Part shown: positions 1 through 64,000 of the stretch, in pieces
How the letters are laid out: every line of letters begins with the position of its first letter
Numbering within the stretch: position 1 is the first letter of the stretch
Assembly (NCBI GenBank): GCA_000092065.1
Contig: CP000585.1
From: Ostreococcus lucimarinus
Taxonomy: Eukaryota
DNA length: 64,000 nucleotides
Direction: 5' to 3' (one strand)
Translations under genes and position numbers: made by a program
The notes under the pieces: model-generated
Database searches by the model: none
Told to the model about the DNA's origin: nothing
What the model saw: only the letters and a program-made list of their open reading frames with translations

Positions 1-101
1 CCGTCGAGCCCGTCGCCGATCGACGTCACACGCCGCCTCGCGCGCGCCGCGACGGCTCCGACGCGCGACGCGCGGCTCGAACGACGCGCGGTCGTCGCGC
101 G

Positions 102-3100
102 ATGGCGCGCGCGCGACGCGGCGACGACGGCGAGCCGCGCGTCGGCGCGCTCGTGTTCGCGACGGTCGGGAGCGCGCGCGTCGGCGCGGACGACGATGAG
201 ATCGCGCGCGCGGGACACGCGAACGCGCTGGCGGTGAGCGGAAAGTACGGATACCTGGTGCACGCGCGCGGAACGACGGCGCGCGTGCTCAGGACGAGCG
301 AGGTGGCGCGCGAGGTTGAGGGTTGGCGCGCGAGAGAGGCGCCGGCGAGCGAACGGCGACTCGATGGTGATTGCGTCGACGCGTGCGCGCGATCGGACGG
401 TGGAGACGTGATTGAAATCGTCAGCATGACGCCGGATGAACGCGCGTTCGCGACGTGCGATCGGCGCGGGCGCGTGGAGTTTTACGCGGCGAAGGATTCG
501 AGCGACGGTAAGGCGAGAGGGGAAAAGTTTGGAGAGATGACGCTCGAGGCGCCGGTGCGGGCGGTGAAGTGGTGCGCGAATAGCGCGTCGTTTATCGCTT
601 TGACGGGAGATGCGTTGATGTACGTTGAGGCGGTGGGGAAGGAGCCGAAGGAGATTGCGACGAACGTGACGTGCGTGAGCGCGCGAGCGAACGGGACGCT
701 GGCGTGGGCGAGCGGTAACGTTATTTCAATCGCGTCGAGCGTTGATCCCGCGCAAACGGTGAAGGAAACGATCGAAATCAGTCCATTTCACGATCCCGAG
801 GATTCGGTGGAAATTGACGGGGTGTACGTGCACAGCGCTGACAAGATTTTGTTCACCTCGAGAAGCGTCGAAGATCCCGCCGACTGCTCCTTGGCCGTGC
901 TCAAGAAGGTCGATGGGAACTGGGTGTGCACGCGCCTCGAATCCGCATTCGACATCGATTCCGAAGTTGTTGATTTGACTGGTCCAGTACTTGATGCGAG
1001 CGCGTTCAGTCCGTGGAATGTGGTGTTCGCGACGCATCGAAAAGCTTGGGACAACCAGCTGTTGACTCTTCAAATAACGCGCGACGCGGATCCTTGCGTG
1101 CTCGAAGTCGAAGACGACAGATGCAGCGCTTCGGTGCCGATGACTGAGGACGACGAAAACAACTACGTCACGGGCTTAGGATTAGACTTGACTGGCGCGG
1201 GTGGAACCATGCTCAACCCGCAGGATAAAAGCGCGCCCGAGTTGGCGAAAGGACCAGCGATTGTTTTCAGCACCACAGATGGAAGAATTACGATTCTGAA
1301 ATGTGCGAACTTGGACACCGAGGAAGCGCGAATCGGAGCGCAGTCGATACAGACGCAGCTGACGCTACCGACGGATTCGCCGCCGGCGATGATTCAAGCA
1401 GGGTCGTCTCCAACGCTCACACCTGCAAAGCCTTCTTTCGGCTTCGGTTCGGCGCCACCGGCGACTCCAACGTTGGCTTTCACGGCCAGTTCGCCTGCCG
1501 CTACGGCGGCGAGCACGCCGGCGTTTAGCTTTAAGCCCACTGAAACGTCCGCGACACCGGTGGCTTCGACACCAACCTTTAGTTTCAAGCCGCCGGAAGC
1601 GACTGCAACGCCTCCTCCAGCGTCCACACCTGCGTTCAGCTTTAAGCCCGCCGAGGCGGCATCGACGCCGGCGTTCAGCTTTAAGCCCGCTGAGGCGGCA
1701 TCGACGCCGGCGTTCAGCTTTAAGCCCGCTGAGGCGGCATCGACGCCGGCGTTCAGCTTTAAGCCCGCTGAGGCGGCATCGACGCCACCCCCAGCTTCGA
1801 CGTCGGCGTTCAGCTTTAAGCCGCCAGAACCAGCGAAGACGCCACTTGCGTCGTCAACGCCAGCGTTCAGCTTCAAGTCGCCCGAACCTTTGGCTTTTCC
1901 GACCGCGTCTCCTGCGTCCGCGCCGGCGTTCAGCTTTAAGTCGCCCGAGCCAGCCAAACCACCGGTGTCTCCGACGCCAGTGGTGTCTCAGCCGACGTCT
2001 TCTCCCAAGCCTATCGAAACGGTAAAACCAATCGAGAGCGTGAGTTTACAGTCTGTCGCTCCGACGCCACCGCGAACGACACCACCGCCGAAACCGGCGA
2101 CGCAGTCCGCGGCCGCACCGCAATCGCCAGTCGAGAAAGGCATGGAACTTCTCAAGCGGTTGAGCATCGGGGAAATCGACGTAGACACGGCACAGCTCGA
2201 GCTTAAAGGATTGATTTTGGATAGCACACCGACAAAGAGCACAAAAAAAGACTGGAGCGTATCTATGGCTAAGTTTACGCCGATCGATACCACGCGTTCA
2301 CCTGGCGTAAACTTGCAAAGCTCTCCGCTTCCTTCCTGGGGCAAGAAATTAGAAGACATTAGGCGATCGAAGGAGCAAGCGAGCTCGGAGGCGGACGGCC
2401 TTAAGGCGATAGAAGACGATATGGCTTCTGTGATCGCCGAAGTAGGTGCCATGCTTGAGGATGTCACGAGCGTGACAAAATCTTTAAGCGGCGAAATCAG
2501 TGATGGTTTGATGCCAGGAAAAGCAGACATTGCCAAGATTGAACAGTCGTCGGCGTCTGCGAAGACGACCATCGAATCGTTGTTGGACGGGAGCAATCAG
2601 TTGCGCAGTCGACTCAATGAGTTGTGGGCCGCAAACGCTTCGGACGAAACATTGCGAAGCGAGCTAGAGAGCTTGATTTCGGCGGCGTGTGAAGAAATCG
2701 ATGAGAACTCAAACGTCGACGATACGCGGGAACTCAGTCCTGCATTGAAGGATGTCCAGGACAACATGCACAAAGACATGCGTACGGTGCTAGAGATGGC
2801 GGCGGATCTCGAGGCCTCAGTTGAAAGACTAGAAGCCGCCAAGAGAGAAGCCAATCGCCCTAAGCCGAAAACAATTATTCGTAGTGGATTGATAGCATCA
2901 AAGGTAGACACCTCCGCGAGTTTCACCGCGCAGATGAACGGCATTGTGAAAGCCATTAACACGCAAGCCGCGGTGATTGAGGCGCAAGCTGAAAAGTTGG
3001 ATACACTTCTGGCGCGCGTTCAAGAAGAGGACGCGCCGCGCGTATCGAAGATTAAGAGCACATTACCAAAGGAAAACACGCCGCCGATACCGGCGAAACC

Positions 3101-5513
3101 GCTGAACGTAACCGCGAAGAAAGCTGTTGAGCCCGAGCGCTCAGCGGAACCCTTGATGCTCAAAACTCCCGTGAGTAAGATAGTGGTTGCGGATGAGGGT
3201 TTGGGGGACGACTTGGAAACTGTCATCATGTCGAGAATCGCGTCGACAAGAATCACGACGGTGAAGAAAACGACTCCACCTAAACCGAAGCAAATTTCGC
3301 CGATCAAACCTGCTGCGATTGAAAAGAAACCAGCACCCCTAGCGGCGTCGCAACCGGAGTTAGCAAAACCGTCGGCACCGGCGATGAGCTTTGGCGCCGA
3401 TTTCTTGGCCAAATCTCAACAAGATTACGCCGCGGCTCAAAAGGCGTTGGATGAAGATTTGAAGAAAGCAACGACACCGACGGAGTCGAAACCGGCATTC
3501 AGTTTCGCCGCAACGCCCGCAACGAAGCCAGCCGAGACCGAGTCAAAGCCGGCGTTCACGTTCGCTCCGCCGGCGGCGAAACCGTCACCGTCTACCGAGT
3601 CTAAATCTGCATTCACGTTTGCTCCTCCATCAGCAAGCTCGAGCGCAACGGAATCGAAGTCGGCGAGTGCGGCAGCGCCGACGATGAGTTTCAGCGCTGA
3701 CTTTCTCGCCAAGGCGAACAGTGGGTATCAGAAAGCCCAAACTGCGCTTGAAGAAGAGCTCAAGGGTGAAAAAGTGGAGGAGAAGAAGTCAGAGGCAAAG
3801 TTTAGTTTCGGTATCCCTGCGAGCGCACCCACGTCGACTTCGACGTCTGCAGCGACACCGGTAAGCGGTGGATTTGGTTCGAGTGCTCCCGCGTCGAAGC
3901 CCGCTGGTGGATTTTCTTTCGGTACACCGGCGAAGGCCACGGCAGATTCAAAGTCTGAACTCGCGAGTGCGCCCGCGTTTAGCTTTGGTGCGAAGCCAGC
4001 CGAAATAAAACCGGCCGGCGACGTTAAATCAAAGGAAGTACCAGAAGAAGAATCAAAGAAGGAAGAATCAAAGGAGGCAACTACGCCCGTTGCGGCGCCA
4101 CCCATGAGTTTCAGTGCGGACTTTTTGGCCAAGGCAAACAAAGGGTATGCTGCGGCGCAAGCGGCGCTAGAGGACGACCTTGCAAAGGCGACACCCCCGC
4201 CTGGTACGCCGCCAGCGAGCGCGGCGAGTGCGTCGCCAGAGAAGCCGCTTAGCTTTACTGCCGCGACGCCGTCGCCAGCACCCAAATTCGGAATTACCGC
4301 AGCGTCGAGCTCGGCGAGCTTAGCCACGGAAGTCGCGCCTTCGAAACCTACATTTGGGTCGTCTGCGAGTTCAGCCGCGACTACAACGACTGGTATATCA
4401 TCTGGCTTTGGGAGTTTCGGTTTCGGCAGTTCTACGAATTCTGCTTCAAGTGGCGGAGCAGGCGCGTTTGGGTCTACCAGTCCAGCCGCAGCCGCGGCGT
4501 CCGCACCAGTGTTCGGTGCTTCGACCTCTACAAGCTCGCAAAGTGCGCCCGCATTCGGTGCTTCCAGTGCATTCGGTGCTGCAACCACGTCGAGCTTCGG
4601 TGCAGCGCCGGCGACGAGCGCGCCGGCGTTTGGAGCAGCGCCGGCGACGTCGGGCGGTTTTGGTAAATCTTCTGGTTTCGGTGCTGCGGCAACGACGAGT
4701 GCACCCGCATTTGGGGCACCTTCGGCATTTGGTGCCGCGACAACGACAAGTTCACCTGCATTCGGAGCACCTTCAGCGTTCGGTGCCGCGACAACGACGA
4801 GCACGCCTGCGTTTGGCGCACCCTCTGCGTTCGGTGCCGCGACAACGACTAGCGCCCCGGCTTTCGGTGCGCCTTCTGCCTTTGGTGCTGCGGCGGCGGC
4901 TTCCACGCCAACAGCATTCGGAGCTGCAGCCACAGGAGCGAGTGGCTTTGCGGCGGTGGCGAGCAGCCCATCTCCCTTCGGCGCCGCGGCAACCGCGAGT
5001 GGGGGATTCGGCGCCGCCGCGACGCAAGCGACGACTGGCTTCGGTGCGGCGGCGGCGCAAAACTCCAACGGATTCGGTGGTTTCGGTCAATCTACGGGAG
5101 GTTTCGGTGCGGCGGCGACGCAAGCGACGACTGGTTTCGGTGCGGCGGCGACGCAAGCGACGACTGGTTTCGGTGCGGCGGCGACGCAAGCGACGACTGG
5201 TTTCGGTGCGGCGGCGGCACAAAGCTCGAGTGGCTTTGGCGGTGGGTTCGGCCAGCCCACGGCGTCGAGTGGCTTTGGCCAGCCCGCGGCGTCGAGTGGC
5301 TTTGGCCAGCCCGCGGCGTCGAGTGGCTTTGGCCAGCCAGCGTCTCCCGGCTTCGGCGCGGCCGCTCAAACTTCCGCCTTCGGCGGCGGATTTGGTCAAC
5401 CTGCATCGGCCGGCGGTTTCGGCCAGCCATCATCTCCGAGCGGGTTCGGACAACCGCAACAACAATCCGGTTTCGGCGCTCAAAATCCAGCGTTCACTCA
5501 AATGCGACGTTAA
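102..5513 (+). CDS. FG-repeat nucleoporin (Nup214/Nup159-like architecture: N-terminal structured region, coiled-coil middle, long FG/GFG repeat tail)
   Basis: Single 1803-aa ORF starting at ATG 102; the frame is open to the window start, so the 5' end could extend. Dozens of PAFSFKP and SFGxxxFG repeats, then the C-terminal third is almost pure GFGAAATQATTGFG and SGFGQP repeats. A motif MSF(G/S)ADFLAKxxxGYxxAQxALExDL occurs three times. The middle ~300 aa is a predicted coiled coil. Repeats are near-perfect at DNA level. Confidence 0.7.
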   Translation: MARARRGDDGEPRVGALVFATVGSARVGADDDEIARAGHANALAVSGKYGYLVHARGTTARVLRTSEVAREVEGWRAREAPASERRLDGDCVDACARSDGGDVIEIVSMTPDERAFATCDRRGRVEFYAAKDSSDGKARGEKFGEMTLEAPVRAVKWCANSASFIALTGDALMYVEAVGKEPKEIATNVTCVSARANGTLAWASGNVISIASSVDPAQTVKETIEISPFHDPEDSVEIDGVYVHSADKILFTSRSVEDPADCSLAVLKKVDGNWVCTRLESAFDIDSEVVDLTGPVLDASAFSPWNVVFATHRKAWDNQLLTLQITRDADPCVLEVEDDRCSASVPMTEDDENNYVTGLGLDLTGAGGTMLNPQDKSAPELAKGPAIVFSTTDGRITILKCANLDTEEARIGAQSIQTQLTLPTDSPPAMIQAGSSPTLTPAKPSFGFGSAPPATPTLAFTASSPAATAASTPAFSFKPTETSATPVASTPTFSFKPPEATATPPPASTPAFSFKPAEAASTPAFSFKPAEAASTPAFSFKPAEAASTPAFSFKPAEAASTPPPASTSAFSFKPPEPAKTPLASSTPAFSFKSPEPLAFPTASPASAPAFSFKSPEPAKPPVSPTPVVSQPTSSPKPIETVKPIESVSLQSVAPTPPRTTPPPKPATQSAAAPQSPVEKGMELLKRLSIGEIDVDTAQLELKGLILDSTPTKSTKKDWSVSMAKFTPIDTTRSPGVNLQSSPLPSWGKKLEDIRRSKEQASSEADGLKAIEDDMASVIAEVGAMLEDVTSVTKSLSGEISDGLMPGKADIAKIEQSSASAKTTIESLLDGSNQLRSRLNELWAANASDETLRSELESLISAACEEIDENSNVDDTRELSPALKDVQDNMHKDMRTVLEMAADLEASVERLEAAKREANRPKPKTIIRSGLIASKVDTSASFTAQMNGIVKAINTQAAVIEAQAEKLDTLLARVQEEDAPRVSKIKSTLPKENTPPIPAKPLNVTAKKAVEPERSAEPLMLKTPVSKIVVADEGLGDDLETVIMSRIASTRITTVKKTTPPKPKQISPIKPAAIEKKPAPLAASQPELAKPSAPAMSFGADFLAKSQQDYAAAQKALDEDLKKATTPTESKPAFSFAATPATKPAETESKPAFTFAPPAAKPSPSTESKSAFTFAPPSASSSATESKSASAAAPTMSFSADFLAKANSGYQKAQTALEEELKGEKVEEKKSEAKFSFGIPASAPTSTSTSAATPVSGGFGSSAPASKPAGGFSFGTPAKATADSKSELASAPAFSFGAKPAEIKPAGDVKSKEVPEEESKKEESKEATTPVAAPPMSFSADFLAKANKGYAAAQAALEDDLAKATPPPGTPPASAASASPEKPLSFTAATPSPAPKFGITAASSSASLATEVAPSKPTFGSSASSAATTTTGISSGFGSFGFGSSTNSASSGGAGAFGSTSPAAAAASAPVFGASTSTSSQSAPAFGASSAFGAATTSSFGAAPATSAPAFGAAPATSGGFGKSSGFGAAATTSAPAFGAPSAFGAATTTSSPAFGAPSAFGAATTTSTPAFGAPSAFGAATTTSAPAFGAPSAFGAAAAASTPTAFGAAATGASGFAAVASSPSPFGAAATASGGFGAAATQATTGFGAAAAQNSNGFGGFGQSTGGFGAAATQATTGFGAAATQATTGFGAAATQATTGFGAAAAQSSSGFGGGFGQPTASSGFGQPAASSGFGQPAASSGFGQPASPGFGAAAQTSAFGGGFGQPASAGGFGQPSSPSGFGQPQQQSGFGAQNPAFTQMRR
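1633..1788 (+). repeat. About 4 tandem copies of a 39-nt unit (gcgttcagctttaagcccgctgaggcggcatcgacgccg), near-perfect, encoding PAFSFKPAEAAST FG repeats
   Basis: Read directly in the sequence inside the nucleoporin CDS; coordinates approximate to a few nt. Confidence 0.8.
5021..5345 (+). repeat. Two tandem arrays inside the nucleoporin: a 33-nt unit (ggtttcggtgcggcggcgacgcaagcgacgact) x3-4 around 5100-5215, and a 27-nt unit (agtggctttggccagcccgcggcgtcg) x3 around 5265-5345
   Basis: Read directly; encodes GFGAAATQATT and SGFGQPAAS repeats; boundaries approximate. Confidence 0.75.
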
Positions 5514-5722
5514 AAAGTTCTCACCGTAGAAGGAAAAAAAGTGACATCACATCGACGACACAAATCACGACCGCGTCTCGCGACACTCGCCCGCGCGCAC
5601 TCGCGTCGAATCGAAAGCGCGAAACGCCTCGCATGCGCCCGTCTGCGCTCGCACGCCAAACCCTCCACGCGCCCGCGCGTCGCGTCTGTCGGCCGCGCGA
5701 CGGTCCCGCGTCGTCACCGCGC

Positions 5723-6391
5723 ATGACGTCACGCATCGCGCGCGCCGTCGCGCCCGCGGACATCGATCTCCCCAACCCGGCGGCGATATACGACGTGTGC
5801 GACGAAGAATCCATGCTCTACGGCCCCGCGAACACGTTCGCCATCAAACCGGATGATCTCATCGTGCGATGCAAGACGGTGCTCAAGAATGGCTTCGCGA
5901 ACATCGCGGGTGATTTGGCGGAAGATTTTCAATTCATTGGCCCCGTGGTCGGACCGCTTCCGGCGAAGGCGTTCGTGAAAGCGGTCGGGGGATTCGATCT
6001 CACGCAAGGATTCCCGGACATGAAGAGTAATTATTACCATTTCCGAGTCGACCCGTACGAGACGAATCGGGTTTGGTTCACGAACCGAACGACGGGGACG
6101 CACACGGGAAAGCTCGCGGGACGATTCGAAGCGACGGGGACGCGGGTGGAATGCCCGCCGCAGGCGCTGTCGATGACGTTTAATGCGGAAGGGAAGGTGA
6201 CGAAGATCACGGTTGGAGTGGTGATGGACCGCACGCTCGGTAATACGGGCGGGCTCGGTGGCGTATTTGGGTTGTTCAACGCCATCGGCTCGCCTTTGCC
6301 GTTCCCGGAGGCGCGACCTTGGAAGATGAGCAAGCGTTACCGATTGTTCCAATGGATCGGGAGGCTCGCGAGTCGCGGGAACGACGATTAG
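5723..6391 (+). CDS. Hypothetical protein, NTF2-like/SnoaL-like fold suspected
   Basis: Protein-like ~222-aa ORF from the internal Met (MTSRIARAV...). The upstream ORF part is Arg/Pro-rich and probably non-coding. Family assignment is from general composition only. Confidence 0.35.
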   Translation: MTSRIARAVAPADIDLPNPAAIYDVCDEESMLYGPANTFAIKPDDLIVRCKTVLKNGFANIAGDLAEDFQFIGPVVGPLPAKAFVKAVGGFDLTQGFPDMKSNYYHFRVDPYETNRVWFTNRTTGTHTGKLAGRFEATGTRVECPPQALSMTFNAEGKVTKITVGVVMDRTLGNTGGLGGVFGLFNAIGSPLPFPEARPWKMSKRYRLFQWIGRLASRGNDD

Positions 6392-6444
6392 ACACAAAAT
6401 TGAATTATTTAAATACAACAACGCCGCAAAGAATTGATTTACTT

Positions 6445-9400
6445 TCACTGTGCCTTCTCGGCACGACACGCGTCAACTTCGCGCATAAGATTTTGATTTT
6501 CTCGCATGACGCGATGAAATTCGACTCGGCGCGAGTCCGCCTCCGCCTTGACTTGACGGCGTAGCGCCGCTATGGTCTTCTCTAAATGATCTCGCTGGCG
6601 CTTCGCTTCCATCTCGCAGGCTTCGTCTCTCCATGCTTCGAAGGCTTCATCGGTATTGATGTACTTGTGGTACATCGCCTTCACGCTTTCTTTGAGGAGT
6701 TTCGCGTCTTGAATGTTGTTCGCGCACTCGTGCAAATCGCGCTGGAACCTCTTTACGACGGCGGCCGAGTCAGCGCTTTGTTTGCGCGTCCGCAGAACGT
6801 CGCGCTGAAGAGCTTCACGTTGCGACTTGACATCGCGAACTTGCCTGACGAGCGCGGAATTTGAGTTGTAATACCTCAACAGTTCCTCATTCATGGCTTC
6901 AAAGTCCGATTCGCGAGCACGCACGCGCTCCTCCAAAGGACGCTGCTGCTCGCGCAAATCATCGGCTACTTTCGCGAGTTCGGCTACTTGTTTCTCGGCA
7001 CGAGCAAATTTCGCGTTTGCACGCACGAGGTTTTTATTCTTCGTCTCGATGGCTCGTTCGTGACTGTCGATGGTGTCATGTAAACTTCCCGCCTCTGCTT
7101 CGAGCGCCGCAATCGTCTCCGCCATCGTCGCCTTTTCCGCGCGCAAGGTTTCGATTTCTTGCAATCGTGCGTCTTCATTCTGCTTCACAACGGCATACTT
7201 GGTCTTTGTGACGCCGTTTTCTCCACGCAGAACCAAGCAACTATCGTGTTCACGCCTTACACGCGCCTCGTAGGTCGCCTTCAACTCTTCAATTTCGGCG
7301 TCGACTTCGGTGTCCATAACGCTTCTCGCGCGCTCGAAATCCTCGAGCATCAATTCGCGATCCTTCTGGAGACCGTCGATGTCTGACTTTAAGGTTGCTA
7401 TCCTCGCGTTAAACACTCCTTTCATGATTTCTATCTCCTTTTCGTGTTCATCGACAAGCTTCGTTTCCAGCTGTTCCCACTCAGCCTTCGCGGCGTCGCT
7501 TTGCATCTTGAGATCGTCGAATCGCCGCACTTCCGTGAACATTTTGCTCGTGTAATCATCTTCCGCCTCCGTGAGTCTTTTCTCGTGATCGTCTATCGTA
7601 CGCTCAAGTTCACGTTTCGTGTCTCGCACAATTGCATCACGCTCGCGCTCGAGCGCTGACACGCGTTGCTTCTCGTACTCAAGTAATCGTGTCGCCTCGT
7701 CCTCGGTCGACTTCACCTTTTCGTTCATCTCGGCTGTCTTTAACCGAAGTTGGTATTGCGACTGTAACGAAATTTCTTTCACCTGGTTTTGAAGCTCCAC
7801 TATACGTTGATTGAGTTCATCTAAGTCACATCGCGCAATGAGAACTTCGTCCGACGACAAGACATCGTCTTTTGACGCCATTCGCGGCGCGATTTCGCCA
7901 GCGCTTCGTTCTGCCGCGTCAGGTTTCACATCGTACGTGAACAAGCACCCATCGTCGCCAGCGCTGTGCAGCGTGGTCTCATCATAACTCAACTTCAACG
8001 ATGTGATGGGTTTGCCGTGTCCTGTGAATTCGACGTACTCACCCGTGAGTGGAATCTTGTACACGCGAACGCCGCCATTCGCCGTGGATGCGAACAATCG
8101 ATGCAAAGAGGCGCTGTACGCAACGTGCGTCAATGCGACGCCACCAGACGAGAACTCGCGCACGACTTTCAATTCATCGTCGAGCTCTTTCAATTTTGCG
8201 TCGCTGGAGCACGCGATGATTCCGCCTGTTTGTCGAACGACGGTGATGGAGGTGTACGCGCTGCCTTTGTGAACATGTTCGCGTCGGCGCGCTTTTTCAT
8301 CATCCTTGCTCGCGGCGCGCACGTCCCACTCGTAAATTGCGCCATCAGCGCCAGACGATATCAGTGTCGCGTCGTTATTATCCCACACAACCGATTTTAC
8401 TTTTCCACAATGACCTCGCAGCACCGCGATGGATTCAAACGTGAAGACGTGGTACACGTAAATAGTCGCGCCGACGGCGGATGCCACGAGATGTCCTCCC
8501 TTGGAAAACTCAACAACGCGACACGCCTTGAGCGCAAACTCTCTCACGACGCGGAAATCGCCGTTGAGAATATGCATAAGGCGCAACTTGTCGCTAAAAC
8601 CGACGCACGCGATCCAACCACTCGGATGAATAGACACGCAAAGCGGGTTGTCGAGAAATTCTTTCAACACCTCGCACTCGTTCGACGTCAAGTTCCATAA
8701 ACGCATCGATTTATCCGTCGCACTGACGCTGACCATGATGCGGCGTCGACGACAAATGTCCAACGACGAGACACCGTTGAGGTGTGCGTCCGGCAGCACG
8801 CGTTTGAACCGCATTTCGTTCGCTTGCATAATATCCGCATTCGTCAACGACAGCGCGAGCACGTGCTTGTTGTCCAGAGTACAGATTACGTTGTCACTAG
8901 AAGGAGAGATGCTCATCGCGACGACCGAGCGCGCTACCTGAGGCTCGAGCAAAGCCGGTTCATAGCCTTTAACTTGATCTCCATCCATGATCGACGGCAC
9001 TCCGCTGGTCGAGGTGTCGTACAAATCTTCATCTGCGCTCGCGCGCGCGGCGAGAGTCTTGACGCATTTGTACGCGCGTCCATTCTTGACCTGTTTTTTC
9101 GGTACTCGATCGACGATCACGACATCCCCTGAAGATCCTGCGGTTATAAAACCGTTTTTATACGACTCGACGCAGTTTACGCGCGTGCGTGCGTCGAGAT
9201 CCGACGCTGGGAGCGCGTTGCTCGTTTCGCCGCCGCCTCGATGCACGTTCAACTCATAAACGATTTCGTCGCCCTCCAAGACGATAACCTGTCCAGTGCT
9301 CGTACCGATGGCGACGTGCTTGTCGTCGCCCTTCAACCATAGGTGCGTCGTTGCATCACGACCTTCGTCTTTCACCAAAGTGTTCAATGCCTTCACCATC

Positions 9401-10128
9401 AGAGGTTTCACTGTCGTTTCATTTGCTCTGTACATCCTAAACACACCCCCGGCGCACACGGCGCTGATGACCCCCGGTTCGTGCGGGGAAAACGACGCGT
9501 GCTTTATTTGTAAAGTGGGATCGGAGACACGTTGCGCAGAAGAATGTTCACCTGCGACCGTGCTAACAACACGCCGAGGCGAGGGAAGTTCCACCGCCGA
9601 GCCGTCGACGACGTTCCAACAAACGAGAGCGTGCGAAGTCGTGCTGTATCCCAGTATCGAGCGCCCGTCTTCCGAAAAAGTCAAACCATCTAAAGACACA
9701 CGGTCGCCGACGCCACCGCTGGCGTTTACTCCCACGTGAGGCTTGGAGTCCATCGCACGCGTCAGCGTCCTTTTTTTCTTAAACGTCTGCGAATCGTACA
9801 TCGCGATGGAACACTCGCCGCCGTCGTCGAGCACCGCGACCGCGATCATCGACGACGATGCGTGCGCACACATAGCGCTCACCTCGCGCACATCCTTCGC
9901 GATCGGTAAGAATCGTTGCGTTCCGGTGGCAAAATCATACACCACCACCAACTTCCCCGCGACGTACGCCACCGACCCGTCGTCGATGAAGTGCGTTCGC
10001 CCTCGCGCACCGGCGTCGAGACCGAACGCCGCGCGCCGCCGCATCGCCATCCCACCTGTCCCCGCGCGTTTACTACCCGCTGGATTCGCTTCCATGACCC
10101 CACGCGCCGAGGTGTGCGCGCCCCGCAT
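6445..10128 (-). CDS. CFAP57: WD40-repeat plus long C-terminal coiled-coil protein, CFAP57 (WDR65)-like flagellar protein
   Basis: 1227-aa ORF. The N-terminal ~650 aa has multiple WD-like blades. The C-terminal ~500 aa is heptad-rich coiled coil (ELQNQVKEISLQSQYQLRLKTAEMNEK...). Size and domain order match CFAP57/FAP57; orthology is inferred. Confidence 0.5.
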   Translation of the reverse strand: MRGAHTSARGVMEANPAGSKRAGTGGMAMRRRAAFGLDAGARGRTHFIDDGSVAYVAGKLVVVYDFATGTQRFLPIAKDVREVSAMCAHASSSMIAVAVLDDGGECSIAMYDSQTFKKKRTLTRAMDSKPHVGVNASGGVGDRVSLDGLTFSEDGRSILGYSTTSHALVCWNVVDGSAVELPSPRRVVSTVAGEHSSAQRVSDPTLQIKHASFSPHEPGVISAVCAGGVFRMYRANETTVKPLMVKALNTLVKDEGRDATTHLWLKGDDKHVAIGTSTGQVIVLEGDEIVYELNVHRGGGETSNALPASDLDARTRVNCVESYKNGFITAGSSGDVVIVDRVPKKQVKNGRAYKCVKTLAARASADEDLYDTSTSGVPSIMDGDQVKGYEPALLEPQVARSVVAMSISPSSDNVICTLDNKHVLALSLTNADIMQANEMRFKRVLPDAHLNGVSSLDICRRRRIMVSVSATDKSMRLWNLTSNECEVLKEFLDNPLCVSIHPSGWIACVGFSDKLRLMHILNGDFRVVREFALKACRVVEFSKGGHLVASAVGATIYVYHVFTFESIAVLRGHCGKVKSVVWDNNDATLISSGADGAIYEWDVRAASKDDEKARRREHVHKGSAYTSITVVRQTGGIIACSSDAKLKELDDELKVVREFSSGGVALTHVAYSASLHRLFASTANGGVRVYKIPLTGEYVEFTGHGKPITSLKLSYDETTLHSAGDDGCLFTYDVKPDAAERSAGEIAPRMASKDDVLSSDEVLIARCDLDELNQRIVELQNQVKEISLQSQYQLRLKTAEMNEKVKSTEDEATRLLEYEKQRVSALERERDAIVRDTKRELERTIDDHEKRLTEAEDDYTSKMFTEVRRFDDLKMQSDAAKAEWEQLETKLVDEHEKEIEIMKGVFNARIATLKSDIDGLQKDRELMLEDFERARSVMDTEVDAEIEELKATYEARVRREHDSCLVLRGENGVTKTKYAVVKQNEDARLQEIETLRAEKATMAETIAALEAEAGSLHDTIDSHERAIETKNKNLVRANAKFARAEKQVAELAKVADDLREQQRPLEERVRARESDFEAMNEELLRYYNSNSALVRQVRDVKSQREALQRDVLRTRKQSADSAAVVKRFQRDLHECANNIQDAKLLKESVKAMYHKYINTDEAFEAWRDEACEMEAKRQRDHLEKTIAALRRQVKAEADSRRVEFHRVMRENQNLMREVDACRAEKAQ

Positions 10129-10308
10129 CCCTTCGTCTAATTTTAGCCTCCGCGAGCGCGAGCGCTCGCGACGTCGTTAACAACGCCTCAACAAGCGCGC
10201 GCATCAACGCCCAGCATCATCGCTCTCGCGATGCCTCGACACGTCGCGCGTGATTCTCGCGCACCGACCATCGCGACTCCGCGCGGCCGTCATACATCCC
10301 ATCGCGCG

Positions 10309-10686
10309 CTAGTGGTCGTCGTGCGCCGAATCCATCATCTTCAGCTCGCCCCGCAACTGTTCCATCTTCAGCCCCATGCTCCGTCGCACGCGTCCTCTCG
10401 CGTCCTCGCTCGCCGCGCTCTCGAGTAATTTTTCATACGCCGCCATCGTCTTCTCCACGCACGCGCGCGCGTGCTCGGCGTCTTCGTTAAAGTACGTCGA
10501 CCCGACGCTCTCCATGGCGGCTTCGATTTCCTCTCGCGCCTCGGCGAACGCGTCGTTCACCTCGTCCTCGAGCGCTTTCCCGGACGCGAACGTCCGCGTC
10601 GCGCGCGCGACGTCGACGCGTCGTCGCGCGGCGGCGACCGTCGCGCGCGCGAGACGGCGCAACATGATGAATGAGCGAGTGAGCAC
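10309..10686 (-). CDS. Small hypothetical protein (125 aa) with N-terminal basic/hydroxylated presequence and helical acidic body; possibly mitochondrial
   Basis: Amino-acid composition is protein-like (E,K,M,F,Y), unlike surrounding Arg/Ala-rich spurious ORFs. Presequence-like N-terminus MLTRSFIMLRRLARATVAAARRR. No family recognised. Confidence 0.3.
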   Translation of the reverse strand: MLTRSFIMLRRLARATVAAARRRVDVARATRTFASGKALEDEVNDAFAEAREEIEAAMESVGSTYFNEDAEHARACVEKTMAAYEKLLESAASEDARGRVRRSMGLKMEQLRGELKMMDSAHDDH

Positions 10687-10722
10687 GCGGGCGCGTCACA
10701 GAGTGCCGCGTCGCCGCGTCGT

Positions 10723-10725
<3 letters not shown>

Positions 10726-10758
<33 letters not shown>
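10726..10758. repeat. (GTC)n microsatellite, about 11 units
   Basis: Pure gtc triplet run in the intergenic space between 10309..10686(-) and 10768..11544(+); coordinates approximate. Confidence 0.8.
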
Positions 10759-10760
<2 letters not shown>

Positions 10761-10767
10761 GCGCGAG

Positions 10768-11544
10768 ATGTCGATGGCGCGCGTCTTTCCGCGCGTCGCG
10801 TCGTCGCGCGCGCGGACGCCGCGCGACGGCGCGCGCGCGAGACGCGCTCGGCTGACGACGACGCGCGCGACGACCGAAAACGGCGGCGACGGCGACGCGG
10901 GCGCGAAGAAGGTCGGTCGGTTCGTGCGAAACGATGGCGCGACGCCGCGCGCGCCGCTGGGGAGCGGGCCGGGCGACGTCGGGCCCGCGGGCGTGGCGCC
11001 GCCGACGTCGACGATGAACGTCAAGGTGATTCCGCTGGAGGAGACGCGGTTCCAAGGCGTGGCGAACGCGGCGAAGGCGGAGACGGCGGCGGAGAGGAAT
11101 TATAGAATCGCGCAGTTGGTGGTGGGCGATTGCGCGGCGCTGCTGGCGTTCGCGGCGATCGGTCGGGGAAATCACGGGGAAGGGATGTACGCGGCGGATG
11201 TCGCGGCGACGGCGGCGCCGTTCGCGCTCGGGTGGTTCGGAGCGATGAAAATCGGGGATAGTTTCGGGAAAGACGCGCGGGGGAGCGATGGAATGAAAGC
11301 AGCGGTGAGCGCGGGAAAGACGTGGGCGGTCGCGGGACCCGTGGGTTTGGCTTTGCGCGCGCTCGGGAAAGGCGCGGCGCCGCCCGCGCCGTTCGTCGTC
11401 GTCTCGCTGACGTTCGCGGGTGCGTTTTTAATCGGTTGGCGCTACTGGTTCGCGAACTCGAAGAGCGACTCGGGGCGCGGAAACAAACAAGGCAACCCGC
11501 TCGAGTTCATGAACTTGCTCTTCGGCCTCGTCAAGCGCTGGTGA
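10768..11544 (+). CDS. Hypothetical membrane protein with N-terminal organelle-targeting-like extension
   Basis: 258-aa ORF. Ser/Thr/Arg-rich N-terminus, then Gly/Ala-rich hydrophobic segments (AALLAFAAIG, VVVSLTFAGAFLIGWRYWF). No family recognised. Confidence 0.35.
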   Translation: MSMARVFPRVASSRARTPRDGARARRARLTTTRATTENGGDGDAGAKKVGRFVRNDGATPRAPLGSGPGDVGPAGVAPPTSTMNVKVIPLEETRFQGVANAAKAETAAERNYRIAQLVVGDCAALLAFAAIGRGNHGEGMYAADVAATAAPFALGWFGAMKIGDSFGKDARGSDGMKAAVSAGKTWAVAGPVGLALRALGKGAAPPAPFVVVSLTFAGAFLIGWRYWFANSKSDSGRGNKQGNPLEFMNLLFGLVKRW

Positions 11545-12001
11545 ATCCGGGATCGTTCGTCGTCGTCGACATTCGACTCGGCGCGCGAGGATAAAGTCGC
11601 CGCCGCGAGCGAGCGATCGCCGCCGGCGGCATCGCTTTTGTAAGCACTATTCGTTTTAATCATTTTCACACGCTTTCTACATCGGTTCGTTCGCCCGCGC
11701 GATCGTCGCACCGCGCGCTGGATGCGCCGCGCCGCGTTCGGCGTTCGCGTTGACCCGCGCTCGACGCCGGGCAGCCAGTGGCAGCGAAGCCATGCATTCA
11801 CCGCAGAAGCGCTCGCTCGCGCGCGTGCGCCCGGTTTCGACGGCCGCACGACGCGCGCGCACTTGTGGCGTCGTCTTCGTCGCTCGTGTCGCGCCCGAGA
11901 CGCCTCGCACACGCGAGCGTCGACGTCAACGCGTCCGCTTCGTGAGATCGCCGGTCGCGGTGACGAGCGAATTCGCCTCGCCGTGATCGCGCGCGCGCGA
12001 G

Positions 12002-14521
12002 ATGGGGAGCCGTGGCAAGCGAATCGTCGAGATAGGTCCCGATGGAACGAGCGAAGGGAGCGAGGACGAGGCGTTCTGGGCGGAGCAGCCCGCGCACACG
12101 GCGAATCGAGCAGAGCGGAGGGCGGACGCCATGCGCGTGCTGGACGTGCAGTCGAACGATGACGCGAGCGCGGTGGCGCAAGCGTATCGAAAGTTAGCGC
12201 TGAGACATCATCCCGATAAACACCGAGGGGATCCGGACGCGGAACGGAAGTTTCGAGAGATCGTCAGAGCGTACGACACGCTGACGAGGGAGTACGGACT
12301 GTCGGGCGAAGCCGCAGCGACGGGATCGATGCAAGATAACTTTGCGAGCGCGGCAGACATGCGTGATTTTGCCGCGAGCTTTTTTGAGAGCTTTTTCTTC
12401 GGTGGAGGGTCGTTCGCGGGTGGTCGAGGCGGGGGCGGCGGTCGACGAGGGGAGTATGACGACGCGAGCAGTCGCGACTACGACGACGACAGCGAGGGCG
12501 ACTCTCTTCCTAGCTTGGATGACTACGACGACGACGACTACACCGACGACGAAGAGTATACGGATTTACACAACTTCTTCGGGAGCGATCCACCGCCAGG
12601 GTGGGCTTCGCGAGGGGCACCCGGCAAGTGGTTTGGACGTCCGGGGAGTAGTCAAGGGAGCGGGGGACGACCGTCCATGACGGATGATCAACTCTTTGAG
12701 CACTTGGAACAAATGCGTAAAGAAGCTGCGCGATACGCTGCGGAGCTGGCGAAGCAAGAGAACGAGGCTCGACGAGCGAATGAACCTCTGGAGAAGCTTC
12801 AACGCCCGACGCTGGTTTCGCGCACGGATGACTCCATTACGCTCAACTTGTACCGCACAAAATCTACCACGCAAACCTTACCGCAAGACAGGTGCTGGGA
12901 GCTTAGCTTAAAGAAAGAAAAGGAGCACAATTACACGGTGTTCACATCCGTCAAAGGCAAGACTGTAATTACGGTGGACGATTTATTACCGGGAACAAAG
13001 TACTGCTTCAAGGCTAGGGTAGGACGCGTAGACGAGTCCACCGGCGAGGTCACAGAATGGGGCCCGCATAGCGTAGAAAGTATGTACGTGACGTCTGGTC
13101 GAGCGCCGGTAGGAAATAGTGGGAAACAATCCGTCAGAGCAGAACACGAAGAAGTGGTGACTGAAGCCGGTATGGGGAAAAAGGCAAAAAAGCGCGCCGC
13201 GAAAGAGCAGGCCGAAAAGGAAGAGCGTGAGCGTCTTGCTGCTGCGGAGAAGGAAGGCAACACCACTGCAGCAGCAGTCGCAGATGAAGCTGCGGCTCGT
13301 CAGGCTGCGCTGCGTAAAGCTGCGGAGGAGGCCGCTGAGCGGGAGATGGCAGAGATGGAGGCTATTCGCAAGCGTGTCGAAGCATCGAAGAAACCGGACG
13401 TCAAAGCGGCAGCTTCTGCGGGTGAAGGTATCTCCAAGAAAGCAGCGCAGCGGAAAAAGAAGAAGGAACGCGCAAAGGCGGAGGAGTTAGCGAAAGAAGT
13501 CGAATCTAGTATGGGGTCAATGCCGACGGAGACGGATGAAGAGCTTGCCAGACGTTTGCAAGCCGAGGAGGATCGTTCTTCGATGTTAGGAAACAAGCAC
13601 ATGAGTGCACCTAAACCACCAGTACCGTCGGGACCCCCGCCGTCTTGGGCGGCAGCTCCTGCGATGCGAATGCCAGTGAAGAAACCTGAGCCAGTAGCGG
13701 TGCGTGGGCCACCCTCGGGCGTGCCTCTTCCGCCGCAGTCGGCGCCTCCGCTAGGTCAGAGTAGAATCCCCACACCACGAGCTGGTGAAGAAGGACACGC
13801 CCCTCCCCCTCTTCCACCAGGTCCTCGACCTCCGGCGTCGTATGGTGCGGCTGCTCCTGCGCCGCCTCCTCGGCATCGAGGTTCTCCGCCGCAAACCGGC
13901 GCTTGGGGCGTCGCGCAAAGCTCTGGAATTAGCTCCGCGAGCACCTGGGGCGAGACGAGGCCTGCAGTAGCGCCAGTGGTTGCGCCATCGCCGCAGCACG
14001 CTACGCCACCGCACCAGGCGCCGAGTCAACCCGCTTCTTGGAGTCCGGCGAACAGCAACTGGCAACCCATGGGCGCCGGCATGGGCGCTTTGCCCGTCGG
14101 CGATGTATTCGCAACGGACACGCAGCAAATGCCTCCACCATCCGCTGGTCTCTTCGTTGGCGGCTTGGAACAAAATTGGAATCCATCTGTGGCGCCCGCC
14201 GCGCACTGGGGCGGTCAATCATCGTGGAACGGAGGCAGCGGCGCTCCACCGCCGGCTCAAGGCGCGAGCGGCGCCGACTGGGGCCTGGGAGGTTTAGGCG
14301 TTAATGCCGATCTAAATGCTGGCACTCCGAGCTGGAGTGCGTTCGCCGGTACATCCCCCACCGCCGGGCCTGGTGTGTGGTCTACCCCGAACGATCTCTC
14401 CGTCGACGTCGGTCGCATGAACCTCGACGCCAGGCAGCAACAAGCCGCTCAGCGCAGTCCCGGCACCCCCGACGGCGACCCCAATCTCATCGATTCCAGT
14501 TTATTGAGTTTTCTAGGCTAG
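12002..14521 (+). CDS. DnaJ (J-domain) protein with acidic region, fibronectin-III-like domain, charged K/E/A helix and long Pro-rich tail
   Basis: J-domain with HPD motif (YRKLALRHHPDKHRGDPDAERKFREIVRAYDTL) near the N-terminus. Followed by D/E/Y-rich region, an FN3-like beta region (ITLNLYRTKSTT...YCFKARVGRV), KEAAE-rich helix, then P/G/S/A low complexity. Confidence 0.65.
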   Translation: MGSRGKRIVEIGPDGTSEGSEDEAFWAEQPAHTANRAERRADAMRVLDVQSNDDASAVAQAYRKLALRHHPDKHRGDPDAERKFREIVRAYDTLTREYGLSGEAAATGSMQDNFASAADMRDFAASFFESFFFGGGSFAGGRGGGGGRRGEYDDASSRDYDDDSEGDSLPSLDDYDDDDYTDDEEYTDLHNFFGSDPPPGWASRGAPGKWFGRPGSSQGSGGRPSMTDDQLFEHLEQMRKEAARYAAELAKQENEARRANEPLEKLQRPTLVSRTDDSITLNLYRTKSTTQTLPQDRCWELSLKKEKEHNYTVFTSVKGKTVITVDDLLPGTKYCFKARVGRVDESTGEVTEWGPHSVESMYVTSGRAPVGNSGKQSVRAEHEEVVTEAGMGKKAKKRAAKEQAEKEERERLAAAEKEGNTTAAAVADEAAARQAALRKAAEEAAEREMAEMEAIRKRVEASKKPDVKAAASAGEGISKKAAQRKKKKERAKAEELAKEVESSMGSMPTETDEELARRLQAEEDRSSMLGNKHMSAPKPPVPSGPPPSWAAAPAMRMPVKKPEPVAVRGPPSGVPLPPQSAPPLGQSRIPTPRAGEEGHAPPPLPPGPRPPASYGAAAPAPPPRHRGSPPQTGAWGVAQSSGISSASTWGETRPAVAPVVAPSPQHATPPHQAPSQPASWSPANSNWQPMGAGMGALPVGDVFATDTQQMPPPSAGLFVGGLEQNWNPSVAPAAHWGGQSSWNGGSGAPPPAQGASGADWGLGGLGVNADLNAGTPSWSAFAGTSPTAGPGVWSTPNDLSVDVGRMNLDARQQQAAQRSPGTPDGDPNLIDSSLLSFLG

Positions 14522-14771
14522 CGATAGCGCTTCGCTTTCAATCGACTCTCTCTTTCTCGTCACCTCGCATCATTCGGACATCGCTCGCGTTCGACGCGCT
14601 CAAATCCGCGCAACCACCAACTCTGCAACTGTCGCAATAATCTGAGTATTCCAAACGCGCGCGCACTTCGACGCGCGCGCGTCGCCGGTTCCGCGCGCGC
14701 GCGAACGCGCCCACGCGAACGTTCGCGCGCGCACGACCGTCCGCGATCGCGAACGGCGTCGCCGCGCGGCG

Positions 14772-17700
14772 ATGACGCTGCGCTTTCGTCGTCCGCGCGT
14801 CGGCAAAGTTTGGGAACACGGCGCCGCGGTGGACGTCGTCGTCGAGCGCGCGGATGATTTCGATCGCGATCGCGCGCGCGAGTGTGAGATCTCGCTCGTC
14901 GGTCAAGGGGCGTGGATGCGAAGCTCGAAACACGCGACGCTTGGGAAGATTTCATTCCGCGAAGGCGAAGGCGAAGGCGAACGCGAGCTCGACGAAGGGA
15001 AACTGACGTGGCGCGTGCCGGAAGACGTGCCGAGCGGAGAGTACGAACTGAAGGCGAGCGTGCCGAACTCACGACCGGCGATCGAGACGACGACGCGGAT
15101 CGTGATCTCTGAAAGGATGAAGGCGCGACGGACGAGCGCGGGGACGTGCGAGGCGACGTGGGACGCGCGCGCGATTCCCGGAGATTACACGGCGGAAGAT
15201 GGATGGAAACTGGCGATTGATATCACGCCCGTGATTGAAGAAGGAGAGGATGTCAACGCAGTGGTGTCTCACGCGTTTATACTCGCCGCAGAGAGTGGAT
15301 TGAAGACGCACACGAAGGATGGGACGCGCATCTTGTGCGACATCTCAGAGGCTGAGCGAGAGAGTCGGCGCAAAACGTTGCGATTGCTTCCCAACCGCGC
15401 TTGTGATATCGCGCTTTGCGCTTTTGGGGACGAGTCAGATGCCATGGCGGATTACGTCACGTTGAGAGTTAGGGTGGACATGTCGCAGACGATGATGGAA
15501 GTGTGCGCGAGTGGGCATCCGTCGCAGACGATTTCGTCGCGGAGCGTGCATTCTGCAGACGGCTACTACTCCAGAAGTCCACCGATTAAATCGATAGAAA
15601 AGAAACCGGACGGCGAAGAGCTAAAAGATGTTACGAACATTGACGATAGGGAAGCGGTGCTGAAGGATGACTTGAGCTTGGGTCGCTGGGCCGCAGAGGA
15701 GAGCACCGACGGGTGGCGACAGGAGCCTGGTTTGAATGTTCTCGTCGTGCGCGCAGACGACTTCCAGCCAATCTATGAGTGTACATGGGACACCAGCGGT
15801 GGTGCGCGTCGCGCGAAAGAAATTGAGACGCAGTTACAGTCATTCATGAAGTCATTCTTTGACGGCGGCGCCGTCGACGTGGCTCGAAAAAGCGTGCCAG
15901 AACATTTTCTTTGCATCACCACCTGTGGTCAATGGAGCGGAGGGACGGCTAAAATTAGCGAAAAAATTTCAAAAGCGTTGCAACTCGTTCTCGTTGGAAT
16001 CCTAGGCTCGGACAAGGGCGACGATGGCGTGAGCGCGCGCATTCACAAAGCATTGGCAGTTCCAGACAAGCCTCTTGCCATCGCCGCTGTGTCTTATGGG
16101 AGCGCTCGAGACGAAGTGCACACGTGGGTTGACGTGAGCGAACCGAAAGGCAAAGCGATCATCAAAACGTCGTTGAGCAATTCCAACGGTGCGTGGTACC
16201 CTACGTTGATCCAGCGCGGCGAAGGCGAGCACGCGTCTGATTGGTACATTCCTTGGAGAAATTACGCGCGCGAAGGGTGGAGCGTATTAAGTGAAGACGC
16301 GCGAGTTCAACGATACTCACAACTGATAGGCGATATACGACACATGGTTTTCGATGCCGAAAGTGGTTCTCGAGTGAGCGTGTACAATTTGGTACGTGCA
16401 CTCGTCAAATACGCCTCACGGCGTAGTGGCGATAAATCGTTGGTACCGACGGTGGACATGCTTCTCGTTGAAATTATTCTTTCGCGTGGAGCGCTGGCGG
16501 TTGTCGAGTGCGTCAATGCTGGTGCGGTTGAGTATGTCGTTGATAGAGTGCTTTCGTGCGTGCGCGAAGATGCCACCCACGACAAGTTGGAGGTGCTAGA
16601 TAAGGCGTACATCAAATCGCTTCTCAAATTGCTCACCGTGGACGATTTTGCGATGTATGCGGAAGGCATTCGCAGAGGCGCCGCGGATGCTGCATTGCGC
16701 GTGATTCATGCGTTTTGGAACGGGAGTTCCACATTCTTTGATAGTAACTCGCGCGAGATGCTCTCACAGCTAGCGGAGCACATGGCGCTCACAGATTTAG
16801 CCACTGTGCGCATGGTTGCCAAAGACGAACACTCAATGACTGCTTTTACCGCCATTCGGTCGAGTTTAACTTGTGCGGCGCCTTACTCAGGAGAGATCTC
16901 TGGCAAAGTCCACATTCTAGACATCTTGCCAGCGAACGAACAAGACGGACTGATTGAGTTGCCGACATCGCCGAGGACAAATGATGACGTCTCACCAGTA
17001 ATGACGCCGGCGCAGAAAATATTGCAGGCGTACGACGAAATTTGGGAAGGCGGCGAGTCACCGGATAAAGATGGTGATAAGGAGTGGACAATGGTAGAAA
17101 CCGGCGCCGATCAAGTGAATCAACCTGACAACGCAGCGTCAAGCTCGCTTCAAATAGAGGAACCCGTCATGCACACCCCAGAACCGATCAAACGAACAAT
17201 GTCCGGACAGATCGAGTCAGCGCCTGAGCAACCTCTCGACGGTATAGTCATTCTTTGTGCAAAAGGCGGCGACTGGAACACGCATATTTCGATGATTCGA
17301 CAAGCTCCCAGACTCATGTGGCGCGCTCGTGAACGCGGCGCTCGCGCTGTCATTTTTACGTGGCCTCGACGCGGGTTGGCGTGTGTACCGGTTCAGCCGT
17401 TGTTATCGAGTCCAAACTTCGACAACGTGACGAACATTCCAAGCTTCGTCATGTGCGCGGAGTCACTGACACGGTTGCTTCAGTTTTCCGATGACTGCAC
17501 TCTAAAAATTGAGATCCCTCCGAATGGTCTGGTTGGCACCGCTGAAGCGCTCGCAAAGCGAATCGGGAACCAGCTCATGGCGGCGTGCGCAGATCGACCA
17601 CCGCCCATGACGCCGTCTGTTACACCGCCAATCGCCGGTCGTTTTCGCGGCCGATTTAAGCACACTGATGCGCAGACTCTTCTTCCACGTGAAGACGTCT

Positions 17701-19256
17701 CTTCACCGCGAACGCCTTCGGCGTCCACAGGAGAAGGCTTTGCTGCGGCTTTGATTCGCAGAGTCACGTTTACGCAGTCCGGTGAAAGCAAAGAAGAACC
17801 GAAGGATGAAGAAACCTACGTGCGCGATGCCGAGAAGGATGAACGTGACTTCGAATCGCTTCGCCATCTCAGTGAAAAAGTGGCGGCGCCCCCGATGGAC
17901 GAAAACTCGCATCTCGACGCTTGGCGGAGCGCAAATTTAGAAGGCGGCGTGTCGCGATGGACGCGTGCCATGCGACTCGTGAACGCGCTGGGGGATCACG
18001 GAGTGCCATTCATGAAAGGCGCGTATCCGGATAACACCGGTGCAGATGATGATGGACCGATTCGTATTCTGAGTTTGGATGGAGGCGGCATGCGTGGCAT
18101 CGGCACGCTCGTCATGTTGGAACGCATCCTAGAGGCTACGAATAGTTGGTGTGTCGGAGACTGCTTCGACCTCGTTGTAGGCACTTCCACGGGTGGTATC
18201 ATCGCTGTTGGTGCTGGTCTGCTTAGGATGACGACCGACGAGTTGCACGAGCTGTACGTCAAGATGGGCGATGAGATATTCCCTAGAAAAGCCGACTCAT
18301 CCTTGACTCACTGGTACAACCAAACGACAAAGTTCTACCACCGCGGTCGAGAAGAGGCAAGAAGTTTTGAGACTATGCTGCGCAAAGCGTTGCGAGAGGA
18401 AGCCGAAAAACCACTGTACAGTATCACGTCCCATCCACGTTGGTATTCCTCGACTTCTCCGCCGCCGCACGTCTGTCTAGTTTCACACCTCGTGAGTCGG
18501 TCACCTGCCACAACGTTTCTGATGCGTTCGTACAAACACGACGCGAGAGGCAAAAGCCATCTCGGCCACTTGCCAGGCGAACATCGTGCGAGCTTGTTGA
18601 ACTCAATTCGCGCGACGACTGCCGCGCCTTGGTTCTTGGAAGAGCTCAGGATGAAGAAAGAAATCGGGGGCGCTGGAGGTTTTGCACGAGAGCGTAAGTC
18701 TGAAGCCGATAACGCGAACTCTCGCGCGTCGCCCAACGACGTGGAAAAGAAGCAGACTACGGAAGACCATCGCCACGATCATCAAAGAGCACCGACAAAC
18801 GTCAATGCGGAGATCCGATTGATCGACGGCGCCATCGCGAGCAACAATCCCACCGCCGTCGCGGTCTTTGAAGCGCGTCGCTTGTTCTCAAAATCCCGAC
18901 CGCTCTGCGTCGTTTCTCTCGGCACCGGTGCCGCCGTTCCAAACTCTCGCGACGCGCGTCTATCCGGTTTCCCCGGTTGGCTCGACAATACCATCCACGC
19001 GTCGTGCGACGTCGCCCAAGTCGACGCCACCATCAGACACTTACTCGGCGCCGACGACGCGTATTACCGTTTCCAGCCAACCGCCGACGTCTTCAGCTGC
19101 GAGCTCAACGACGTCTCCCCCGAGACGTCGTCCAAGCTCAAGCACGCCGCCGCCGCGTACATGGACACCGTCGACGCCCAGGTTCGCGAGCTCGCCGAGA
19201 TTCTTCGCATCGCCGCCGCGCCCTCGCCATCGAACCGCCCAGACGGCGCGCGATGA
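14772..19256 (+). CDS. Large patatin-like phospholipase domain protein (iPLA2-like)
   Basis: 1494-aa ORF. The patatin catalytic region is in the C-terminal third: oxyanion/Gly-rich LSLDGGGMRGIGTLVMLERI, nucleophile elbow GTSTGGIIAVG, and DGAIASNNPT (catalytic Asp region). ~1000-aa N-terminal region is unassigned. Confidence 0.75.
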   Translation: MTLRFRRPRVGKVWEHGAAVDVVVERADDFDRDRARECEISLVGQGAWMRSSKHATLGKISFREGEGEGERELDEGKLTWRVPEDVPSGEYELKASVPNSRPAIETTTRIVISERMKARRTSAGTCEATWDARAIPGDYTAEDGWKLAIDITPVIEEGEDVNAVVSHAFILAAESGLKTHTKDGTRILCDISEAERESRRKTLRLLPNRACDIALCAFGDESDAMADYVTLRVRVDMSQTMMEVCASGHPSQTISSRSVHSADGYYSRSPPIKSIEKKPDGEELKDVTNIDDREAVLKDDLSLGRWAAEESTDGWRQEPGLNVLVVRADDFQPIYECTWDTSGGARRAKEIETQLQSFMKSFFDGGAVDVARKSVPEHFLCITTCGQWSGGTAKISEKISKALQLVLVGILGSDKGDDGVSARIHKALAVPDKPLAIAAVSYGSARDEVHTWVDVSEPKGKAIIKTSLSNSNGAWYPTLIQRGEGEHASDWYIPWRNYAREGWSVLSEDARVQRYSQLIGDIRHMVFDAESGSRVSVYNLVRALVKYASRRSGDKSLVPTVDMLLVEIILSRGALAVVECVNAGAVEYVVDRVLSCVREDATHDKLEVLDKAYIKSLLKLLTVDDFAMYAEGIRRGAADAALRVIHAFWNGSSTFFDSNSREMLSQLAEHMALTDLATVRMVAKDEHSMTAFTAIRSSLTCAAPYSGEISGKVHILDILPANEQDGLIELPTSPRTNDDVSPVMTPAQKILQAYDEIWEGGESPDKDGDKEWTMVETGADQVNQPDNAASSSLQIEEPVMHTPEPIKRTMSGQIESAPEQPLDGIVILCAKGGDWNTHISMIRQAPRLMWRARERGARAVIFTWPRRGLACVPVQPLLSSPNFDNVTNIPSFVMCAESLTRLLQFSDDCTLKIEIPPNGLVGTAEALAKRIGNQLMAACADRPPPMTPSVTPPIAGRFRGRFKHTDAQTLLPREDVSSPRTPSASTGEGFAAALIRRVTFTQSGESKEEPKDEETYVRDAEKDERDFESLRHLSEKVAAPPMDENSHLDAWRSANLEGGVSRWTRAMRLVNALGDHGVPFMKGAYPDNTGADDDGPIRILSLDGGGMRGIGTLVMLERILEATNSWCVGDCFDLVVGTSTGGIIAVGAGLLRMTTDELHELYVKMGDEIFPRKADSSLTHWYNQTTKFYHRGREEARSFETMLRKALREEAEKPLYSITSHPRWYSSTSPPPHVCLVSHLVSRSPATTFLMRSYKHDARGKSHLGHLPGEHRASLLNSIRATTAAPWFLEELRMKKEIGGAGGFARERKSEADNANSRASPNDVEKKQTTEDHRHDHQRAPTNVNAEIRLIDGAIASNNPTAVAVFEARRLFSKSRPLCVVSLGTGAAVPNSRDARLSGFPGWLDNTIHASCDVAQVDATIRHLLGADDAYYRFQPTADVFSCELNDVSPETSSKLKHAAAAYMDTVDAQVRELAEILRIAAAPSPSNRPDGAR

Positions 19257-19347
19257 AATCCAAATTGAAAAGCCGTTAGCCAAGCATCGACTGACTAATC
19301 ATTCCACCCTCCGGCCCGCACACGTCGCCTCGCGCGCCGCGGGCGCC

Positions 19348-22300
19348 ATGCTGGCGCACATCGCGAAAACCGTGAGCGACACGGTGCAGAAAACCACGCG
19401 CGCGCGCGCGTGCGAGCGTTTAAAGCCGTCCGGGACGCTCGCGCTCGACAAACAGACGGGCGCGGTTCGCGCGCTCGGAGTCGTCGACGAACGCCTGCTC
19501 GGCGCGTGCGATGACGGCGGACTGCGTTGTTGGAGCACCACGTCGGGGGCGCTGACGTCGCAAGCGCGCGCGCACGCGGGCGCGGTGACGGCGATGGTGA
19601 CGTCGAAGGATGGGACGCGCGTGACGAGCGCCAGCGAGCGCGGCGACGCGGCGACGCGAGACGCGCGCACGGGCGTCGTGACGATGGAACTCGAAAATGG
19701 CGTCGATGCCGTTGCGCTGTGGTGCCTCGGGATGTTGACGAGCGGAGAGTTGGTGGGAGGGGACGACGTGGGGAGGATTTTCGTGTGGGAGGACGGCGAA
19801 CGGTTTCCAATTTGGCGATTCGCGTCGACGGCCGAGTCGGCGCCGATGCCTGGGAAGGCAAAACGTCTGAAGCCTTCGGAAGGGCCGCCTGATCGCGTGC
19901 ACGCGGTGTCGGGGTGGGTGCATCGTTCGACGGGGAAGGAGTTCGTGGTGAGCGGGAACGGGCATGGGATTCTGAGTCTGTGGACGGTTCGCGTGGGCAA
20001 GCCGGTAGCGGAGTTCGGTCCTGACGACGGCGGGCATCGGGGCGCGATTCACACCGTGTGCGATAACGAAGGCGTGATCGTTACCGGTGGGGCGGATGGG
20101 CGCGTGTTGGCGTGGTACGTCAACGAAGAAGGTCAGCTTCTCGGTCCACCGGAGGAACTCAGCGTCCACGGACATCACACGGGCGCCGTGTTATGCGCGG
20201 CGAGCATCCGTCCCGGCTTTGTGTGCACGGGAGGCGTCGATGGACGCGCGTTGGTGTGGGATATCAAGGCGCGAGCAGTATTATTTGAGTGTCCGGGCAC
20301 GAAATCGGCGGGAGCTGTGCGGTCGCTCGCCTTCGATGGAAATGGTGTGCTTTACGTCGGATGCGCTCTGTCACAAATTTCACGATGGGAATTGCCGAGC
20401 GACGAGTTTCTCAGCTCTCGCAGTCGCGACGAGCTCCCCTTACTAACGCGTAACATGAGCAGCGAAAACATTAGTCAAGCTGTGCCACACTCGGTGAGCG
20501 CGCCGACCCCGAAGCGAGACGTCGCCGCGGAAGAATTGAGTCTCGCAGATACAATCAAGACGCTGGACGCCGTTCGCAAAGAGTGTGAGCGTTTACGAGA
20601 GTCAGACAGGAGTCGCGCATCGAAGGTTATAGGCCTTGAAAAGGAGCTCGTGACCGTGAACAAGTCGCTTGCTAACGTCGGAGAGGAAAATCAGCGACTC
20701 AGGGCCAAGGTAGATTCGATGGCGCCAACGCCGAGCGTTGCGCCGAAGGACGACGAAATCGAGGCGCTGCGCAAGAAGTGCGACAAGATGGAGAACATCG
20801 CTCGTAAGCAAAAGACGAAAATCGAAGAGCTGAAGGGCGAGTTACAATCGGCGGAAAGCTCGCGTGCCGAGGACCAAAAGCGCGCGACAGACGAGCTCGA
20901 GGCGTCGAACGAGAAGCTGGCAGGCCTGCATAAAGAGCTTGAAGAAGCGCTCGCGGGCGCTCAGGGTGAAGGTTTGAGCGTGGAGGACATGATGGCTGCA
21001 GCCGAGAAAGCTTTGCTGAGTCCAGAGCCTGCGACGAGTGAAGCATCCCAGGAAATGATGCGCGAGCTGCATAGCGTGCGGGAAGAATTGCAACTGTCTA
21101 AACAAGACGTCGCGAGTGCGGAGCAGACCATCGCAAAATTGCGCACGCAGCACGATGTGCTCACCGCACGCGCAAAGGAAATAGAGGAACAGAGCCAATC
21201 CCTTTCACAATCACAAGACGCAAAAGTGGCGACGTTACGTGAGGATGTGACATCCCTTCGCGAAAAACTCGGGTCAAAGGATGCGGAATTAGACGATTTG
21301 CGCAAGCAACTCGGCGAAGCGAAGAAGCGAGCCGAAGCGCTCGATAGGGAACGTCTCGAACTCACGGCGCAATGCGAAGAAACATCAAGGCACCATAAAG
21401 ACGTTGACGCATCAAACGCTGAGGTTACAAGAATGCGCGAAAAATTTGAAAACGCAGTCACGAAAGGCAAAGGATTCCAAGAAGAAGGCAAAAAGCTCCG
21501 CGCAGAGCTTGAGGCGAAACACGTGGAGCTGGCCCAAGCTCAGGATGTTTCGACTTCGATGCGGGCTCGCGTGACAGAGCTTATGGCGAGTTTAGACGCC
21601 GCAAACGAGAAAGTCACCGATGGGCTTCGGCTTCTTGCGCAGAAGGAGGAAGAAGTAGCCAGGAGTGCGTCGACATTGAAAACCGTCGAGAATGCGGCGA
21701 AAGAACTCAACACAGCGAAAGCGGAGACAGCCAAACTGCAGCAAAAGTTTGATAACGCGGTCAAGAAAGGAAAAGGATATCAAAGCGAGTGCGGTGCGCT
21801 CACCGCTCGGCTGAAAGAACGCGAGAGCGCGTTGTCGGCATCAAATGCGTCAAAGGCTCAGGTTGAATCACAGCTTGCCGCTGCTGTCGCAGAAATTGAG
21901 CTCGTGCGTTCCGAGCTCGAGACAAGACTTGACGACGTGCAGCGCAATTCCACAAAAGATACCGAAGAACTTAATTCATTGCGCGAGCGCTTGCACGACG
22001 CCGAGGCGCGCCTTCGTGCTGCAGAAGATACGAAGGGCTCCGCCATTGCGGAGCGCGAAGGTAAAATCTCTGCGCTGGAGAAGCAAATTAACGAGTCAGA
22101 TGCGAACTTTGAGCGGATGCGCACCGAACTAGCAGCGCGTGATGAGGAACGCGATCGACTTATATCGCAGATCAAATCGAGCGAAGCGGCCCAGGAGGAG
22201 CTTCAAAAGCTTCGCTCGAGCATCGAGTCATACGAGACGGAAATGGTGTCTCTCAAGACTGCGATAGACACGGCGAAGACAAAATTTGCCAATGCGGTTA

Positions 22301-23322
22301 AGAAAGGGAAAGGATTTCAAGAAGACGCTAATAAACTTCGTGATGAATTAGCCGCGAAAGATGCCGAGCTTGCACATGCCCGCGGCGAGTCAGCTTCGGT
22401 AGACACTCACCGCGCTGAGCTCGCGGCGAGTTTAGATGCTGCGAACGCGAAGATCTCAGATGGCCTTCGCCTTCTTGCGCAGAAGGAAAACGAAATCTCG
22501 GGTCTGGCGGCGGAGTTGAAAGCAGTCCAAAGTCGATGTACTACGCTCGAAGAGGATATCAGCAAGAGAGACGCCAAGAAGAACGATGAAATCGAGCAAG
22601 ATGTGCGGGGACAGCGGTGGCTCGAGGAGCAAGCACGCGCTGCGGCGGAGTCTCAAGTGAGAGATTTGGCGGAGGAGAACGAACGACTGAAGCAAGAAGT
22701 TGCGGCAGCAGCGGCTGCAGCGCAGGACGCGTGGCAAGTTGCGGCGAGCCACGGCGTGCGTCCTGGAGATTCTCGGCCTGTGAGCGAAGTGGGGTCCCCC
22801 GTTCGCGAAGGCTATGGTCATCGAGCACGCTCGCTCTATCAACAACCAACGTATCGAGGTGCCATGTCGATGGTGCACGAAAGGAACGACATGGTTGTAC
22901 CCAGAGAAGACTACGACCGCGTCAAGGAGCGATGTGTAAAATTGAAGAGAGATTTAGAGGCGGCGAAGCAGGCGGCAAAGGAAGCTGTGCAGCAAGTCAT
23001 CAACCGTTTGGAGCTGGAAGTGATGGCCAAAATTCATGCTGAATCTTCCGCGAAAGCCGCAGAAGCGGAATGTGATCGCGCGTGGGCGCACGCAAAAGAC
23101 GCGCTAGCTACGGCGCGCGAGATGCAAAAGCAACCGGCTCGTCAGCTAGCTGTCGCCGAAGCGTCAAGCGTCAAGCCACAGCCACCCCCGGGTACGCGCG
23201 CGGCGGTTGCGATGGAGCGTCAAAACGGTAACGGCGTGGTCGTCATTCGACAAGAACACTTAGCATCGATCGTCGCCGCGCTCCTCTCATTCATCATCGG
23301 AACGTGGTTTGCGAAATTCTAG
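19348..23322 (+). CDS. WD40-repeat N-terminus plus ~800-aa coiled-coil with C-terminal transmembrane tail anchor
   Basis: Begins at the first ATG after the patatin stop; the ORF-track start 18868 overlaps the patatin 3' end in another frame. WD-like blades at aa ~60-480. Long coiled coil containing three copies of KF(E/D/A)NAVKKGKG(F/Y)Q...LLAQKE. Final 20 aa are hydrophobic (IVAALLSFIIGTWFAKF). Confidence 0.6.
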   Translation: MLAHIAKTVSDTVQKTTRARACERLKPSGTLALDKQTGAVRALGVVDERLLGACDDGGLRCWSTTSGALTSQARAHAGAVTAMVTSKDGTRVTSASERGDAATRDARTGVVTMELENGVDAVALWCLGMLTSGELVGGDDVGRIFVWEDGERFPIWRFASTAESAPMPGKAKRLKPSEGPPDRVHAVSGWVHRSTGKEFVVSGNGHGILSLWTVRVGKPVAEFGPDDGGHRGAIHTVCDNEGVIVTGGADGRVLAWYVNEEGQLLGPPEELSVHGHHTGAVLCAASIRPGFVCTGGVDGRALVWDIKARAVLFECPGTKSAGAVRSLAFDGNGVLYVGCALSQISRWELPSDEFLSSRSRDELPLLTRNMSSENISQAVPHSVSAPTPKRDVAAEELSLADTIKTLDAVRKECERLRESDRSRASKVIGLEKELVTVNKSLANVGEENQRLRAKVDSMAPTPSVAPKDDEIEALRKKCDKMENIARKQKTKIEELKGELQSAESSRAEDQKRATDELEASNEKLAGLHKELEEALAGAQGEGLSVEDMMAAAEKALLSPEPATSEASQEMMRELHSVREELQLSKQDVASAEQTIAKLRTQHDVLTARAKEIEEQSQSLSQSQDAKVATLREDVTSLREKLGSKDAELDDLRKQLGEAKKRAEALDRERLELTAQCEETSRHHKDVDASNAEVTRMREKFENAVTKGKGFQEEGKKLRAELEAKHVELAQAQDVSTSMRARVTELMASLDAANEKVTDGLRLLAQKEEEVARSASTLKTVENAAKELNTAKAETAKLQQKFDNAVKKGKGYQSECGALTARLKERESALSASNASKAQVESQLAAAVAEIELVRSELETRLDDVQRNSTKDTEELNSLRERLHDAEARLRAAEDTKGSAIAEREGKISALEKQINESDANFERMRTELAARDEERDRLISQIKSSEAAQEELQKLRSSIESYETEMVSLKTAIDTAKTKFANAVKKGKGFQEDANKLRDELAAKDAELAHARGESASVDTHRAELAASLDAANAKISDGLRLLAQKENEISGLAAELKAVQSRCTTLEEDISKRDAKKNDEIEQDVRGQRWLEEQARAAAESQVRDLAEENERLKQEVAAAAAAAQDAWQVAASHGVRPGDSRPVSEVGSPVREGYGHRARSLYQQPTYRGAMSMVHERNDMVVPREDYDRVKERCVKLKRDLEAAKQAAKEAVQQVINRLELEVMAKIHAESSAKAAEAECDRAWAHAKDALATAREMQKQPARQLAVAEASSVKPQPPPGTRAAVAMERQNGNGVVVIRQEHLASIVAALLSFIIGTWFAKF

Positions 23323-23338
23323 AAGTTGCCATTAAATT

Positions 23339-24250
23339 CTACTTGCTGAAAATGTCTTTGATACCATCGAGGAGCGATACACCGCGCTTCGGTCCGTTGA
23401 ACGCATCGAAAATCTTTCCAACTGCACTTTGCGGCTCGAAACGCGCCATTATTCTCTCGAATCTTGGATCCTGCCGCAGAATAGAGATGTCCTCGTCCTT
23501 GCGTATAGCCGGGTACTCGTCGTATCCGCGTTCGAGTGCCGCATTCAACGACGCCAGCCCTTCGCTCACATTACCGAGTTTTGCGTGACAGCACGCCGTG
23601 TTGTATCGAATCGCAATTTCTTCTCCAGCACTCAGCTCTCTTGGTTTGAACCCGGCGCTCGGCCCCGCTGGGGCGACTACGGATTTCCGATACCGTACCG
23701 GTCCGCTTCCCGCGAGCGTCGCCGCGCGCGCAAACGTGGCCAACGCCTTCTCGTAGTCCCCAGCCGCGTACTCTCTCTGTCCATCCGTGATGCACTCCCC
23801 CGCCGTATTCGCCATTCTTTCCTTCTCTTGCTCTTCTCGCAGCGATGCGAACGCGGCGTCGTCAATCATCTGCGGCACCGTCGCCCCAGCCGCGCCCACG
23901 AGCGCCGCCAAATCCGCGTCGCTCAGCTCCTGCAGGTTCGCCACGCCCACGTCCTCCGTGGAGTCGAAATCCATCCCAGCGTCATCATCAGCGTTCGCGT
24001 TCCACGTCAGCGGGTCGTTGGCGTCGAAAGCGCGTCCACGGGCGACGACGGCCGGTCGACGGCGAGGATGACGACGGTTCGCGAGCGAAGACTTCAACGG
24101 TGCCGCGGGCGCGCGCGCGTCGATCACGGACGCGGCGTGCATATCCGGAACGTCGAGGTGTGAGTTGGGATGATCGAGCGAGCGTGGCGCGCGGCGTCGG
24201 GCGGTCGTGGGGAAGTGGCGTCGTCCAGAGGGGACTGGCGCTATCCACAA
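23339..24250 (-). CDS. TPR-like helical repeat protein with N-terminal targeting-like extension
   Basis: 303-aa ORF. The C-terminal half has TPR-like helices (YEKALATFARAATLA..., AIRYNTACCHAKLGNVSEGLASLNAALERGYDEY). Family not determined. Confidence 0.4.
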   Translation of the reverse strand: MWIAPVPSGRRHFPTTARRRAPRSLDHPNSHLDVPDMHAASVIDARAPAAPLKSSLANRRHPRRRPAVVARGRAFDANDPLTWNANADDDAGMDFDSTEDVGVANLQELSDADLAALVGAAGATVPQMIDDAAFASLREEQEKERMANTAGECITDGQREYAAGDYEKALATFARAATLAGSGPVRYRKSVVAPAGPSAGFKPRELSAGEEIAIRYNTACCHAKLGNVSEGLASLNAALERGYDEYPAIRKDEDISILRQDPRFERIMARFEPQSAVGKIFDAFNGPKRGVSLLDGIKDIFSK

Positions 24251-24453
24251 CGTCGAGGTCGCCGACGGCTGGCGAGGTGCAACGTGCTTGATGCGTGATG
24301 TTGTTAGAGAAAAATTGCTGTTGTGTCAAATTGAAGCGCCAGTTCTATTCTAAACAATATATGAATGAATGGTTAACGTTGTGATTGGGTTGCAGTGAGC
24401 ACTTGTCCGGAGCTCGGTAAGATACACGGGAAGCTTTAGTTTTAAGCGATCCT

Positions 24454-26823
24454 TTATTCGGACCAGCCGCCCCAGCTGGAGCCGCCGGATCGAGCGGGCG
24501 CACGATCGCGACCACCGCCACCGCCGCCGTAGCCATCACCGCCGTAATCGCGTCTTGGGGGACGATCGTTGTAATCGCGTCTCGGCGGACGATCGCCGAA
24601 GTCGCGCCGGGGGCGGTCGCCTCCTCCTCCGTCTCGACGTTCGTAGCCGCCCTCGCTTCGGCCGCGGTAGCCTCCCCCGCCATCACGATCGCGGCCACGG
24701 AAACCGCCGTCACGGTCACCTCCATAGCCCCGTCCGCCGCCACGGCCACGGCGCTCAAAGCCACCGCCGCCGCCCCGACCTCGGCCGCCGCCTCGGCCAT
24801 AGCCTCGGCCGCCGCCTCGGCCGCGTCGACCGCCGAACCCAGAGCGTTCTCGCGTTTGTTCAGCCATGAGATCAGGAAGTATCGTACAGACGCTCAGATC
24901 GAAACCATTCAAGTCCGTGACGGTTTCAAGATCCTTCATGTACGCGGCATCGATGTCGAAGCACAATCCGTTCTTGCTCTCCATGAAACGAATCTTGCCG
25001 CATCCATCCGCGAGCTTGCGGTCGATTTCAGTCAAAGCGCGAAGCAAGTCGCCCGCTCGGATCGCAGGCTCACTTCCTTCGCGGTCCAGAACCATATACG
25101 TGCACGAATTGGGCGCACCGGTGAGGAGCGATCGCGGAGGCGGCGCCTCCGTCTGCCCGCTGATGGCGGCCAGAGCGGCGGCCAGAAGCTTGGTGACTTC
25201 CTCGTCGGTGTCCGCCGGCAGCAGGCGAGCAGCGGCGGGAGAGAAATAAGGTAACAGTTCATCGTCCACTTTCGTGAGGACGTTAGAAGCGGTAACAGCG
25301 CAGGCGTCCATGACCTCCGTCGACGACGGAATGCCGATGGTGCGGAATTCGCATCCAGTTTCCTTTTTGATGCGACGAATCATGTAGGATTCGCGATCGG
25401 TGTGCATCGCGATCGCGGCACCGAGTTGTCCAGCGCGGCCGGTACGACCGCATCGATGCACGAACGATTCGACGTCGTTCGGGAGCTCGTAGTGAATGAC
25501 CAAGTCGACGTCGGAAATGTCCAAGCCGCGAGCGGCGACGTCGGTGGCAATGAGCACGCTGAAGCGGTTGTCACGGAATCGCTGGAGGGTGCGCTCGCGC
25601 TGCGCTTGAGCGATGTCGCCGTGGAGAACTTCAGATGCCACGCGACGACCGAGCGCGGCGGTGAGTTCATCGGCCGCGCGCTTGGTTTGCGTGAAGCAAA
25701 TAGCCTTCTTATCCTTGGCGTACACGGTGACGAGGTCCATGACGATGGAGGTTCGGTTCGCGTGCGACACGGCGCACGACATCAAATCAATCGTGTCCGC
25801 GACTTTTTGCTTGGAGTCACCGACCAAATCAACCACGACGTGCCCGGGTTTCAAGAACTTCTTCGTGATTTGCTTCACCCAGCTCGGCATCGTCGCCGAG
25901 AACAAAAACGTTTGGCGGCTCTCCGGGCAGTCTTGCAGAATCGCCTCCACGTCTTCCTCGAACCCGACGTTCAACATCTGATCCGCCTCGTCGAGCACCA
26001 CAAATTCGATTTCGCCCAAATCCAAGCTTCGTCTGTTCATCAAATCCTGCACCCGACCCGGGGTACCGACGACGATGTCGACCCCTCGACGAAGTTTACC
26101 CTCTTGCTGACCGATGGGCGTCCCCCCGTACACGCACACCGTCTCCAACGACGGCGCGGTGATGCAAATTTCGTTCTCAACCTGCTTCGCCAGCTCTCGC
26201 GTCGGCGCCAACACGATGCATTTCGGATTTCTCGACCGTCCGCTCGTTCCATCCGTCAACAATCGCTCAATCACCGGCAGCGCGAACGCTAGCGTCTTCC
26301 CCGTCCCCGTTCTCGCCCTTCCCACGACGTCCTCTCCCGACAGCGCCGGTTTCAGCACCGCCTGCTGTATCGGAAACAGCGTGTCCACGCCTCGTTTTCT
26401 CAGCGCCGCCACCGTGATCGCCGACATTCCGAAATTCCCCACGTCCATCGGGTCCGCGTCCGCCTTCACCTTTATCACGACCTCGTCCTCGTCCGCGACG
26501 TACCCCTCCTCCAGCGCGCTCTCGCGCTCGTCCGGCGCGTACCGCCCCGCGAACGCGTCGTCGTCGTCCGCATCGTCCTCGTCGTCGTCGCCGAACGCGC
26601 CGTCGATCTTCGCGAGCAATCGCGCGTCGTCGCCGTCGTCGTCGGCGGCGAATCCCGCCGCCGCCGCCGCCGCCGGTCGCGCCGTCGTCGACGCGCGATG
26701 GCGACGCGCGACGGCGGCGGGACGGCGCGCGAGCGCGTCGGCGCGCCGCGGGATCGCGCGCGCGTTCGCGGGGCGCGCGGCGGCGCGCGCGAGCGTCGCG
26801 AAGGCGACGGCAAAGGACGCCAT
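24454..26823 (-). CDS. DEAD-box ATP-dependent RNA helicase with C-terminal GUCT domain and RGG/GYGG tail (plant RH3/RH7 or DDX21-like); probable organellar presequence
   Basis: Q-motif/motif I (RARTGTGKTLAF), PTRELA, DEAD (VVLDEADQM), SAT, HRCGRTGRAG. C-terminal RGG-rich low complexity. Start set at internal Met MASFAVAFATLARAAAR (26823), because the upstream ORF part overlaps the next gene and is Arg/Pro-rich. Confidence 0.8.
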   Translation of the reverse strand: MASFAVAFATLARAAARPANARAIPRRADALARRPAAVARRHRASTTARPAAAAAAGFAADDDGDDARLLAKIDGAFGDDDEDDADDDDAFAGRYAPDERESALEEGYVADEDEVVIKVKADADPMDVGNFGMSAITVAALRKRGVDTLFPIQQAVLKPALSGEDVVGRARTGTGKTLAFALPVIERLLTDGTSGRSRNPKCIVLAPTRELAKQVENEICITAPSLETVCVYGGTPIGQQEGKLRRGVDIVVGTPGRVQDLMNRRSLDLGEIEFVVLDEADQMLNVGFEEDVEAILQDCPESRQTFLFSATMPSWVKQITKKFLKPGHVVVDLVGDSKQKVADTIDLMSCAVSHANRTSIVMDLVTVYAKDKKAICFTQTKRAADELTAALGRRVASEVLHGDIAQAQRERTLQRFRDNRFSVLIATDVAARGLDISDVDLVIHYELPNDVESFVHRCGRTGRAGQLGAAIAMHTDRESYMIRRIKKETGCEFRTIGIPSSTEVMDACAVTASNVLTKVDDELLPYFSPAAARLLPADTDEEVTKLLAAALAAISGQTEAPPPRSLLTGAPNSCTYMVLDREGSEPAIRAGDLLRALTEIDRKLADGCGKIRFMESKNGLCFDIDAAYMKDLETVTDLNGFDLSVCTILPDLMAEQTRERSGFGGRRGRGGGRGYGRGGGRGRGGGGGFERRGRGGGRGYGGDRDGGFRGRDRDGGGGYRGRSEGGYERRDGGGGDRPRRDFGDRPPRRDYNDRPPRRDYGGDGYGGGGGGRDRAPARSGGSSWGGWSE

Positions 26824-26903
26824 TCGCGCGAATGCGTCGGCGTGTGCGGCGAGGGGCTCTTGACATTTGACGCCGAGACGCGAGACGCGAAGAAGGAATA
26901 CAG

Positions 26904-28094
26904 TTACACGCCGAGACGGGCGCGAAGCTCGCGAAGGGCGGCGTCGACGTCGACGTCCATGGCGACGGAGACGCGCGGACGGTCGGACCAGGCGTTGCGG
27001 AAGAGCCAGGCGCGGCGAGCGTCGAGGAAGACGGCGCCGCGGGCGCAGTCGCGGGCGAGCGCGACGCGGACGGCGCCGCGGCGGAAAGTGAAGACGGCAT
27101 CGCGGACGTGAGGGAGGGCTAAGAGCAGAGCGGTGGGATCGTGGACGTAGATGCCGTCGAAGTCGGCGACGCGGAGGTGATACGCCTTGTAGAATTGGGT
27201 GGCGTCGTGAAGAAAGGCGCGGAGGAGGTTGGAGCATCGACGCGGCGGCGAGACGGCGTCGGCGTCGCGGAGAACGGTTTCCAAACGCTCGATCTCGGCG
27301 CCAGAAAGACGCACTCGAGTCGTCACGTCGAGACCTACGACGAAGGTGCGCTCGAACGCGCCGAAAACCTCATCCGCGGCCTCGGGGTCGCCTAAAATAT
27401 TCGCCTCCGCCGCCGGATTTACGTTGCCGTTTACCTCAAACGCGCCTCCGAGCACGACGAGCTCACCCATGGTTTCCGAGCACTCGGGATGCCGCCGAAA
27501 CGTCAGCGCTATGTTTGTCAACGGCGCGAGCGCCAGCACCGTCACCTCGCCCGGGTACTTGGCGCACATCTCCGCTATAAAATCCGCCGCCTCTCGCCCC
27601 GCTCGGTGTTCCACCGCGCTCTCCTCGGGCCGCGTCTCGTACGCGCCGCGCACGCCCCCGAACCCGTCTTCGCCGTGCACGAAATCCGCGACCAACACCG
27701 CGGAATCGTCCGCCGTGGACGCGCCCGCGCCCGATCGGTCGTCCTCGTCGAGCGCCGCCAGCGGCGCGCGCGCGCCGTCGACCACCGGCAACCGCGCGCC
27801 GGCTTCGCGCCTCCACGACCCGGCGAGCGCGCACATCTCGACGAGCGTGCGCGCGTTTCGCGTCGCGTCGTCGCGCCGAACGTTGCCGAAGACGGTGGTG
27901 AGGCCGAGGACTTCGACCTCGGTCGACATCGTTTCGAGCGCGAGCGCGATGGCGAAGGCGTCGTCGACGCCGGGATCGGTGTCGATGATGAGCTTGCGCG
28001 GCGGCGGCGACGCCGGCGTCGACGCGGGAGACGCCGTCCGCGTCGAGGAGGCGTCGACGGGCGCGTTAGTGTGTGTCGTCGCGGGAGACGACAT
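26904..28094 (-). CDS. Inosine-uridine preferring nucleoside hydrolase (IUNH family)
   Basis: N-terminal aspartate cluster LIIDTDPGVDDAFAIALAL, typical of the IU-nucleoside hydrolase fold. 396 aa. Only 80 nt separates its stop from the helicase start on the same strand. Confidence 0.75.
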   Translation of the reverse strand: MSSPATTHTNAPVDASSTRTASPASTPASPPPRKLIIDTDPGVDDAFAIALALETMSTEVEVLGLTTVFGNVRRDDATRNARTLVEMCALAGSWRREAGARLPVVDGARAPLAALDEDDRSGAGASTADDSAVLVADFVHGEDGFGGVRGAYETRPEESAVEHRAGREAADFIAEMCAKYPGEVTVLALAPLTNIALTFRRHPECSETMGELVVLGGAFEVNGNVNPAAEANILGDPEAADEVFGAFERTFVVGLDVTTRVRLSGAEIERLETVLRDADAVSPPRRCSNLLRAFLHDATQFYKAYHLRVADFDGIYVHDPTALLLALPHVRDAVFTFRRGAVRVALARDCARGAVFLDARRAWLFRNAWSDRPRVSVAMDVDVDAALRELRARLGV

Positions 28095-28350
28095 CCGCGT
28101 CGAGGAGGCGTCGACGCGCGCGTCGATGAGTGTCGTCGCGCCTACGGCGAAGACAGTTGACCTCGAGCGCGCGCGCGAAGGAGAGAGGGAGACGCGCGCG
28201 CGTCGTTCGAGCCGAGCGCGGACGCGAGACGCGAATCGTTGAATGATGCGTGGCGCGTAGGCACGCGCTCACGCGCTAACGGTGCGATTTCGACGCGATT
28301 GTCGTTCTACTTGCGCTACGTTTGTTGCTCGGGACTGGGCAGCCTGGAAG

Positions 28351-29315
28351 TCATCGCTCGTCCTCGTCTTCGTCGTCTTCGTCCCAGAAATCCTTGATGG
28401 CGCGGATCGTGGATTGTAACTTGGGTTTGTTCACGAGTTTGCGTCGCAGACCGTAGCCACCGTCGGTCTCCATGACGAGATTAGGTCCGGTTAAGAAGGC
28501 CAACGCGGCGCCGCCGACGAGTCCGCCGGCGTGCCCCCAATTGTCTATTCGTCTACTCGTGAGACCGAAACCCATGTTCACCGCCAACGCCGTGCCGAGT
28601 TGTTGCAGCTGCATGTCCGCGCGCTCGCCTAAATATCGCTTGTGGCGCTGCAAGTACACCGCCAACGCGCCGGCCAAGCCGAAGACGGCGCCGCTCGCGC
28701 CGACGCTATTCGACGCGCAAAACCGATAACTCGCGTAATTTCCAGCCACGCCCGCGCCGAAATACACCGCTAAAAACTGTTCGCGCCCGAACGTCGCCTC
28801 CATGAGCGGTCCGATGCTGTTCAACGAGTACATATTCACCATCAAGTGCGGCAGCCCGCCGTGCAAAAAAATCGGCGTCGCCAACCGCCACAGCTGCCCC
28901 GCGGCGATCCGTTCGTTCACCTTCGCCCCGAGCGCGGTGATCGCCTGTCCGCTCAAAATCTGTAACGCGAACGCGCTCGCCGTGCCGATCATGATGGCGT
29001 TCGTGCACGCGCGATCGGGATCGTCGAACACGCCGCGCGCCGCCGCGCGGCGTCCGCCCTCGCGTCGTCGCCCCCCTCCTCGCGCCCCGTCCGCGCGCTC
29101 GCCCGGGCCCGCGAGCGCCGCGCCGAGCGCGACCGCGTTCGCCGCCTTCCCGACCATCGGCGCCGCGCGTCGCGCGCCGTCGCGCACCGCCCGCGCCGTC
29201 GCCGTCGCGTCCTCGCGCGCGCGTCGCCGTCGTCGTCGTCGCGCGTCGCGCGTCGCGTCGTCGCCGCGATCGAACGCGCCGAGCCCGCGACCGAGCGCGA
29301 CGAAGCGCGTCATCT

Positions 29316-29346
<31 letters not shown>

Positions 29347-29565
29347 TCCGCCGGCGCGGCGTCGGCGTGTGCGGCGGACGACGCGCGTCGTCAGAGCGAC
29401 GCGCGCGATGGCGACGGCGACGCGCGCGACGGCGTCGATCGCGTCGAGCGCGCGCGCGCGCGTTCGAGCGCGGCGGACGACGACGACGACGCGCGCGCGC
29501 GACGACGACGCGGACGCGGGACTGAAGGCGGCGTGGTACGGCGCGGAAGCGTTCGGCAATCTCAT
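28351..29565 (-). CDS. Rhomboid-family intramembrane serine protease (long N-terminal extension; true start may be internal, e.g. Met near 29313 or 29157)
   Basis: Catalytic GxSG in TM4 (GASGAVFGLAGA) and His in TM6 (NWGHAGGLVGGAALAF), with six predicted TM helices. The first ~130 codons of the ORF are Arg/Ala-rich and may be UTR. Confidence 0.7.
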
Positions 29566-30262
29566 CGGCGCGACGCGCGCGACGACGACGCACGGGACGA
29601 CGACGACGACGACGGCGATGACGCGCGAGGGCGCGCTCGAGTCGATTCGCGCGGATTACGCCGAGGAGTACTTCGTGAGCGGGCGAGGCGAGATGGCGGC
29701 GTACGCGGGCGACTGCGAGTTCGCCGATCCGTTCGTGTCGTTCCGAGGTTTGGATAGATTTCGCGCGAACGTGGCGAACTTGGGAGGGATGATGCGGGAG
29801 GTTGATCTGCAGATTAAGTCGTTCGAGGAGACGGAGGACGGGGTGCAGACGGAGTGGAGGTTTTCTTGCGTTTTAGACTTACCCTGGAGGCCGATGCTCG
29901 CGGCGAGCGGGGGCACGACGCACGTGTTAAACGACGAGAATCGGGTGGTTCGGCACTACGAGCGGTGGGACGTCGATCCGAAGAAGGTGTTGGGGCAGCT
30001 CTTGAAGCCGGCGTCGAAGATTCCGGAGAACCAGGCGGAGGTGTTCATGGCGTCGGCGGGGTCGGGGGACGTCGTCGGCGCGTTGGGCGCCGTCGCGCCG
30101 GTGCTGCTTCGCGCGAGCGCGCCGCTGTGGTTGACGTCGGCGGCGCTGCGCGCGGGGACGCACACGGAATCGACTGGGATCGAGGGTTTCTTCGGTTGGC
30201 TTTTCGCGTTGGCTTGCGTGAGCCAAGTCGCCAAGTTCTTGCGCGGCATCGGAATTTCTTAA
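29408..30262 (+). CDS. SnoaL-like/NTF2-like domain protein (DUF2358-like), probable plastid-targeted
   Basis: The conserved C-terminal ~150 aa (YAEEYFVSGRGEMAAYAGDCEFADPFVSFRGLDRFRANV...ERWDVDPKKVLGQLLKP) resembles plant/cyanobacterial DUF2358. Start chosen at internal Met MATATRATAS; the upstream ORF part is antisense to the rhomboid gene. Confidence 0.4.
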   Translation: MATATRATASIASSARARVRARRTTTTTRARDDDADAGLKAAWYGAEAFGNLIGATRATTTHGTTTTTTAMTREGALESIRADYAEEYFVSGRGEMAAYAGDCEFADPFVSFRGLDRFRANVANLGGMMREVDLQIKSFEETEDGVQTEWRFSCVLDLPWRPMLAASGGTTHVLNDENRVVRHYERWDVDPKKVLGQLLKPASKIPENQAEVFMASAGSGDVVGALGAVAPVLLRASAPLWLTSAALRAGTHTESTGIEGFFGWLFALACVSQVAKFLRGIGIS

Positions 30263-30329
30263 ACGCGTGAATCTATCCGTCTATTAGTTCTTACATGTGG
30301 ATTGTTTTGTAGTGCTACGTATCGCTGAC

Positions 30330-31739
30330 TCAGTTGCGCTTGTGACGCTGCACTTTTTGAATCCCTCGAGTGGGCGTCTCCACAGCCTTTCGCTTCATCG
30401 AAGCCGGCTTCGGTGGGATTGAATCTTCTCTCTTGATTTCGCCCGCCGACGCGACGCGCCTCGGGACGATTTTGTGTTCCAAGCCGCCGACCGCCTTCTT
30501 CGCCTCTACGTCCGCCATTCCCGGAATGTACCCCGGCGTCTTACCCTTCGCGACGAGCCGTTCGTACACGGTGACAAGTTTTTTACGCACGCGCAAGAGT
30601 TCAATCGTTTCCTCGCGCAGCTTTAGCCAACCAGCGCACACCGCGTGCGTGTTCATCGAGGGCGTCTTCACGCCGAGGTCTTCTAAGGACTGATCGATAC
30701 GTTTAGCGAATCGCGCGCCGCCTTGCGCCGCGTTAGCTTGTTCGTTCGCGACGGTGATGAAATGCTGCCCGCGCAAGTACGGCCCGGGCTTCAACGCCGC
30801 CGAGCCTCTGAGTGGCAACTCGGGCGCCAACGTCTCAAAGTCGGCGCGAACGTCGTCTATGGACACTGGATTCTGCACCATGTGCGTGCGTGAGGTGGAG
30901 AACACCGCCGTGGCCTTTTGCAACAAGGCTTGATTTTCCGTTCGTCGTCGCTTTTCAATCTCTCGCACGCGCTTTAAAATCTCAGCCTCTTCCTTCATCT
31001 CTCCGTTGGTACGATTCAGCAGCGTGTTCAGCGCCACCTTTCTGTCGAGCTCGTGTTGGGCGTTGAACGGCATTTTCACGATTTGATGCGCCGCCGCCTC
31101 CTCGGGCGATTCCGCGCGCGTCTCAATCAACGTCTTCGCAATGCTATAGTATCTCACCTTCAAATCTTCCACCGTACGCGTCTGTTGACTTGCGAAATCC
31201 CATCGATCGACGACGACGATGAATCGCAAGTCAAACCGCTCCAGTTGTTCAAACAAATAATCCGTCTCCTCCTTCGTCCACGAATCGTCCAAGTGTTTCA
31301 GCACTCTTTCGTACTCATCGCTCGTGTACTTCAACATCTCAATCTTTTTGTTATATTTCGCGAACGCGTAATCCCCGCCCACGTCTCCGCCGTTCGTCCC
31401 CATGAGCGTCGGCTGCGCGCCGCCGACGGCTTTCTTCACCCAGTGCTTCAGTTGCAATTGATCCGTTCGCGCGCTGTTCCGAAACGGCTGCCACTGCCAC
31501 GTCACCGTGCGCGCGGTGATTTTGCGTTTATCCTTCATTCCGTGCAGCGACAGCGCGCTCGGGACGATGGCGGCGCGCGCGTCGTCGCGTTCGTCGTCGC
31601 CCTCGCGTCCGCGCGTGATCTGCCACACCTCTCTGTGGACACCTTTCGGCGGTTTGAGCGACGGTTTCGCCTTGGCGCGCGATTTCGGGGCGCTCGCGCC
31701 GCCGCGCGGGATGCCTAGGATGTCTTTCGCGTCCGCCAT
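30330..31739 (-). CDS. DMAP1: DMAP1/SWC4 (SANT/Myb domain subunit of NuA4/TIP60 and SWR1 complexes)
   Basis: Start at internal Met MADAKDILGIPRGG, the conserved SWC4/DMAP1 N-terminus. Also PKGVHREVW, WQWQPF, SANT domain WTKEETDYLFEQLERFDLRFIVVVDRW, and DLKVRYYSIAK. All aligned from memory to human DMAP1. Confidence 0.75.
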   Translation of the reverse strand: MADAKDILGIPRGGASAPKSRAKAKPSLKPPKGVHREVWQITRGREGDDERDDARAAIVPSALSLHGMKDKRKITARTVTWQWQPFRNSARTDQLQLKHWVKKAVGGAQPTLMGTNGGDVGGDYAFAKYNKKIEMLKYTSDEYERVLKHLDDSWTKEETDYLFEQLERFDLRFIVVVDRWDFASQQTRTVEDLKVRYYSIAKTLIETRAESPEEAAAHQIVKMPFNAQHELDRKVALNTLLNRTNGEMKEEAEILKRVREIEKRRRTENQALLQKATAVFSTSRTHMVQNPVSIDDVRADFETLAPELPLRGSAALKPGPYLRGQHFITVANEQANAAQGGARFAKRIDQSLEDLGVKTPSMNTHAVCAGWLKLREETIELLRVRKKLVTVYERLVAKGKTPGYIPGMADVEAKKAVGGLEHKIVPRRVASAGEIKREDSIPPKPASMKRKAVETPTRGIQKVQRHKRN

Positions 31740-31869
31740 CGTGCGTCGAGGCGCGCGCGCGACGGAGAGTGGCGTCGCGGAGCGCGAATTCACGAGAACC
31801 TCGCCCCGACGACGATTCGCCGCACACGCCGACGCGCCGGCGCGCGCGCGCGCTCGAACGTCGGTGACG

Positions 31870-32932
31870 ATGAGCGAAACGGCGACGGTGACGTACCTGG
31901 AGAAATTCGTGGACAGTGCGTGCGCGAGAGCGAGGCGAGAGCGAGGCGAAGGGTGAAATTTCGCTCGGACGACCGAGGACGATCGAGCTCGAACGCGAAG
32001 ACTGACGATCGTTACGCGCGCGTCGTGACGTAGATCTCGCGGACGTCCCCGCGGAGTTGCAGCGGATACTACAAACGATCGGGGAGCTCGATAAACGGAA
32101 CGTGCGATTGCGAGATGCGGTGCAAGCAAAGGTGGACGAGTGCGCGTCGGCGCCGAGTCTGAGCGCGCGAGGCGCGCGCAGCGCCGACGTCGACGCGGTG
32201 AGCACGTTGAAGAAAGAGATCGAAGAACTTCACGATACGATGGCGATGGTATCCAATGAGAAGATACGGTTGGCGCAGATGGCGTTGGATTTAGTGAAAG
32301 GGAACGCGACGGTGCTCGACGCTGAGATGAAGACGTTCCGCACAGAGCTCGAGGAACAAGGTATTAACCCGGACGAGGACGTCGATGATGGGTACGGCTA
32401 CGCGCAGGTGCAAGCGCAGTACCACCGCAAGATGCAAAAGCCGCAATATCAATATCAAAGACCCGCGCCTATGCCGCAGCAGCAGCGCGCGTACGGCGAA
32501 CACGCGATGAGCTCGATGGACGTCGGCGACCTCGTGGCGGCAAACGTAGGGGCGTTGAACCAAAGCGCCGGTGGACAAGAGTGGATCGTTGCGACCGTGA
32601 CTCGATATTCTCCAACTGAACGCGAGTTTGAGATCGTTGATGCGGACGAAGACGCGGAAAAGCACGTGTACCGCTTGCCGCAAAAGTTTGTCATCCCGCT
32701 TCCGAAGACGGCGTCTGTGAAGCAGTCGCAAAACTTTCCCGCCGGGACGAGCGTGCTCGCTGTGTACCCGAACACGACCACGTTCTACAAAGCCAAGGTC
32801 GTGCAACCGGCGAGAAGACTCCCGAACGCGGAGTACAGCGAGTTCGTGTTAGAGTTTGAAGACGACGGCGACGCCGACGGTCAAGCGCATCGCCCCGTGC
32901 CGTTCCGCCACGTCGTCTTATTTCCGCGATGA
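31870..32932 (+). CDS. SGF29: SGF29 (SAGA-associated factor 29; coiled-coil N-terminus plus C-terminal tandem Tudor), 2 exons
   Basis: The long ORF from 32034 has no in-frame ATG until ~60 codons in and begins with a TTG. Upstream, ATG 31870 opens a 46-nt exon (MSETATVTYLEKFVD) ending in phase 1 at a GTGCGT donor (31916). Acceptor tAG at 32032-33 restores the frame (exons 31870..31915 and 32034..32932). C-terminal Tudor signature VLAVYPNTTTFYKAKVVQ...EYSEFVLEFEDD. Confidence 0.6.
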
Positions 32933-33145
32933 GCGGTGCGAGCGGGAACACAGTTTCGCGCGATCGATCGATCGTGCGTGCGCGCTATTTCGTGTAATCA
33001 ACAGGTAGTTTGTTAGCTTTAAAACACGCGACGAACGCTCGACTTCGGCGCGCGCCGAACCAAGTCGTCCCGTCTACTTTTGATTTGAGCCCGTCATCGC
33101 GCGACGACGTCGCTCGGGTCTTTGACCAGACCACACGACGGCCGC

Positions 33146-33607
33146 TTACGCCGGCGGAGACACCCCCGCGTGCGTCTCCAACCACATCTTGAGCTTATCG
33201 TACGAAATCGCCCCCTCGTTCTTCGACCCCGCCACCTCGGCGCCGTCCTTGAACATGATGAGCGTCGGAAGCCCATACACCGAGTACTTCTCCACCAGCG
33301 CCGGGTTCCCATCGCACTCGACCTTCACCACCTTGATCGCATCGCCGTACTCCTTATCAGCCTTCTCCACAATCTTACTGATCAGTTTGCACGGCCCGCA
33401 CCACGACGCCCAAAAATCGACGAGCACCGGCTTCCCCGCGCCCACGACCTCCGCCTCGAACGTCGCCTCGCTCACGTCCGCGACCGCGCGCGCCGTTCGC
33501 GCCGCGCGCGCCTCGCGCCCAGCGCCCGTTCGTCGTCCGCGTCCCATCACCCGACGCGTCGCCGCGCGTCCCATCGTCGGCGTCACCGTCGCCATCGCCG
33601 TCGCCAT
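33146..33607 (-). CDS. Thioredoxin (m-type-like) with N-terminal transit/presequence
   Basis: WCGPCK active site. VLVDFWASWCGPCKLISKIVEKADKEYGDAIKVVKVECDGNPALVEKYSVYGLPTLIMFKDG matches the classic thioredoxin fold. ~50-aa Arg/Ala/Thr-rich N-terminal extension. Confidence 0.8.
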   Translation of the reverse strand: MATAMATVTPTMGRAATRRVMGRGRRTGAGREARAARTARAVADVSEATFEAEVVGAGKPVLVDFWASWCGPCKLISKIVEKADKEYGDAIKVVKVECDGNPALVEKYSVYGLPTLIMFKDGAEVAGSKNEGAISYDKLKMWLETHAGVSPPA

Positions 33608-34631
33608 CGCCGTCGTCCCGCGCGCTCGCGACGCGCGTTCGTTCGCGCGCGCGTCCGCGTCCTCGACGAACGCGCGCGTTCGCGACGTTCAATTTCGCGC
33701 GCGTCGACGCGTTCGCCGCGCTCCCGCGCGTCGTCGTGTGCCGCGCGCGCGCGTCGCGCGATCGATCGCGCGACGTCACGACACGCGTCATCCAGTTTCC
33801 GAATGTCCGAACCCACCGTCGACCCCCTCGCGCGCGACGAGTCCGCACCCGCCATCGCGGCCCCGTCCGAAAAAGAAATAAAAAAAGTCCCGAACGTTTA
33901 CATGGCGCGAAACCGCGCATCGTGCGAGAATGATCTGCTTTTTGACGCGCGTCCTCGACCGCGCGTCGCGCGCCGTCGCCACGTCAGCGCGGTCGCCACA
34001 CGCCGACGACGCCATCGCGCGCGGGCCATCGCGCGCGCGCGAACGCCGCGCGACGCTCGACGGCGCGCGCGAGCGCGGACGCGCGCGAATCCGTCGATCG
34101 CGACGCGATCGCGCGGCGGCGCGACGCGAGGCCGCGGCGACGCGACGCGCGCGCGACCGCGCGAGGCGAACGGACGCGCCAACGGGACGCGGCGACGGGC
34201 GGCGGCGGCGCGGCGACGCGCGACGACGGCGCGCGCGCGACGCGAGAGCGCGAGCGCGCGCGAGCGATCGCGAGTAGAGGTGCGTGGACGCGCGACCGCG
34301 GCGATCCGACGACGCGGCGACGACGGCGCGCGCGCGATGCGGGCGCGGGCGACGCGATGATGCGCTTTTCGGGCATTCGCGAACGGGACGCGGGATTCGA
34401 ATGGAATGACTGACGAATGCGACGGTCGGCGACGGTAGACGGCGCGCGAGTGATCGAACATGGGCGACGTGCGGTTTGTCGCGCGCGAGGATCGAACGGC
34501 GTTCGCGAAGGCGAGGCCGTACGCGTACGCGAGCGAGGTGAGCGGCGAGGCGAATTCGTTCAAACGCGCGGGCGCCCAGCGAGACGCGGTCGAGACGGCT
34601 GACTGACGATTTTATTCCACGTCGCGCGTAG

Positions 34632-35285
34632 ATGTTTGAAAATGTGCGTCACGTTGGGCACGATTTGAAGGTTGAAGACGGTGGCGCGTGGCGCAGGCCG
34701 ACGTACGAGTCGATCGTCGCGGCGCAAGGGCGAGGCGAGCGAAGAGAGCGCGACTCGAGCGTGGAGAGCGACCACACGACGCAGAGCGACGCGTGCGCCA
34801 GGAAGGTGGTCGTCGAGGACGACGGACCGTCGCCCGAGGCTGGGGTCACGTGCGCGTGTTGTCGAACGCAAAAGACACCGTTGTGGAGAAATGGCCCGAC
34901 GGGGGCGAAGACGTTGTGCAACGCGTGCGGCGTGCGCTTCAAGGCGGGTCGCGTCGTGTGCGACGAGGACGGCAACGTCGTGACGTTGGCTCCGCAGAGT
35001 CGAAAGCGATCCTTGAGCGTTGATCACCACGAGCGCGGGCGGCAGCTGAACAAGAGTAACTACGCGGCTTTGCACAAGCGCATCAAGCCTTCGCACTCGT
35101 CGTTTGCGTACACGCATTTGAGCGACGCGCGAATGATCGAGCTCCAACGCGTGGGCGATCGAGGCGCCAAGGCGCCTTTTCCCCGCGTGCACTCTGCGAC
35201 AATTTTGACCGACTACGACGGTGCCGTGCTGCTGATGCTTTTGCACGACGGCGAAGAAAGTGAAGGCGAAAGCGACGAAGACTAG
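34632..35285 (+). CDS. GATA-type zinc-finger transcription factor
   Basis: Single C-x2-C-x17-C-x2-C finger ([34 protein letters not shown]) with an adjacent basic tail. 217 aa. Confidence 0.7.
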
Positions 35286-35421
35286 GTTTGTCTTCAGCAC
35301 CCTGTACCATGACCATTCTGTTTGTTTTTTGTTTTGCGCGCTCTTGGTTTCAGCCGCGGCCCCGAGGTCTTGTCCTCGGGTTGTACTTTTTTCAAATAAC
35401 CCGGTCGCACGAAAGTGCGCC

Positions 35422-35494
35422 TGTAAAAAATCGATTCTTTTTCACGACGTTGAGCGTGACATCGTACAATAAAACCATATTCATAACTCTGTAA
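35422..35494 (+). promoter_or_regulatory. TGTAA motifs in 3' UTR, candidate green-algal-type polyadenylation signals
   Basis: TGTAA at 35422-35426 and 35490-35494, 137-209 nt downstream of the GATA stop. A-rich surroundings. By analogy with Chlamydomonas TGTAA signals. Confidence 0.3.
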
Positions 35495-35575
35495 ACTTTG
35501 CTTTGATGTGTTATAAAAACTTTCCACTTTTTCTCCGTCATATCCAGTTTCTACTCGCGCGACGCGCGCCGACTA

Positions 35576-36247
35576 TTAATGGTGGTCCATAAACTTATCC
35601 ATCGCCACGCTCAACGCCGCCATCGTCGCGCACCCCACCGCCATTCCCGTCGGCCCACTCGTGCGCGCCATCACCCCACCCGTGAAGCAACCCGCGTACG
35701 CGCTATTCGCCACGTCGTGCTTCGCTCGCACCTTTTCCACCACGCACTCGCTCCCGGCGTACAACGCTCCGAACGCCGCGAACCCTTTCGCGTAACTCCA
35801 CGATCGCGCACCCGCGCTTTTCGCACCTTGTCTAATGGTCTCCCTCATCGTCACCTTCGGCGCATCCGGCGCCGGCACCTCCATCGGCTCGAACGCGCCG
35901 AACACCACGCCCATGACCCCGCCCAGGGCGCCGCCGAGCACGCACGACATCACCGTCTTAATCGCGCAGTTATCCATCGCGTCCTGCTGATACACGTCCT
36001 CGGGCGTCGGCAGCTTCACTCGCTCGTACGTCTTCTTCTTTTTCTTCTTCTTCTCCCCCGGCGTCGCCGTCGCCGCGCGCAGTTCGCCGTCAACCTCGCC
36101 CGCCGTCACCTCGCTCGTCGACGTCTCGAGCGTCGACGACGCGTCGTCGCGCGTCACCGACGCCGAAGACGCGTCCATCGCGGTATCGTCCGACATCTCG
36201 CGCGGCGTCGCGCCCGCGCTCGCGTCGCGCGCGTCCGTAGTCGTCAT
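35576..36247 (-). CDS. Tim17/Tim22/Tim23 (PRAT) family inner-membrane translocase-like protein
   Basis: The C-terminal ~150 aa has the family's Gly/Ala-zipper TM pattern (VLGGALGGVMGVVFGAF, GFAAFGALYAGSECVV, AGCFTGGVMARTSGPTGMAVGCATMAAL). Start set at internal Met MTTTDARDAS (36247); an alternative is 36196. Confidence 0.5.
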   Translation of the reverse strand: MTTTDARDASAGATPREMSDDTAMDASSASVTRDDASSTLETSTSEVTAGEVDGELRAATATPGEKKKKKKKTYERVKLPTPEDVYQQDAMDNCAIKTVMSCVLGGALGGVMGVVFGAFEPMEVPAPDAPKVTMRETIRQGAKSAGARSWSYAKGFAAFGALYAGSECVVEKVRAKHDVANSAYAGCFTGGVMARTSGPTGMAVGCATMAALSVAMDKFMDHH

Positions 36248-36286
36248 CGCGCGCGTCGAAGTGCGGGACGGCAGTTCGCGCCGCCC

Positions 36287-37438
36287 ATGGTCGACGCCGA
36301 CGCCGCGGACGGCGTCGAGGGCGACGCGCGCGAGCGCGAGGCGTTTCTGAAGATCGCGCGCGCCGTGCACGCGTACGACGCCGACGCGGCGCGACTGCTC
36401 GAGCGATGGCGCGCGCGACTCGAGCGGGACGACCTGCCGAAACGCTACGACGGCGCGCTCGACGGCGCGCGACGGGACGTGCGAACGCTCGGTGCGAAAG
36501 CCAAGGCGTTAAACTATGATTTCTTGCGGTGCGCGCTGCACACGTTCGTGGATAATGAGCGCGCGCCCGCGCATTTGCGCATTCCGAGCGCGCGCGTCGC
36601 CGCGTGGTCGCGGGACGAAGCGTTTCGCGCGGAGCGGGACGACGTGGATAAGGTGCGGTACGTGCTGAAGAATGTGTGGCGAGATTGGTCGGAAGAGGGT
36701 GCGCGCGAGCGGAAACCGGTGTACGATTTGATATTCTCGGCGTTGAGGGAGAAGTTGGGGGCGATCGACGCGCGCGTCGGGAGCCCGGTTGGCGAGGCGC
36801 CGCGCGTGCTCGTGCCTGGATGCGGTTTGGGACGATTGGTGTTTGAGTTAGCCAAGCTCGGATACGACGCGCAAGGGAATGAGTTTAGTTACTACATGTT
36901 GATGTTCTCTTCGTTTTTGCTGAACGCGACGAGCGAGGTTGGGGAATTTGGAATTTGTCCATGGATGCATAGTCGAAGCAACCATCGCGAGGCGGCGGAC
37001 ATGTGGCGGGAAACGCGCATCCCAGATGAGGTTCCGGGCGACGCGAATTTGCCACCAGGAGCGATGATGAGCATGGCCGCTGGGGACTTCGCGGCGGTGT
37101 ACGGAGAGGCGCGCGAAACCGGAATGTGGGACGCCGTCGTGACGTGCTTCTTCATCGACACCGCGCACAACATCGTAGAGTATTTAGAGTGCATCGCCAA
37201 CTGCCTACGTCCTGGAGGATGTTGGGTGAATTTCGGGCCATTGCTTTATCATTGGGAAGAGTACGTCGACGAACAGAGCGTCGAACTGTCGCTCGAGGAA
37301 GTGCTCGCCGCGGCGGAATCGTTCGGCTTGCGCGTCGAGCGCTCGGAATCGACCGCGCCAGTCGACTACACGAGCGATCCACGCTCCATGCACAAGACGA
37401 CGTACTCGTGCGCGTTCATCGTCGCCACCAAAGTGTAA
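36287..37438 (+). CDS. CARNMT1: Carnosine N-methyltransferase-like (N2227/UPF0586 family SAM-dependent methyltransferase)
   Basis: N2227-type motifs: VLVPGCGLGRLVFELAKLGYDAQGNEFSYYML, ICPWMHS, DAVVTCFFIDTAHNIVEYL, GGCWVNFGPLLYHWEE. Start at internal ATG 36287. The upstream ORF-track part is His/Arg-rich and antisense to the Tim17-like gene. Confidence 0.7.
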   Translation: MVDADAADGVEGDAREREAFLKIARAVHAYDADAARLLERWRARLERDDLPKRYDGALDGARRDVRTLGAKAKALNYDFLRCALHTFVDNERAPAHLRIPSARVAAWSRDEAFRAERDDVDKVRYVLKNVWRDWSEEGARERKPVYDLIFSALREKLGAIDARVGSPVGEAPRVLVPGCGLGRLVFELAKLGYDAQGNEFSYYMLMFSSFLLNATSEVGEFGICPWMHSRSNHREAADMWRETRIPDEVPGDANLPPGAMMSMAAGDFAAVYGEARETGMWDAVVTCFFIDTAHNIVEYLECIANCLRPGGCWVNFGPLLYHWEEYVDEQSVELSLEEVLAAAESFGLRVERSESTAPVDYTSDPRSMHKTTYSCAFIVATKV

Positions 37439-37578
37439 CATCACACAGCTGTACATCGCGCCGCACGCGTCATCGCGCGCGCTCGCATCGCTTCGATTCC
37501 GTCGTCGTCTCGCGTCGCGCTTCTTCCCCTCTCTCCCGCGTCCGCACACCGCGTCGTCGCGCGCGCGGGTCCGGGCGA

Positions 37579-40500
37579 ATGCCCTCGCGAGGCGACTCCC
37601 GCTCGCCTCGCGCGTCTCCGCGCGCCGGCGCGACGTCTCGCTCGCCCCATCACGCGGCGAACGAGCGCGCGGATGGCGTTGATGTTGGTGTTGCGACGCC
37701 GCGTCCGGTGAAGATGTCGCCGGTGCCGCACGCGCGACCGCCGAGCGACCTCCCGGCGGCGCTGCGAGAGATCGACCGGTTGCGCGCGCTGCAAGAAAAA
37801 AACGCGTCGAGCGCGATGGTGGCGACGCGCCGGGCGTTCGACGAACAGGCGCGATTGGAGAAGAAAATCGAGACGCTCGAGCGCGCGGCGGAGGAGGCGA
37901 AGGCGAAGGTCGAGGAGGCGACGGTGAAGGCGGAACGCGAGGCGCAAGATACAAAAAAAGCGCTTAAAGCGGCGAAGAAGAAGACGCAAAAGCTGGAGGC
38001 GAAGTTAGAGGAACAAAAGATGGAGACGCGAAAGTGGGAAAAGTACGCGAGCGAGAATTTGCGCGGCGAGATGGCGGAGAGCGCGGAGAAGCTGGAGAGG
38101 GCGAGTCAGCGCGAGATTGAACTCGAGGATCGGTGTTCGAGACAAGAGAGCGCTTTGGAGGCGATGCGTGGGCAGATAGAGGAGTTGAGCTCGACGTTGG
38201 AGGATGAGAGGAAGCGAGTGCAGACCAAGACAAGTTCGCAGGCGAACGAGGTGAAACGGCTTCAAGAGGAATTGCGGGAAGCGTTGGACTCGGCGGCGAC
38301 GATAAAAGAAGAGGCCGATTTGACTGTAGAGTCTTTGCGCGCGGCAATGGAAGCTCAAGTTGGCGGTGGCGACGGTAATGAACGTATGAATGAAGAAATC
38401 CAACGCTTGCGCGCGCGCGTCGAAGAATTGAGCGCGTCGCAGGTATCTTCGACAAGTAGCGACGAGTTCGCTCGATTGGAGGAAAAGACGATCGCTCTAG
38501 AGCGACTTTTAGAAGGCGAGCGCGCATCAAAGGCAGTGTTGCGAGCGGAAAAGGATGAAGTAGAAAGATGCGCCGCTGCAGCGGAGGCGAGCGCGACCGC
38601 TCGCGATGCGAAGACTGCACAACTCGACGAGCAAGTCGCGACTCTGTCACACCAAGTGGTTAACCTTGAGCAAGCTTTGCGTAAAGAACAAGAGTTACAC
38701 GCATCGTCGAAGAAAAAAGCCATCGATGACGTGAGAGCCGTAAGAAATACGTCGACAGCGGCAGAAAAGGCCATCGCGGCGGCGAACGCGGCGATGGATT
38801 CGGCGGAGACGCGCGCTGAACAATCTGAACAAATGGCTCGTGAACGTGAAGAATCCATCAAACAGCTCACCACGCAACTGGCTGATGCAAAGCGCCGTGA
38901 GGACCAACTGAGGTTAGAGTTGAGCAAGTCTTCGGATTCCGATTCTCAACAACTAAAGGAGAAGCAACAGAGAATTGAAGAGCTCTCGACGCGAGTCGCC
39001 GAACTGGAAACTGTTTCCAAGCAAGTCGATGATCTGAAGGAGGCTCTCCGTTCGGCGACCGCTGCCACGACGGCAGCCGCGCGTTCCATCGAAGAAAGCG
39101 AAGTCGAACTGGCGCAAGAGCGTCAGCGCGCTGGGGTCGCGGAAGAGAAGTTCGCACAGGCTCGCCAAGCCGCTGAGGAAGCCTTGAAGAGCGTCCAGGA
39201 ACGCGACGCACGAATAAAAGAGTTGACACTTGAGCTTCAATCGACATCAGCTCAAGTAAAGGAGGCGCGGGACAACATGCAACTGATCTCTGCGAGCGCA
39301 TCTTCGAACGAAGAGATTGAGAAACGCCGAGAAGTTGAGGTTCAAGCCGCGACGTCGCTGGCAAAAGCCTCCGAATCACGCGCAGCTGGACTTGCATCAC
39401 AGCTTAAGATTGCCGAAGACGCGCGAGAGGAAGCGGCCAAGGACGTCGATCGCTTGAAACGTGAACTGAGTACCGCGCTAAATTCGCTGAAGGCGAGCAA
39501 ATCAGCGGCAACACGCGCGGTTCAAGAAGCCGTGAGTGCGAGCGGTAAACGCGCGCAACAATTGACAAAGGAGCTCGAAACGGCGAAACAAGAGCATGCG
39601 AGCGCACGATCCGTCGTCACTGACTTAGAGGTTGAGAACAAACGCATCAAGAACCAATATGCTGAGCTTGAAATCCTCGTCGCACAGCTCAGAGAAAGTC
39701 TCCAGACGATTGAAAGAGATGCCGAGACAAAGAATCATGACAAATTGGACATGGAGTACATGCGGCGAGAAGAAGATCTTCGTGCAGAAATCAGCGACTT
39801 GGTTCTCGAGTTGCACGAAGTTCGCGATGATTCTATGTCCAAGATAGAAACGGCCGAACGACAAGTATCCGCGCTGGAATCCCAAATCGAGGAGCTGGAG
39901 GCGGCGCTCATTCAAAGCCGCGACGAGACTCGAACGCTTTCGCAACAATCCAGCGCCAAGCGGTCCGACTTGACGCAGGAAACGAGTGAATTGAGGAAAA
40001 AACTCGTTGAAGCGCAAGAAATCGCCGCGACAGCATCTGGGGCGACGGAGGCTGTGAAGCGCCGATACGAAGCTCGTCTGCGCGACGCCAGCGAGTTGGC
40101 GGAGAAACAAATCATTTCACTCACGAAGGACCTAGATAACGCGAAACGACTCGTCGAGCTGGCGGAGAAGGCAAAGGCGCACGCGCAACAAGAGGCTGCT
40201 CGCGCGGCTGACGATTTGAAAGAAAAAGACGCCTTATTCGAGGAGCAACTCGCGAACGTTCGTATGGCTGTTAACGCCGTAAACGATGAAAAGCTTGCAT
40301 TGAGTCAACAGGTTGAGGAGGCAAAGGCTGAATGCGCAGCAATTCGGAAGCAAAAGGATGCTATGGAGAACGATCTCGTGGAAACTTGTTCGCTTCTCGA
40401 GAAAGTCTCTGCGAAAGCAAACGCGTCGGCAGATGAATATAAGATAACCATCACCGAAATGAACGCGTCAACTGAGAGTCTCAAGGAAAAGCTCGAGGCT

Positions 40501-41181
40501 GAAATTTTGCTCGCCATGGACCTCGCTGAGGAGAAGGAAATCATCATACGAAAGATGGAAACGCGACAAGACGAACTTCGCGCGCAGCTCGACGCTCTCC
40601 ACGAAAAATCATCGGTGAGCACGTCAAGAGTTGTTGCCTTGGAGTCCAAGCTCAAGGAGACCACCGCGGGCGAACGGGAACGTCTCGTTGTTTTGCAAAC
40701 TGAAAACAAGCGCTTGGAAAAACGACTGAAAGACACCTGGACTGCGTTACAAGGGGCGCACGCAGTGGTTGAGCAAACGAAGACGGCAGCGAAGGATGCC
40801 GTTCGTAAAGCGAATACCGCAGCGTCTCGCGCAGAGAAAGTCGCCCTGAAGCTGAAGCAAGAGCTCGCGAGCGCGCGCGGAAGTCGCCATCCTCTCGTCG
40901 CGGTGGATGAAGGGAGCGAACCGGCATCGCAGTCGGCGTCGCAAACGGCTTTGCGCCCGACATCTACGAAAGCTTCTCCAGTGAAACCGATTGTTCGGGG
41001 CAGTAATAACGCGTTTGACGACGAAATGCAACGCGCTAGTGATCTCTTGGAGCGCATCAGTCGGCAGACAAGTAGAGAATCGAGCTTGAAGGACGACGAA
41101 TCAACTCGAGGCGGAAGCGAGACAAGCAGCCAAGCGGGCGCCCTGGGCGGTTCTTTTGGATACCGCGGGGCGATGCAATGA
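37579..41181 (+). CDS. Large coiled-coil protein (~1200 aa; myosin-tail/golgin-like)
   Basis: Almost entirely heptad-rich E/K/A/L/Q sequence. Start at internal Met MPSRGDSRSP, because the upstream ORF part overlaps the previous gene. No globular domain recognised. Confidence 0.5.
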   Translation: MPSRGDSRSPRASPRAGATSRSPHHAANERADGVDVGVATPRPVKMSPVPHARPPSDLPAALREIDRLRALQEKNASSAMVATRRAFDEQARLEKKIETLERAAEEAKAKVEEATVKAEREAQDTKKALKAAKKKTQKLEAKLEEQKMETRKWEKYASENLRGEMAESAEKLERASQREIELEDRCSRQESALEAMRGQIEELSSTLEDERKRVQTKTSSQANEVKRLQEELREALDSAATIKEEADLTVESLRAAMEAQVGGGDGNERMNEEIQRLRARVEELSASQVSSTSSDEFARLEEKTIALERLLEGERASKAVLRAEKDEVERCAAAAEASATARDAKTAQLDEQVATLSHQVVNLEQALRKEQELHASSKKKAIDDVRAVRNTSTAAEKAIAAANAAMDSAETRAEQSEQMAREREESIKQLTTQLADAKRREDQLRLELSKSSDSDSQQLKEKQQRIEELSTRVAELETVSKQVDDLKEALRSATAATTAAARSIEESEVELAQERQRAGVAEEKFAQARQAAEEALKSVQERDARIKELTLELQSTSAQVKEARDNMQLISASASSNEEIEKRREVEVQAATSLAKASESRAAGLASQLKIAEDAREEAAKDVDRLKRELSTALNSLKASKSAATRAVQEAVSASGKRAQQLTKELETAKQEHASARSVVTDLEVENKRIKNQYAELEILVAQLRESLQTIERDAETKNHDKLDMEYMRREEDLRAEISDLVLELHEVRDDSMSKIETAERQVSALESQIEELEAALIQSRDETRTLSQQSSAKRSDLTQETSELRKKLVEAQEIAATASGATEAVKRRYEARLRDASELAEKQIISLTKDLDNAKRLVELAEKAKAHAQQEAARAADDLKEKDALFEEQLANVRMAVNAVNDEKLALSQQVEEAKAECAAIRKQKDAMENDLVETCSLLEKVSAKANASADEYKITITEMNASTESLKEKLEAEILLAMDLAEEKEIIIRKMETRQDELRAQLDALHEKSSVSTSRVVALESKLKETTAGERERLVVLQTENKRLEKRLKDTWTALQGAHAVVEQTKTAAKDAVRKANTAASRAEKVALKLKQELASARGSRHPLVAVDEGSEPASQSASQTALRPTSTKASPVKPIVRGSNNAFDDEMQRASDLLERISRQTSRESSLKDDESTRGGSETSSQAGALGGSFGYRGAMQ

Positions 41182-41221
41182 GCGCAATAGCTAATTTAAT
41201 TCACATCTAGTCCTAGTAGCG

Positions 41222-42829
41222 CTAAGTCGCGAAACTCGCTAATTCCGTGCGCTGAAAGCCACCGAATGACCAAAACAAGTACAACATGACGGCGAAGACG
41301 ACGGACGCAATCGAGTGAACGGCGACGTTTTCAAAGAGATCGAGAAGCTTCATCGTAATCCTGTCCCAAGTCGTGAACGGGCGTGTTTGCGACATCACTG
41401 TCTTGGCTATATTCTCCCCGGTCGTAAACGCTCTCAAAGCCATCAAGGCTTCGTCCCAAAGTACGCCCGCAGCCGCCTTGAGTTCGGCTAATCGCTCTCG
41501 GTGCTGCTCCACCTCTTCTTCGTCCGCGGCCAAGACGTCGTCGAACGTAATCTTTTCGCCGCGATCTTTGCAAAATCTTTGCACATGTCGAAACTTCGTG
41601 AGTACATTCATTACGCGCGCGTTATCTCGGTACTTCGTCACGTTGTGAAAGTTGCTGATTACGTCATGGACGGCTTCACGAATCGGTTTGATTTGCATAT
41701 CACTCTGAAACATCTCGTCTTCAATCATTCCGAGCAAAAACGTCCGTAACTCGATTTCCTTCGTCAACACGGCGTGCTTCTCTAACGTTAACCGCACATC
41801 CTGCGGCACGCCCTCGTACTTTTCCACGCCAGCCGCTATCCACGAACGCAGACGTACCTCGAGTGGATCCGAGCCCTCGCGCGAGTTTTGACTCTTCGCC
41901 CACTTAGTGGGTAATTCAGCGCGCGGCGCCGCTACGACGCTCCGAACTTTTGTAGACTTCGAAGCTTTCACTGCCACCGCTTCAAGCTTACGTTTGACGT
42001 CCTGCCTCGCGTGATCCTTTGGAAACATATCCGCCGCAGTCAAGTCGTCCTCGCTCGTCAAGTGCGCCGTCGCCGCCGCGCCGCTGAGCAAGAGATACTC
42101 AATCACCTCCACCTGCGCCGTCAACGAGGCGGCCATAAGTGGAGTCATGTAATCGCTGTCCGCGCAATCGGATCCGCCCGCATCCAAGCCGCACTCGTCT
42201 ATTAAGAATCTCGCCGCTTCCAGATTACCCAACCCGCACGCCGCGTTCAGCGCCGACCTCGAGGCGTTCGCCCCGTCCCCCCCACATCGCACGCGACTGC
42301 GCTTTGGATTCACCCCACTCTGTATCAATAATCTCGCCATCTCCACGTCCCCTCTGACGCACAACGCCTCCGCGAACGCGTCGCACCCGTCCGCGTTCCT
42401 CGCTCTCGCGTCCGCCCCTCGCGCCAGCAAAATCTCCACCGTCGACGCCTCCCCTTGCCTACACGCCGCCGTCAGCGCCGTGTCATCGTTACAATCGCTC
42501 GCATCGATCCACGCGTCGCACGTATCGATCAAAAACTTGACGCATTCGTCCCTCGCGTTCGCCGCCGCGTGCGTCAGCGCGCCTCGCCCGTCGTCGTCCT
42601 CCGCGTCCACCTCCGCGCCGTGCCTCCGCGCCAGCGCCTCCACGACGTCCACGCACCCGAGCGCGCTCGCGTGATGCATCGCGCGCCGTCCCTCGCGATC
42701 GCGCGCGTCCACGAGCGACGCGCCTCGTCGATCGTCATCCATCGCCAGTCGCGCATCCATCGTCTCGACGTCGTTCGCGCGCGCCGCGGCGAGCACCGCG
42801 TCGAGCGCGTCGCGCGCGCGCGGCGCCAT
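41222..42829 (-). CDS. Ankyrin-repeat protein with C-terminal transmembrane anchor
   Basis: N-terminal half has 6 or more ANK-like repeats (MHHASALGCVDVVEALARRHGAEVDAEDDDGRGALTHAAANARDECVKFLI... TPLMAASLTAQVEVIEYLL). Hydrophobic C-terminus (VAVHSIASVVFAVMLYLFWSFGGF). Confidence 0.6.
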   Translation of the reverse strand: MAPRARDALDAVLAAARANDVETMDARLAMDDDRRGASLVDARDREGRRAMHHASALGCVDVVEALARRHGAEVDAEDDDGRGALTHAAANARDECVKFLIDTCDAWIDASDCNDDTALTAACRQGEASTVEILLARGADARARNADGCDAFAEALCVRGDVEMARLLIQSGVNPKRSRVRCGGDGANASRSALNAACGLGNLEAARFLIDECGLDAGGSDCADSDYMTPLMAASLTAQVEVIEYLLLSGAAATAHLTSEDDLTAADMFPKDHARQDVKRKLEAVAVKASKSTKVRSVVAAPRAELPTKWAKSQNSREGSDPLEVRLRSWIAAGVEKYEGVPQDVRLTLEKHAVLTKEIELRTFLLGMIEDEMFQSDMQIKPIREAVHDVISNFHNVTKYRDNARVMNVLTKFRHVQRFCKDRGEKITFDDVLAADEEEVEQHRERLAELKAAAGVLWDEALMALRAFTTGENIAKTVMSQTRPFTTWDRITMKLLDLFENVAVHSIASVVFAVMLYLFWSFGGFQRTELASFAT

Positions 42830-42954
42830 GCTCGCCCGCGCCGCGCGCGCCGCGCCGGCGCGGGCCGTCGCGCGTCGTCGTCTCGCGACGCCGCGGCGGC
42901 GCGCGATCGAGTCGTCACATCGCGCTCGCGCGCGCCGCGCCGCGCTCGCGCGCG

Positions 42955-44454
42955 ATGACGAGCGCGATCCCGGACGATCACATGGGCGACGTCGGCACGG
43001 GCGTCCCCGACGGCGCGACGCTGACGACGCTCGCGGCGCCGCTCGCGCTCGAGAGCGGTGACGCGCTCGACGCGTGCGACGTCGCGTACACGGTGTACGG
43101 CGAGCTGAACGCGAATAAAGACAACGTCGTGCTCGTCGGACACTCGCTGACGTCGAACAGTAACGTCGGCGAGTGGTGGGGGGAGGTGCTGGGCGAGGGC
43201 GACGCGTACGCGCTGAACTCGAGGGAGGATTGCGTGATTTGCGTCAACTATCTGGGCTCGCCGTACGGAAGCGCGAGCCCGGTGAGCGCGGATCCGAGAA
43301 AGGAGGATCGCGGGGCGTACGGGGTCGATTTTCCGACGCCGGTCACGGTGAGGGATAACGCGGTGATGTGCATGATGCTGCTGAGGGAGCTCGGGGTGAA
43401 CGGGGTGCGGTGCGCGATGGGCGGGTCGATGGGTTCGATGCTGGCGCTGGAGTTCGCGGCGACGTATCCGGATTTCGTAAAGGAGATAATCATCATCGCC
43501 GGGTGCGGACGACACACGGATTGGGCGATCGGCATAGGGGAGGCGCAACGGTACGCGATCATGAGCGATGGGAAGTATAAGGGTGGGGCGTACGAGCGCG
43601 ATCAAGGGCCGAACGCGGGGTTGGCGACGTCGCGAATGATGGCGATGCTGAGCTATCGCGCGCCGGCGAGCGTCGATGGGAGATTTTCGCGTTCGAACAT
43701 GGGAGACGTCGCGAGACCGGCGGAAGAACCCGAGCTAGGTGTGCGCGCGCACGAAAAGGAGACTAAGTTGCCGTATTTTGCGGTGGAGTCGTATCTGCAG
43801 TATCAAGGGAAAAAGTTTATTCGCAGATTCGACGCGAACTGCTACATTCAGTTGACGTACACACTGGACTCGCACGACGTCTCGCGTGGGCGAGGGGATT
43901 ATTTCGATGTGCTGGCAAATATTAAACAGCGCGCTCTCGTCGTGGGTATTCTCAGCGACGTACTGTATCCGTATGCGCTTCAGCGCGAGCTCGCCGACGC
44001 GTTGCCGAATTCGCAGCTGTACACCATAGACTCCCCGCACGGCCACGACTCGTTCTTGATCGAGATCGAGCAACTCAACGCCGTCATGGCGAGATGGCGG
44101 CGCGGTGAAAACGTCGATACGCGCAAAGACGCGCGTGATTTCACCGCCCTGGAATCGAGCGACAGCGTCGAGGAGCTCCGCGAGGGCGTCAAGCGTCTTC
44201 GCGAGGAGCTCACCGTAGCCGAGCTCAAGCGTGAGCGCGCCGAGGCCGCACTTCGCGCCGCGCTCGATCCAACGCAAAATATCTCCGCTGAAGCTTTGCA
44301 GCGCTCAGCGTCCGTCGGTTCGGCGCTTAATCTACCGGGATTACTCATGCCCATGAATCCGAGCGGCAGCGAAATGGTGCGCGCGCGCGCGCCCGTCTTC
44401 GGCAAGCTCGCCGCCGACATCGACGGCGCCCCGAGCGGTTACGCCGGCGTCTAG
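42955..44454 (+). CDS. metX: Homoserine O-acetyltransferase (MetX/Met2, alpha/beta-hydrolase) with ~120-aa C-terminal coiled-coil extension
   Basis: MetX family signatures: VLVGHSLTSNSNVGEWWGEVLG, CVNYLGSPYGSASP, nucleophile elbow GGSMGSMLALEF, RHTDWAIGIGEAQRYAIMSD. The C-terminal 110 aa (LREELTVAELKRERAEAALRAA...) is beyond the usual domain. Confidence 0.75.
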   Translation: MTSAIPDDHMGDVGTGVPDGATLTTLAAPLALESGDALDACDVAYTVYGELNANKDNVVLVGHSLTSNSNVGEWWGEVLGEGDAYALNSREDCVICVNYLGSPYGSASPVSADPRKEDRGAYGVDFPTPVTVRDNAVMCMMLLRELGVNGVRCAMGGSMGSMLALEFAATYPDFVKEIIIIAGCGRHTDWAIGIGEAQRYAIMSDGKYKGGAYERDQGPNAGLATSRMMAMLSYRAPASVDGRFSRSNMGDVARPAEEPELGVRAHEKETKLPYFAVESYLQYQGKKFIRRFDANCYIQLTYTLDSHDVSRGRGDYFDVLANIKQRALVVGILSDVLYPYALQRELADALPNSQLYTIDSPHGHDSFLIEIEQLNAVMARWRRGENVDTRKDARDFTALESSDSVEELREGVKRLREELTVAELKRERAEAALRAALDPTQNISAEALQRSASVGSALNLPGLLMPMNPSGSEMVRARAPVFGKLAADIDGAPSGYAGV

Positions 44455-44653
44455 TGTTTCGATCGTCTGCGACCATCTCATCTAGCACATAGTTTCTCGC
44501 GATGCTTATAACGCTTCGTTCGTTTCGTTTGTTTCGTTCGCCGCCGCCTCGCGACCAGCTCGATTTGAAACGCTCGCGACAGCTGGCCGCACTCGCCACC
44601 GCGCGCGCGCGTCTGCGCACCGCGCGCGTTCGCGCACCGCGCGGAAGAACGCG

Positions 44654-46447
44654 ATGTCACCCGCGCAAAACACGCTCGATGCGTTCCTCAAACGCGCGTC
44701 GTCGTCGACGAAACCGCGCGAACGCGGCGACGTCGAAAACGTTGAAAACGTCGACCCGGAGCGCGCGCACGACGACGACGCGCGCGCGCGCGCGGAAGAC
44801 GTCGCGAACGACGTGCTCGGTCGATGGTCGCGCGTCGCGCGCGCGTGCGTCGCGCGCGCGTGCGTCGCGCGCGCGGCGACGTCGACTTCGACGACGTCTC
44901 GGCGCGCGGAGGACGTCAAGCGCGCGGCGTACGCGTACGCGACCAAGATGAAGAACGCGCGGCGAGCGCACGGGACAAAGTTAAATCACGGACGGGAGAT
45001 GATGACGCTAGTTGGGGATTTGTGGGCGTGCGAGCGCGGGATCGGGGCGCACGGGGCGAGGAAACGGTTGAGGTTCGCGGTGGGCGGCGGCGCGTCGATG
45101 CGCGCGTTGGTAGAATACGGCGCGTGCGCGTTGCCTCGGGTGACGAATAACGCGCGAGCCGCGGGGGCGAACAACGCGGTGAATGCGATTGAGTTCGACG
45201 CGGCTGGAGGGATGGTGACGAGTGGTACGAGTGCGGGAGCGATCGACGTGCTGGACGTCGCCACGCTTCGTACCACAGCCGGAGAGCTTTATTGTCCAAA
45301 ACTCAAACTCTCCACCGATCGTTACATCGATGCGATGAAATGGAATCACGACGCGTCTTTGGTGATGACGGCGTGTGATATCTCCAGTACTGTGATCGCA
45401 TATCGTGGAGATTCGACGCGCGTCGTGGGACCTCGCGGGATGGCGCCGCGGACGCACGTTATGCACAAGTACAAAGTACAAACACGGACGAACAACGCGT
45501 CGCTTGGGCTGCGAGACTTAAAGCTCGATCCGAAAGATCCGCGTTGCATCATCGCGAGTGCGAGCAATGGGCAGGCGTATCTTTGGGACACGCGTTTGGC
45601 TGGAGATAAACAAACGGCACAGTTGAGTTCGCTTCTCAAGACGACAGCGATCGCTTCGCTAGTCGTCTCCGATGACGGACACACCGTCATCGGTGGTGAT
45701 GGTGACAAGGGCGACCTTTTAATTTGGGACATGCGCAAGGCGACCAGCAACACATCAATCGGTGGTCTCGGCGACAACACACAGTATTACAGCATCGTGG
45801 CGCAACTGAGCATCACCAAGTTGCTTGCAAAGACGGCGCTCGCAACGGATGTCAAGATCTCAGACTCCGGTGTGCATTGGATCGGTTGCGATCCAAATGA
45901 TTGCAGGAGGTTGGGATATCACCTCACCAACGGCTGGAGCGGCGTACTCGACTTGATGAAGCCTTGCGTAACGCACGCGCACTGCCCGCCGGCGCCGTGG
46001 CTCGAGGCTCGTCAATCCGAAGTTCGCGCGGAGAACTCGCTCGAACCTGATGCCTTGTCCGTACCACTCAGCGATTTACGGCGTCGAACACCATGCTGGT
46101 TGCCGGACGGTGGATCATTCGCCGTTGGCCTCGGTGTCAAGCCCGGCGTGCGGGTTTTAGACTTTGCGCCGACGCCGAAGTCAAGACACTGGATTCACGG
46201 GTTGACTATCGCGGATCTCGAACGTGAGCCGGCCGGACGATACGCCACTGGCAACGAACCGGTCTTTATCGAGACTTCCTCGAAGATCTTTTCCGTGGCG
46301 GCACATCCATATCATCACGGTGAGCTGATCGCAGGGGGCGAGAGTGCGCTGTGCTTGCTCGGATACGGCCACGTGGCGTCAGGAAGGGACGAAGATGAGC
46401 AAGGTGCCTCGTCGGAGGTCGAAATCGGCGACGCTGTCGATGCATAG
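44654..46447 (+). CDS. WD40-repeat protein (unassigned family)
   Basis: 597-aa ORF with several WD-like blades (NAIEFDAAGGMVTSGTSAGAIDVLD, ASASNGQAYLWDTR, VIGGDGDKGDLLIWDMR). Acidic/basic N-terminal region. Confidence 0.45.
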   Translation: MSPAQNTLDAFLKRASSSTKPRERGDVENVENVDPERAHDDDARARAEDVANDVLGRWSRVARACVARACVARAATSTSTTSRRAEDVKRAAYAYATKMKNARRAHGTKLNHGREMMTLVGDLWACERGIGAHGARKRLRFAVGGGASMRALVEYGACALPRVTNNARAAGANNAVNAIEFDAAGGMVTSGTSAGAIDVLDVATLRTTAGELYCPKLKLSTDRYIDAMKWNHDASLVMTACDISSTVIAYRGDSTRVVGPRGMAPRTHVMHKYKVQTRTNNASLGLRDLKLDPKDPRCIIASASNGQAYLWDTRLAGDKQTAQLSSLLKTTAIASLVVSDDGHTVIGGDGDKGDLLIWDMRKATSNTSIGGLGDNTQYYSIVAQLSITKLLAKTALATDVKISDSGVHWIGCDPNDCRRLGYHLTNGWSGVLDLMKPCVTHAHCPPAPWLEARQSEVRAENSLEPDALSVPLSDLRRRTPCWLPDGGSFAVGLGVKPGVRVLDFAPTPKSRHWIHGLTIADLEREPAGRYATGNEPVFIETSSKIFSVAAHPYHHGELIAGGESALCLLGYGHVASGRDEDEQGASSEVEIGDAVDA

Positions 46448-46539
46448 CTTAGTCATAGGTAGTTGGTAAACAAACATAGAATCATTCATTCATCGGCTGA
46501 CGGCTACGTCGCCTAGACTAGTTTTTGAACGACACAATC

Positions 46540-47379
46540 TTAGGAGCAACACTTGGACTTTTCGCTCGGCGCCTTGGTGCCGAGGTTGATTCCGCCGGCA
46601 GAGATCGCCCCCTTCGAGCCCGTCAACCGAGTCAACCGAGTCAATCGAGTCTTAATATCGCCCGCGATTGTCATGAATGCGTCCTCCACGTTCACGCTCG
46701 CCTTGGCGCTCGTTTCGAAGAACGGAATCCCGAATTCATCTGCCAACGCCTGCCCGCGAGCCTTCGTAATCGCCCGCTTCTCCTCCGACACGTCGCACTT
46801 GTTCCCGATCAAAATCTTGTTCACACTCGAGCTTGCGTGCTGCTCAATATTTCGCATCCACCCGCGCACGTTTTCAAAGCTCTTCTCATCCGACACATCA
46901 TACACGAGTAAAATCCCCATCGCGCCGCGATAATACGCCGTCGTAATCGTCCTAAAGCGCTCCTGTCCGGCGGTGTCCCAAATCTGCAGCTTCACCCGCT
47001 TCCCATCGATTTCCACCGTTTTAATCTTAAAATCAATCCTTCGCGCATCGACAACCGGTTCTCGGGGTCAGTCACCGCGCCGTCGACGTCGTTTACGCGT
47101 TTCGCGAGCGCCGACGATTCCTTCGCGCACCCGATCGTCGTGATGAAGCTCGTCGTGAACTGATCGTCGCTAAATCTCAACAGCAAGCAACTCTTCCCAA
47201 CGCCTGCGCGCGTTCGTTCGATCGCGCGTCCTCTCGTCAGTCATCGCGGTTCGTTCGCGCTTCGGTCACGCGCGCGCGGAGTTCATCTCTCGTCGCCTCG
47301 CCTCGCCTCGCCTCGCCTCGCGCGCGCGCGCACCGCTATCACCGATGAGCAGCAGCTTGAGCAAGTGATCGTAGTGCAT
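46540..47379 (-). CDS. Rab-family small GTPase (Rab8/Rab10-like), 3 exons
   Basis: Exons (minus) 47379..47334, 47203..47131, 47038..46540, totalling 618 nt in frame. Exon 1 gives [16 protein letters not shown]; exon 2 completes G1 ([24 protein letters not shown]); exon 3 gives [28 protein letters not shown]...GNKCD...ETSAK...CCS. Introns 47333..47204 (donor GTGCGC, acceptor cgcAG) and 47130..47039 (donor GTGCGC, acceptor gaAG). The ORF track shows only GTG/TTG-initiated fragments. Confidence 0.75.
47296..47320. repeat. (CCTCG)5 microsatellite inside Rab intron 1
   Basis: Read directly: cctcgcctcgcctcgcctcgcctcg. Confidence 0.8.
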
Positions 47380-47501
47380 CGACGCGCCGTGCGCGCGCAA
47401 TTGCGCGGCGTTCGACATGGCGCGCGCTCGTGTGACGCGATTGCGCGCGCGCCGATGCCGTCCGCGTCAGACGTCGCCGCGCGTCGTCGCGCGCCGCGGC
47501 G

Positions 47502-48644
47502 ATGCGAGCGATCGAAGGGCACGCGCTGGGCTACGCCTGGGCGTTCGCCGCGTCGCTCGCGAACGCGTCGCAGGACAACTTGAGGAAACTGGCGTCGAAC
47601 CGGGTGAAACAACCAATCGAGATCGTCGCGCTGAGCGAAGTGTTCAACGTCGTCGCGCTGGCGTGCGCGGTCGGCGCGAGTGGGAAGTGGGGGAAGTTCG
47701 CGCGGTACGCGCGACGAGGGGATCTCGTGGCGCTGGCGGCGGCGGCGGGATGGTTGAAGGCGTTGAGCGCGGCGCTGTTGCAACGGGCGCTGCGGTTGAC
47801 GCCGTTGTCGCTGTGTGTGCCGTACCTGGCGTTCACGCCGCTGTGGTTATTGGTGATTAGCTTTTTCTTAGTGCACGAGACGCCGACGTTGCGTGGAGTG
47901 TTGGGGGTGATGGTGATCACGGTCGGGGCGTACATGTTGAACGCGAACAGCGCGGCGCCGGAGAAACTGGAAAAGAGTCCGCGGTTGGAGGAAGGGCTCG
48001 TTCGCGGCGGTGGTGGGTCTTCTGGACGGGTTCGGAGTGCGAGAGAGTCGCTGGAATCGCTCGCGACGCCGCCGACGAACGGTGCGGGTTGGATGTCTAT
48101 AGCGTTTAGCGAAGCCGCGGCGTCGTCGTTTCGCGAGGAGCGTTACGGTGTGAGGTTGGGATGCGTCGGGCGATCAGTTGCGAGGCAGGTGACGACCTTG
48201 CGCGCGAATCCTGGGAGTTTAATCACTCTCGGCATCGCCGCCGTCTACGCTCTCGTCGCTGATCTCGACAAGCTCGGTAAATTGCACTCCGACGACTTGC
48301 TCGTGTTCATCTTTTTGCAGAGATGTTTCCTATTGGCGCCACCTCTGACGTACGTCATGGTGAAAAATCCAGCAGCCTTCAACGTTTTCACGAAAACAAA
48401 GAAGGTTGGCTGCGCGTTAGCTCTCATAGGTTTCCTCGACATCGCCTCCATGTACGCCTTCCTACAGTCGCTGAACTACATCTTCACGAGCTACGCCGTC
48501 GCGGCCAAGCGTACGAGCATCCTAGCCAGCGTCGTCGGCGGCGCGCTCTTCTTCAAAGAGCCCATCGCCCGGCGATTGCCGTATATATTCATCATGTTCA
48601 TCGGCATGGCGTTGATATTAATCGCCGATGCCGACAAGCATTAG
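47502..48644 (+). CDS. Multi-pass membrane protein (10 predicted TM; possibly EamA/DMT-superfamily transporter)
   Basis: 380-aa ORF with repeated hydrophobic helices in two halves. Family assignment is tentative. Divergent from the Rab gene, with ~120 bp between start codons. Confidence 0.45.
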   Translation: MRAIEGHALGYAWAFAASLANASQDNLRKLASNRVKQPIEIVALSEVFNVVALACAVGASGKWGKFARYARRGDLVALAAAAGWLKALSAALLQRALRLTPLSLCVPYLAFTPLWLLVISFFLVHETPTLRGVLGVMVITVGAYMLNANSAAPEKLEKSPRLEEGLVRGGGGSSGRVRSARESLESLATPPTNGAGWMSIAFSEAAASSFREERYGVRLGCVGRSVARQVTTLRANPGSLITLGIAAVYALVADLDKLGKLHSDDLLVFIFLQRCFLLAPPLTYVMVKNPAAFNVFTKTKKVGCALALIGFLDIASMYAFLQSLNYIFTSYAVAAKRTSILASVVGGALFFKEPIARRLPYIFIMFIGMALILIADADKH

Positions 48645-48739
48645 CGCGCGCGACGGTGTCAATACAACACGAGCGCCGTCGGTGCGGGTTCAAAACTCTT
48701 CACCCCATCCCCTTCACTCTCGCCCGCGCGCCTCTCGCG

Positions 48740-50449
48740 ATGGCCGACCAAGACAGCAATGAAAAAGAAATTGAAAGTACGTCGCGCCCCATCGCATCGC
48801 TCGATCGATCGCGTCGCCCGCGCCCTCGGGCGCGCGTGCGGCGTTGATAAAGCGCGCCGATGACTTCGGCCTAGGTCGAGTGCGCGTACGGTTTCACCTC
48901 GCTCGCGTCGCTACGAACGCGCTCGAGACGCTCGCGACGCGCGCGCGAGGTCATGAATGGCACGCGTGACCACGAGCGAACGACTGACGAGACATTCGCG
49001 CCGCGCGCGCGCGCCGTTGACGATGAACAGTATGGAAGATGCGCAAGGTGCGACTGGCGGCTCGAACTCGACGCGCTCGTGGGAGCAAAAACGATGAGAA
49101 ATCGCGACGTGTCGGCATCGCGAACGAGGTGAACGAAGACTGACGGACTATTATATCGTTTTACTCGAACGTAGCTCATCAAGAAGCTGGAAGACGCGCG
49201 CGGGAACGGGACGTCGATGATTTCGCTCGTGATCCCGCCGAAAGGGCAAGTGAACCTGGTGCAAAAGATGTTGATCGAAGAGATGGGCACGGCGACGAAC
49301 ATTAAGTCTCGAGTCAATCGACAGTCAGTGCTCGATGCGATCGGTTCGGCACAACAGCGCTTGAAGCTGTACAATAAAGTGCCGCCGAATGGGCTCGTCG
49401 TGTATTGCGGCGCGGTGTTGACGGAGAGCGGGAAGGAACGGCAGATGAAGATTGATTTTGAACCCTTCAAACCGATCAACACGTCGTTATACATGTGTGA
49501 CAACAAGTTTCACACTGCAGCGTTGAGTGATTTGTTGCAAAACGATCAGAAGTATGGTTTCGTCGTAATGGATGGTAACGGGACGCTCTTCGGAACCTTG
49601 TGCGGGAACCATCGCGAGATTCTACAAAAGATTTCCGTTGATTTACCGAAAAAGCACGGTAGAGGTGGTCAATCCGCGCTTCGTTTCGCGCGTCTGCGTT
49701 TAGAAAAACGTCAAAACTACCTTACCAAGGTTGCTGAGCTCACGACGCAGCATTTCATCAGTAATGATAGGCCCAACGTCGCCGGCTTGGTGCTCGCCGG
49801 TTCGGCGGATTTCAAGAACAAACTCGCCGAGGCGGATTGCTTCGACAGTCGCCTTCAAGAAGTCACCTTGGCCGTAGTCGATGTCTCTTACGGCGGTGAA
49901 AACGGCTTTAATCAAGCGATTGAGCTCTCCGCGGACACGCTTTCGTCGCTCAAGTTCATCCAAGAAAAGAAATTGGTTGGCAAGTTTTTCGACGAAATCG
50001 CCCAAGACACGGGCAAGTACGTTTTTGGTATCAACGATACTTTGACGTGCTTGGAAATGGGAGCGGTTGAAACTTTGGTGTGCTGGGAAGATCTCGAGGT
50101 CGCGCGCGTGACCCTGAAAAATAGCAGCACCGGAGAGGAGACGATTAAGTTTTTGCGGCCCGAAGAGACTGAGGGCAATGAAAACGACCACGTGCGCGAC
50201 GCCGATGGCAACGATTTGGAGATTGTCGAATCCGTCCCGCTGTTGGAGTGGCTAGCAAACGAGTACAAGAAGTTTGGTTGCGTCTTGGAACTCATCTCGG
50301 ATAAGTCGCAAGAGGGTAACCAATTTTGCCGTGGTTTCGGCGGCATCGGCGGTTTGTTGAGATATCAAGTCGATCTCACCGCCTTCGAAGTCGCCGCCGA
50401 CGCCAACTCCGACGATTGGGACTCCGACGATTCCGAATGTTTCATCTAA
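48740..50449 (+). CDS. ERF1: Eukaryotic peptide chain release factor subunit 1 (eRF1), 3 exons including a 17-nt microexon
   Basis: Exons 48740..48776 ([12 protein letters not shown], phase 1, donor GTACGT), 49031..49047 (tatggaagatgcgcaag giving IWKMRK, acceptor gaacAG, donor GTGCGA), 49175..50449 ([23 protein letters not shown]...). NIKS motif ([12 protein letters not shown]), GGQ motif ([15 protein letters not shown]), and near-identity to eRF1 through to the acidic C-terminus. Confidence 0.85.
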
Positions 50450-50578
50450 CCCTTCCCGTTGCATTGACTCGATCCTAACGCCACATCCCATAGCATTAAC
50501 AATAAGACGACCCTGGCAGTTGTTCGACGCCGCGCGCGCGAGCGCCTTATCCTTCACACGCGCGCGCGTTCGCCGTCG

Positions 50579-51085
50579 GTGCCCTCCCGCGACGCGGCGC
50601 GCCTCCGTAAACGTACCATGGGTATCGCCGCCAGCGCCACGTCTGGCTCCATCGCGCGTCGCGTCGCTCGTGACGACGACGCAACGAACAAGTCGTTAGC
50701 GTTACACCCCGTGCACGCCGACGCCCGCGCCCTCCCGCCCTGGACGCCGTCCTCCATCATCGACGCCCTCCCGGACGACATGGTGGACATCATTCTCGAC
50801 CACTGCACCGGCGTCGACCTCGCGCGCGCGGAGTGCGTGTGCACGAGGTTGCTCTCGCTCGCGCGACGCAGCGAACGAAGGTGGCGGGACGCCCTCGCGC
50901 GCGACTTCGGCGTGCAATTCGCCCCAGCCCCGGGCGTCGAACGACTGCCGGGGCTGCCGCGAGGATCGATGAAGCGCGAGTACGTCGCGTGTCGAGAGAC
51001 GCTCCGCGCGATCGTGCGTGGGTGCGCGAAAGGCGCCGACGGCGGCGTCCCGAACTTTGCGCTCGGGACGAGGGTGTACGCGTGA
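50579..51085 (+). CDS. F-box-like domain protein (small)
   Basis: F-box-like segment IIDALPDDMVDIILDHCTGVDLARAECVCTRLLSLA. 168 aa. The stop lies only 28 nt before the TMEM18 start on the same strand, so gene-model status is uncertain. Confidence 0.4.
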   Translation: MPSRDAARLRKRTMGIAASATSGSIARRVARDDDATNKSLALHPVHADARALPPWTPSSIIDALPDDMVDIILDHCTGVDLARAECVCTRLLSLARRSERRWRDALARDFGVQFAPAPGVERLPGLPRGSMKREYVACRETLRAIVRGCAKGADGGVPNFALGTRVYA

Positions 51086-51113
51086 ACGCCGCAGTCTTAG
51101 ACGCGCGCGATCG

Positions 51114-51581
51114 ATGGATTTCGATCGCCTGCTCGAGGGCGCGCTGAAGGATGCGCGTCGACATCTCGGGTCGTCGAGTAAGGACGGCTGGCGCGCCGCC
51201 ATCGACGCGTGGGTTGGGTTTTATAGCGCGGTGGATTGGCGCGAGCCGTGGTTGAGAGCCTTGCTCGCCGCCCACGCGTGCTTGTTTATCGTCGTTTTGC
51301 TCACGCGAAGAGATGAGCGAACGCAAGGAGTGTTGTTCTGCGCGTGCGCGGCGATCGTATTCATGGCGGAGCGCATCAACGCTCTGGCGGCGGCGAAGTG
51401 GGAAACCTTCGCGACTCAAAACTACTTCGACCCGAGGGGTCGGTTCACGTCCGTCGTGCTCTCCACGCCGCTGGTCGTGGCGACGCTCGTGATTTTGGTG
51501 AATTTGTTACTCATCATGACGTCGATGATGGTTGAAGTGGCGAAACGGCGCAAAGACGCGGGGGTGAAGAAGACTCAATGA
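51114..51581 (+). CDS. TMEM18: TMEM18 (transmembrane protein 18) homolog
   Basis: Internal Met MDFDRLLEG. Conserved DWREPWL motif (human DWTEPWL), then three TM helices and a basic C-terminal tail (KRRKDAGVKK), as in TMEM18. Confidence 0.7.
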   Translation: MDFDRLLEGALKDARRHLGSSSKDGWRAAIDAWVGFYSAVDWREPWLRALLAAHACLFIVVLLTRRDERTQGVLFCACAAIVFMAERINALAAAKWETFATQNYFDPRGRFTSVVLSTPLVVATLVILVNLLLIMTSMMVEVAKRRKDAGVKKTQ

Positions 51582-51612
51582 GTTTTGTCTAGTGTACTAG
51601 TACAGTGGAGCT

Positions 51613-51627
51613 TGTAAAAGAATGTAA
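51613..51627 (+). promoter_or_regulatory. Two TGTAA motifs 30-45 nt past the TMEM18 stop (candidate poly(A) signals)
   Basis: cttgTAAaag / aaTGTAAaac read directly; the function is an inference. Confidence 0.3.
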
Positions 51628-51761
51628 AACGATTGGTTGATTGCGTCCTCGACTTCGCGCGCGGATGCGTAAGGTTGCATGAATTTTTGTTACACATATG
51701 AGGTGGAAGTGTTGTGTTCATGGGGCTATCGATTGTTGGATAGTTGGAACTATGCCCGCCG

Positions 51762-52928
51762 TCAGTCAAATTTGACGACGTCGTGCTGAACGCAAATCTG
51801 TTTGATGTGGTCGAATTTCGACTTGGCGTCGGGGATGTCCAAGCTCAAGTCTTCGATCGCGCCGTTGGTGCGTATGAAGCCTTTCTGTAGTTGACTCGCG
51901 CTCAATTCGGCGCTGTCTCCGAGAACCTTGAATAGCCCGAGAATGACTGCAACGCTGTGGCAATCCCGCGGAGCTTCCAGCGCAATGTTCAACGCTTGCT
52001 TGACAAACTCGTGATGGAAGAAGGGCATGTGTAGGTCGTGCAAGCAACGACGAGTCTCCGAAACGTCGTTCGTCACCACGTATTCCTCCAGCATCGACTT
52101 GATTTGCAGCTTGGCGGCGTCCAGAGGCGACTTGTCGAAATCGCCCCACGCGCGAAGCACTCGATCAATGTGACCAGGTCCAAAGAGATGTCCGTGTGCC
52201 AGTAGAAGGGCCTCTTGCGACTGTTTACCTTCGCACGTTACGAGACAGGCGACGTTATCCGGGAATGAGGGCGGTAAGATGTCGTCGATGATGGCTCGCG
52301 CGATGAACATGCCCAACGTTTCAGCCGCGTCGGGAACGTCGATGGACAAATCATCCGCGGCTTCGACGAGACGCAAGAACCCACGCTGTATTTGCGCTCC
52401 CGACAGCGCGCTGGGATACAACGCGCTGAGTAACGTCGCCGCGGCTTCTTTTTCTCGATGCCCCCGGTCCATAGCGAGGGTAACGAGGCGCTTCACGAAG
52501 AAGTGTTCGTACACGGGCGCGTCCAACTTCTCCACGCTGATCCACGCCTCGTCAATGTCCGCAGAGTTGAAATACTCGTTGATGATCGTCTCGGCTTTGT
52601 TTTTGTACTCCACGACGACGTCCGATTTCGCGTCGCCCGCCGCCGCGCGCAACCCAAACGGTTCCTCCGTCGAGTCGTAATTCGGATCTCCCCTATCCAA
52701 CGCGAACACAGGCGATTCATCGATCACGCTCAGCACGCGCATTGTTTCATCACCCTTCTTACCCCGCCCGCTCGCTCGACTGTGCTGCACCCCGTGTCCA
52801 TCGGTCCATTTTTGCTCGAGCGCGTCGCCTCGCCGGTCCGAGCCCTTCGCGCGCGCCGCCTCCAACTGCGTTCGCTTTCGCAGCGTCGCGTCGAACGCCT
52901 TTTGCTGTTCGGCCGTGAGCAGCACCAT
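51762..52928 (-). CDS. PDCD4-like protein with two MA3 domains
   Basis: N-terminal RASGRGKKGD and DESPVFALDRGDPNYDSTEEP (compare PDCD4 VDVKDPNYDDDQE). Two MA3 units (AETIINEYFNSADIDEAWISVEKL... and DAAKLQIKSMLEEYVVTNDVSETRRCLHDLHMPFFHHEFVKQAL...). Confidence 0.7.
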   Translation of the reverse strand: MVLLTAEQQKAFDATLRKRTQLEAARAKGSDRRGDALEQKWTDGHGVQHSRASGRGKKGDETMRVLSVIDESPVFALDRGDPNYDSTEEPFGLRAAAGDAKSDVVVEYKNKAETIINEYFNSADIDEAWISVEKLDAPVYEHFFVKRLVTLAMDRGHREKEAAATLLSALYPSALSGAQIQRGFLRLVEAADDLSIDVPDAAETLGMFIARAIIDDILPPSFPDNVACLVTCEGKQSQEALLLAHGHLFGPGHIDRVLRAWGDFDKSPLDAAKLQIKSMLEEYVVTNDVSETRRCLHDLHMPFFHHEFVKQALNIALEAPRDCHSVAVILGLFKVLGDSAELSASQLQKGFIRTNGAIEDLSLDIPDAKSKFDHIKQICVQHDVVKFD

Positions 52929-53284
52929 GTCTGTCAGCGTCGACGCGATCTTCCGATCGCCCGTTCGTCCCTCTCTCTCTCGCGCGCGTCGCGGTTCCGA
53001 GAGCGGTCGGTTGGACCGTCGCTTTTCGACGATTCCTTCTCTCCGCGCGTCTCGCGCGTCGCGTCGCCGCGCGTCGCCGTTCGCGCGCGCGAGACCGAAG
53101 ATCGGACCCTTTCCGACGCTCCGCGCGCGCGCTCGCGCGTGTCCGTCGATCTACGCGCTCGCGTGTGCGGCGCGACGTCGACGCGAGGGCGACCCGCTGA
53201 CGTGGCGACGATAAACGCGCGCGCGTCATTTTATATGGGCTAAAAATAGTCACAGTATAGATGCCTGCGCATGAGTTACAGTTG

Positions 53285-53314
53285 GCGACCGCGACCGCGA
53301 CCGCGACCGCGACC
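53285..53314. repeat. (GCGACC)5 hexanucleotide microsatellite
   Basis: Read directly; coordinates approximate. Confidence 0.7.
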
Positions 53315-53382
53315 GACCCGCGCGTTCGCCGCGCGGCACCGTCGACGCCGCCGCGTCGACCGCGTCCCTCGATCGTCCCTCA

Positions 53383-53640
53383 ATCGTCGCAGTTCGGATC
53401 GTCGCGATCGAGCGCGTAGATCGGCGCCTCGTCGCGCATGCGAATCGCCGCGGCGTCGTCGCCCTTGCGTCCGCGTCCCGACGCCCTCGCGTGCGTGTGT
53501 CCGCGCGCGTCGCGCCACGTGTCGCGCTTCGGCGGCGATGCCGGCGGCGACGCCGCGGGTTCCGCCGCCGCCGCGGCGCGCGCCTCGAGCCGCAGGCGCT
53601 CTTCGTCGGATTTCACGAGCATGTGGGTTGGTTGGATGTC
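53383..53640 (-). pseudogene. Degenerate partial duplicate of the PDCD4-like N-terminal segment, ~450 bp upstream of the intact gene
   Basis: Minus-strand ORF ending at 53380 encodes ...HARASGRGRKGDDAAAIRMRDEAPIYALDRDDPNCDD* versus ...HSRASGRGKKGDETMRVLSVIDESPVFALDRGDPNYDSTEEP in the gene 51762..52928. The segment stops immediately after the motif and lies in extremely GC-rich DNA. Confidence 0.35.
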
Positions 53641-53945
53641 CCGGCGTCGGTCGTCTCGAGCGCGTCGGCGTCGCGCGCGGGCGTTCGCGGTGTCGCGGTC
53701 GCGCGTCGAGGGTGACGCGGCGCGCGCTTTTCGATCGCGCGCTTCGAGCGCGTCGACGTGTGCGCGCGCGCGACGCGCGCGCGTCGACGCGCGCTGCTGA
53801 CGCGGACGCGGGCGTCGGTCCGTGTTGCGGTCCGTGTTGAAGCGACGCTTCGCGTCGCGGCGTCGACCGACGGCGCGCGCGCGGCGACGCACTCGCGCGC
53901 GCGACGAACGCGACGAACGCGACGCGCGAACGACGCGCGATCGCG

Positions 53946-54638
53946 ATGCCGCGAGGGCGAACCGAGGACGGCGCGCGCGAGGGAGGACGGCGAAGGGTGA
54001 CGCGCGGCGGATGGCGATGGGTCCGCGGCGCCGCGCTCGCGGGCGTCGCGCTCGCGAGCGGCGGCGCGCGCACGGCGCTGGCGAAGAGCAAACTGCAGAT
54101 CGTGAACGCGGGACACGATATCGCGCACGCGTCGCACATACTGTGCGGGACGGGGGACGCGGGGAAGCGAAAGTGTCAGGATTACGCGGAGATGTTGACG
54201 CCGTACCAGGACTCGGCGCACACGCTGGAGCGAGCGTTCGCCGAACTCGCGAGGCGGTACAGCGAGTGTCCGACGGGAAGCGACGGTGGTGATTTGGGGT
54301 ATTTTCCGAGAGGCGAGATGTCGCGAGATTTCGAGAGCGTCGTGTTCGATTCCAAGACGCCGTTGGACGCGGTGGTGGGACCGGTGGAGACGAGAAACGG
54401 TTGGCACGTCATGCTCGTGCACCACAGGCATCTCGCGGATGAAGACGCGAAGGAAAGGGCGCGTTTGAAATCTGAAGAGATGAAGAGAGAACGATTGGAG
54501 CGCGCGGAGAAGCAGAAGGAGTATCAAGAGGAACGGGCGCGTCGAAAGGCGCAACGAGCGGCGAAGCGCCACGAGCGAGACGCCGATAGACACTCGCTTC
54601 ACGCACACGCCGAGGAGCACCTTCACGATGAACTGTAA
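53946..54638 (+). CDS. Parvulin-type peptidyl-prolyl cis-trans isomerase (PpiC/Rotamase domain) with signal/transit-like N-terminus and charged C-terminal tail
   Basis: Rotamase core AHASHILCGTGD...LGYFPRGEMSRDFESVVFDS...GPVETRNGWHVMLVHHR. K/E/R-rich C-terminus. Confidence 0.6.
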   Translation: MPRGRTEDGAREGGRRRVTRGGWRWVRGAALAGVALASGGARTALAKSKLQIVNAGHDIAHASHILCGTGDAGKRKCQDYAEMLTPYQDSAHTLERAFAELARRYSECPTGSDGGDLGYFPRGEMSRDFESVVFDSKTPLDAVVGPVETRNGWHVMLVHHRHLADEDAKERARLKSEEMKRERLERAEKQKEYQEERARRKAQRAAKRHERDADRHSLHAHAEEHLHDEL

Positions 54639-54705
54639 GAGCGCCGTTATGACAGCTGAAGCGTATAGACACCAACATCACCGCATGCATTAAAAATAAT
54701 TTGAA

Positions 54706-56037
54706 TCAATAACGTTCGAGAAGCTCTCGCAAATACTCCGCGCGATCCGCGAGCGCGCCCGCATTCGTCGTCACCCCGTAGCCATCCATCAGCTCTTCCG
54801 CTTGCCAGAGCTCGCGCAAAAGCTCCCAGTACTCACCGCCGTTGTCGGACAGAAACTCACACGCATCGGTCCAGTCGGGCTCTTCCTCGCAATACGCGCG
54901 AATACGTTTGAAATCCAGTTCGTGAATGTCGACGAAGACGCGACGAAGCGCCTCAGCCGACGTCGCGTCCGACGGCCCGTAAGCCGCGAGCGACGCGAAC
55001 ACGAGCTCGGTGAGCACCAGCGCCATGGCTTTCAGATCAACGACGACGCTTGTTGGCGTGCAAAGCGTACTACACCCAAAATTAATCAGCCTGACTTCCA
55101 GATCGTCCGCCTTTGTGTCTAAAAACGTGCTGCACAAAAACGTCGACCCGTCCAACGCCCCGTGCGCCACGCCCCTCTGATGCGCGTACCACACCCCCTT
55201 CAAGCACTGCTCGAACGCTCTTCTCACGTACCTCGCCCGCGCTTTCTTTGGTTGGTCTTGCACGCGCTGCACCGGAGGCCAAAACTTCGTCTCAGACTTC
55301 CCTTCCTGCTTCGCTCGCGCGTACTCGCTCAGCCTTCGCACGCCGTGCCACTCCTGCGCCGTCCACAAGCTCCTAGTCCCATCACCGTCGATCGAGGCCG
55401 ACGCGAAGTACCCAACCAGTCTCGCGATCGGTAACGCTTTTTGTGGCAGCATCCCCGGCCCTCGACCGTACTCATCCACCTCAATCTCCACGTCGTCGTC
55501 CGCCAGCAGCCGCTCGTACGCCCGCACCTCCGTCTCCGCGAACGCCGCCGCGCGTTCACCCGCGTACTCCTTCAGCATCACCGCGCCTCTGTCGGCGTTC
55601 CTCGAAATCGGCGGTACCGACGGTGTGTGCACGTACCTCCCCGCGTACACGTTCACCCTCGCCGCGCCGTCGTCGACCTCCTCCTCGACGCTCGACGCCG
55701 CGACGCTCTCCGGCGCGCCGCCGTCCGCGCTCGCGCGCCACGCGAACGCGCTCGCGCTCGGCCGCTCCGTGCGCAGCGTCACCGATCCCAGGCGCGTGGT
55801 GATTTCAAAATCGTCCGCCTCGGCGCGTTCGAGCGCGCTCCGCGTCGTCGTCGTCGGGTTCGTTCGACGTCCTCGCGCGCGCCCGTCGTGGATAGCGCGT
55901 CGACTTCGCGCGCGCGTTCGCGCGCCGGCGCGCGGCGCGCGCTCGAGCGCCGCGCGCGCGCGCACGACGCGAGCGTTCGCGCGCATGTCCCGCGCGCGCC
56001 GGTCGTTCGCGACCGCGCGCGTCGAGGAATGCCGCAC
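54706..56037 (-). CDS. Protein-kinase-like domain protein (probably pseudokinase or atypical kinase) with N-terminal targeting-like extension
   Basis: Degenerate catalytic-loop region VWYAHQRGVAHGALDGSTFL and DFG-like LINFGCS. No canonical Gly-loop/VAIK seen. Confidence 0.35.
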   Translation of the reverse strand: MRHSSTRAVANDRRARDMRANARVVRARAALERAPRAGARTRARSRRAIHDGRARGRRTNPTTTTRSALERAEADDFEITTRLGSVTLRTERPSASAFAWRASADGGAPESVAASSVEEEVDDGAARVNVYAGRYVHTPSVPPISRNADRGAVMLKEYAGERAAAFAETEVRAYERLLADDDVEIEVDEYGRGPGMLPQKALPIARLVGYFASASIDGDGTRSLWTAQEWHGVRRLSEYARAKQEGKSETKFWPPVQRVQDQPKKARARYVRRAFEQCLKGVWYAHQRGVAHGALDGSTFLCSTFLDTKADDLEVRLINFGCSTLCTPTSVVVDLKAMALVLTELVFASLAAYGPSDATSAEALRRVFVDIHELDFKRIRAYCEEEPDWTDACEFLSDNGGEYWELLRELWQAEELMDGYGVTTNAGALADRAEYLRELLERY

Positions 56038-56245
56038 TCGTCGACGCGGTTCGTTTCATGTCCCCGAAAACGCCCGCGGTGACGTCGGCGCCCGCGCGTC
56101 GCGACGAGCGCGCGCGCGAGGGCGAACCCGTGGAGGTGTTCGCCGCGCACTCGCCCTACGACGCGCTGTGCGTGCTCGTGGCGCTCGTTCTCGGGCTGTT
56201 TCGAGCGGCGAGCGCGCGGTGCAGCTGCTGAATCGAGTCGAAACG

Positions 56246-57805
56246 ATGAAGCGCGAAGACGCGCTGCGCGCGACGAGCGCGACGCTGCGCGCGCGATCCG
56301 TGCACGAAGCTCGCGTGCGACGATTGAACGACGCGCGCGCGAGGGAGGCGCCGGATGGGGCGTACGTGTTGCTCTGGGCGCAGAGCGCGCAGAGGACGCG
56401 CTGGAACGAGGCGTTGGAGTACGCGGTCGACCGGGCGAACGATAGACGCGCGCCGCTCGTGGTCGTGTTTTGCTCGACGGCGACGTACCCGGAGGCGAAC
56501 GAACGACACGTTGGGTTCATGTTGGAGGGGTTGTGTGAGATGCGGGCGACGCTCGGGAAGCGGCGAATCGCGTTCGAGGCGTTCGCGTGCGCGCCGCCGG
56601 AGGCGGCGCTGGCGGCGAGCGAACGAGCGATCGAAGTGGTGACGGATTCGGGGTATTTACGGTTACTTCGCGCGTGGCGGGATGACTTGGCGCGGAGGGC
56701 AACGTGCGCGGTGACGGAGATCGAGACCGAGTGCGTGGTGCCGCAGTTGGGGCAGGGGGCGCGACGCGCGGAACCGTCGGCGGCGACGTTTCGGCCGAAG
56801 GTGCTGGCTCGCGTGCGGGAGTTCACTAGAAACGCGTGCGCCGTGCTGCCTTACATCGCGGGCGAACTGGATGACGCGACGCGCGCGATTTTTGAGAAGA
56901 CTGTCGACAAGTACGAGCGGCTGCCGCTCGAGCGAGGCGTCGACGCGTGCTTGAACGTCCTCGACGCTTACGGGCTAAAGCGAGATCCCAGCTGTCCTCG
57001 CGTGTCGTCTCACGTCGGTGGAGAGTCTCGAGCCAAGGCGAAGCTCGATGTGTTTTTGACGAAAAACATGCTCTCGCGCTATCATCATTCGCGTAACGAT
57101 CCGTGTTTGTGTTTGCAGAGTCATCTGTCGCCGCACATTCACTACGGGCAAATCTCCGTCGTCGAAGTGGCTCGCAAAGCGCTCGCGTTTCGCGACGCAC
57201 ACGCCGATGAAGCCGACATCTGTGCAAGCGTGGATGTTTTCCTCGACGAACTCATCGTACGAAGAGAGTTGGCGGTGAATTTTGCGCTGCGAAACCCAAA
57301 GTATGATTCTTACGACGGGCTTCCCGAATGGGCGCGAGAGACGCTGGAGAGGCATCGAGGTGATCGCCGCGAATGGACGTATACACTCGAGGAGTTTGAA
57401 CACGGCCGAACGCACGATAAGTTATGGAATGCATCGCAACGAGAGCTTGTGTCCAGTGGTAAACAACACAATTACTTGCGAATGTACTGGGGAAAGAAAA
57501 TCCTCGAATGGAGCTCGACGCCAGAAGAGGCTTGGCGTATCGCGATGACGCTCAACAATAGATATTCACTCGACGGTCGAAATATGGTTTCTTTGACCGG
57601 CGTGGGATGGTGTTTCGGCCTGCACGACCGTGAATTCCACGAGGCGAGCATAACTGGCACGATTCGACGCTTTTCTGAATCTGGCATGCGCAAGAAGTTC
57701 CCAGCCGGAATAAAGGGCTACCTCGAGCGTTGGGGCGACGACGGAGGGACGAAACGCCAACTGCGACTCGAAGACGTGTTCGGCAAACGATCGAAATCGA
57801 AATAG
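56246..57805 (+). CDS. PHR: Class II CPD photolyase (deoxyribodipyrimidine photolyase)
   Basis: Start at internal ATG (MKREDAL), ~520 aa. N-terminal LLWAQSAQRTRWNEALEYAV...RAPLVVVFC. C-terminal FAD-binding signature HNYLRMYWGKKILEWSSTPEEAWRIAMTLNNRYSLDGRNMVSLTGVGWCFGLHDREF, diagnostic of class II photolyases. Confidence 0.8.
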   Translation: MKREDALRATSATLRARSVHEARVRRLNDARAREAPDGAYVLLWAQSAQRTRWNEALEYAVDRANDRRAPLVVVFCSTATYPEANERHVGFMLEGLCEMRATLGKRRIAFEAFACAPPEAALAASERAIEVVTDSGYLRLLRAWRDDLARRATCAVTEIETECVVPQLGQGARRAEPSAATFRPKVLARVREFTRNACAVLPYIAGELDDATRAIFEKTVDKYERLPLERGVDACLNVLDAYGLKRDPSCPRVSSHVGGESRAKAKLDVFLTKNMLSRYHHSRNDPCLCLQSHLSPHIHYGQISVVEVARKALAFRDAHADEADICASVDVFLDELIVRRELAVNFALRNPKYDSYDGLPEWARETLERHRGDRREWTYTLEEFEHGRTHDKLWNASQRELVSSGKQHNYLRMYWGKKILEWSSTPEEAWRIAMTLNNRYSLDGRNMVSLTGVGWCFGLHDREFHEASITGTIRRFSESGMRKKFPAGIKGYLERWGDDGGTKRQLRLEDVFGKRSKSK

Positions 57806-57863
57806 TATCATCAGTAGTCACATTTTGAATCATCATGTTGCAAACAATTGTATATGCTAAGCA

Positions 57864-59171
57864 TCACGCCGCGGCCGTCGTCGAGGTATCGAGGCGGTGT
57901 CTATCTGCTATTTCCGCTGCGCTTTGCGCGACCAAGGCGCGCAAATACGCTTCGACCGAACATCTTCCGGTCGAACCGACGGTGCTGTACGCCAAAAACG
58001 GGAGCTTTCTGAGAGCGCGACCGCTCAGTCCGTCGCAAGCTTCGGCAGCTTCGCGCAAAGTCAGCGACACCGGGCAACCTTTCGCGACACCATCGTCGAA
58101 TTCCATCGGCTCAGCGCCCTGCACCAAATCGCGACGAATGAGCTCAAGCACGCAGGAGCGCAAAATCTCGTACCTCGCTCGCATGCCGGGCGGGCCGATG
58201 TAGCATTTGATATCCGCGCGATCGACAAACGCTAGATCGATCGCTTCGGTGATGTTGCTCGTCGTTAGCACGATGGCGTTCGGTCTAGACTTCAGCGCGT
58301 CAAGCTGCGTGAGCAGAGCGTTGACGACGCGAATCGCGTCGCTGGGTTCCGAACCGTTCGCCGCACTCTTTCTCGCCGCAGCCAGACTTTCGACTTCATC
58401 GACGAGCACGAAAACCAAAGAATCTTCGTCTTCTAATAACTCTTGTATCTTACCGAACAGTTTACTCACCAACTTTCCGCTCTCGCTAAACCAACGACTG
58501 AAGAGCGAATGCGCGTTCACCTCCACCAACACGCTGCTCGAGTATATATGATTAAACCTGATGGACAACCGCTGCGCCAACGCCTTACACATCGTCGTCT
58601 TCCCCGTCCCCGGCGGTCCATGCAACAACACCACGCGATTCCACGAGATGAGCTGCGCGTCCACGCCGCGTTCACCGAACAACAGCGCCGCCGTCGCGTA
58701 CCGCAGCAGTCGCGTCTTCACCTCGTCGTCGTCGAAAATCAAAGACTCCCACGCGCCCTCAAAATCCACACACGGCAGGCTCCACTCCGTGTACGTCGCG
58801 ATCTCGTCTCCTTCCCCGATCTCCTCCCCCGGCCCGTCCTCGCACAGCCCGTACGCGCGCGTCGTCAGCGCGCACTGCCACGCCAACAACCGTCGCGTCC
58901 CGCGCCCCTTCCCCTCGTCCCCGTCCAGCCACTCCACGTCCGACACCCACACCTTATCGCACTGCGCGCGCAAAAACGCCCCCGCCTCGCACTTCCAATC
59001 GCTCTCGTCCCCGTCCACGAGCGCGCCCGCGCGCGCGTCGTCCACGCACGCCTTGCGCTCGAGCACGAACGTTCGAACCGCCGCCTCGATGGCGTCGTTC
59101 GTCGCCGTCGACCGCGCGCGCCGTCGCGCGTCGACGTGCACGCGCGCGACGATCGCGTCGCCGTCGCCCAT
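57864..59171 (-). CDS. TRIP13: TRIP13/PCH2 AAA+ ATPase (pachytene checkpoint protein 2)
   Basis: Walker A LLHGPPGTGKTTMCKALAQRLSIRF and Walker B VFVLVDEVESLAAARK. Long near-identical blocks to human TRIP13 (SLFSRWFSESGKLVSKLFGKIQELLEDEDSLVFVLVDEVESL...EPSDAIRVVNALLTQLD...VDRADIKCYIGPP...GLSGRALRKLPFLA). Start at internal Met MGDGDAIVARVHV. Confidence 0.8.
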   Translation of the reverse strand: MGDGDAIVARVHVDARRRARSTATNDAIEAAVRTFVLERKACVDDARAGALVDGDESDWKCEAGAFLRAQCDKVWVSDVEWLDGDEGKGRGTRRLLAWQCALTTRAYGLCEDGPGEEIGEGDEIATYTEWSLPCVDFEGAWESLIFDDDEVKTRLLRYATAALLFGERGVDAQLISWNRVVLLHGPPGTGKTTMCKALAQRLSIRFNHIYSSSVLVEVNAHSLFSRWFSESGKLVSKLFGKIQELLEDEDSLVFVLVDEVESLAAARKSAANGSEPSDAIRVVNALLTQLDALKSRPNAIVLTTSNITEAIDLAFVDRADIKCYIGPPGMRARYEILRSCVLELIRRDLVQGAEPMEFDDGVAKGCPVSLTLREAAEACDGLSGRALRKLPFLAYSTVGSTGRCSVEAYLRALVAQSAAEIADRHRLDTSTTAAA

Positions 59172-59314
59172 CGCGCGCGCGTCGCGGTCGTTCGTCGCGC
59201 GCGTCGCGTCGTGCGGGCGTCGCGCGTCGCGCGTCGCGACGCGTCCCGTGTCTCGACGAGTCACGACCCATCGATCGAGGTGTTAATTACTCAAAATAAG
59301 CGAATAGGAATCGT

Positions 59315-59324
59315 AATATAAAGA
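59315..59324. promoter_or_regulatory. TATA-like element (taatataaag) in AT-rich island of the TRIP13 / RWP-RK divergent intergenic region
   Basis: It sits in the only AT-rich ~70-bp stretch (59281-59350) of an otherwise GC-rich 420-bp divergent spacer. A promoter role is inferred. Confidence 0.25.
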
Positions 59325-59590
59325 CGTGATATTTCACATACATTTTTAACTCCAGACGAGAAGCGCGGACGAACCGATGACGACATGTCGGCGCGACGTC
59401 CCGTCCCGGGCGCGACGCGAAAACCGCGCGATACTGCGCGGTCATAGGCGACCGCGCCCCCACACGCGCGCGCGCGGACGCGCGCCGCTCGCGCCGGGTT
59501 TGACCGCCGACGAGGCCCGCGCGACGCGAGGACAACGACATCGTCTTCGCGCGCACGCGACGAGGGCCGAACGACGGCCGCGCGCGACGG

Positions 59591-60767
59591 ATGTCGGCGG
59601 TGGAGACGACGACGAACACCGGGCTCCCGATTCGGATGCCGAACGACGCGCGCGGCGCGACGCACGCGATCGATCCGCTGAGCGACGTGCACACGGCGGT
59701 GAAATCGGCGACGGGGACGAAGATCATCGCGCTGATCGACGTGAGCTCGAGGTTCGCGCTGCCGATCGCGCAAGCGGCGAAAGAGGTGCGGGCGAGATTA
59801 GATTTCCGGAGGATCGCGGCGCGGCGCGCGACGAGTTTCGAGAGACTGACGCGCGAATGGGTCGACGCGGAAACAGCTGGATGTGTGCGTGACGGTGCTC
59901 AAGTCAACGTGTCGCGCGTTCGGCATCATGCGATGGCCGTATCGAAAGATGCGAAAACTGAACACTATGATTAAGCAGCTCGAGCGGTCGGCGAGAAACG
60001 CCGCCGAGGAAAACATATTACATCATAGAATGAAGCGACTTGAAGCGTGTCGACGTGCGAGAGATTTGTTGGTGCTAGAAGCAGAGGCGAACGCACGGGC
60101 GCGAATCGGAAAACCCGCCTCGCAGCAGTCCGCCAAGGCGGAGATAGCGTCGACGGGCGCGCGCTACGATTCCAGCGGGCGACTGGGCAACTTTAAGGAT
60201 CCTGGATACGCTTTCGATACCGACCACAAGGGTTATGCGCTGCATGAGGCGATGCGGAAGATGATGGAGACTGAGGGGTTAGATACGATCGGTCGTTCTG
60301 GTCACGTGGATGTCGAATCTGACCCACTGAGCGAACTCGCCTCGCAGGTTACCGCCGTGCAAGAGCGTTTCGTGCGACGGCCAAATCGCAACAAAAGACA
60401 GCTACCAACCAGATGCCCGGAAGAGATGGCACTACATGAATTCGTCATGGGCAATCCGGGACTCGAGGCAATGGCTTCGTTGACCGCGCGATTGCGCCGG
60501 CAAAAGGAATCGAAGAAACAGACGTCTGAGCACGCCGACGACGCGGACGGCGAAGTCGACATCGATGGGGACGACGGGAAGCAAATTGCGTGGATCGTAA
60601 GCTCTCAAAGTCCAGCCTATACCGTCAATGTCCGTCCAAGTAACCCAACGGCGCGAATTCCAGACGTCTTGGTAGAGGAACGCTCTCGGCGAGAAGCCAC
60701 CTCTCCGCTCGAGCCCAGTCTAGCTCTGTTCCCGTTAAATGTGTCAGCAATCCACAGTGCGGCTTGA
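59591..60767 (+). CDS. RWP-RK domain transcription factor (MID/NLP/RKD family), 2 exons with the RWP-RK domain split by an intron
   Basis: Exon 1 59591..59785 ends ...IIALIDVSSRFALPIAQAAKE (donor GTGCGG). Exon 2 59877..60767 (acceptor aacAG) begins LDVCVTVLKSTCRAFGIMRWPYRKMRKL. Joined, they give the canonical RWP-RK core (compare [36 protein letters not shown]). The two halves lie in different frames in the ORF track. Confidence 0.7.
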
Positions 60768-60994
60768 CACTTGTTACTCAGTATTGCATTATTGTAGAAC
60801 CGCTTAGTATTTTATGTTATATTTATGTACCACGCGAAGTAACTCCCCTTTGCCGCGTATGCCTAGCGAGCGTGCTATCCGCAGTCGCGAAAGGGTCCAA
60901 ACCCTTCGCCGCCACCGCGCGTTCTCAGACGTCCGCGCGCGACCTCTCACGAGCCAAAGAGTGAACCGCGCGAAAGGTCACCGAGTTAGTCGCC

Positions 60995-63900
60995 ATGGGT
61001 AAGACTCCGGCGCAAGAGAACCGCCTGCGCGCGAAGAAGCAAGGGATGTCTCACGAAGACGTCAAAAAAGAGCAAGCCGCCGACGCGCGAAAGATCAAGG
61101 ATCTCGCGAACAAAGACGCGACGTTCGGGATGACGAAAGGAGCGGCGATGAATCGTAAGCATGAAGTTGCCATGCAACGGTTGCGGGACATGAATGACCC
61201 GACGACGGAACTCGGGAAAGCGACGCTCAGGGCGGCGAAGAAGAAGGCCAAGGAGCAGCAAGAGTTTTTGTTGCGAACGAAGGGCATAGACGTGAAACAA
61301 CCGGAATTACAGCCAGGAGTGGACCCGAAGACGGTGCTTTGCGAGTTTTTCAAGCACGGTTGCTGCGCGAAGACGGCGGATAAGTGCAAGTACTCGCACC
61401 AGTTGGATATCGCGACGCGGCAGCAGAAGCGAAGCGCGTTCGAGTTGCCGAGCGAGGACTCCATCGAGATGTGGGATCAGAAAAAGCTCGAAGCTGTCAT
61501 CGCGCGAAAGCACGGGCAGGAAGCGAACACAAACAATGAAACGACGATCGTGTGTAAGCATTTCTTGGATGCGGTTGAGAAGAAGCTTTATGGATGGTTT
61601 TGGCACTGCCCGGGCGGTGCGGACTGCAAGTACAAGCATAAGCTGCCGCCGGGTTTCGTGTTCAAGAGCGAGCTTCGCGAGAGATTGCTCGAAGAAGCTC
61701 GCGCGAGAAAGACCGACCAAGACATTCTACGCGAGAAACTGATCGCGCTGAAGAAGAGCGGGAAGAACACGACGCCGATGACGCTGGATGTGTATTTGGA
61801 GTGGAAGAAAGAGCGCGTCGACAAGATCAAAGCCACTGTGGAGGCTTCGAGGGAGGAGCGCATCAAGAACAACTTGCTCACGGGGCGTGAGATTATTGAA
61901 CAACAGCAGGGTGGAGTCGAGGCGGCGGTCGATGCCGGTGCGAGCGCCGGAGATGACGAAATTGCTCGATTGATGAAGGCGCGCAGAGAGGCGGACGACG
62001 AGGCAGAGCGCAAAGCCGCTGAAGAAGCTGCTGAAAACCTTGCTCGCGCGAAGAACTTGGGTGATCTTTACAACATAGAGATGTTGCCAGATGAGACCGA
62101 CGACTTCGCTGATCTTGAAGAGGAAGAAGACAACTTCGAACCGCCCGAGGGCTGGACTCCAGACGCTGTCGCTCCGGGTGGCGACGGTGGTCAAGACGAA
62201 GCCGCAGCAGTGGAATCGGCGGAACAACCGGATATCAACGAAAAGAAGGCTCGTCGAGAAGCCGAACTCAAGGCTATGGAAGAGGAGGGCATCAAGCTCG
62301 TGCAAAAGACGACGAGAAAGGACAAAGAGGAAGAGCTATTCAAGCCCGCGGTTGAGATCCCGGACGAGGCGTTGGGCGACGGCGAGATGGATCCGAAGAA
62401 GCTCGGTGAAATGATTGCGGCGAAGCGTGCAGCCGAAGAAGCTGAGCGAACGAAACATCTTGCCGATATGGCGGAGGAAAGGGAGCGAAAAGACGCCGCT
62501 AAGGCGGCAAAGAAGGCCGAACGGGAAGCCGCACGAGCGGCGAAGAAGAAGAAGAAGAAGGGTGACGACGAAAATGACGACGTGACGACCATCGAGGCAG
62601 CCCTTGGCAACGTTGAGCTCGAAGAGACTGGAACATCGATGAAACGCATGTCTACTGGTGTGTTGGCGTCTCGTCCCACCGCACGTGATATCAAGATTAT
62701 CAACTTCTCCATGGGTATGGGTGGTCGCGAGCTCATCAAAGACTGCGACATCGAAATCACAATCGGAAGAAGATACGGTTTACTCGGTCAGAATGGCTGC
62801 GGTAAAACAAACTTTCTCGAGTGCTTGGCTCGCCGAGAAGTCCCAATCCCGGATCACATTGATTTGTATCACTTGCGTGAAGAAGCTCTTCCGAGCGAAC
62901 GATCGGCGATTCAAACCGTCATCGATGAAGTTCAAGCTGAGATGGAACGTCTTAACAAGTTTGAACTGCACATTCTCGAAACTACCGGCCCAGATGACGA
63001 ACGTTTGGAGCTTATTTACGACCGACTAGAAGAGATCGATCCTACTACGTTCGAAGCGCGTGCATCTGAGCTTTTGCACTCTCTCGGTTTCTCCCAAACC
63101 ATGATTCATCGCCCAACGGCGGACATGTCTGGCGGCTGGCGGATGCGTGTCGCGCTTGCCAAGGCGTTGTTTGCCCAGCCCACTCTTTTGCTGTTGGACG
63201 AGCCAACGAATCACTTGGATCTCGAAGCGTGCGTGTGGCTCGAACACTACTTGGGACAGTACAAAAAGTGTCTCATAATCGTTTCTCACTCGCAAGATTT
63301 CTTGAATGGCGTCTGTACGCACATCATTTGGTTGACGCAGCAAAAGCTTACATACTACACCGGTAACTACGATACATTCCAGAAAACCGTGAACGAGAAC
63401 AACATCGTGCAGCAAAAGAAGTACGAAAAGGAGCAAGCTGACATCGCGCACTTGCAAGAATTCATCCGCTCGTGTGGTACGTACTCGAACATGCGCAAAC
63501 AAGCCGAATCGAAGCAAAAAATTATCGACAAGATGATGGCCGCAGGTCTCACACCGCCGGTCGCCAAAGAGCACGATTTCAAGTTCGACTTCCCCGAGTG
63601 TCAAAAAGTTCCGCCTCCCGTGCTTCCGTTCGCGAACGTGTCGTTCTCGTACAATGGTAAGAAGGAGGACTACTTGTACGAAGGGTTGGAGCTCGGCGTC
63701 GATTGCGACAGTCGTATTGCGTTGGTGGGCCCGAATGGTGCCGGTAAATCCACTCTTTTAAAGCTCATGACTGGCGAACTTTCGCCGAGTGTGGGTACGG
63801 TCGATAGACACCCGGGTCTGAGCATCGGTAAGTATCATCAGCACTCAGTCGATGTGCTTAACAAGGCGATGACCCCGCTGGAATTTTTCATGGCTGAATA

Positions 63901-64000
63901 TCCCAATAACCTCAAATTCAAGCGTGAGATGGAAGAGTGGCGTGCATACTTGGGGCGCTACGGCGTCAGCGGGCGCATGCAAACGCAGAAAATTGGCGAG
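60995..64000 (+). CDS. ZC3H15/DFRP1 (Tma46-like CCCH zinc-finger, DRG-binding) fused in-frame to an ABCF2/Arb1-type ABC-F ATPase; 3' partial (runs off the window)
   Basis: ATG 60995 after an in-frame TGA at 60962. I translated 1002 codons to position 64000 without a stop; the ORF track omits it because no stop lies in the window. The first ~330 aa are ZC3H15: two CCCH fingers (CEFFKHGCCAKTADKCKYSH; CKHFLDAVEKKLYGWFWHCPGGADCKYKH) and a DFRP region (TLDVYLEWKKERVDKIKA...). After a K/E-rich linker the frame is near-identical to ABCF2: STGVLASRPTARDIKIINFSMGMGGRELIKDCDIEITIGRRYGLLGQNGCGKTNFLECLARREVPIPDHIDLYHL; signature MSGGWRMRVALAKALFAQPTLLLLDEPTNHLDL; second NBD Walker A LVGPNGAGKSTLLKLMTGEL. 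Confidence 0.7.
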   Translation, partial: MGKTPAQENRLRAKKQGMSHEDVKKEQAADARKIKDLANKDATFGMTKGAAMNRKHEVAMQRLRDMNDPTTELGKATLRAAKKKAKEQQEFLLRTKGIDVKQPELQPGVDPKTVLCEFFKHGCCAKTADKCKYSHQLDIATRQQKRSAFELPSEDSIEMWDQKKLEAVIARKHGQEANTNNETTIVCKHFLDAVEKKLYGWFWHCPGGADCKYKHKLPPGFVFKSELRERLLEEARARKTDQDILREKLIALKKSGKNTTPMTLDVYLEWKKERVDKIKATVEASREERIKNNLLTGREIIEQQQGGVEAAVDAGASAGDDEIARLMKARREADDEAERKAAEEAAENLARAKNLGDLYNIEMLPDETDDFADLEEEEDNFEPPEGWTPDAVAPGGDGGQDEAAAVESAEQPDINEKKARREAELKAMEEEGIKLVQKTTRKDKEEELFKPAVEIPDEALGDGEMDPKKLGEMIAAKRAAEEAERTKHLADMAEERERKDAAKAAKKAEREAARAAKKKKKKGDDENDDVTTIEAALGNVELEETGTSMKRMSTGVLASRPTARDIKIINFSMGMGGRELIKDCDIEITIGRRYGLLGQNGCGKTNFLECLARREVPIPDHIDLYHLREEALPSERSAIQTVIDEVQAEMERLNKFELHILETTGPDDERLELIYDRLEEIDPTTFEARASELLHSLGFSQTMIHRPTADMSGGWRMRVALAKALFAQPTLLLLDEPTNHLDLEACVWLEHYLGQYKKCLIIVSHSQDFLNGVCTHIIWLTQQKLTYYTGNYDTFQKTVNENNIVQQKKYEKEQADIAHLQEFIRSCGTYSNMRKQAESKQKIIDKMMAAGLTPPVAKEHDFKFDFPECQKVPPPVLPFANVSFSYNGKKEDYLYEGLELGVDCDSRIALVGPNGAGKSTLLKLMTGELSPSVGTVDRHPGLSIGKYHQHSVDVLNKAMTPLEFFMAEYPNNLKFKREMEEWRAYLGRYGVSGRMQTQKIGE

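Follow-up and report, generated by a model that had tools for sequence, protein, structure and literature searches.

The donor and branch signals considered here have been described before. Irimia & Roy 2008 (PMC2483917) reported that EST-confirmed introns of Ostreococcus lucimarinus located outside chromosome 2 have an atypical donor consensus, GTGCGTG, reaching 4.8 bits at the 5' sites, and that within the same set of introns ACTGAC occurs in 87% and GACTGACG in 66.5%. The canonical introns of Micromonas carry the donor AG/GTGCGT and the branch motif NCTGAC (Verhelst et al. 2013, PMC3879977), and a preference for GYGCGY, together with a standard U1 pairing region, was found in the Mamiellales (bioRxiv 10.1101/2022.06.08.495308). 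The GTGCG donor and the ACTGAC branch signals are already known and represent the published standard for O. lucimarinus, and the introns described below are real and ordinary.

We analysed eight introns of five genes in the window, by which we mean the whole 64,000-nucleotide stretch of O. lucimarinus DNA (GC ~60%). These include the six that the earlier note had placed in the Rab, eRF1, SGF29 and RWP-RK genes and two of a GATA gene (Table 1). With a probability that we put at about 0.95, all eight are ordinary U2-type GT-AG introns belonging to the Mamiellophyceae 'canonical' class of high-GC, intron-poor chromosomes. The term 'non-canonical', which had been applied to them, is a misnomer, since their boundaries are GT-AG and it is the extended consensus that is atypical.

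In intron-less contigs of Logan or JGI assemblies, with ~99-100% identity, the six introns first noted are all excised exactly, and the eight introns, the two of GATA included, are precisely absent from contigs of independent assemblies. The RNA origin of the Logan contigs was deduced from the exactness with which GT-AG introns are missing from them. Moreover, the spliced models of the five genes are exact O. lucimarinus CCE9901 RefSeq proteins, namely XP_001417750.1 (eRF1), XP_001417743.1 (SGF29), XP_001417754.1 (RWP-RK), XP_001417744.1 (GATA, 243 aa) and, when the second ATG is taken as the start, XP_001417998.1 (Rab). The six introns do exist where they had been proposed.

Table 1. Exons, introns and repeat copies of the five genes, ordered by position in the window
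Feature	Position	Strand	Donor	3' end	Branch box	Branch A to 3' end (nt)	Remarks
SGF29 exon 1	31870..31915	+					ATG at 31870; RNA contigs L008-L010
SGF29 intron, 118 nt	31916..32033	+	GTGCGT	TAG	GACTGACG (32000-32007)	28	L009 junction 31915/32034
SGF29 exon 2	32034..32932	+					tandem Tudor C-terminus
GATA 5'UTR intron, 159 nt	34280..34438	+	GTGCGTG	TAG	GACTGACG	25	absent from the earlier note; excised in five independent RNA contigs (L021, L022, L023, L026, L027)
GATA coding exon 1	34460..34537	+					
GATA coding intron, 94 nt	34538..34631	+	GTGAGC	TAG	GACTGACG		RNA contigs L016, L021-L028
GATA exon 2	34632..35285	+					GATA zinc finger
Rab exon 3	46540..47038	-					Rab8/RabE-type GTPase
Direct repeat TGCGCGAAGGA, 11 nt, 3' copy	47037..47047	-					last 9 nt of Rab intron 2 and first 2 nt of exon (-9 to exon +2)
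Rab intron 2, 92 nt	47039..47130	-	GTGCGC	AAG	GACTGACC	29	phase 2, Gly codon of TTIG/IDF; RNA contig L018
Direct repeat TGCGCGAAGGA, 11 nt, 5' copy	47119..47129	-					Rab intron 2 positions +2 to +12
Rab exon 2, 73 nt	47131..47203	-					
Rab intron 1, 130 nt	47204..47333	-	GTGCGC	CAG	GACTGACG	33	phase 1, Gly codon of GDSG/VGKS; holds a (GCGAG)n microsatellite
Rab exon 1	47334..47418	-					first in-frame ATG 47418; RefSeq start at second ATG, 47379
eRF1 exon 1	48740..48776	+					
eRF1 intron 1, 254 nt	48777..49030	+	GTACGT	CAG	GACTGACG	43	
eRF1 microexon, 17 nt, TATGGAAGATGCGCAAG	49031..49047	+					between exons 1 and 3 in RNA contigs L005-L007
eRF1 intron 2, 127 nt	49048..49174	+	GTGCGA	TAG	GACTGACG	31	
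eRF1 exon 3	49175..50449	+					
RWP-RK exon 1	59591..59785	+					
RWP-RK intron, 91 nt	59786..59876	+	GTGCGG	CAG	GACTGACG	27	RNA contigs L011-L015
RWP-RK exon 2	59877..60767	+					

Among the six introns of the earlier note, which are 91-254 nt long, the donor is GTGCGN in five and GTACGT in one, as had been read; over all eight, GTGCG is found in 6/8 and GTRCG in 7/8, the sole exception being the GTGAGC of the GATA coding intron. The tight, lineage-specific GTGCGN donor, distinct from GTAAGT/GTGAGT, had been correctly recognized. The accompanying statement that no donor is of the GTAAGT/GTGAGT type holds for the six and has to be limited to them, because the same interval contains the GATA intron with GTGAGC. 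Each of the eight introns has one ACTGAC branch motif 25-43 nt upstream of the 3' AG, and in seven of them the branch box GACTGACG is found at 25-43 nt from the AG. A clear polypyrimidine tract is present in none of the eight, the sequence between branch and AG being 33-64% pyrimidine, and the GC content of the six introns measured is 54-72%. The 3' AG had been said to follow C or A in every case, which is incorrect, as the six 3' sites comprise three CAG, one AAG and two TAG (SGF29 and eRF1 intron 2). The GATA 5'UTR intron was called from the signals alone and later matched by RNA contigs.

In the O. tauri orthologues, introns are found at the same five positions, with the donors GTGCGG, GTGGGT, GTGCGT, GTACGA and GTGCGT and with ACTGAC 28-32 nt from the AG. 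Between the two species the intron interiors align at 60-71% with gaps, and the exons are 82-85% identical. The position of the RWP-RK intron is matched in O. tauri and the eRF1 microexon is conserved there, while the positions of both Rab introns are matched in O. tauri as well as in Arabidopsis RABE1d. The consensus is strong and falls short of absolute, since the GATA donor at 34538 is GTGAGC and that of Rab intron 2 in O. tauri is GTGGGT.

In the public protein collection the genes of this region appear mainly as exon fragments produced by prokaryote-style gene calling: eRF1 is found as a 410 aa form on 475 contigs versus the full 442 aa form on 3, and Rab as a 158 aa form. This bears out the expectation that the gene structures here escape gene finders in which such introns are not modelled. 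The GTG/TTG-initiated fragments among the ORFs are no more than the plain outcome of a bacterial ORF listing applied to an intron-containing eukaryotic gene. The present window adds eight individually RNA-verified examples of such introns, including one 5'UTR intron and one pair around a 17-nt microexon.

Each short intron is marked by three strong elements, a donor of the form G-T-(G/A)-C-G-N, a single (G)ACTGAC(G) box and an AG 25-43 nt past the branch adenosine. Splicing is likely to proceed by intron definition, in which the 5' site would be read by U1 and then by U6, ACUGAC would be paired by U2 with the A bulged out, and the acceptor would be the first suitable AG within a restricted distance of the branch. 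The few surviving introns follow, like those of other intron-poor eukaryotes, a consensus that is nearly invariant. The U1 of the Mamiellales reportedly keeps ACUUAC, and therefore GUGCGU would pair with it through a G-U wobble at +3 and with a mismatch at +4. The junctions, motifs, spacing and conservation in O. tauri were observed directly; the snRNA pairings we infer from general knowledge of the spliceosome and from the cited papers. No snRNA genes were found in the window using Rfam.

The earlier note had seen the consensus as fitting the GC bias of the genome, and it could indeed be argued that GTGCG is a mere by-product of GC-rich composition at unconstrained positions +3 to +5, with no selected signal, given the ~60% GC of the window and the more typical GTRNGT of the low-GC part of chromosome 2 (PMC2483917). 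However, GC bias alone is insufficient, since GCG follows only 4.1% of the GT dinucleotides of the window, versus six of the eight introns. Against this 4.1% background the chance that at least five of seven introns have GTGCG is P ~2e-6, and ACTGAC occurs only 15 times in the window, both strands together; the GTGCG/ACTGAC pattern is beyond chance. Moreover, equally GC-rich alternative triplets are unused, the motif is retained in the O. tauri orthologues despite the diverged intron interiors, the EST-confirmed 5' sites reach the 4.8 bits cited above (Irimia & Roy, PMC2483917) and Micromonas has the same consensus (PMC3879977), so that we regard a purely compositional origin as very unlikely. 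A co-evolved change in the splicing machinery of Mamiellophyceae, specific to introns of the high-GC chromosomes, is conceivable although rather doubtful; it might consist of an additional spliceosome or of a modified snRNA or protein recognizing +4C and GACUGACG. This possibility was raised for Ostreococcus by Irimia & Roy (PMC2483917), two classes of introns whose signals differ greatly occur side by side in one genome, and co-evolved U1 snRNAs are known from Entamoeba and Mastigamoeba; nevertheless, where U1 was found in Mamiellales genomes there is a single candidate with a standard pairing region (bioRxiv 10.1101/2022.06.08.495308). It might also be suggested that guessing from homology produced false junctions and that the true transcripts are structured otherwise, as the junctions were first placed without RNA data and a donor-like motif is always nearby because GTGCG is frequent (302 copies on both strands). 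This has practically no likelihood when the independent intron-less contigs agree to the base at every junction, even around the 17-nt eRF1 microexon, and the spliced models are identical to RefSeq proteins.

Rab intron 2 had been said to be flanked by an 8-nt direct repeat, a signature of introners. The repeat is actually 11 nt long and does not flank the intron (Table 1). The idea that this intron is the recent product of an introner (intron-generating transposon), with the repeat as its target-site duplication, draws on the exactness of the repeat near both ends, on its being nominally rarer than chance (P ~0.017, under a first-order Markov model, that any of the six introns has a repeat 10 nt or more in length) and on the introners known from the related genus Micromonas. 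However, the copies are 82 nt apart and the intron is 92 nt long, and therefore the repeat is out of the register of a target-site duplication and splicing would not recreate the pre-insertion sequence; by the criterion of Gozashti et al. for such duplications, a match in register between the two splice sites, only 5/20 positions are identical. No repeat copy is left in the Rab mRNA, and the protein is free of indels at TTIG/IDFK. No terminal inverted repeats were found in Rab intron 2, and a search for an introner-like family among the other seven introns and the rest of the window gave no likeness beyond GC-rich low complexity. In addition, the intron is ancient, since its codon and phase are identical in O. 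tauri and Arabidopsis RABE1d, and the O. tauri intron is free of the 11-nt repeat. Micromonas was, moreover, the sole published mamiellophycean genome with introner elements according to Verhelst et al. 2013 (PMC3879977). A recent introner origin is thus extremely improbable, and the repeat is most likely either a coincidence of GC-rich low complexity or a small O. lucimarinus-specific event within an ancient intron.

When compared with known systems, the present introns resemble introner elements (Micromonas IE-A to IE-D; Gozashti et al. 2022) in being short picoalgal introns and in the direct repeat that Rab intron 2 carries towards its ends, and the Micromonas IE-C class also bears GACTGACG. 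Nevertheless, Rab intron 2 has no multicopy family, in-register target-site duplication or terminal inverted repeats, and its position is ancient. The introns in the low-GC region of the big outlier chromosome (BOC1, chromosome 2 in Ostreococcus) share the genome and the GT-AG boundaries, but they are 40-75 nt long and AT-rich, with no branch motif and with weak GTRNGT donors, whereas those described here are 91-254 nt long and, in the six measured, 54-72% GC, with strong signals. Saccharomyces introns (GTATGT/TACTAAC) are similar in their near-invariant 5' site and branch box, in the constrained spacing from branch to AG and in an atypical pyrimidine at +4 with a standard U1 reportedly kept; the motifs here are GTGCGT and ACTGAC instead, and the resemblance is convergent, because the lineages are unrelated. 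In Micromonas RCC299 and CCMP1545 (PMC3879977) the canonical introns likewise have AG/GTGCGT and NCTGAC, each with a sequence of its own, and the genes contain few of them; the distance from branch to acceptor is reported as 43-52 bp there, versus 25-43 nt here. The closest of all are the O. lucimarinus introns outside chromosome 2 (PMC2483917), which come from the same organism and the same intron-poor genome and have GTGCGTG, ACTGAC/GACTGACG and a constrained distance from branch to 3' end. There is no substantive difference from these, and all eight introns conform to them save for one GTGAGC donor.

Eight introns were located in the window (see the table below), and they follow the 5' consensus GTGCGT(G) of the canonical introns of the Mamiellophyceae (Irimia & Roy 2008, PMC2483917; Verhelst et al. 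2013, PMC3879977) and carry ACTGAC, or its longer form GACTGACG, whose distance to the 3' AG is constrained. The motif ACTGAC is present in all eight and GACTGACG in seven of them, with the branch adenosine 25-43 nt from the 3' end of the intron, while GTGCG opens six introns and GTRCG seven, the coding intron of the GATA gene being the sole departure. The tract between branch point and AG is 33-64% pyrimidine, with no clear polypyrimidine tract. These introns lie outside low-GC outlier regions (GC of the window 52-68% per 2 kb) in an intron-poor context, and both the composition and the synteny with O. tauri CAID01000005.2 indicate that the window is probably not part of chromosome 2, the low-GC outlier. 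They are also singletons, since an all-against-all blastn returned GC-rich low-complexity matches only, the best being a 32-nt GCGAG-type repeat.

Introns of the window, the eRF1 microexon, and the donors at orthologous positions in O. tauri
Feature	Position	Strand	Length (nt)	Donor, O. lucimarinus	Donor, O. tauri
SGF29 intron	31916-32033	+	118	GTGCGT	
GATA 5'UTR intron	34280-34438	+	159	GTGCGTG	
GATA coding intron	34538-34631	+		GTGAGC	
Rab intron 1	47333-47204	-	130	GTGCGC	GTGCGG
Rab intron 2	47130-47039	-	92	GTGCGC	GTGGGT
eRF1 intron 1	48777-49030	+	254	GTACGT	GTGCGT
eRF1 microexon	49031-49047	+	17		
eRF1 intron 2	49048-49174	+	127	GTGCGA	GTACGA
RWP-RK intron	59786-59876	+	91	GTGCGG	GTGCGT

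The six introns that the earlier note had placed in the SGF29, Rab, eRF1 and RWP-RK genes were correct, with exact positions and with five GTGCGN starts and one GTACGT. When the DNA was read at these genes to place the introns exactly, GT-AG boundaries were found in 6/6. The accompanying statement that the 3' AG always follows C or A has to be amended, because the 3' sites are CAG (three), TAG (two) and AAG (one), so that T precedes two of them. A contig look-up retrieved contigs without introns, from independent assemblies and with ~99-100% identity to the window. Three of these (L005-L007) link position 48776 of eRF1 through the microexon to 49175, L008-L010 join 31915 to 32034 in SGF29, L011-L015 join 59785 to 59877 in RWP-RK, and both Rab introns are spliced out of L018. 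Since the GT-AG introns are precisely absent, it seems that such contigs can only derive from spliced RNA. The eRF1 microexon (TATGGAAGATGCGCAAG, coding for part of EIWKMRK), which is found in three RNA contigs between the two eRF1 introns, is kept in O. tauri with one substitution.

Two of the RNA-derived contigs extend across several genes with the introns removed: L005 (window 47713-51537) spans EamA, eRF1, F-box and TMEM18, and L018 (window 45340-48618) spans WD40, Rab and EamA. This implies either overlapping or read-through transcripts in a very compact genome, or the merging of overlapping UTRs during assembly.

The window holds 15 copies of ACTGAC, counting both strands, six of which are in the six introns of the earlier note. 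Two further copies (34409 and 34602) precede the GATA-finger ORF, and each marks one intron of that gene. The coding intron was confirmed by RNA contigs, and the spliced protein is XP_001417744.1. The 5'UTR intron had been predicted from the signals alone (GTGCGTG, then GACTGACG, then a TAG 25 nt later), and five independent RNA contigs have it removed. Another contig, L016, begins at ~34412, adjoining the branch adenosine of the 5'UTR intron; it retains the remainder of that intron, and the next intron is missing from it. Partly spliced RNA or a lariat intermediate may be its source, or the start may be a matter of chance. Among the remaining copies, the one at 19290 was considered as part of an intron joining two very long same-strand ORFs and is intergenic, because a stop codon, a spacer of ~95 nt and a new ATG follow one another; the one at 51766 on the minus strand was rejected as an intron mark and overlaps a stop codon. 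The others outside introns fall within coding sequence, in sense or antisense orientation. In comparison with dinucleotide shuffles ACTGAC is somewhat rarer in the window (15 vs 22 +/- 4.6) and GACTGACG commoner (8 vs 4.2 +/- 2.1, with 7/8 sites intronic), neither difference being significant alone.

The earlier note had remarked that the GTGCG donors fit the GC bias of the genome. Composition alone is insufficient as their source, as GCG follows GT at only 4.1% of the GT sites of the window, and the probability of finding it in at least five of seven introns is ~2e-6 (the 5'UTR intron is left out of this count, which becomes 6/8 with it). For ACTGAC to fall in the short stretch preceding the AG in all introns, the chance probability is of the order of 1e-19. 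The significance of the motif pattern must rest on junctions that are defined independently. A scan of the window for the combination of motifs (GT[GA]CG 20-350 nt upstream of ACTGAC and AG 20-45 nt downstream) gave 9 occurrences against 11 +/- 3 expected from 200 dinucleotide shuffles, and is uninformative because GTGCG, with 302 copies, is too common in GC-rich DNA to discriminate. An ORF-coverage filter applied to the CTRAC sites of the window in search of further introns failed too, since GC-rich DNA yields long spurious ORFs that mask the real introns.

Directly 3' of the donor, the introns at 31916, 47333, 34538 and 59786 carry G-rich simple sequence of the GCGAGG type, and a 32-nt match at 90.6% between the SGF29 intron and Rab intron 1 falls in such sequence. 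The O. tauri orthologues of the RWP-RK intron and of Rab intron 1 have similar sequence after the donor. Either low complexity or an extended intronic signal could account for it.

The O. tauri syntenic locus (L017, CAID01000005.2) covers five of the intron positions and has an intron at each, with ACTGAC 28-32 nt from the AG in all five. The introns of the two species are 60-71% identical with gaps, compared with 82-85% without gaps for the adjoining exons; the splice signals are thus conserved while the intron interiors diverge. Judging from gene ranges and product lengths, introns occur in only 3 of the 15 genes of the O. tauri stretch (Rab, eRF1 and RWP-RK), which fits an intron-poor genome.

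The spliced translations of eRF1 (XP_001417750.1), SGF29 (XP_001417743.1), RWP-RK (XP_001417754.1) and GATA are identical to RefSeq proteins of O. lucimarinus CCE9901 by exact look-up, and the Rab model from its second ATG equals XP_001417998.1 (205 aa). As the spliced models match, these introns are, by protein identity, already in the reference annotation. Read from its first ATG, the Rab model has 218 aa, and an exact look-up did not find it in the protein collection; the homology search gave exon fragments only and no full-length Ostreococcus Rab, and the RNA contig was reached through the protein of an environmental haplotype. The RefSeq start ATG (47379, minus strand) is strain-specific, as four environmental haplotypes have CAG (Gln) there. 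The in-frame ATG at 47418, 39 nt upstream, is conserved and a 218-aa transcript-derived protein exists, which suggests that 13 residues are missing from the N-terminus of the RefSeq model. In Rab intron 1, at ~47290-47320, a (GCGAG)n microsatellite varies in length by 5 and 10 nt between the environmental haplotypes L001-L004; these length changes are not multiples of three, so that the segment reads as non-coding, an independent mark.

The expectation of the earlier note that gene finders lacking lineage-specific splice models would underperform holds here, where prokaryote-style calling truncates the genes. Public catalogues list them mainly as exon fragments, namely of eRF1 (410 aa, 475 contigs), Rab (158 aa), SGF29 (291 aa) and RWP-RK (272 or 292 aa). 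Among the Rab fragments, MDA9599491.1 is recorded as 'hypothetical protein, partial [bacterium]', and an Ostreococcus contig has probably ended up in the bin of a bacterial genome.

The earlier note also reported an 8-nt direct repeat at the ends of Rab intron 2 and likened it to the signature that introners, intron-generating transposons, leave in some picoalgae. The repeat is real and in fact longer, 11 nt (TGCGCGAAGGA, at 47129-47119 and 47047-47037), and it is mildly unusual, as a first-order Markov model gives P ~0.017 for a terminal repeat of 10 nt or more in one or other of the six introns. An introner origin is not supported by its register, inverted repeats, relatives or position. Terminal inverted repeats are a feature of many DNA-transposon families, and in Rab intron 2 none were found, only two short internal palindromes. 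No related copies occur among the eight introns or in the 64-kb window except GC-rich simple sequence. In a target-site duplication the spacing of the repeat equals the length of the intron (Gozashti et al.); here the copies are 82 nt apart in an intron of 92 nt, both are almost wholly intronic, and the in-register identity at the splice sites is 5/20 positions. Gain by tandem duplication of an AGGT was rejected likewise, the exon end and the intron end being mismatched in register, as are the intron start and the exon start.

The position of the intron is not novel either. In O. tauri it is in the same place and the repeat is absent, and in Arabidopsis RABE1d both Rab introns have identical codon and phase (phase 1, GDSG|VGKS; phase 2, TTIG|IDF). 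Both therefore appear, from these shared positions, to be older than the split between green algae and land plants. Among published mamiellophycean genomes, introner elements were found in Micromonas only (Verhelst et al. 2013, PMC3879977). The repeat is best read as a coincidence, or as a small lineage-specific event in an old intron. A likeness of another kind was seen in RWP-RK, where the end of exon 1 (GGCGAAAGAG, 59776-59785) resembles the end of the intron (GCGGAAACAG, 59867-59876) in register, with 11/20 positions around the splice sites; it is absent from the O. tauri orthologue and so is probably due to chance.

The introns are short and have three strong and positionally constrained signals, which O. 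tauri shares. General knowledge of the spliceosome and the cited papers would have them recognised by intron definition. In this scheme GUGCGU would base-pair to U1, with a G-U wobble at position +3 and no match at +4, and ACUGAC to U2; distance to the branch point would decide which AG is used, without a clear pyrimidine tract as guide. Intron-poor genomes generally keep introns with near-invariant signals (Irimia & Roy 2008, PMC2483917), and the tight consensus fits this pattern. We consider rather unlikely the further idea that a Mamiellophyceae-specific adaptation of the spliceosome outside the U1 pairing region (candidates are U6, U5, U1C, Prp8 or SF1/U2AF-type factors) reads the rigid GTGCG, GACTGACG and fixed-distance signals, and that one cell combines this mode with a relaxed one for the introns of the outlier chromosome. 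The idea was already posed as an open question by Irimia & Roy (2008, PMC2483917), and the Mamiellales, which favour GYGCGY donors, are reported to have a U1 with a standard pairing region (bioRxiv 10.1101/2022.06.08.495308). An Rfam scan of the whole 64-kb window, snRNAs included, gave no family above threshold.

The GTGCG/ACTGAC pattern is a correct rediscovery of a published property and raises no new biological question. The literature already has the consensus, the way in which chromosome 2 differs, and the question whether the spliceosomal snRNAs have changed to match. With the corrections made here, the earlier note was right that the consensus is specific to the lineage and affects gene prediction, and wrong on introners. 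The importance is practical only and concerns the annotation of Ostreococcus and other Mamiellales, including the many marine metagenome contigs with this locus, which requires lineage-specific splice models (GTGCGN, GACTGACG and an AG ~25-45 nt later). On their own the signals suffice to predict introns, as in the GATA 5'UTR, where the RNA contigs agree.

In the section of Irimia & Roy (2008, PMC2483917) on O. lucimarinus, ACTGAC is reported in 87% and GACTGACG in 66.5% of the EST-confirmed introns outside chromosome 2, and the canonical introns of Micromonas are AG|GTGCGT with NCTGAC, a class common to all Mamiellophyceae (Verhelst et al. 2013, PMC3879977). No U12-type motifs (5' /RTATCCTT, or the branch site TCCTTAAC near the 3' end) were seen in the eight introns. 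The BOC1 introns of the outlier chromosome are shorter than 75 nt, AT-rich and without a branch motif, whereas the introns described here are 91-254 nt long, with a GC content of 54-72% in the six that were measured, and carry ACTGAC in 8/8.

Follow-up and report, generated by a model that had tools for sequence, protein, structure and literature searches.

A 17-nt microexon in the eRF1 gene of Ostreococcus lucimarinus, most likely created by a lineage-specific intron

Introduction

The gene for the release factor eRF1 in Ostreococcus lucimarinus raises the question of how its N-terminus is encoded. Within the window (the whole 64,000-nt stretch of contig CP000585.1 that was analysed), the longest plain open reading frame starts at MISLVIPP, position 49217, which corresponds to residue 33 of the assembled protein. 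A sequence-only reading of this locus had correctly placed that start about 35 residues into eRF1. It proposed that a 37-nt first exon and a 17-nt microexon restore the conserved N-terminus, and that microexons of this size are easily missed by gene predictors. Here we ask whether this structure is present in transcripts, whether it was already annotated, and how the microexon arose.

Results

Identity of the product and gene model

By its sequence features, the gene product is the eukaryotic class-1 release factor eRF1, and every feature of the family that we looked for was found. The three Pfam domains score above their cut-offs (eRF1_1, PF03463, 85.6 bits; eRF1_2, PF03464, 147.5; eRF1_3, PF03465, 115.7), with the eRF1_1 match beginning at residue 17 of the assembled protein. 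The translation contains the catalytic GGQ motif as well as the stop-codon recognition motifs NIKS and YxCxxxF, the latter as YMCDNKFH. Structure alignments extend over residues 1-429 with chain 8ip8_bl (E = 1.5e-194) and over residues 3-436 with human eRF1, 1dt9_A (E = 4e-190). The eRF1 coding region between 49200 and 50400 has a GC content of ~0.48-0.55, compared with 0.60-0.72 in neighbouring genes, introns and spacers; this may reflect the codon-usage bias of a highly expressed gene.

The features of the gene are listed in Table 1. Exon 1 reads ATGGCCGACCAAGACAGCAATGAAAAAGAAATTGAAA from its ATG and is directly followed by GTACGT. The microexon is flanked by gaacAG and GTGCGA, and the A carried over from exon 1 together with TATGGAAGATGCGCAAG is translated as IWKMRK, which returns the frame to phase 0. 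The triplet TAG at 49172-49174 has two roles: it reads as a stop in the frame of the downstream open reading frame, and it provides the acceptor AG. Joined in code, the three exons yield a 1329-nt coding sequence for 442 amino acids; a direct join of exon 1 to exon 3 was rejected, being out of frame. In all of these respects, from the coordinates and phases of the first two exons to the dual role of the TAG, the sequence-only reading was borne out.

Table 1. Exons, introns and putative branch motifs of the eRF1 gene, in window coordinates.
Feature	Position	Strand	Description
eRF1 exon 1	48740..48776	+	37 nt, 12 codons plus first base of an Ile codon; ends in phase 1
Intron 1	48777..49030	+	254 nt, GTACGT...aacAG, phase 1; missing from L009-L011
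Intron 1 branch motif GACTGACG	48982..48989	+	putative branch A 48987, 43 nt before the 3' splice site
Microexon	49031..49047	+	17 nt, TATGGAAGATGCGCAAG; residues 13-18, N-terminal domain
Intron 2	49048..49174	+	127 nt, GTGCGA...cgtAG, phase 0; missing from L009-L011
Intron 2 branch motif GACTGACG	49138..49145	+	putative branch A 49143, 31 nt before the 3' splice site
eRF1 exon 3	49175..50449	+	1275 nt including the TAA stop at 50447-50449; C-terminal end SECFI

Two further open reading frames extend over the end of the upstream EamA gene, the first eRF1 exon and the introns: 48323-48847 on the plus strand (174 aa), which shares its frame with the eRF1 ATG, and 48871-49506 on the minus strand (211 aa). 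They look like artefacts of GC-rich sequence and not like genes.

A chance origin of the microexon was excluded by considering every segment of the 398-nt interval between exons 1 and 3 that is bounded by AG and GT, restores the frame and is free of stops. The interval holds 11 such segments, and only one of them is 17 nt long. Its peptide, IWKMRK, scores 28 (BLOSUM62) against the human IWKIKK, for which the self-score is 34. When the interval was shuffled, a score of 28 was reached in 0/5000 cases and a score of 12 in 8/5000.

Spliced transcripts

An uninterrupted 1329-nt open reading frame for exactly this 442-aa protein occurs in three Logan run assemblies (L009, DRR066263; L010, SRR11178170; L011, SRR17229570). 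When these contigs were aligned with the window by blastn, the blocks ended at 48776 and resumed at 49173 or 49175, with the microexon making up the 17 bases that separate the blocks. Removing 48777-49030 and 49048-49174 from the window gives a sequence that contains L010 and L011 without a single mismatch; L009 differs from it by one base, far downstream. Both introns are thus precisely removed, at the junctions that had been proposed. None of the three contigs contains the direct join of 48776 to 49175, which according to the sequence-only reading would speak against the microexon; all of them carry it. We infer that the three runs originate from RNA because both introns have been lost precisely from an otherwise identical, collinear sequence, for which there is no other plausible source than spliced RNA. 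A literature search on the three accessions found no citing papers. An additional 1548-nt JGI contig (L012) represents the spliced form from a related lineage, with the N-terminus MDDDANAKEIEMWKMRKLIKK.

The three contigs (window 47481-51537) run unbroken from inside an EamA-type transporter gene (47502-48644) across a 95-nt spacer and through eRF1, and L009 continues past eRF1 through an F-box gene and a TMEM18-like gene. Contigs that span adjacent genes could represent either overlapping or read-through transcripts in a compact genome or the merging of neighbours by the assembler. The sole mismatch of L009 in 3.4 kb is a single A/G difference at its position 3056 (window ~51149), in the TMEM18-like open reading frame, and may reflect strain variation (a SNP), an error in sequencing or a change at the RNA level.

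Conservation within Ostreococcus

The comparison with related algae suggested by the sequence-only reading covers six further Ostreococcus loci from five lineages (L006, L001, L002/L004, L005 and, from O. tauri, L013), which were aligned or read individually. The microexon and its AG and GT flanks are invariant in all six apart from synonymous changes, namely ATA>ATT (Ile) in L005 and CGC>CGA (Arg) in O. tauri, and the intron interiors have diverged while the microexon has been kept. Similarly, an alignment of the upstream region shows that the 3' part of exon 1 and the following GTACGT are retained in other Ostreococcus lineages, with synonymous GAA/GAG and ATT/ATC changes. Across these lineages, intron 1 measures 212-271 nt and intron 2 127-137 nt. 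The nearest homologues, at 88-99% identity, are marine metagenome contigs in which the protein was always called as 409-410 aa from an internal Met, and their loci are syntenic, with EamA transporter, eRF1, F-box, TMEM18 and MA3 genes.

The O. tauri protein (XP_022839000.1 / CEF97971.1) likewise has 442 aa. In its gene, the first exon is again 37 nt long, the 17-nt microexon again encodes IWKMRK, and both introns sit where they do in O. lucimarinus. It differs in its first donor (GTGCGT), its intron lengths (212 and 135 nt, compared with 254 and 127), the CGC>CGA change and the replacement of E12 by Q. The annotated O. tauri gene range of 1676 nt exceeds the 1329-nt coding sequence by 347 nt, which is the sum of the 212- and 135-nt introns read in L013; the annotation is therefore consistent with exactly these two introns.

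Introns and splice signals

Both introns have the make-up of U2-type GT-AG introns, GTACGT...GACTGACG...CAG for intron 1 and GTGCGA...GACTGACG...TAG for intron 2. Intron 2 contains the in-frame stops TGA and TAG, and its last three bases are themselves TAG. In the alignment, ACTGAC occupies the same place of intron 1 in L006, L001, L002, L004 and the window itself, and L005 lacks it there; in O. tauri, ACTGAC was found by eye in both introns. Measured from the 3' splice site, the motif of the Ostreococcus loci lies at -46 to -53 in intron 1 and at -35 to -41 in intron 2. Irimia and Roy (2008) described GACTGACG in 66.5% and ACTGAC in 87% of the EST-confirmed O. lucimarinus introns outside chromosome 2, which also have strong 5' splice sites, and reported a median intron length of 111 nt for this species (PMC2483917). 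The two eRF1 introns resemble these canonical introns in their strong 5' sites and in having GACTGACG/ACTGAC at a constrained distance; intron 1, with its 254 nt, exceeds the median, and nothing else about them is unusual. As spliceosomal introns of Ostreococcus, both are ordinary.

From what is generally known about splicing in intron-poor eukaryotes, each intron is probably recognised singly, by intron definition, through its strong 5' site and the GACTGACG located 31-43 nt from its 3' site. Under intron definition, splicing of a 17-nt exon would not call for dedicated factors.

A snoRNA or other structured RNA hosted in the introns was rejected as a candidate: an Rfam search of 48600-49300 returned no match at E <= 1, and the fold of intron 1 has no excess stability relative to shuffled sequences (z-score +0.85). 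As an introner test, intron 1 was compared with the 64-kb window by blastn; the hits within this window were all short, CG-rich and of low complexity, and none was a copy of full length.

Intron positions in other lineages

In Bathycoccus prasinos, a Micromonas-like alga, Chlamydomonas reinhardtii and Coccomyxa subellipsoidea, the eRF1 gene has a phase-0 intron between WK.K[KR] and L[IV]K, exactly where intron 2 of Ostreococcus lies, whereas the first coding exon has 48-54 nt and there is neither a phase-1 intron nor a microexon. For instance, Bathycoccus (L015, and P0031, with 97% identity to B. prasinos) reads without a break from the start codon through IEMWKI(K/R)K, after which comes an intron running from GTGCGC to an AG that precedes TTA or CTC. 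The same arrangement, with the phase-0 intron only, is found in a Mamiellaceae lineage (L014) that is most similar to Micromonas commoda, at 80%. When the annotated proteins were mapped with splicing to their loci, the first exons measured 54 nt in Chlamydomonas (L017) and 48 nt in Coccomyxa (L018), both ending at the phase-0 position of intron 2. The animal outgroup Branchiostoma (L019) uses neither position, its first intron lying later, inside the Gly codon of ARG|NG; consequently, intron 2 cannot be called pan-eukaryotic. The phase-1 intron 1 is absent from all five (L014, L015, L017, L018 and L019).

Chlamydomonas and Coccomyxa also have further downstream introns that Ostreococcus does not have. 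They share at least three phase-0 introns within the first 120 codons (after KDQ, YNK and WK.KR), of which Ostreococcus has lost all but the one at WK.KR, and its exon 3 is a single uninterrupted exon.

Existing annotation

An exact-sequence look-up showed that the assembled protein is identical at every residue to XP_001417750.1 / ABO96043.1 of O. lucimarinus CCE9901 (UniRef A4RXH2), a record named "predicted protein". The match was seen at the protein level, over all 442 residues; given this identity, the annotated model necessarily includes the microexon peptide IWKMRK. The gene model is thus already known from GenBank and RefSeq, and the reference annotation did not miss the microexon. The proposal that the microexon completes the N-terminus of eRF1 holds, and the idea that this N-terminus needs restoring does not. 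A literature search on Ostreococcus and microexons found nothing relevant to the eRF1 gene.

Discussion

The splice junctions, the comparison across Ostreococcus and the match to the annotated protein, all of them shown directly, make the following model nearly certain: a nuclear eRF1 gene in which two U2-type GT-AG introns enclose a constitutive 17-nt microexon, giving a 442-aa eRF1 whose residues 13-18 are microexon-coded. The exon is internal, lies between two introns, is present in the spliced contigs and falls within the bound for a microexon (a coding exon of at most 30 nt).

Two other readings of the gene structure were weighed against this model. If there were no microexon and translation began at the internal Met at 49217, the product would be a 410-aa, N-terminally truncated eRF1. 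This is what intron-blind callers report, on 475 contigs for a sequence identical to the window frame 49217-50449 and in all close metagenomic relatives. Such a start is hardly conceivable next to spliced contigs with the full 442-aa frame and upstream exons under purifying selection, with synonymous changes only; it would also drop the first residues of the eRF1_1 domain, and the alignments to solved eRF1 structures all begin at the N-terminus. Alternative splicing of the microexon is a different matter, since skipping it (48776 to 49175) shifts the frame and intron 2 holds in-frame stops, so that either skipping or retention of intron 2 would give non-productive transcripts that could tune eRF1, for example through NMD. 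In plants, eRF1-1 is autoregulated via stop-codon readthrough and NMD, which lends this reading some plausibility. We nevertheless consider it very unlikely: the three assembled transcripts come from different runs, all include the microexon with both introns removed and comprise no other isoform, and the strong consensus splice signals are typical of constitutive introns.

As for the age of the microexon, the genes compared place the intron 2 position at least as far back as the chlorophytes. Intron 1 was most likely gained once, in the Ostreococcus stem, where it would have split an ancestral first coding exon of 48-54 nt into 37 + 17 nt; the choice between gain and loss rests on a handful of outgroups. 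Were intron 1 ancestral and the microexon old, the intron would have been lost independently in Bathycoccus, the Micromonas-like algae and the core chlorophytes. Intron loss is frequent in compact genomes, and Ostreococcus itself has lost downstream chlorophyte introns that Chlamydomonas and Coccomyxa keep. We regard an ancestral intron 1 as unlikely, however, as it requires at least three independent losses instead of one gain and the intron is missing from the sister genus Bathycoccus and from every outgroup examined. A single gain remains the preferred explanation, and the modest addition of the present analysis is that intron 2 is shared by the chlorophytes compared and intron 1 is Ostreococcus-only among the lineages sampled, which points to a probable origin of the microexon.

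One may speculate that the Ostreococcus-specific intron 1, located 17 nt upstream of an ancient intron in a genome that ranks among the most compact of free-living eukaryotes, has been kept in all sampled Ostreococcus lineages for a function, such as a boost in the output of a highly expressed translation factor or feedback on eRF1 by non-productive splicing. Such a role is distinctly unlikely in our judgement.

Our findings also bear on sequence catalogues. In addition to the truncated frames, read-through eRF1 frames of 481-499 aa, in which intron sequence is translated, were found in Micromonas- and Bathycoccus-like relatives (P0031, P0036, P0052 and P0054). Truncated and read-through Mamiellales entries arise because prokaryote-style callers ignore introns. 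The expectation that gene predictors easily miss such microexons is therefore correct for intron-blind callers applied to metagenomes and does not extend to the reference annotation. Metagenome catalogues hold hundreds of Mamiellales eRF1 entries of 409-410 or 481-499 aa, which should not be read as true isoforms.

The biological weight of these results is small, the gene being an ordinary, constitutively spliced one whose model is already public. The locus nonetheless provides a clean, datable case of a lineage-specific intron making a microexon in an intron-poor, compact genome and may serve as a small case study of intron gain.

What the first reader, a model, noticed from the sequence alone, without database searches (positions are those of the whole stretch)
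57864..60767. RWP-RK transcription factor with intron-split DNA-binding domain, divergently paired with TRIP13/PCH2, next to a class II photolyase
The RWP-RK core can only be reconstituted by splicing out 59786..59876, a 91-nt GTGCGG...AG intron in phase 0. The joined sequence ...FALPIAQAAKE|LDVCVTVLKSTCRAFGIMRWPYRK matches the family consensus across the junction, so the intron is strongly supported and a simple ORF caller would miss the gene.

RWP-RK factors of the MID/RKD clade specify mating type or gametes in green algae and land plants. Its immediate neighbour, sharing a ~420-bp divergent promoter with one AT-rich island, is TRIP13/PCH2, a meiotic HORMAD-remodelling ATPase. A sex- or meiosis-related gene pair under a shared control region is worth a look in organisms where sexual cycles are cryptic.
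Basis: partly seen in the sequence, partly recalled or inferred. Interest (0 to 1): 0.6.

Follow-up and report, generated by a model that had tools for sequence, protein, structure and literature searches.

The report
Annotated Ostreococcus RWP-RK gene beside TRIP13
This is a real, correctly spliced RWP-RK transcription-factor gene of the marine green alga Ostreococcus lucimarinus that is already in the public annotation, and its position next to the meiosis/checkpoint gene TRIP13 looks like ordinary conserved gene order, not a dedicated sex-gene module.

Summary
The window is Ostreococcus lucimarinus CCE9901 or a near-identical strain. Removing 59786..59876 (91 nt, GT..AG, phase 0) gives a 361-aa protein 100% identical to XP_001417754.1, so gene and intron are already annotated. 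Six public cDNA-type assemblies lack exactly those 91 nt. They also fix the transcription start (59462) and poly(A) site (~60841). The same intron position occurs in three other Ostreococcus-like lineages and in Micromonas, where a transcript confirms splicing.

The protein is not NLP-type, having no GAF or PB1 domain. It does not group with volvocine MID or land-plant RKD(A). It belongs to a separate non-NLP subfamily shared with Micromonas, Cymbomonas and streptophyte algae. The published Mamiellales MID candidate is a different gene, in the low-GC region of chromosome 2. This locus has genome-typical GC and GC3.

Photolyase, TRIP13, RWP-RK and ABCF form a conserved Mamiellales block. The head-to-head TRIP13/RWP-RK arrangement is broken in Micromonas. 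The AT-rich island differs between near-identical strains. No evidence supports functional coupling. Interest is low.

The parts
56246..57805 (+). Class II CPD photolyase CDS (519 aa), tail-to-tail with TRIP13
   Evidence: PF00875, 50.7 bits. TIGR00591 phr2, 398 bits over profile 2-452 of 453, which is below NCBIfam's cutoff of 550. Adjacent to TRIP13 in all Mamiellales loci examined.
57864..59171 (-). TRIP13/PCH2 AAA+ ATPase CDS (435 aa from the ATG at 59171; stop included)
   Evidence: PF00004, 87 bits, and PF23242 TRIP13 lid, 76.6 bits. Walker A GPPGTGKT, Walker B DEVE and the pore-loop motif FSRWFSESGKLV are visible in the translation. Named relatives are PCH2. The cluster holds the partial O. 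lucimarinus record XP_001418001.1.
59172..59461 (.). Spacer between the TRIP13 start codon and the RWP-RK transcription start (290 bp)
   Evidence: TSS from cDNA contigs. The TRIP13 TSS was not determined. The flanks are conserved and the centre is hypervariable between close relatives.
59280..59353 (.). AT-rich island, polymorphic and not conserved
   Evidence: Identical in ten 99.6-99.7% identical metagenome contigs. Replaced by a different ~150-nt sequence with a (CCGA)5 repeat in L027, which is 99.6% identical elsewhere. Absent from L001. Unique within the window.
59443..59457 (+). 15-mer CATAGGCGACCGCGC at -19 to -5 of the RWP-RK TSS; candidate core-promoter element
   Evidence: Single exact copy in the window. 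Exact copies at the equivalent place in L001 and in L006, whose surrounding DNA is only ~73% identical. A function is inferred, not shown.
59462..59590 (+). RWP-RK 5'UTR (129 nt)
   Evidence: Five cDNA contigs start at 59461/59462 after non-templated GGG. L016 carries the template-switch oligo tail AACGCAGAGTACGGG.
59591..59785 (+). RWP-RK exon 1 CDS (65 codons), ending ...FALPIAQAAKE (first half of the domain)
59786..59876 (+). Spliceosomal intron: 91 nt, GTGCGG...CTGAC...AACAG, phase 0
   Evidence: Absent from six cDNA assemblies. Same position in L001 (97 nt), L006 (98 nt), L004 (182 nt) and Micromonas L009 (~105 nt), with transcript support in Micromonas. Retention shifts the frame and stops at 59974. 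Not a repeated element.
59877..60767 (+). RWP-RK exon 2 CDS (296 codons plus stop): LDVCVTVLKSTCRAFGIMRWPYRK..., helical extension, fast-evolving C-terminal region
   Evidence: dN/dS against L001 is 0.13 for the first 80 codons and 0.88 for the remaining 216.
59726..59960 (+). Span encoding the Pfam RWP-RK domain (residues 46-93), interrupted by the intron
   Evidence: AlphaFold2 model of residues 38-148: mean pLDDT 91.7, helices at model residues 11-15, 22-28, 33-42, 50-68 and 73-105.
60768..60841 (+). RWP-RK 3'UTR (~74 nt) up to the poly(A) site
   Evidence: Poly(A) tails follow ...CACGCGAAGT in L015 and L016.
60995..64000 (+). Downstream neighbour: CCCH/DFRP_C (Tma46-like) N-terminus fused to an ABCF ATPase (runs off the window)
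   Evidence: PF16543, 35.2 bits, plus ABC_tran x2 and ABC_tran_Xtn. Immediately downstream of the RWP-RK gene in every locus where the RWP-RK gene was seen.

Best explanation
The locus holds an ordinary, expressed, two-exon nuclear gene of Ostreococcus lucimarinus for a non-NLP RWP-RK transcription factor. It is already annotated as XP_001417754.1.

**Shown**
- Its mRNA starts at 59462 and carries one 91-nt phase-0 intron that splits the DNA-binding domain. It is polyadenylated near 60841.
- The intron position predates the Ostreococcus/Micromonas split.

**Inferred mechanism**
- The protein most likely acts as a sequence-specific DNA-binding regulator. A helix-turn-helix-like unit (helices around ...PIAQAAKE / VCVTVLKSTCRAF) would be followed by the RWPYRK loop and a long two-helix extension that probably mediates dimerisation.
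- The rapidly evolving C-terminal 216 residues would carry effector or partner contacts. Short conserved islands such as DPGYAFDT-H-GYALHEAM and EFVMGNP are candidates for these contacts.
- This mechanism rests on the predicted structure and on what is known of the RWP-RK family.

**Classification**
The protein belongs to an ancient subfamily with three marks: an N-terminal domain, a CVTVLK...RWPYRK core, and a downstream NPNS-AHLKLGK-type motif. That motif is degenerate in Ostreococcus. The subfamily is shared with Micromonas, Cymbomonas, Chlorokybus, Mesotaenium, Netrium, Closterium and Chara. It is distinct from NLP, from MID and from land-plant RKD(A).

**Neighbourhood**
Adjacency to TRIP13 reflects a conserved Mamiellales microsynteny block (photolyase, TRIP13, RWP-RK, ABCF) in a very compact genome. 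Each of the two genes most likely has its own proximal promoter, separated by a variable spacer.

**Target genes**
These are unknown. I judge nutrient or life-stage-dependent regulation in ordinary cells more likely than a mating-type determinant.
For: **Gene model and splicing**
- The model is identical to the public record.
- Pfam domain over the junction.
- cDNA contigs with a template-switch oligo and poly(A) tail lack exactly the intron.
- Spliced 361-aa forms sit on 38 and 28 contigs in public assemblies, so expression is readily detected.
- The intron position is conserved in L001, L006, L004 and Micromonas. All have GT..AG and a CTGAC/CTAAC branch site, and none can be read through.

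**Subfamily placement**
- Best full-domain relatives and their names.
- They have no GAF_NLP or PB1 domain.
- Neighbour-joining tree with reference domains from PMC7399023 Table S2: the subfamily is recovered in 127/200 and 157/200 bootstraps and NLP is exclusive in 200/200. The subfamily joins MID in 0-5/200 and RKD(A) in 12-28/200.

**Protein features**
- AlphaFold2 pLDDT 91.7, all-helical.
- dN/dS 0.13 for the domain and 0.88 for the C-terminus.

**Synteny and locus properties**
- Synteny across loci.
- Genome-typical GC and GC3.
- Variable central spacer.
- About 5 of ~26 neighbouring ORF pairs in this window are head-to-head (my count).
Against: - No functional data of any kind. Targets, DNA motif and dimerisation are all inferred.
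- The subfamily clade has only moderate bootstrap support. It was assembled from best hits to the query, which favours monophyly. The tree is distance-based on 58-96 columns.
- The head-to-head arrangement with TRIP13 is kept in all Ostreococcus-like lineages sampled, including a distant one (L004/L005). Some selective retention cannot be excluded.
- One RNA-derived assembly (L012) runs continuously from photolyase through TRIP13 into the spliced RWP-RK gene. Both genes are therefore transcribed in the same sample, and their transcripts may overlap.
- I could not determine with the tools which chromosome the 847,696-bp record is.
Confidence: 0.8

Rival explanations
1. Sex/meiosis module. The RWP-RK factor is a gametogenesis regulator, for example the autosomal partner of the mating-type-locus RWP-RK, analogous to volvocine VSR1 pairing with MID. 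It would be co-regulated with PCH2/TRIP13 from a bidirectional promoter during a cryptic sexual cycle.
For: - RWP-RK factors repeatedly control gamete or mating-type programmes in green lineages, and VSR1 is an autosomal RWP-RK that partners MID (PMC10629530, PMC11655435).
- The head-to-head arrangement with TRIP13 is kept in four Ostreococcus-like lineages.
- The C-terminal region evolves fast, with dN/dS 0.88, as many reproductive proteins do.
- Both genes are transcribed in one RNA sample (L012).
Against: - The arrangement is not head-to-head in Micromonas.
- The centre of the intergenic region, including the AT island, is not conserved even between near-identical strains.
- Photolyase and ABCF are equally conserved neighbours, so synteny alone explains the adjacency.
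- TRIP13 also serves the mitotic spindle checkpoint (established knowledge), so it is not a meiosis-only marker.
- The protein does not group with MID.
- Spliced transcripts are common in bulk public assemblies, which argues against expression confined to a rare stage.
Confidence: 0.1
2. Nitrogen-response regulator. The factor works like NIT2/NLP in controlling nitrate or nitrogen-status genes, without the NLP sensor domains.
For: - Nitrogen control is the other well-established RWP-RK role (PMC4620153, PMC11291829).
- Another O. tauri RWP-RK, ostta14g01760, responds together with nitrate-assimilation genes (PMC4855317).
- Expression is readily detected in bulk samples.
Against: - No GAF or PB1 domain.
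- The domain is more distant from NLP/NIT2 than from RKD-type domains.
- The gene is not near nitrate-assimilation genes in this window.
- The literature points to other RWP-RK genes for this role in Mamiellales (PMC4855317, PMC4620153).
Confidence: 0.15
3. Mating-type determinant. This gene is itself the Mamiellales MID equivalent.
For: It is an RWP-RK gene in a strain (CCE9901) regarded as candidate MT- (PMC8557840).
Against: - The published candidate is a different gene, in the low-GC chromosome-2 region, and is MT- specific (PMC8557840, PMC5498103).
- This gene lies in normal-GC DNA with normal GC3.
- It has orthologues in every Mamiellales lineage sampled.
- It shows 0.3-0.45% divergence among ten environmental contigs.
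- It does not cluster with MID.
Confidence: 0.02

Closest known systems
XP_001417754.1 / ABO96047.1 / UniProt A4RXH9, 'RWP-RK domain-containing protein', Ostreococcus lucimarinus CCE9901
   Same: Identical over all 361 residues, so the same exon-intron model. On the same 847,696-bp record as the TRIP13 entry.
   Different: Nothing in the protein. The public record carries no functional or subfamily assignment. The neighbouring TRIP13 record (XP_001418001.1) is partial at 304 aa, whereas the window supports 435 aa.
Orthologues and subfamily members: Micromonas RWP-RK (UniRef A0A7S0KRC2), Cymbomonas KAK3282819.1, Chlorokybus Chrsp17S02558, Mesotaenium ME000748S09284, Netrium, Closterium CAI7840833.1, Chara GBG69372.1
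   Same: N-terminal RWP-RK domain with a CVTVLK...RWPYRK core plus a helical extension. They are the best full-domain matches and cluster together. Micromonas shares the intron position and the ABCF neighbour.
   Different: The Ostreococcus protein has lost the NPNS-AHLKLGK signature, reading EAEANARARIGK instead. The C-terminal regions are unrelated. No member has a known function.
Volvocine MID (CreMID, VcaMID1m), the minus-dominance / sex determinant
   Same: Non-NLP RWP-RK factor with an RWPYRK motif.
   Different: MID is about 150-165 aa with a C-terminal domain and lies in the mating-type locus. This protein is 361 aa with an N-terminal domain and lies in normal-GC DNA. It groups with MID in 0-5/200 bootstraps.
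Mamiellales mating-type-locus RWP-RK (ostta02g01710; called ostta02g04300 in one paper), the published MID candidate
   Same: Same protein family and the same group of organisms.
   Different: A different gene. It is on chromosome 2, in the low-GC region, and is MT- specific (PMC8557840, PMC5498103, PMC10540734). I could not obtain its sequence for direct comparison.
Land-plant RKD(A) factors (AtRKD1-5, MpRKD, PpRKD)
   Same: Short non-NLP RWP-RK proteins. They are the nearest land-plant domains by distance (MpRKD 0.51 against NLP 0.62). Angiosperm RKD-type proteins occur among the top 150 matches.
   Different: RKD(A) has a C-terminal domain with RWPHRK and a KRLRQACFK-type tail. Joint clade support is only 12-28/200.
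NLP/NIT2 nitrate regulators
   Same: The RWP-RK DNA-binding domain.
   Different: This protein has no GAF_NLP or PB1 domain. The NLP clade excludes it in 200/200 bootstraps.
Volvocine VSR1 (autosomal RWP-RK that homodimerises or pairs with MID)
   Same: An autosomal RWP-RK factor in an alga that also has a mating-type-locus RWP-RK. This is an analogy only.
   Different: VSR1 has a C-terminal domain and a long N-terminus (PMC10629530).

Membership tests
RWP-RK transcription factor family (Pfam PF02042) | RWP-RK domain scoring above Pfam's gathering threshold | tested here: met
   72.3 bits against 29.3, profile positions 2-49 of 49, in one stretch across the splice junction.
RWP-RK transcription factor family (Pfam PF02042) | RWPxRK motif preceded by a helix-turn-helix-like unit and followed by a helical (zipper-like) segment | tested here: met
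   RWPYRK at residues 84-89. The AlphaFold2 model (pLDDT 91.7) has helices at 22-28 and 33-42 before the motif and at 50-68 and 73-105 after it. This is a prediction only; Foldseek found no solved structure at E<1.
RWP-RK transcription factor family (Pfam PF02042) | Sequence-specific DNA binding and transcriptional activity | not testable with these tools
   Needs DAP-seq, EMSA or a reporter assay.
NLP (NIN-like protein) subfamily | N-terminal GAF-like nitrate-responsive domain (PF22922) and C-terminal PB1 domain (PF00564) | tested here: not met
   RWP-RK is the only Pfam hit at E<=0.01. A true NLP-like control, P0254, does show both domains in the same kind of scan.
NLP (NIN-like protein) subfamily | Domain clusters with NLP domains ([20 protein letters not shown] type) | tested here: not met
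   The NLP clade excludes it in 200/200 bootstraps. Distance to NLPs is 0.62-0.63 against 0.40-0.50 to its own subfamily.
MID / RKD(C) mating-type determinants | Domain groups with volvocine MID | tested here: not met
   0/200 (58 columns) and 5/200 (96 columns) bootstraps.
MID / RKD(C) mating-type determinants | Located in a non-recombining, haplotype-specific mating-type region (low GC, low GC3, present in one mating type only) | tested here: not met
   Window GC is 60.3%, equal to the published genome value of 0.60. GC3 is 0.67, within the 0.59-0.79 range of neighbouring genes (PMC8557840). Orthologues occur in all sampled lineages. Ten environmental contigs are 99.6-99.7% identical, although they were retrieved through one exact TRIP13 protein, which biases toward one haplotype.
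MID / RKD(C) mating-type determinants | Small protein (~150 aa) with a C-terminal RWP-RK domain | tested here: not met
   361 aa, with the domain at residues 46-93. MID sequences are in PMC7399023 Table S2.
Land-plant-type RKD(A) | Domain groups with AtRKD/MpRKD/PpRKD and carries their C-terminal extension | tested here: not met
   Joint clade in 28/200 and 12/200 bootstraps. The extension differs. The tree method is weak, so this is not a strong exclusion.
Spliceosomal intron | GT..AG boundaries and a branch-site-like CTRAC near the 3' end | tested here: met
   GTGCGG...GAGACTGACGCG...AACAG.
Spliceosomal intron | Absent from mature mRNA | tested here: met
   Six cDNA-type contigs lack 59786-59876 exactly. 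One carries a template-switch oligo and two carry poly(A) tails.
Spliceosomal intron | Position conserved in orthologues while the sequence and length drift | tested here: met
   Lengths of 91, 97, 98, 182 and ~105 nt at the same phase-0 site. The interior is more divergent than the exons.
TRIP13/PCH2 AAA+ ATPase | AAA+ core with Walker A/B motifs and the TRIP13-specific C-terminal lid | tested here: met
   PF00004, 87.1 bits. PF23242, 76.6 bits against 27. The motifs are visible in the translation.
TRIP13/PCH2 AAA+ ATPase | TRIP13 N-terminal substrate/adaptor-binding domain (PF23563) | tested here: inconclusive
   23.3 bits, below the cutoff of 27.
TRIP13/PCH2 AAA+ ATPase | Closest named relatives are PCH2/TRIP13 | tested here: met
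   50-59% identity to plant and algal 'pachytene checkpoint protein 2 homolog' entries.
Class II CPD photolyase | Full-length match to the phr2 model | tested here: met
   TIGR00591, E 8.9e-119, profile 2-452 of 453. The score of 398 bits is below NCBIfam's prokaryote-tuned cutoff of 550.
Co-regulated bidirectional gene pair | Head-to-head arrangement conserved across the clade | tested here: not met
   Kept in Ostreococcus-like lineages. In Micromonas L008/L009 the genes are on the same strand, ~5.8 kb apart, with photolyase and another gene between them. No RWP-RK was found within the 13-kb L002/L003 locus (~6 kb either side of TRIP13).
Co-regulated bidirectional gene pair | Conserved shared cis element in the spacer | tested here: not met
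   The centre of the spacer, including the AT island, exists in three unrelated versions among close relatives. The only conserved element found sits at the RWP-RK TSS.
Co-regulated bidirectional gene pair | Correlated expression | not tested
   No expression matrices are available here. The only relevant fact is that both genes are transcribed in one RNA assembly (L012).

The most novel reading that the evidence does not exclude
The autosomal RWP-RK factor could be the Mamiellales counterpart of volvocine VSR1. In that role it would be a gametogenesis regulator that dimerises with the mating-type-locus RWP-RK of chromosome 2. In Ostreococcus it would be wired to PCH2/TRIP13 through overlapping divergent transcription, giving a handle for inducing and detecting the never-observed sexual cycle of these picoalgae.
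Probability: 0.08. Interest if true: 0.6.

Novelty: already known. Interest (0 to 1): 0.2.

Why it matters
**For annotation**
- The published two-exon model of XP_001417754.1 is confirmed by cDNA, with mapped transcript ends.
- Prokaryote-style gene calls in metagenome catalogues truncate this gene to exon 2.
- The neighbouring TRIP13 record appears to be incomplete.

**For biology**
- The gene should not be mistaken for the Mamiellales MID candidate.
- It represents a deep non-NLP RWP-RK subfamily shared by prasinophytes and streptophyte algae, and no member of that subfamily has a known function.
- If any member turned out to act in gametogenesis, it would help the search for sex in picoplankton. 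Nothing found here points specifically that way.

Tried and rejected
- **Word-indexed homologue search, full-length protein:** only five Ostreococcus-like hits, none named in that output.
- **Same search with a subfamily alignment:** only short, mostly unnamed fragments. Useless for classification.
- **PDB sequence search and Foldseek against PDB:** no RWP-RK structure and no significant fold match.
- **Rfam and tRNA scans around the locus:** nothing.
- **Repeat search and BLAST of the intron and the AT island against the window:** only CG-rich low-complexity matches. The intron is not an introner-type repeat and the AT island is unique.
- **First impression that L001 showed a sharp divergence boundary (photolyase 95-98% against TRIP13 82% protein identity):** rejected. 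DNA identity is 94-98% throughout TRIP13. The low protein identity probably reflects small indels in that assembly.
wrong. The contig I had read (L007) is a spliced transcript, and the genomic loci do contain the intron.
- **Key reviews (Chardin 2014, Sakuraba 2022) and the supplements of PMC8557840:** not held. The RKD(B)/RKD(C) labels and the chromosome-2 coordinates could not be checked.
- **Chromosome number of the 847,696-bp record:** could not be established.
- **Pfam scan of all 142 aligned top hits:** Only the nine longest were scanned.

Full report
**Source and identity**

The window is about 60% GC and densely packed with genes. That record lies on an 847,696-bp sequence, which also carries the partial TRIP13 entry XP_001418001.1. 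The window is therefore O. lucimarinus CCE9901 or a near-identical strain. The gene, with this intron, is already in the public annotation.

**Checking the observation**

- GT lies at 59786-59787 and AG at 59875-59876. The intron is 91 nt.
- Exon 1 CDS (59591-59785) is 195 nt, so the intron is in phase 0.
- The spliced protein matches Pfam RWP-RK over profile positions 2-49 of 49 in one stretch (72.3 bits, E 2.9e-20). Exon 2 alone gives 41.3 bits over positions 24-49. The read-through ORF gives nothing.
- If the intron is retained, the frame shifts and terminates at 59974.
- TRIP13 (57864-59171, minus strand, 435 aa) has the AAA core and the TRIP13-specific lid. Its named relatives are PCH2.
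- The photolyase (56246-57805) matches the class II model TIGR00591 end to end.
- The two start codons are 419 bp apart.

One point is overstated. ORF callers do not miss the gene. They call exon 2 as a 292-aa RWP-RK protein (P0001).

**Direct evidence for splicing and transcript ends**

The exact 361-aa protein is encoded as an uninterrupted ORF on many public contigs. I fetched six of them: five Logan assemblies of SRR28369xxx runs and one ENA assembly. They are 99.7-99.8% identical to the window and lack exactly 59786-59876.

- One contig begins with the template-switch oligo tail AACGCAGAGTACGGG followed by ACACGCG. Four others begin with GGG followed by ACACGCG or a near-identical variant. 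This places the transcription start at 59462.
- Two contigs end in poly(A) after ...CACGCGAAGT, so the poly(A) site is near 60841.
- The mRNA therefore has a 129-nt 5'UTR and a 3'UTR of about 74 nt.
- I infer that these contigs are cDNA from these features. The run metadata were not available.

**Conservation of the intron**

The same phase-0 position (...AAKE | L-CVTVLK) is interrupted in three other lineages:

| Locus | Relation to the window | Intron length |
|---|---|---|
| L001 | relative, 95% DNA identity | 97 nt |
| L006 | more distant Ostreococcus-like lineage | 98 nt |
| L004/L005 | distant Mamiellales lineage | 182 nt |

All three have GT..AG and a CTGAC/CTAAC branch site, and none has a length divisible by three.

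In Micromonas, genomic loci L008/L009 carry an intron of about 105 nt (GTGAGA...CTGAC...CCAG) at the same place. It is absent from a transcript contig (L007) and from an MMETSP transcript-derived protein. The intron therefore predates the Ostreococcus/Micromonas split. It is not a repeated element.

**Classification**

The protein has no GAF_NLP or PB1 domain. An exhaustive profile-free search found 2,536 relatives. The best full-domain matches outside Ostreococcus share three features:

- an N-terminal domain;
- the core FHLPINDVARKLG-CVTVLKQRCRE-GI-RWPYRKVRKLD;
- a downstream ETR-FLL-NPNS-AHLKLGK motif.

They come from Micromonas, Cymbomonas, Chlorokybus, Mesotaenium, Netrium, Closterium and Chara. 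The longest of them have RWP-RK as their only Pfam domain.

I built neighbour-joining trees with reference domains from Table S2 of PMC7399023, which holds the Koi et al. 2016 set. The bootstrap results were:

| Grouping | 58 columns | 96 columns |
|---|---|---|
| Subfamily monophyletic | 127/200 | 157/200 |
| NLP clade excludes it | 200/200 | 200/200 |
| With MID | 0/200 | 5/200 |
| With land-plant RKD(A) | 28/200 | 12/200 |

The method is crude and the subfamily set was chosen by similarity to the query, so I treat this as 'not MID, not NLP, probably its own lineage'. A published table lists five RWP-RK genes in O. lucimarinus, one NLP and four RKD-type (PMC11291829). Authors working on other prasinophytes likewise could not identify MID orthologues (PMC6731263, PMC13213038).

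**Relation to the mating-type locus**

The Mamiellales MID candidate in the literature is an MT- specific RWP-RK gene, ostta02g01710, called ostta02g04300 in one paper. It lies inside the 450-650-kb low-GC region of chromosome 2. That region's boundaries are defined by a 9-17% GC drop, and its genes have GC3 about 20% lower than background (PMC8557840, PMC5498103, PMC10540734).

This locus looks different:

- The window has 60.3% GC, the genome value.
- GC3 is 0.67 for the RWP-RK gene and 0.77 for TRIP13, within the 0.59-0.79 range of their neighbours.
- The orthologous Micromonas loci have 64% GC.
- Ten environmental DNA contigs are 99.6-99.7% identical over 57000-61500. This retrieval is biased, because they were found through one exact TRIP13 protein.
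- The 95%-identical relative L001 is evenly diverged across 14 kb, not locally.

**The gene pair**

- Photolyase, TRIP13, RWP-RK and a DFRP_C-ABCF fusion gene are neighbours in all Ostreococcus-like loci.
- In Micromonas L008/L009 the order is TRIP13(+), photolyase(-), an unknown gene(-), RWP-RK(+), ABCF(+). TRIP13 and RWP-RK are on the same strand, about 5.8 kb apart.
- In the M. pusilla CCMP1545-like L002/L003 no RWP-RK was found within the 13-kb locus, about 6 kb either side of TRIP13.
- The invariant adjacency is RWP-RK with ABCF, and TRIP13 with photolyase.
- The AT-rich island (59280-59353) is identical in ten near-identical contigs. In L027, which is 99.6% identical elsewhere, it is replaced by a different ~150-nt sequence with a (CCGA)5 repeat. 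It is absent from L001.
- The only conserved non-coding element I found is the 15-mer CATAGGCGACCGCGC at -19 to -5 of the RWP-RK TSS. It is present exactly in L001 and in L006, where the flanking DNA is about 73% identical.
- Roughly 5 of ~26 adjacent ORF pairs in this window are head-to-head (my count), so the arrangement itself is common.
- TRIP13 also acts in the mitotic checkpoint (established knowledge), so it is not a purely meiotic marker.
- One RNA-derived assembly (L012) runs from photolyase through TRIP13 and the spacer into the spliced RWP-RK gene. Both genes are therefore transcribed in that sample, and their transcripts may overlap. This is not evidence of co-regulation.

**How it probably works**

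An AlphaFold2 model of residues 38-148, built with 22 aligned domains, is confident (mean pLDDT 91.7). It is all-helical.

- Short helices lie at model residues 11-15, 22-28 and 33-42.
- The RWPYRK segment follows, then two long helices at 50-68 and 73-105.
- The splice junction falls at the end of the 22-28 helix.
- No solved structure matches it.

Against L001, the first 80 codons of exon 2 give dN/dS 0.13 and the remaining 216 codons give 0.88. A few islands in the C-terminal region are conserved out to L006, namely DPGYAFDT-H-GYALHEAM and EFVMGNP-LE-MA.

My reading, which is inference, is a dimeric helix-turn-helix-type DNA-binding factor with a fast-evolving effector or partner region. 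It is expressed in ordinary populations, because spliced forms are common in public assemblies. Its targets are unknown.

**Verdict**

The gene is already known. The sex-related framing is not supported but is not strictly excluded. Interest is low.

Noticed in passing
window 60995-64000 (runs off the end); also L002-L009, L011, L017-L026: The downstream neighbour is a single ORF. It fuses a CCCH zinc-finger / DFRP_C (Tma46/ZC3H15-like, DRG-regulator) N-terminus to a two-cassette ABCF ATPase of about 1,100-1,150 aa. The fusion is called in all Mamiellales loci fetched. I do not know whether this architecture has been described.
   Followed up: partly
window 59443-59457; L001 9538-9552; L006 129-143: The exact 15-mer CATAGGCGACCGCGC is conserved just upstream (-19 to -5) of the cDNA-defined RWP-RK transcription start in three Ostreococcus lineages, although the surrounding DNA has diverged to ~73% identity. 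It may be a core-promoter or initiator element.
   Followed up: partly
window 59280-59375; L027 ~120-330; L001 ~9420-9500: The centre of the TRIP13/RWP-RK spacer exists in at least three unrelated versions among strains that are 95-99.6% identical elsewhere. These are the AT-rich island, a (CCGA)5-containing segment and a GC-rich segment. It is a local indel hotspot.
   Followed up: partly
window 60117-60767 (RWP-RK C-terminal 216 codons): This region evolves almost neutrally against L001 (dN/dS 0.88), compared with 0.13 for the domain region. A few conserved islands persist to L006 (DPGYAFDT-H-GYALHEAM, EFVMGNP-LE-MA). This is a single pairwise comparison with an assembly that may contain errors.
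   Followed up: partly
L009 9270-9584, 9674-9778, 9854-9998 (Micromonas orthologue): The Micromonas orthologue has two further introns. One follows the third codon (MPK|KRG, ~315 nt) and one follows RWPYRKV (~145 nt). There is also a 59-nt in-frame indel polymorphism in an Ala/Gln-rich repeat.
   Followed up: partly
window 57864-59171: The public O. lucimarinus TRIP13 record in the same cluster is partial (304 aa), whereas the window has an intact 435-aa ORF from the ATG at 59171. ORF callers extend it to 466-468 aa from an upstream GTG at 59264, which is probably spurious.
   Followed up: partly
window 14772-19256 and 18868-23322 (+): Two very long plus-strand ORFs (1,494 and 1,484 aa) overlap by ~390 nt in different frames. 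This pattern could mean one ~2,900-aa gene interrupted by an intron, like the RWP-RK gene.
   Followed up: no
window 54706-56037 (-): A 443-aa ORF lies head-to-head with the photolyase, ~210 bp apart. It has no Pfam hit at E<=1e-4. Its region aligns at ~71% DNA identity in L004. Function unknown.
   Followed up: no
window 55625-59321, several frames: Long ORFs on the strand opposite to, or overlapping, real genes (for example 58443-59321 +, 59291-59773 -, 55441-56082 +) are rich in Arg, Ala and Pro. They look like by-products of the CG-rich composition, not genes.
   Followed up: no

What the first reader, a model, noticed from the sequence alone, without database searches (positions are those of the whole stretch)
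60995..64000. Single ORF fusing a complete ZC3H15/DFRP1 (Tma46) module to an ABCF2/Arb1-type ABC-F ATPase
From ATG 60995 the frame stays open for at least 1002 codons to the window edge. In this locally ~50% GC stretch a 3-kb stop-free run is not expected by chance.

The N-terminal ~330 aa match ZC3H15/DFRP1 end to end: both unusual CCCH fingers plus the DRG-binding DFRP segment. A K/E-rich linker of ~200 aa follows, resembling the charged N-terminal arms of ABC-F proteins. Then comes sequence nearly identical to ABCF2: NBD1, the ABC signature, a linker and NBD2.

Both partners are ribosome-associated translation factors (ZC3H15/Tma46 pairs with the DRG1/Rbg1 GTPase; ABCF2/Arb1 binds ribosomes). 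I do not know of this domain combination. If real, it would physically couple DRG recruitment to an ABC-F ATPase.
Basis: partly seen in the sequence, partly recalled or inferred. Interest (0 to 1): 0.8.

Follow-up and report, generated by a model that had tools for sequence, protein, structure and literature searches.

The report
Conserved DFRP1–ABCF2 translation-factor gene fusion
In the tiny marine green alga Ostreococcus and its relatives, two normally separate ribosome helper proteins are permanently joined into one long protein, a real and conserved fusion that nobody seems to have described and that hints the two helpers work together on the ribosome.

Summary
Window 60995-64000(+) is an unbroken 1002-codon ORF cut by the window edge; the full protein is about 1108 aa. 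The window is Ostreococcus lucimarinus CCE9901.

Anatomy: essentially a whole DFRP1/Tma46/ZC3H15 (both CCCH fingers plus the DRG-binding DFRP domain and its charged tail, to about residue 440), a ~50-aa junction, then a whole ABCF2/Arb1 (Lys-rich N-arm, NBD1, PtIM, NBD2, all ATPase motifs intact).

It is not an artefact. The same single ORF occurs in the O. tauri and Micromonas commoda genomes, in Tara metagenome scaffolds and in a Bathycoccus-like contig, with conserved synteny, and on single MMETSP transcripts (Mantoniella, O. mediterraneus). The linker is under purifying selection.

Outgroups (Pyramimonas, Dolichomastix) encode the two proteins separately. The fused ABCF halves form one clade, so there was one fusion event at the base of Mamiellales. 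A second, free ABCF2 paralog persists.

An exhaustive search of 1.84 billion protein representatives found no other lineage with this architecture, and no paper mentions it.

Best reading: a tethered DRG1-recruiting/ABC-F factor acting on paused ribosomes. The fusion is shown; the functional coupling is inferred. It is a new variant of known kinds and of moderate interest.

The parts
60962..60964 (+). In-frame TGA that bounds the ORF upstream, 10 codons before the start codon
   Evidence: sequence
60995..64000 (+). DFRP1-ABCF2 fusion ORF, residues 1-1002, cut by the window edge (full length about 1108 aa)
   Evidence: P0001 is 1108 aa and differs from the window protein at 5 of 1002 residues. 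XP_001417756.1 of O. lucimarinus CCE9901 carries the window-specific residues.
60995..61309 (+). DFRP1 N-terminal basic/helical region (residues 1-105)
   Evidence: Aligns to the Tma46 N-terminus. dN/dS versus O. tauri is 0.10.
61340..61399 (+). CCCH zinc finger 1 (residues 116-135, CEFFKHGCCAKTADKCKYSH)
   Evidence: C116, C124, C131 and H135 are invariant in 24 orthologs.
61553..61639 (+). CCCH zinc finger 2 (residues 187-215, CKHF...YGWFWHCPGGADCKYKH), the counterpart of the Tma46 finger that binds the 40S subunit
   Evidence: C187, C205, C211 and H215 are invariant. The Tma46 ZnF2 role comes from 10.1101/2020.07.06.190082.
61655..61954 (+). DFRP (DRG-binding) domain (residues 221-320)
   Evidence: Pfam PF16543 at residues 256-315, 35.2 bits against a cut-off of 27.5. 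Collinear with Tma46 up to its residue 280.
61955..62314 (+). DFRP1-derived charged C-terminal tail (residues 321-440): a conserved acidic helix followed by a variable segment
   Evidence: Fusion P0007 residues 1-436 align to residues 1-441 of the 448-aa Pyramimonas parkeae DFRP1. Alignment. pN 0.28 against pS 0.73 in the variable part.
62315..62464 (+). Fusion junction (residues 441-490) containing the Mamiellales-conserved motif (L/M)DPK(E/K)LG..(L/I)A.K(K/R)A.EEA
   Evidence: pN 0.14 against pS 0.89 versus O. tauri. No conserved internal Met at the ancestral ABCF2 start.
62465..62674 (+). ABCF2-derived Lys/Ala/Glu-rich N-terminal arm (residues 491-560)
   Evidence: Aligns to the N-terminus of the standalone ABCF2 proteins P0352 and P0373. 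The Lys/Ala-rich N-terminal domain of ABCF2 is described in PMC6723617.
62675..63319 (+). ABC nucleotide-binding domain 1 (residues 561-775): Walker A GQNGCGKT, signature MSGGW, Walker B LLLLDEP, H-switch SHS
   Evidence: dN/dS 0.014.
63320..63604 (+). Inter-NBD linker / PtIM (ABC_tran_Xtn, residues 776-870)
   Evidence: PF12848, E 2.3e-19. PtIM function from 10.1101/2023.06.15.543498.
63605..64000 (+). ABC nucleotide-binding domain 2, first part (residues 871-1002; Walker A GPNGAGKS). The rest lies beyond the window.
   Evidence: The remainder (signature LSEGQ, Walker B, H-switch) is seen in P0001.
59883..60767 (+). Upstream neighbour, an RWP-RK domain protein. Context only: it is the same neighbour as in O. 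tauri.

Best explanation
SHOWN. This is a genuine protein-coding gene fusion that arose once in the ancestor of the order Mamiellales (Ostreococcus, a Bathycoccus-like lineage, Micromonas, Mantoniella). A complete DFRP1 gene and a complete ABCF2 gene were joined head to tail. The DFRP1 stop codon and the ABCF2 start codon were lost, leaving one intronless ORF of about 1100-1150 codons that is transcribed as a single mRNA. Both modules keep every diagnostic residue, and the roughly 240-aa charged linker between them is translated and under purifying selection.

INFERRED from what the parent families do in yeast:
- The N-terminal module binds and stabilises the GTPase DRG1 through its DFRP helices, and anchors the pair to the 40S subunit through zinc finger 2, placing DRG1 at the GTPase-associated centre next to the A-site tRNA.
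- The C-terminal module is an ATP-driven ABC-F factor that enters a vacant E site and reaches the P-site tRNA and peptidyl-transferase centre with its PtIM.
- The long flexible tether would then hold an A-side GTPase complex and an E-side ATPase on the same paused ribosome (or on neighbouring ribosomes of a collided pair). Arrival of one module would raise the local concentration of the other, so the two activities would be coupled in restarting slow or stalled translation.
- The free ABCF2 paralog probably retains the untethered functions (60S biogenesis, RQC).
For: The fusion is real:
- A single uninterrupted ORF in O. tauri (L001), M. commoda (L004), two Tara scaffolds (L002, L003) and a 49%-GC Bathycoccus-like contig (L012), all with the same neighbours.
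- Complete single transcripts from Mantoniella antarctica MMETSP1106, plus M. beaufortii and O. mediterraneus.

Both modules are under constraint:
- 24 orthologs; majority-residue fraction 0.83-0.84 for the zinc fingers and 0.86-0.90 for the NBDs. The variable linker drops to 15% identity between Ostreococcus and Micromonas yet never loses the frame.
- Against O. tauri, junction pN is 0.14 against pS 0.89, and dN/dS is about 0.1 in the linker segments where dS is calculable.
- All catalytic and zinc-ligand motifs are intact.

The components are separate elsewhere:
- Pyramimonas parkeae has DFRP1 P0056 (448 aa) and ABCF2 P0357 (609 aa).
- Dolichomastix has ABCF2 P0373 (636 aa).
- The standalone P0352 is sister to the fused clade with 100% bootstrap.

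Single origin: the fused ABCF halves are monophyletic at 100% bootstrap. Only one fusion cluster appears among 1.84 billion representatives.

Basis for the mechanism:
- Rbg1 sits at the GAC and contacts the A-tRNA. Tma46 ZnF2 lies between h16 and h33 and is required for ribosome binding. The authors propose that a pause vacates the E site.
- The Arb1 PtIM contacts the P-tRNA and 60S in the same way as bacterial E-site ABCFs.
- Precedent for a DRG-DFRP pair and an ABCF on one complex: Rbg2-Gir2 together with Gcn1-Gcn20 on a disome.
Against: - No experiment or structure addresses the fusion protein.
- In the yeast Rbg1/Tma46-80S structure the E site holds eIF5A, not an ABCF, so ABCF2 would have to compete with or replace it.
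- Yeast Arb1 is described as a biogenesis/RQC factor that is strongly depleted from heavy polysomes, whereas Rbg1/Tma46 works on translating ribosomes. Co-action on one elongating ribosome is therefore not what yeast data suggest.
- Ostreococcus genomes are highly compacted and have several gene fusions, so the fusion could be tolerated rather than advantageous.
- Presence of DRG1 in these algae was not tested.
- The AlphaFold model was too poor to say anything about contacts between the modules.
- Whether a standalone DFRP1 also exists in Mamiellales could not be excluded rigorously.
Confidence: 0.55

Rival explanations
1. Neutral by-product of genome compaction. Two genes that happened to be neighbours merged when the intergenic region shrank. 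The modules keep working independently, and the tether has no functional meaning beyond co-expression.
For: [quoted passage not shown]
- The linker is largely the retained tails of the two parents with only about 50 aa of junction.
- The middle of the linker is poorly conserved, at 15% identity between genera.
- No experimental link between Rbg1/Tma46 and Arb1 was found in the literature.
Against: - The fusion has been kept in every sampled Mamiellales genus, including Micromonas and Mantoniella, with no reversion to separate genes. Apparent splits are frameshift artefacts.
- The junction carries a conserved motif and shows pN 0.14 against pS 0.89.
- Both partners act on the ribosome, so tethering cannot be functionally silent, because it constrains where each module can be.
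- Prior adjacency of the two genes is not demonstrated in any outgroup: in L007 a DFRP1-like gene is next to a glycosyltransferase.
Confidence: 0.3
2. One gene but two proteins. The long ORF is transcribed as one mRNA, but internal translation initiation, an internal promoter or proteolytic cleavage in the linker yields separate DFRP1 and ABCF2 polypeptides in vivo.
For: - The linker is long, charged and predicted to be largely unstructured, the kind of region in which cleavage is easy.
- The O. lucimarinus reference annotation holds separate models for the two halves: P0045 covers residues 18-301, and XP_001417756.1 covers the ABCF part.
Against: - The ancestral ABCF2 start Met is not conserved in the fusion. 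That column reads M/L/V/V/V/V in six orthologs.
- The junction is under purifying selection in frame.
- The partial annotation models are trimmed to the conserved segments and do not rest on transcript ends.
- De novo transcripts span the whole ORF.
Confidence: 0.1
3. Artefact: an assembly chimera, a collapsed join, or a sequencing error that removed a stop codon between two adjacent genes.
For: - The window alone cannot exclude it.
- Some public contigs do show the two halves as separate called genes (L005, L006, L010).
Against: - The same open frame occurs in at least five independent assemblies from four or more genera, and in transcriptomes.
- The 'split' contigs are error-prone long-read or low-coverage assemblies. 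In them the true frame continues through the called stop and the protein aligns across a frameshift. In L005, P0012 aligns from residue 1 in frame 1 and from residue 414 to 1135 in frame 3, the latter at 93% identity.
Confidence: 0.02

Closest known systems
DFRP1 (yeast Tma46, human ZC3H15, plant C3H11-type CCCH proteins)
   Same: The N-terminal ~440 aa are collinear with DFRP1: the MGKTPAQ start, two unusual CCCH fingers (including the YGWFW.CP finger 2), the DFRP_C domain and a charged tail. Match to Tma46 E 6e-41; 48-52% identity to Pyramimonas DFRP1.
   Different: Standalone DFRP1 proteins end after about 345-450 aa. Here the stop is gone and the chain continues into an ABC-F ATPase.
ABCF2 / yeast Arb1 (ABC-F subfamily 2)
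   Same: The C-terminal ~620 aa contain a Lys-rich N-arm, NBD1, PtIM and NBD2 with all motifs. The best PDB match is Arb1 (530 bits, against 355 for ABCF1). Identity to green-algal ABCF2 is 70-72%. Murina et al. classed this very protein (XP_001417756.1) as ABCF2.
   Different: It carries a ~490-aa N-terminal extension that is a whole second translation factor. It also coexists with a second, unfused ABCF2 paralog (XP_001418891.1, 63% identical).
Rbg2-Gir2 (DRG2-DFRP2) with Gcn1-Gcn20 (ABCF3) on collided disomes
   Same: A DRG-DFRP pair and an ABC-F protein are brought to the same stalled-ribosome assembly. This is the closest functional analogy to what the fusion would do.
   Different: There the link is non-covalent, goes through the Gcn1 scaffold, and involves the paralogous DFRP2 (RWD domain) and ABCF3. 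Here DFRP1 and ABCF2 are covalently joined with no scaffold.
Other ABC-F proteins with added N-terminal modules (eEF3/New1 HEAT domain; ABCF3-WHI2 fusions in four fungi)
   Same: They show that ABC-F factors tolerate and exploit N-terminal domain additions and occasional lineage-specific fusions (PMC6723617).
   Different: None of those partners is a DFRP or CCCH protein. The ABCF3-WHI2 case is confined to a few fungi, and its partner is a stress regulator, not a ribosome-bound factor.

Membership tests
ABCF2/Arb1 subfamily of ABC-F ATPases | Two tandem ABC nucleotide-binding domains on one chain with no transmembrane domain | tested here: met
   Two PF00005 stretches (582-739 and about 905 onward) and no membrane-domain families among the Pfam hits. 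The complete second NBD is seen in P0001. No transmembrane-helix prediction was run.
ABCF2/Arb1 subfamily of ABC-F ATPases | Inter-NBD linker of the ABC-F type (PtIM, Pfam ABC_tran_Xtn) | tested here: met
   PF12848 at residues 780-864, E 2.3e-19, 69.7 bits against a cut-off of 25.9
ABCF2/Arb1 subfamily of ABC-F ATPases | Intact Walker A, ABC signature, Walker B with catalytic Glu, and H-switch in both NBDs | tested here: met
   GQNGCGKT / GPNGAGKS; MSGGW / LSEGQ; LLLLDEP in both; SHS / SHD. Invariant or more than 90% conserved in 24 orthologs.
ABCF2/Arb1 subfamily of ABC-F ATPases | Closer to ABCF2/Arb1 than to other ABC-F subfamilies; Lys/Ala-rich N-terminal arm | tested here: met
   Arb1 530 bits, ABCF1 355, YheS 304, EttA about 171. 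The same O. lucimarinus protein is labelled ABCF2 in Murina et al. Text S1. The N-arm aligns to standalone ABCF2 N-termini.
ABCF2/Arb1 subfamily of ABC-F ATPases | Binds the ribosomal E site / 60S and contacts the P-site tRNA | not testable with these tools
   Known for Arb1 (PDB 6r84). Here it is inferred from sequence conservation only.
DFRP1 (Tma46/ZC3H15) | Two N-terminal CCCH zinc fingers, the second of the long C-x17-C-x5-C-x3-H type with a YGWFW motif | tested here: met
   Residues 116-135 and 187-215. Ligand residues are invariant. They align to the Tma46 fingers.
DFRP1 (Tma46/ZC3H15) | DFRP domain (Pfam DFRP_C, PF16543) above the gathering score, C-terminal to the fingers | tested here: met
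   35.2 bits against a cut-off of 27.5, residues 256-315. The precomputed PF16543 hit is present on all 24 orthologs.
DFRP1 (Tma46/ZC3H15) | Forms a heterodimer with, and stabilises, the GTPase DRG1 | not testable with these tools
   Inferred from conservation of the DFRP helices. No complex prediction was available, and the single-chain AF2 model was poor.
DFRP1 (Tma46/ZC3H15) | A DRG1 partner gene is present in the same genome | not tested
DRG1 is expected from its near-universal presence in eukaryotes (general knowledge).
Gene fusion ('Rosetta stone') of two independent genes | The two components are encoded as separate complete proteins in related organisms | tested here: met
   P. parkeae DFRP1 P0056 (448 aa, complete transcript) and ABCF2 P0357 (609 aa). 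Dolichomastix ABCF2 P0373 (636 aa). The standalone P0352 is sister to the fused clade.
Gene fusion ('Rosetta stone') of two independent genes | The composite is one ORF and one transcript in several independent data sets | tested here: met
   Genomes and metagenomes. MMETSP transcripts. In-frame constraint on the linker.

The most novel reading that the evidence does not exclude
The fusion is a natural 'Rosetta stone'. On this reading, DRG1-DFRP1 and ABCF2/Arb1 are partners in all eukaryotes. They would act on the same paused ribosome from opposite sides, with the GTPase at the A-site/GAC side and the ABC-F ATPase in the vacated E site. That would give ABCF2 a defined role in rescuing slow elongation. 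In Mamiellales the partnership would simply have been hard-wired by covalent tethering.
Probability: 0.3. Interest if true: 0.75.

Novelty: new variant of a known kind. Interest (0 to 1): 0.5.

Why it matters
The cellular jobs of both parents are still unsettled. DRG1/DFRP1 is linked to relief of ribosome pausing, to development and to a human neurodevelopmental disorder. ABCF2/Arb1 is essential in yeast and is seen in ribosome biogenesis and RQC, but it has no agreed role in translation.

A fusion kept under selection in every sampled genus of an order of algae is evolutionary evidence that the two activities can, and perhaps should, operate within reach of one another. This turns a vague possibility into a concrete experiment: test for co-occupancy, and for genetic or physical interaction of DRG1-DFRP1 with ABCF2, in yeast or human cells. 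Ostreococcus tauri, which is transformable, can be used to split the gene.

On the practical side, reference annotation of O. lucimarinus and several metagenome gene calls break this gene into pieces. Domain-architecture surveys therefore miss it, and false 'standalone' entries exist in the databases.

Tried and rejected
1. AlphaFold2 on the 24-sequence alignment gave mean pLDDT 50.7 and pTM 0.30. This is too poor for fold searches or inter-module contacts, so no fold search was run. It was used only as a weak hint of helical segments at 320-356, 414-430 and 467-518.

2. Apparent unfused states in public contigs were examined and rejected.
   - L005 and L010 are 'pilon' long-read contigs with frameshifts in the GA/GGC-rich linker.
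   - L006, at 5.6x coverage, has at least two frameshifts.
   - L009, at 1.45x coverage, looks chimeric.

3. Other long hits in the exhaustive search were checked for DFRP domains and none had one. P0201 and P0209 are tandem ABCF-ABCF proteins; the rest (P0240, P0259, P0263, P0287, P0292, P0334) have kinase/LRR N-termini or no recognised N-terminal domain.

4. I first inferred that the fusion is the only ABCF2 in Mamiellales, because no named standalone hit appeared. This was wrong. Murina et al.'s supplement shows a second ABCF2 paralog.

5. Literature searches for any prior description found nothing relevant. The term sets were ABCF+DFRP+fusion, Tma46+Arb1, ZC3H15+ABCF2, Rbg1+Arb1, and DFRP/DRG1+Ostreococcus/Micromonas.

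6. The look-up of encoding contigs for the O. lucimarinus partial model P0045 returned nothing.

7. dS between O. lucimarinus and O. tauri is saturated, so dN/dS values are only rough. pN against pS is the safer comparison.


Full report
**1. Observation**

Window 60995-64000(+) translates into 1002 codons with no stop and runs off the window edge. At the local GC of 53.6%, a stop-free run this long has a chance probability of about 4e-19. The ATG at 60995 follows an in-frame TGA ten codons upstream. It opens with MGKTPAQ, the same start as all orthologs and as standalone DFRP1 proteins of outgroups.

- Pfam reports DFRP_C (residues 256-315, 35.2 bits against a cut-off of 27.5), two ABC_tran domains and ABC_tran_Xtn (780-864).
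- Against solved structures, residues 25-305 align to Tma46 residues 6-280 (7rr5_T, E 6e-41).
- Residues 574-999 align to Arb1 (6r84_A, E 9e-158, 530 bits). The next best match is ABCF1 at 355 bits.
- Both CCCH fingers and both full sets of ATPase motifs are present.

**2. Source organism and annotation**

The window is Ostreococcus lucimarinus CCE9901.
- The NCBI 'predicted protein, partial' P0045 (284 aa) is an exact substring, residues 18-301.
- XP_001417756.1, as printed in the supplement of Murina et al. 2019, carries the residues that distinguish the window from its closest database relative P0001.
- P0001 (1108 aa) differs at only 5 of 1002 positions and supplies the missing 106 C-terminal residues.

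The reference annotation therefore holds the DFRP part only as a trimmed partial model, separate from the ABCF model.

**3. Is the fusion real?**

Yes.
- The same single, intronless ORF is present in the finished genomes of O. tauri (L001, 1116 aa) and Micromonas commoda (L004, 1146 aa).
- It is also in two Tara metagenome scaffolds (L002, L003) and in a 49%-GC, Bathycoccus-like seawater contig (L012, 1116 aa).
- In every case the neighbours are the same: RWP-RK, TRIP13 and photolyase upstream; methyltransferase, epimerase and UCH downstream.
- De novo transcripts from cultured strains carry the whole fusion: Mantoniella antarctica MMETSP1106 (1138 aa, 'type:complete'), M. beaufortii MMETSP1326 and O. 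mediterraneus.

Public contigs that seem to show two adjacent genes are artefacts.
- In L005 the true frame continues through the called stop. The ortholog P0012 aligns from residue 1 in frame 1 and from residue 414 to 1135 in frame 3, the latter at 93% identity. This is a frameshift in a GGC/GA-rich stretch of a long-read assembly.
- L010 is the same kind of contig.
- L006 is a 5.6x contig with at least two frameshifts.

**4. Selection**

Across 24 orthologs, the majority-residue fraction is 0.83-0.84 for the zinc fingers, 0.70 for the DFRP domain and 0.86-0.90 for the NBDs. The variable part of the linker falls to 0.35, and to 15% pairwise identity between Ostreococcus and Micromonas, with many indels. 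Even so, the frame is never lost.

Codon comparison of O. lucimarinus with O. tauri gives saturated synonymous change (pS 0.57-0.89). Nonsynonymous change is pN 0.14 in the junction, 0.28 in the variable tail and 0.06 in NBD1. All four indels between the two species lie in the linker, and both coding sequences remain single open reading frames. The linker is therefore translated and constrained.

**5. Anatomy of the join**

- Fusion P0007 residues 1-436 align to residues 1-441 of the 448-aa Pyramimonas parkeae DFRP1.
- The fusion from about residue 528 aligns to residue 49 onward of the standalone ABCF2 P0352. The Lys/Ala/Glu-rich start of P0352 lines up at about residue 490.
- The protein is therefore a whole DFRP1, a ~50-aa junction, and a whole ABCF2.
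- The junction contains a motif conserved in all Mamiellales, (L/M)DPK(E/K)LG..(L/I)A.K(K/R)A.EEA.
- The ancestral ABCF2 initiator Met is not conserved.

**6. Distribution and origin**

- An exhaustive HMMER scan of 1.84 billion cluster representatives with the full-length protein returned one fusion cluster (P0016).
- The only other multi-stretch long hits, P0201 and P0209, are tandem ABCF-ABCF proteins without a DFRP domain. Six further long hits also lack one.
- Outgroups have separate proteins. P. parkeae has DFRP1 P0056 and ABCF2 P0357. P. obovata has DFRP1 P0057. Dolichomastix tenuilepis, an early-branching member of Mamiellophyceae, has ABCF2 P0373. Chlorophyceae and land plants also have separate proteins.
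- In a neighbour-joining tree of ABCF cores (468 ungapped columns, 200 bootstraps), all fused copies form one clade (100%), with the standalone P0352 as sister (100%).
- P0352 lies on a transcript-sized contig with a 43-nt GC-rich leader and a gccATGG start, although there is no upstream in-frame stop to prove completeness.

This points to a single fusion event at the base of Mamiellales.

**7. A second ABCF2**

Murina et al.'s Table S1 lists two ABCF2 entries for each of O. lucimarinus, O. tauri, M. pusilla and Micromonas RCC299. Text S1 gives the second O. lucimarinus sequence, XP_001418891.1.
- It is 63% identical to the fused copy.
- It is 66-67% identical to other green-algal ABCF2s, whereas the fused copy is 70-72% identical to them.
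- It forms its own 100% clade, whose deeper position is unresolved.

Mamiellales therefore keep a free ABCF2 paralog, and the fused copy is the more conservative of the two. No standalone DFRP1 from a named Mamiellales species appeared, but the search tool is not exhaustive, so this remains open.

**8. Mechanism**

Shown: a single polypeptide is encoded, with two intact modules and a roughly 240-aa charged linker (18% Glu, 17% Ala, 11% Lys, 10% Asp).

From the literature:
- Rbg1 binds the GTPase-associated centre and the A-site tRNA.
- Tma46 zinc finger 2 wedges between h16 and h33 of the 40S subunit and is required for ribosome binding.
- In that structure the E site holds eIF5A, and the authors propose that pausing vacates the E site (10.1101/2020.07.06.190082).
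- Arb1's PtIM contacts the P-site tRNA and the 60S subunit in the same geometry as bacterial E-site ABCFs (10.1101/2023.06.15.543498).
- A DRG-DFRP pair (Rbg2-Gir2) and an ABCF (Gcn20, via Gcn1) are found on one collided disome (10.1101/2020.10.31.363135).

Inferred: the fusion tethers a DRG1-recruiting, 40S-anchoring module to an E-site ATPase, so that both act on the same paused ribosome or on neighbouring ribosomes of a collided pair. About 200 disordered or helical residues can plausibly span the roughly 100-150 Å between the two sites. Both the reach of the linker and the distance between the sites are my own estimates from polymer scaling and general ribosome dimensions, not computed here.

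Caveats:
- eIF5A competes for the E site.
- Yeast Arb1 is depleted from heavy polysomes and is tied to biogenesis and RQC.
- DRG1 binding was not tested.
- The AF2 model was uninformative.

**9. Rivals**

- Neutral fusion through genome compaction is credible, because Ostreococcus has sub-200-bp intergenic regions and several fusions (PMC2850359). It does not explain the conserved junction motif or retention in every sampled genus of the order.
- 'One gene, two proteins' is possible but lacks a conserved internal start.
- An assembly artefact is excluded.

**10. Novelty**

- Murina et al. 2019, the reference survey of ABCF diversity, included this very protein as ABCF2. The paper does not mention a CCCH, DFRP or Tma46 module; the only ABCF fusion it notes is ABCF3-WHI2 in four fungi.
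- A DRG/DFRP evolution preprint does not mention it either.
- No paper in the searchable library pairs Tma46 or Rbg1 with Arb1 in a meaningful way, or pairs DFRP/DRG1 with these algae.
- The full-length proteins do sit in public databases with both Pfam hits, under generic names.

The sequence is therefore not new, but the architecture appears to be undescribed. I class it as a new variant of known kinds, with moderate interest: its main value is as an evolutionary pointer to a DRG1-DFRP1/ABCF2 partnership that can be tested experimentally.

Noticed in passing
L005 6001-9401; L010 about 2200-7040; L006 3342-6724: Long-read 'pilon' contigs and one low-coverage contig of Micromonas-like algae carry frameshifts in the GA/GGC-rich linker. 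Gene callers therefore split the fusion into false 'standalone' DFRP1 and ABCF2 proteins (P0049, P0350, P0351, P0025), and these now sit in protein databases.
   Followed up: yes
Protein P0044 (ENA metagenome contig, 498 aa), C-terminus: The protein matches the window ORF and then ends in ...NCLLYTSPSPRD. That string is frame 2 of the Nextera adapter CTGTCTCTTATACACATCTCCGAGCCCACGAGAC (adapter sequence recalled from memory), which points to adapter contamination at a contig end.
   Followed up: partly
O. lucimarinus XP_001418891.1 (not in the window); proteins P0412, P0423, P0201: Mamiellales have a second, unfused ABCF2 paralog, 63% identical to the fused copy, that forms its own well-supported clade. 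Its age relative to the fusion is unresolved.
   Followed up: partly
Proteins P0201 (1308 aa) and P0209 (1281 aa): These are tandem ABCF-ABCF proteins with four ABC_tran domains. The C-terminal half of P0201 is 72% identical to ABCF2 paralog 2, whose neighbour by accession number in O. lucimarinus is an eEF3L. This could be another ABCF fusion or a merged gene model.
   Followed up: no
L009 919-2943 (protein P0026): A Micromonas DFRP1 module (88% identical to M. commoda over residues 1-344) continues into about 330 aa of unrelated Ala/Glu-rich sequence up to the end of a 1.45x-coverage contig. It is probably a chimeric contig.
   Followed up: partly
L007 7207-9003 (protein P0030): A 598-aa standalone DFRP1-like protein (41% identity) from an unidentified organism has a long C-terminal extension and sits next to a glycosyltransferase, not an ABCF gene.
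   Followed up: no
window 102-5513 (+) and 37126-41181 (+): Two very long ORFs (1803 aa and 1351 aa) have no Pfam match at E 1e-5.
   Followed up: no
window 59883-60767 (+): The upstream neighbour is an RWP-RK domain protein, as in O. tauri. The mechanical ORF starts inside the domain (profile positions 24-49 of 49), so the real start is probably further upstream or spliced.
   Followed up: partly
window 14772-19256 (+); 6445-10128 (-); 18868-23322 (+): A 1494-aa ORF has a C-terminal patatin-like phospholipase domain. There are also two long WD40/beta-propeller ORFs. The ORFs at 14772-19256 and 18868-23322 overlap by about 390 nt in different frames.
   Followed up: no
window 1-64000: ARAGORN finds no tRNA gene anywhere in the 64-kb window.
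   Followed up: no
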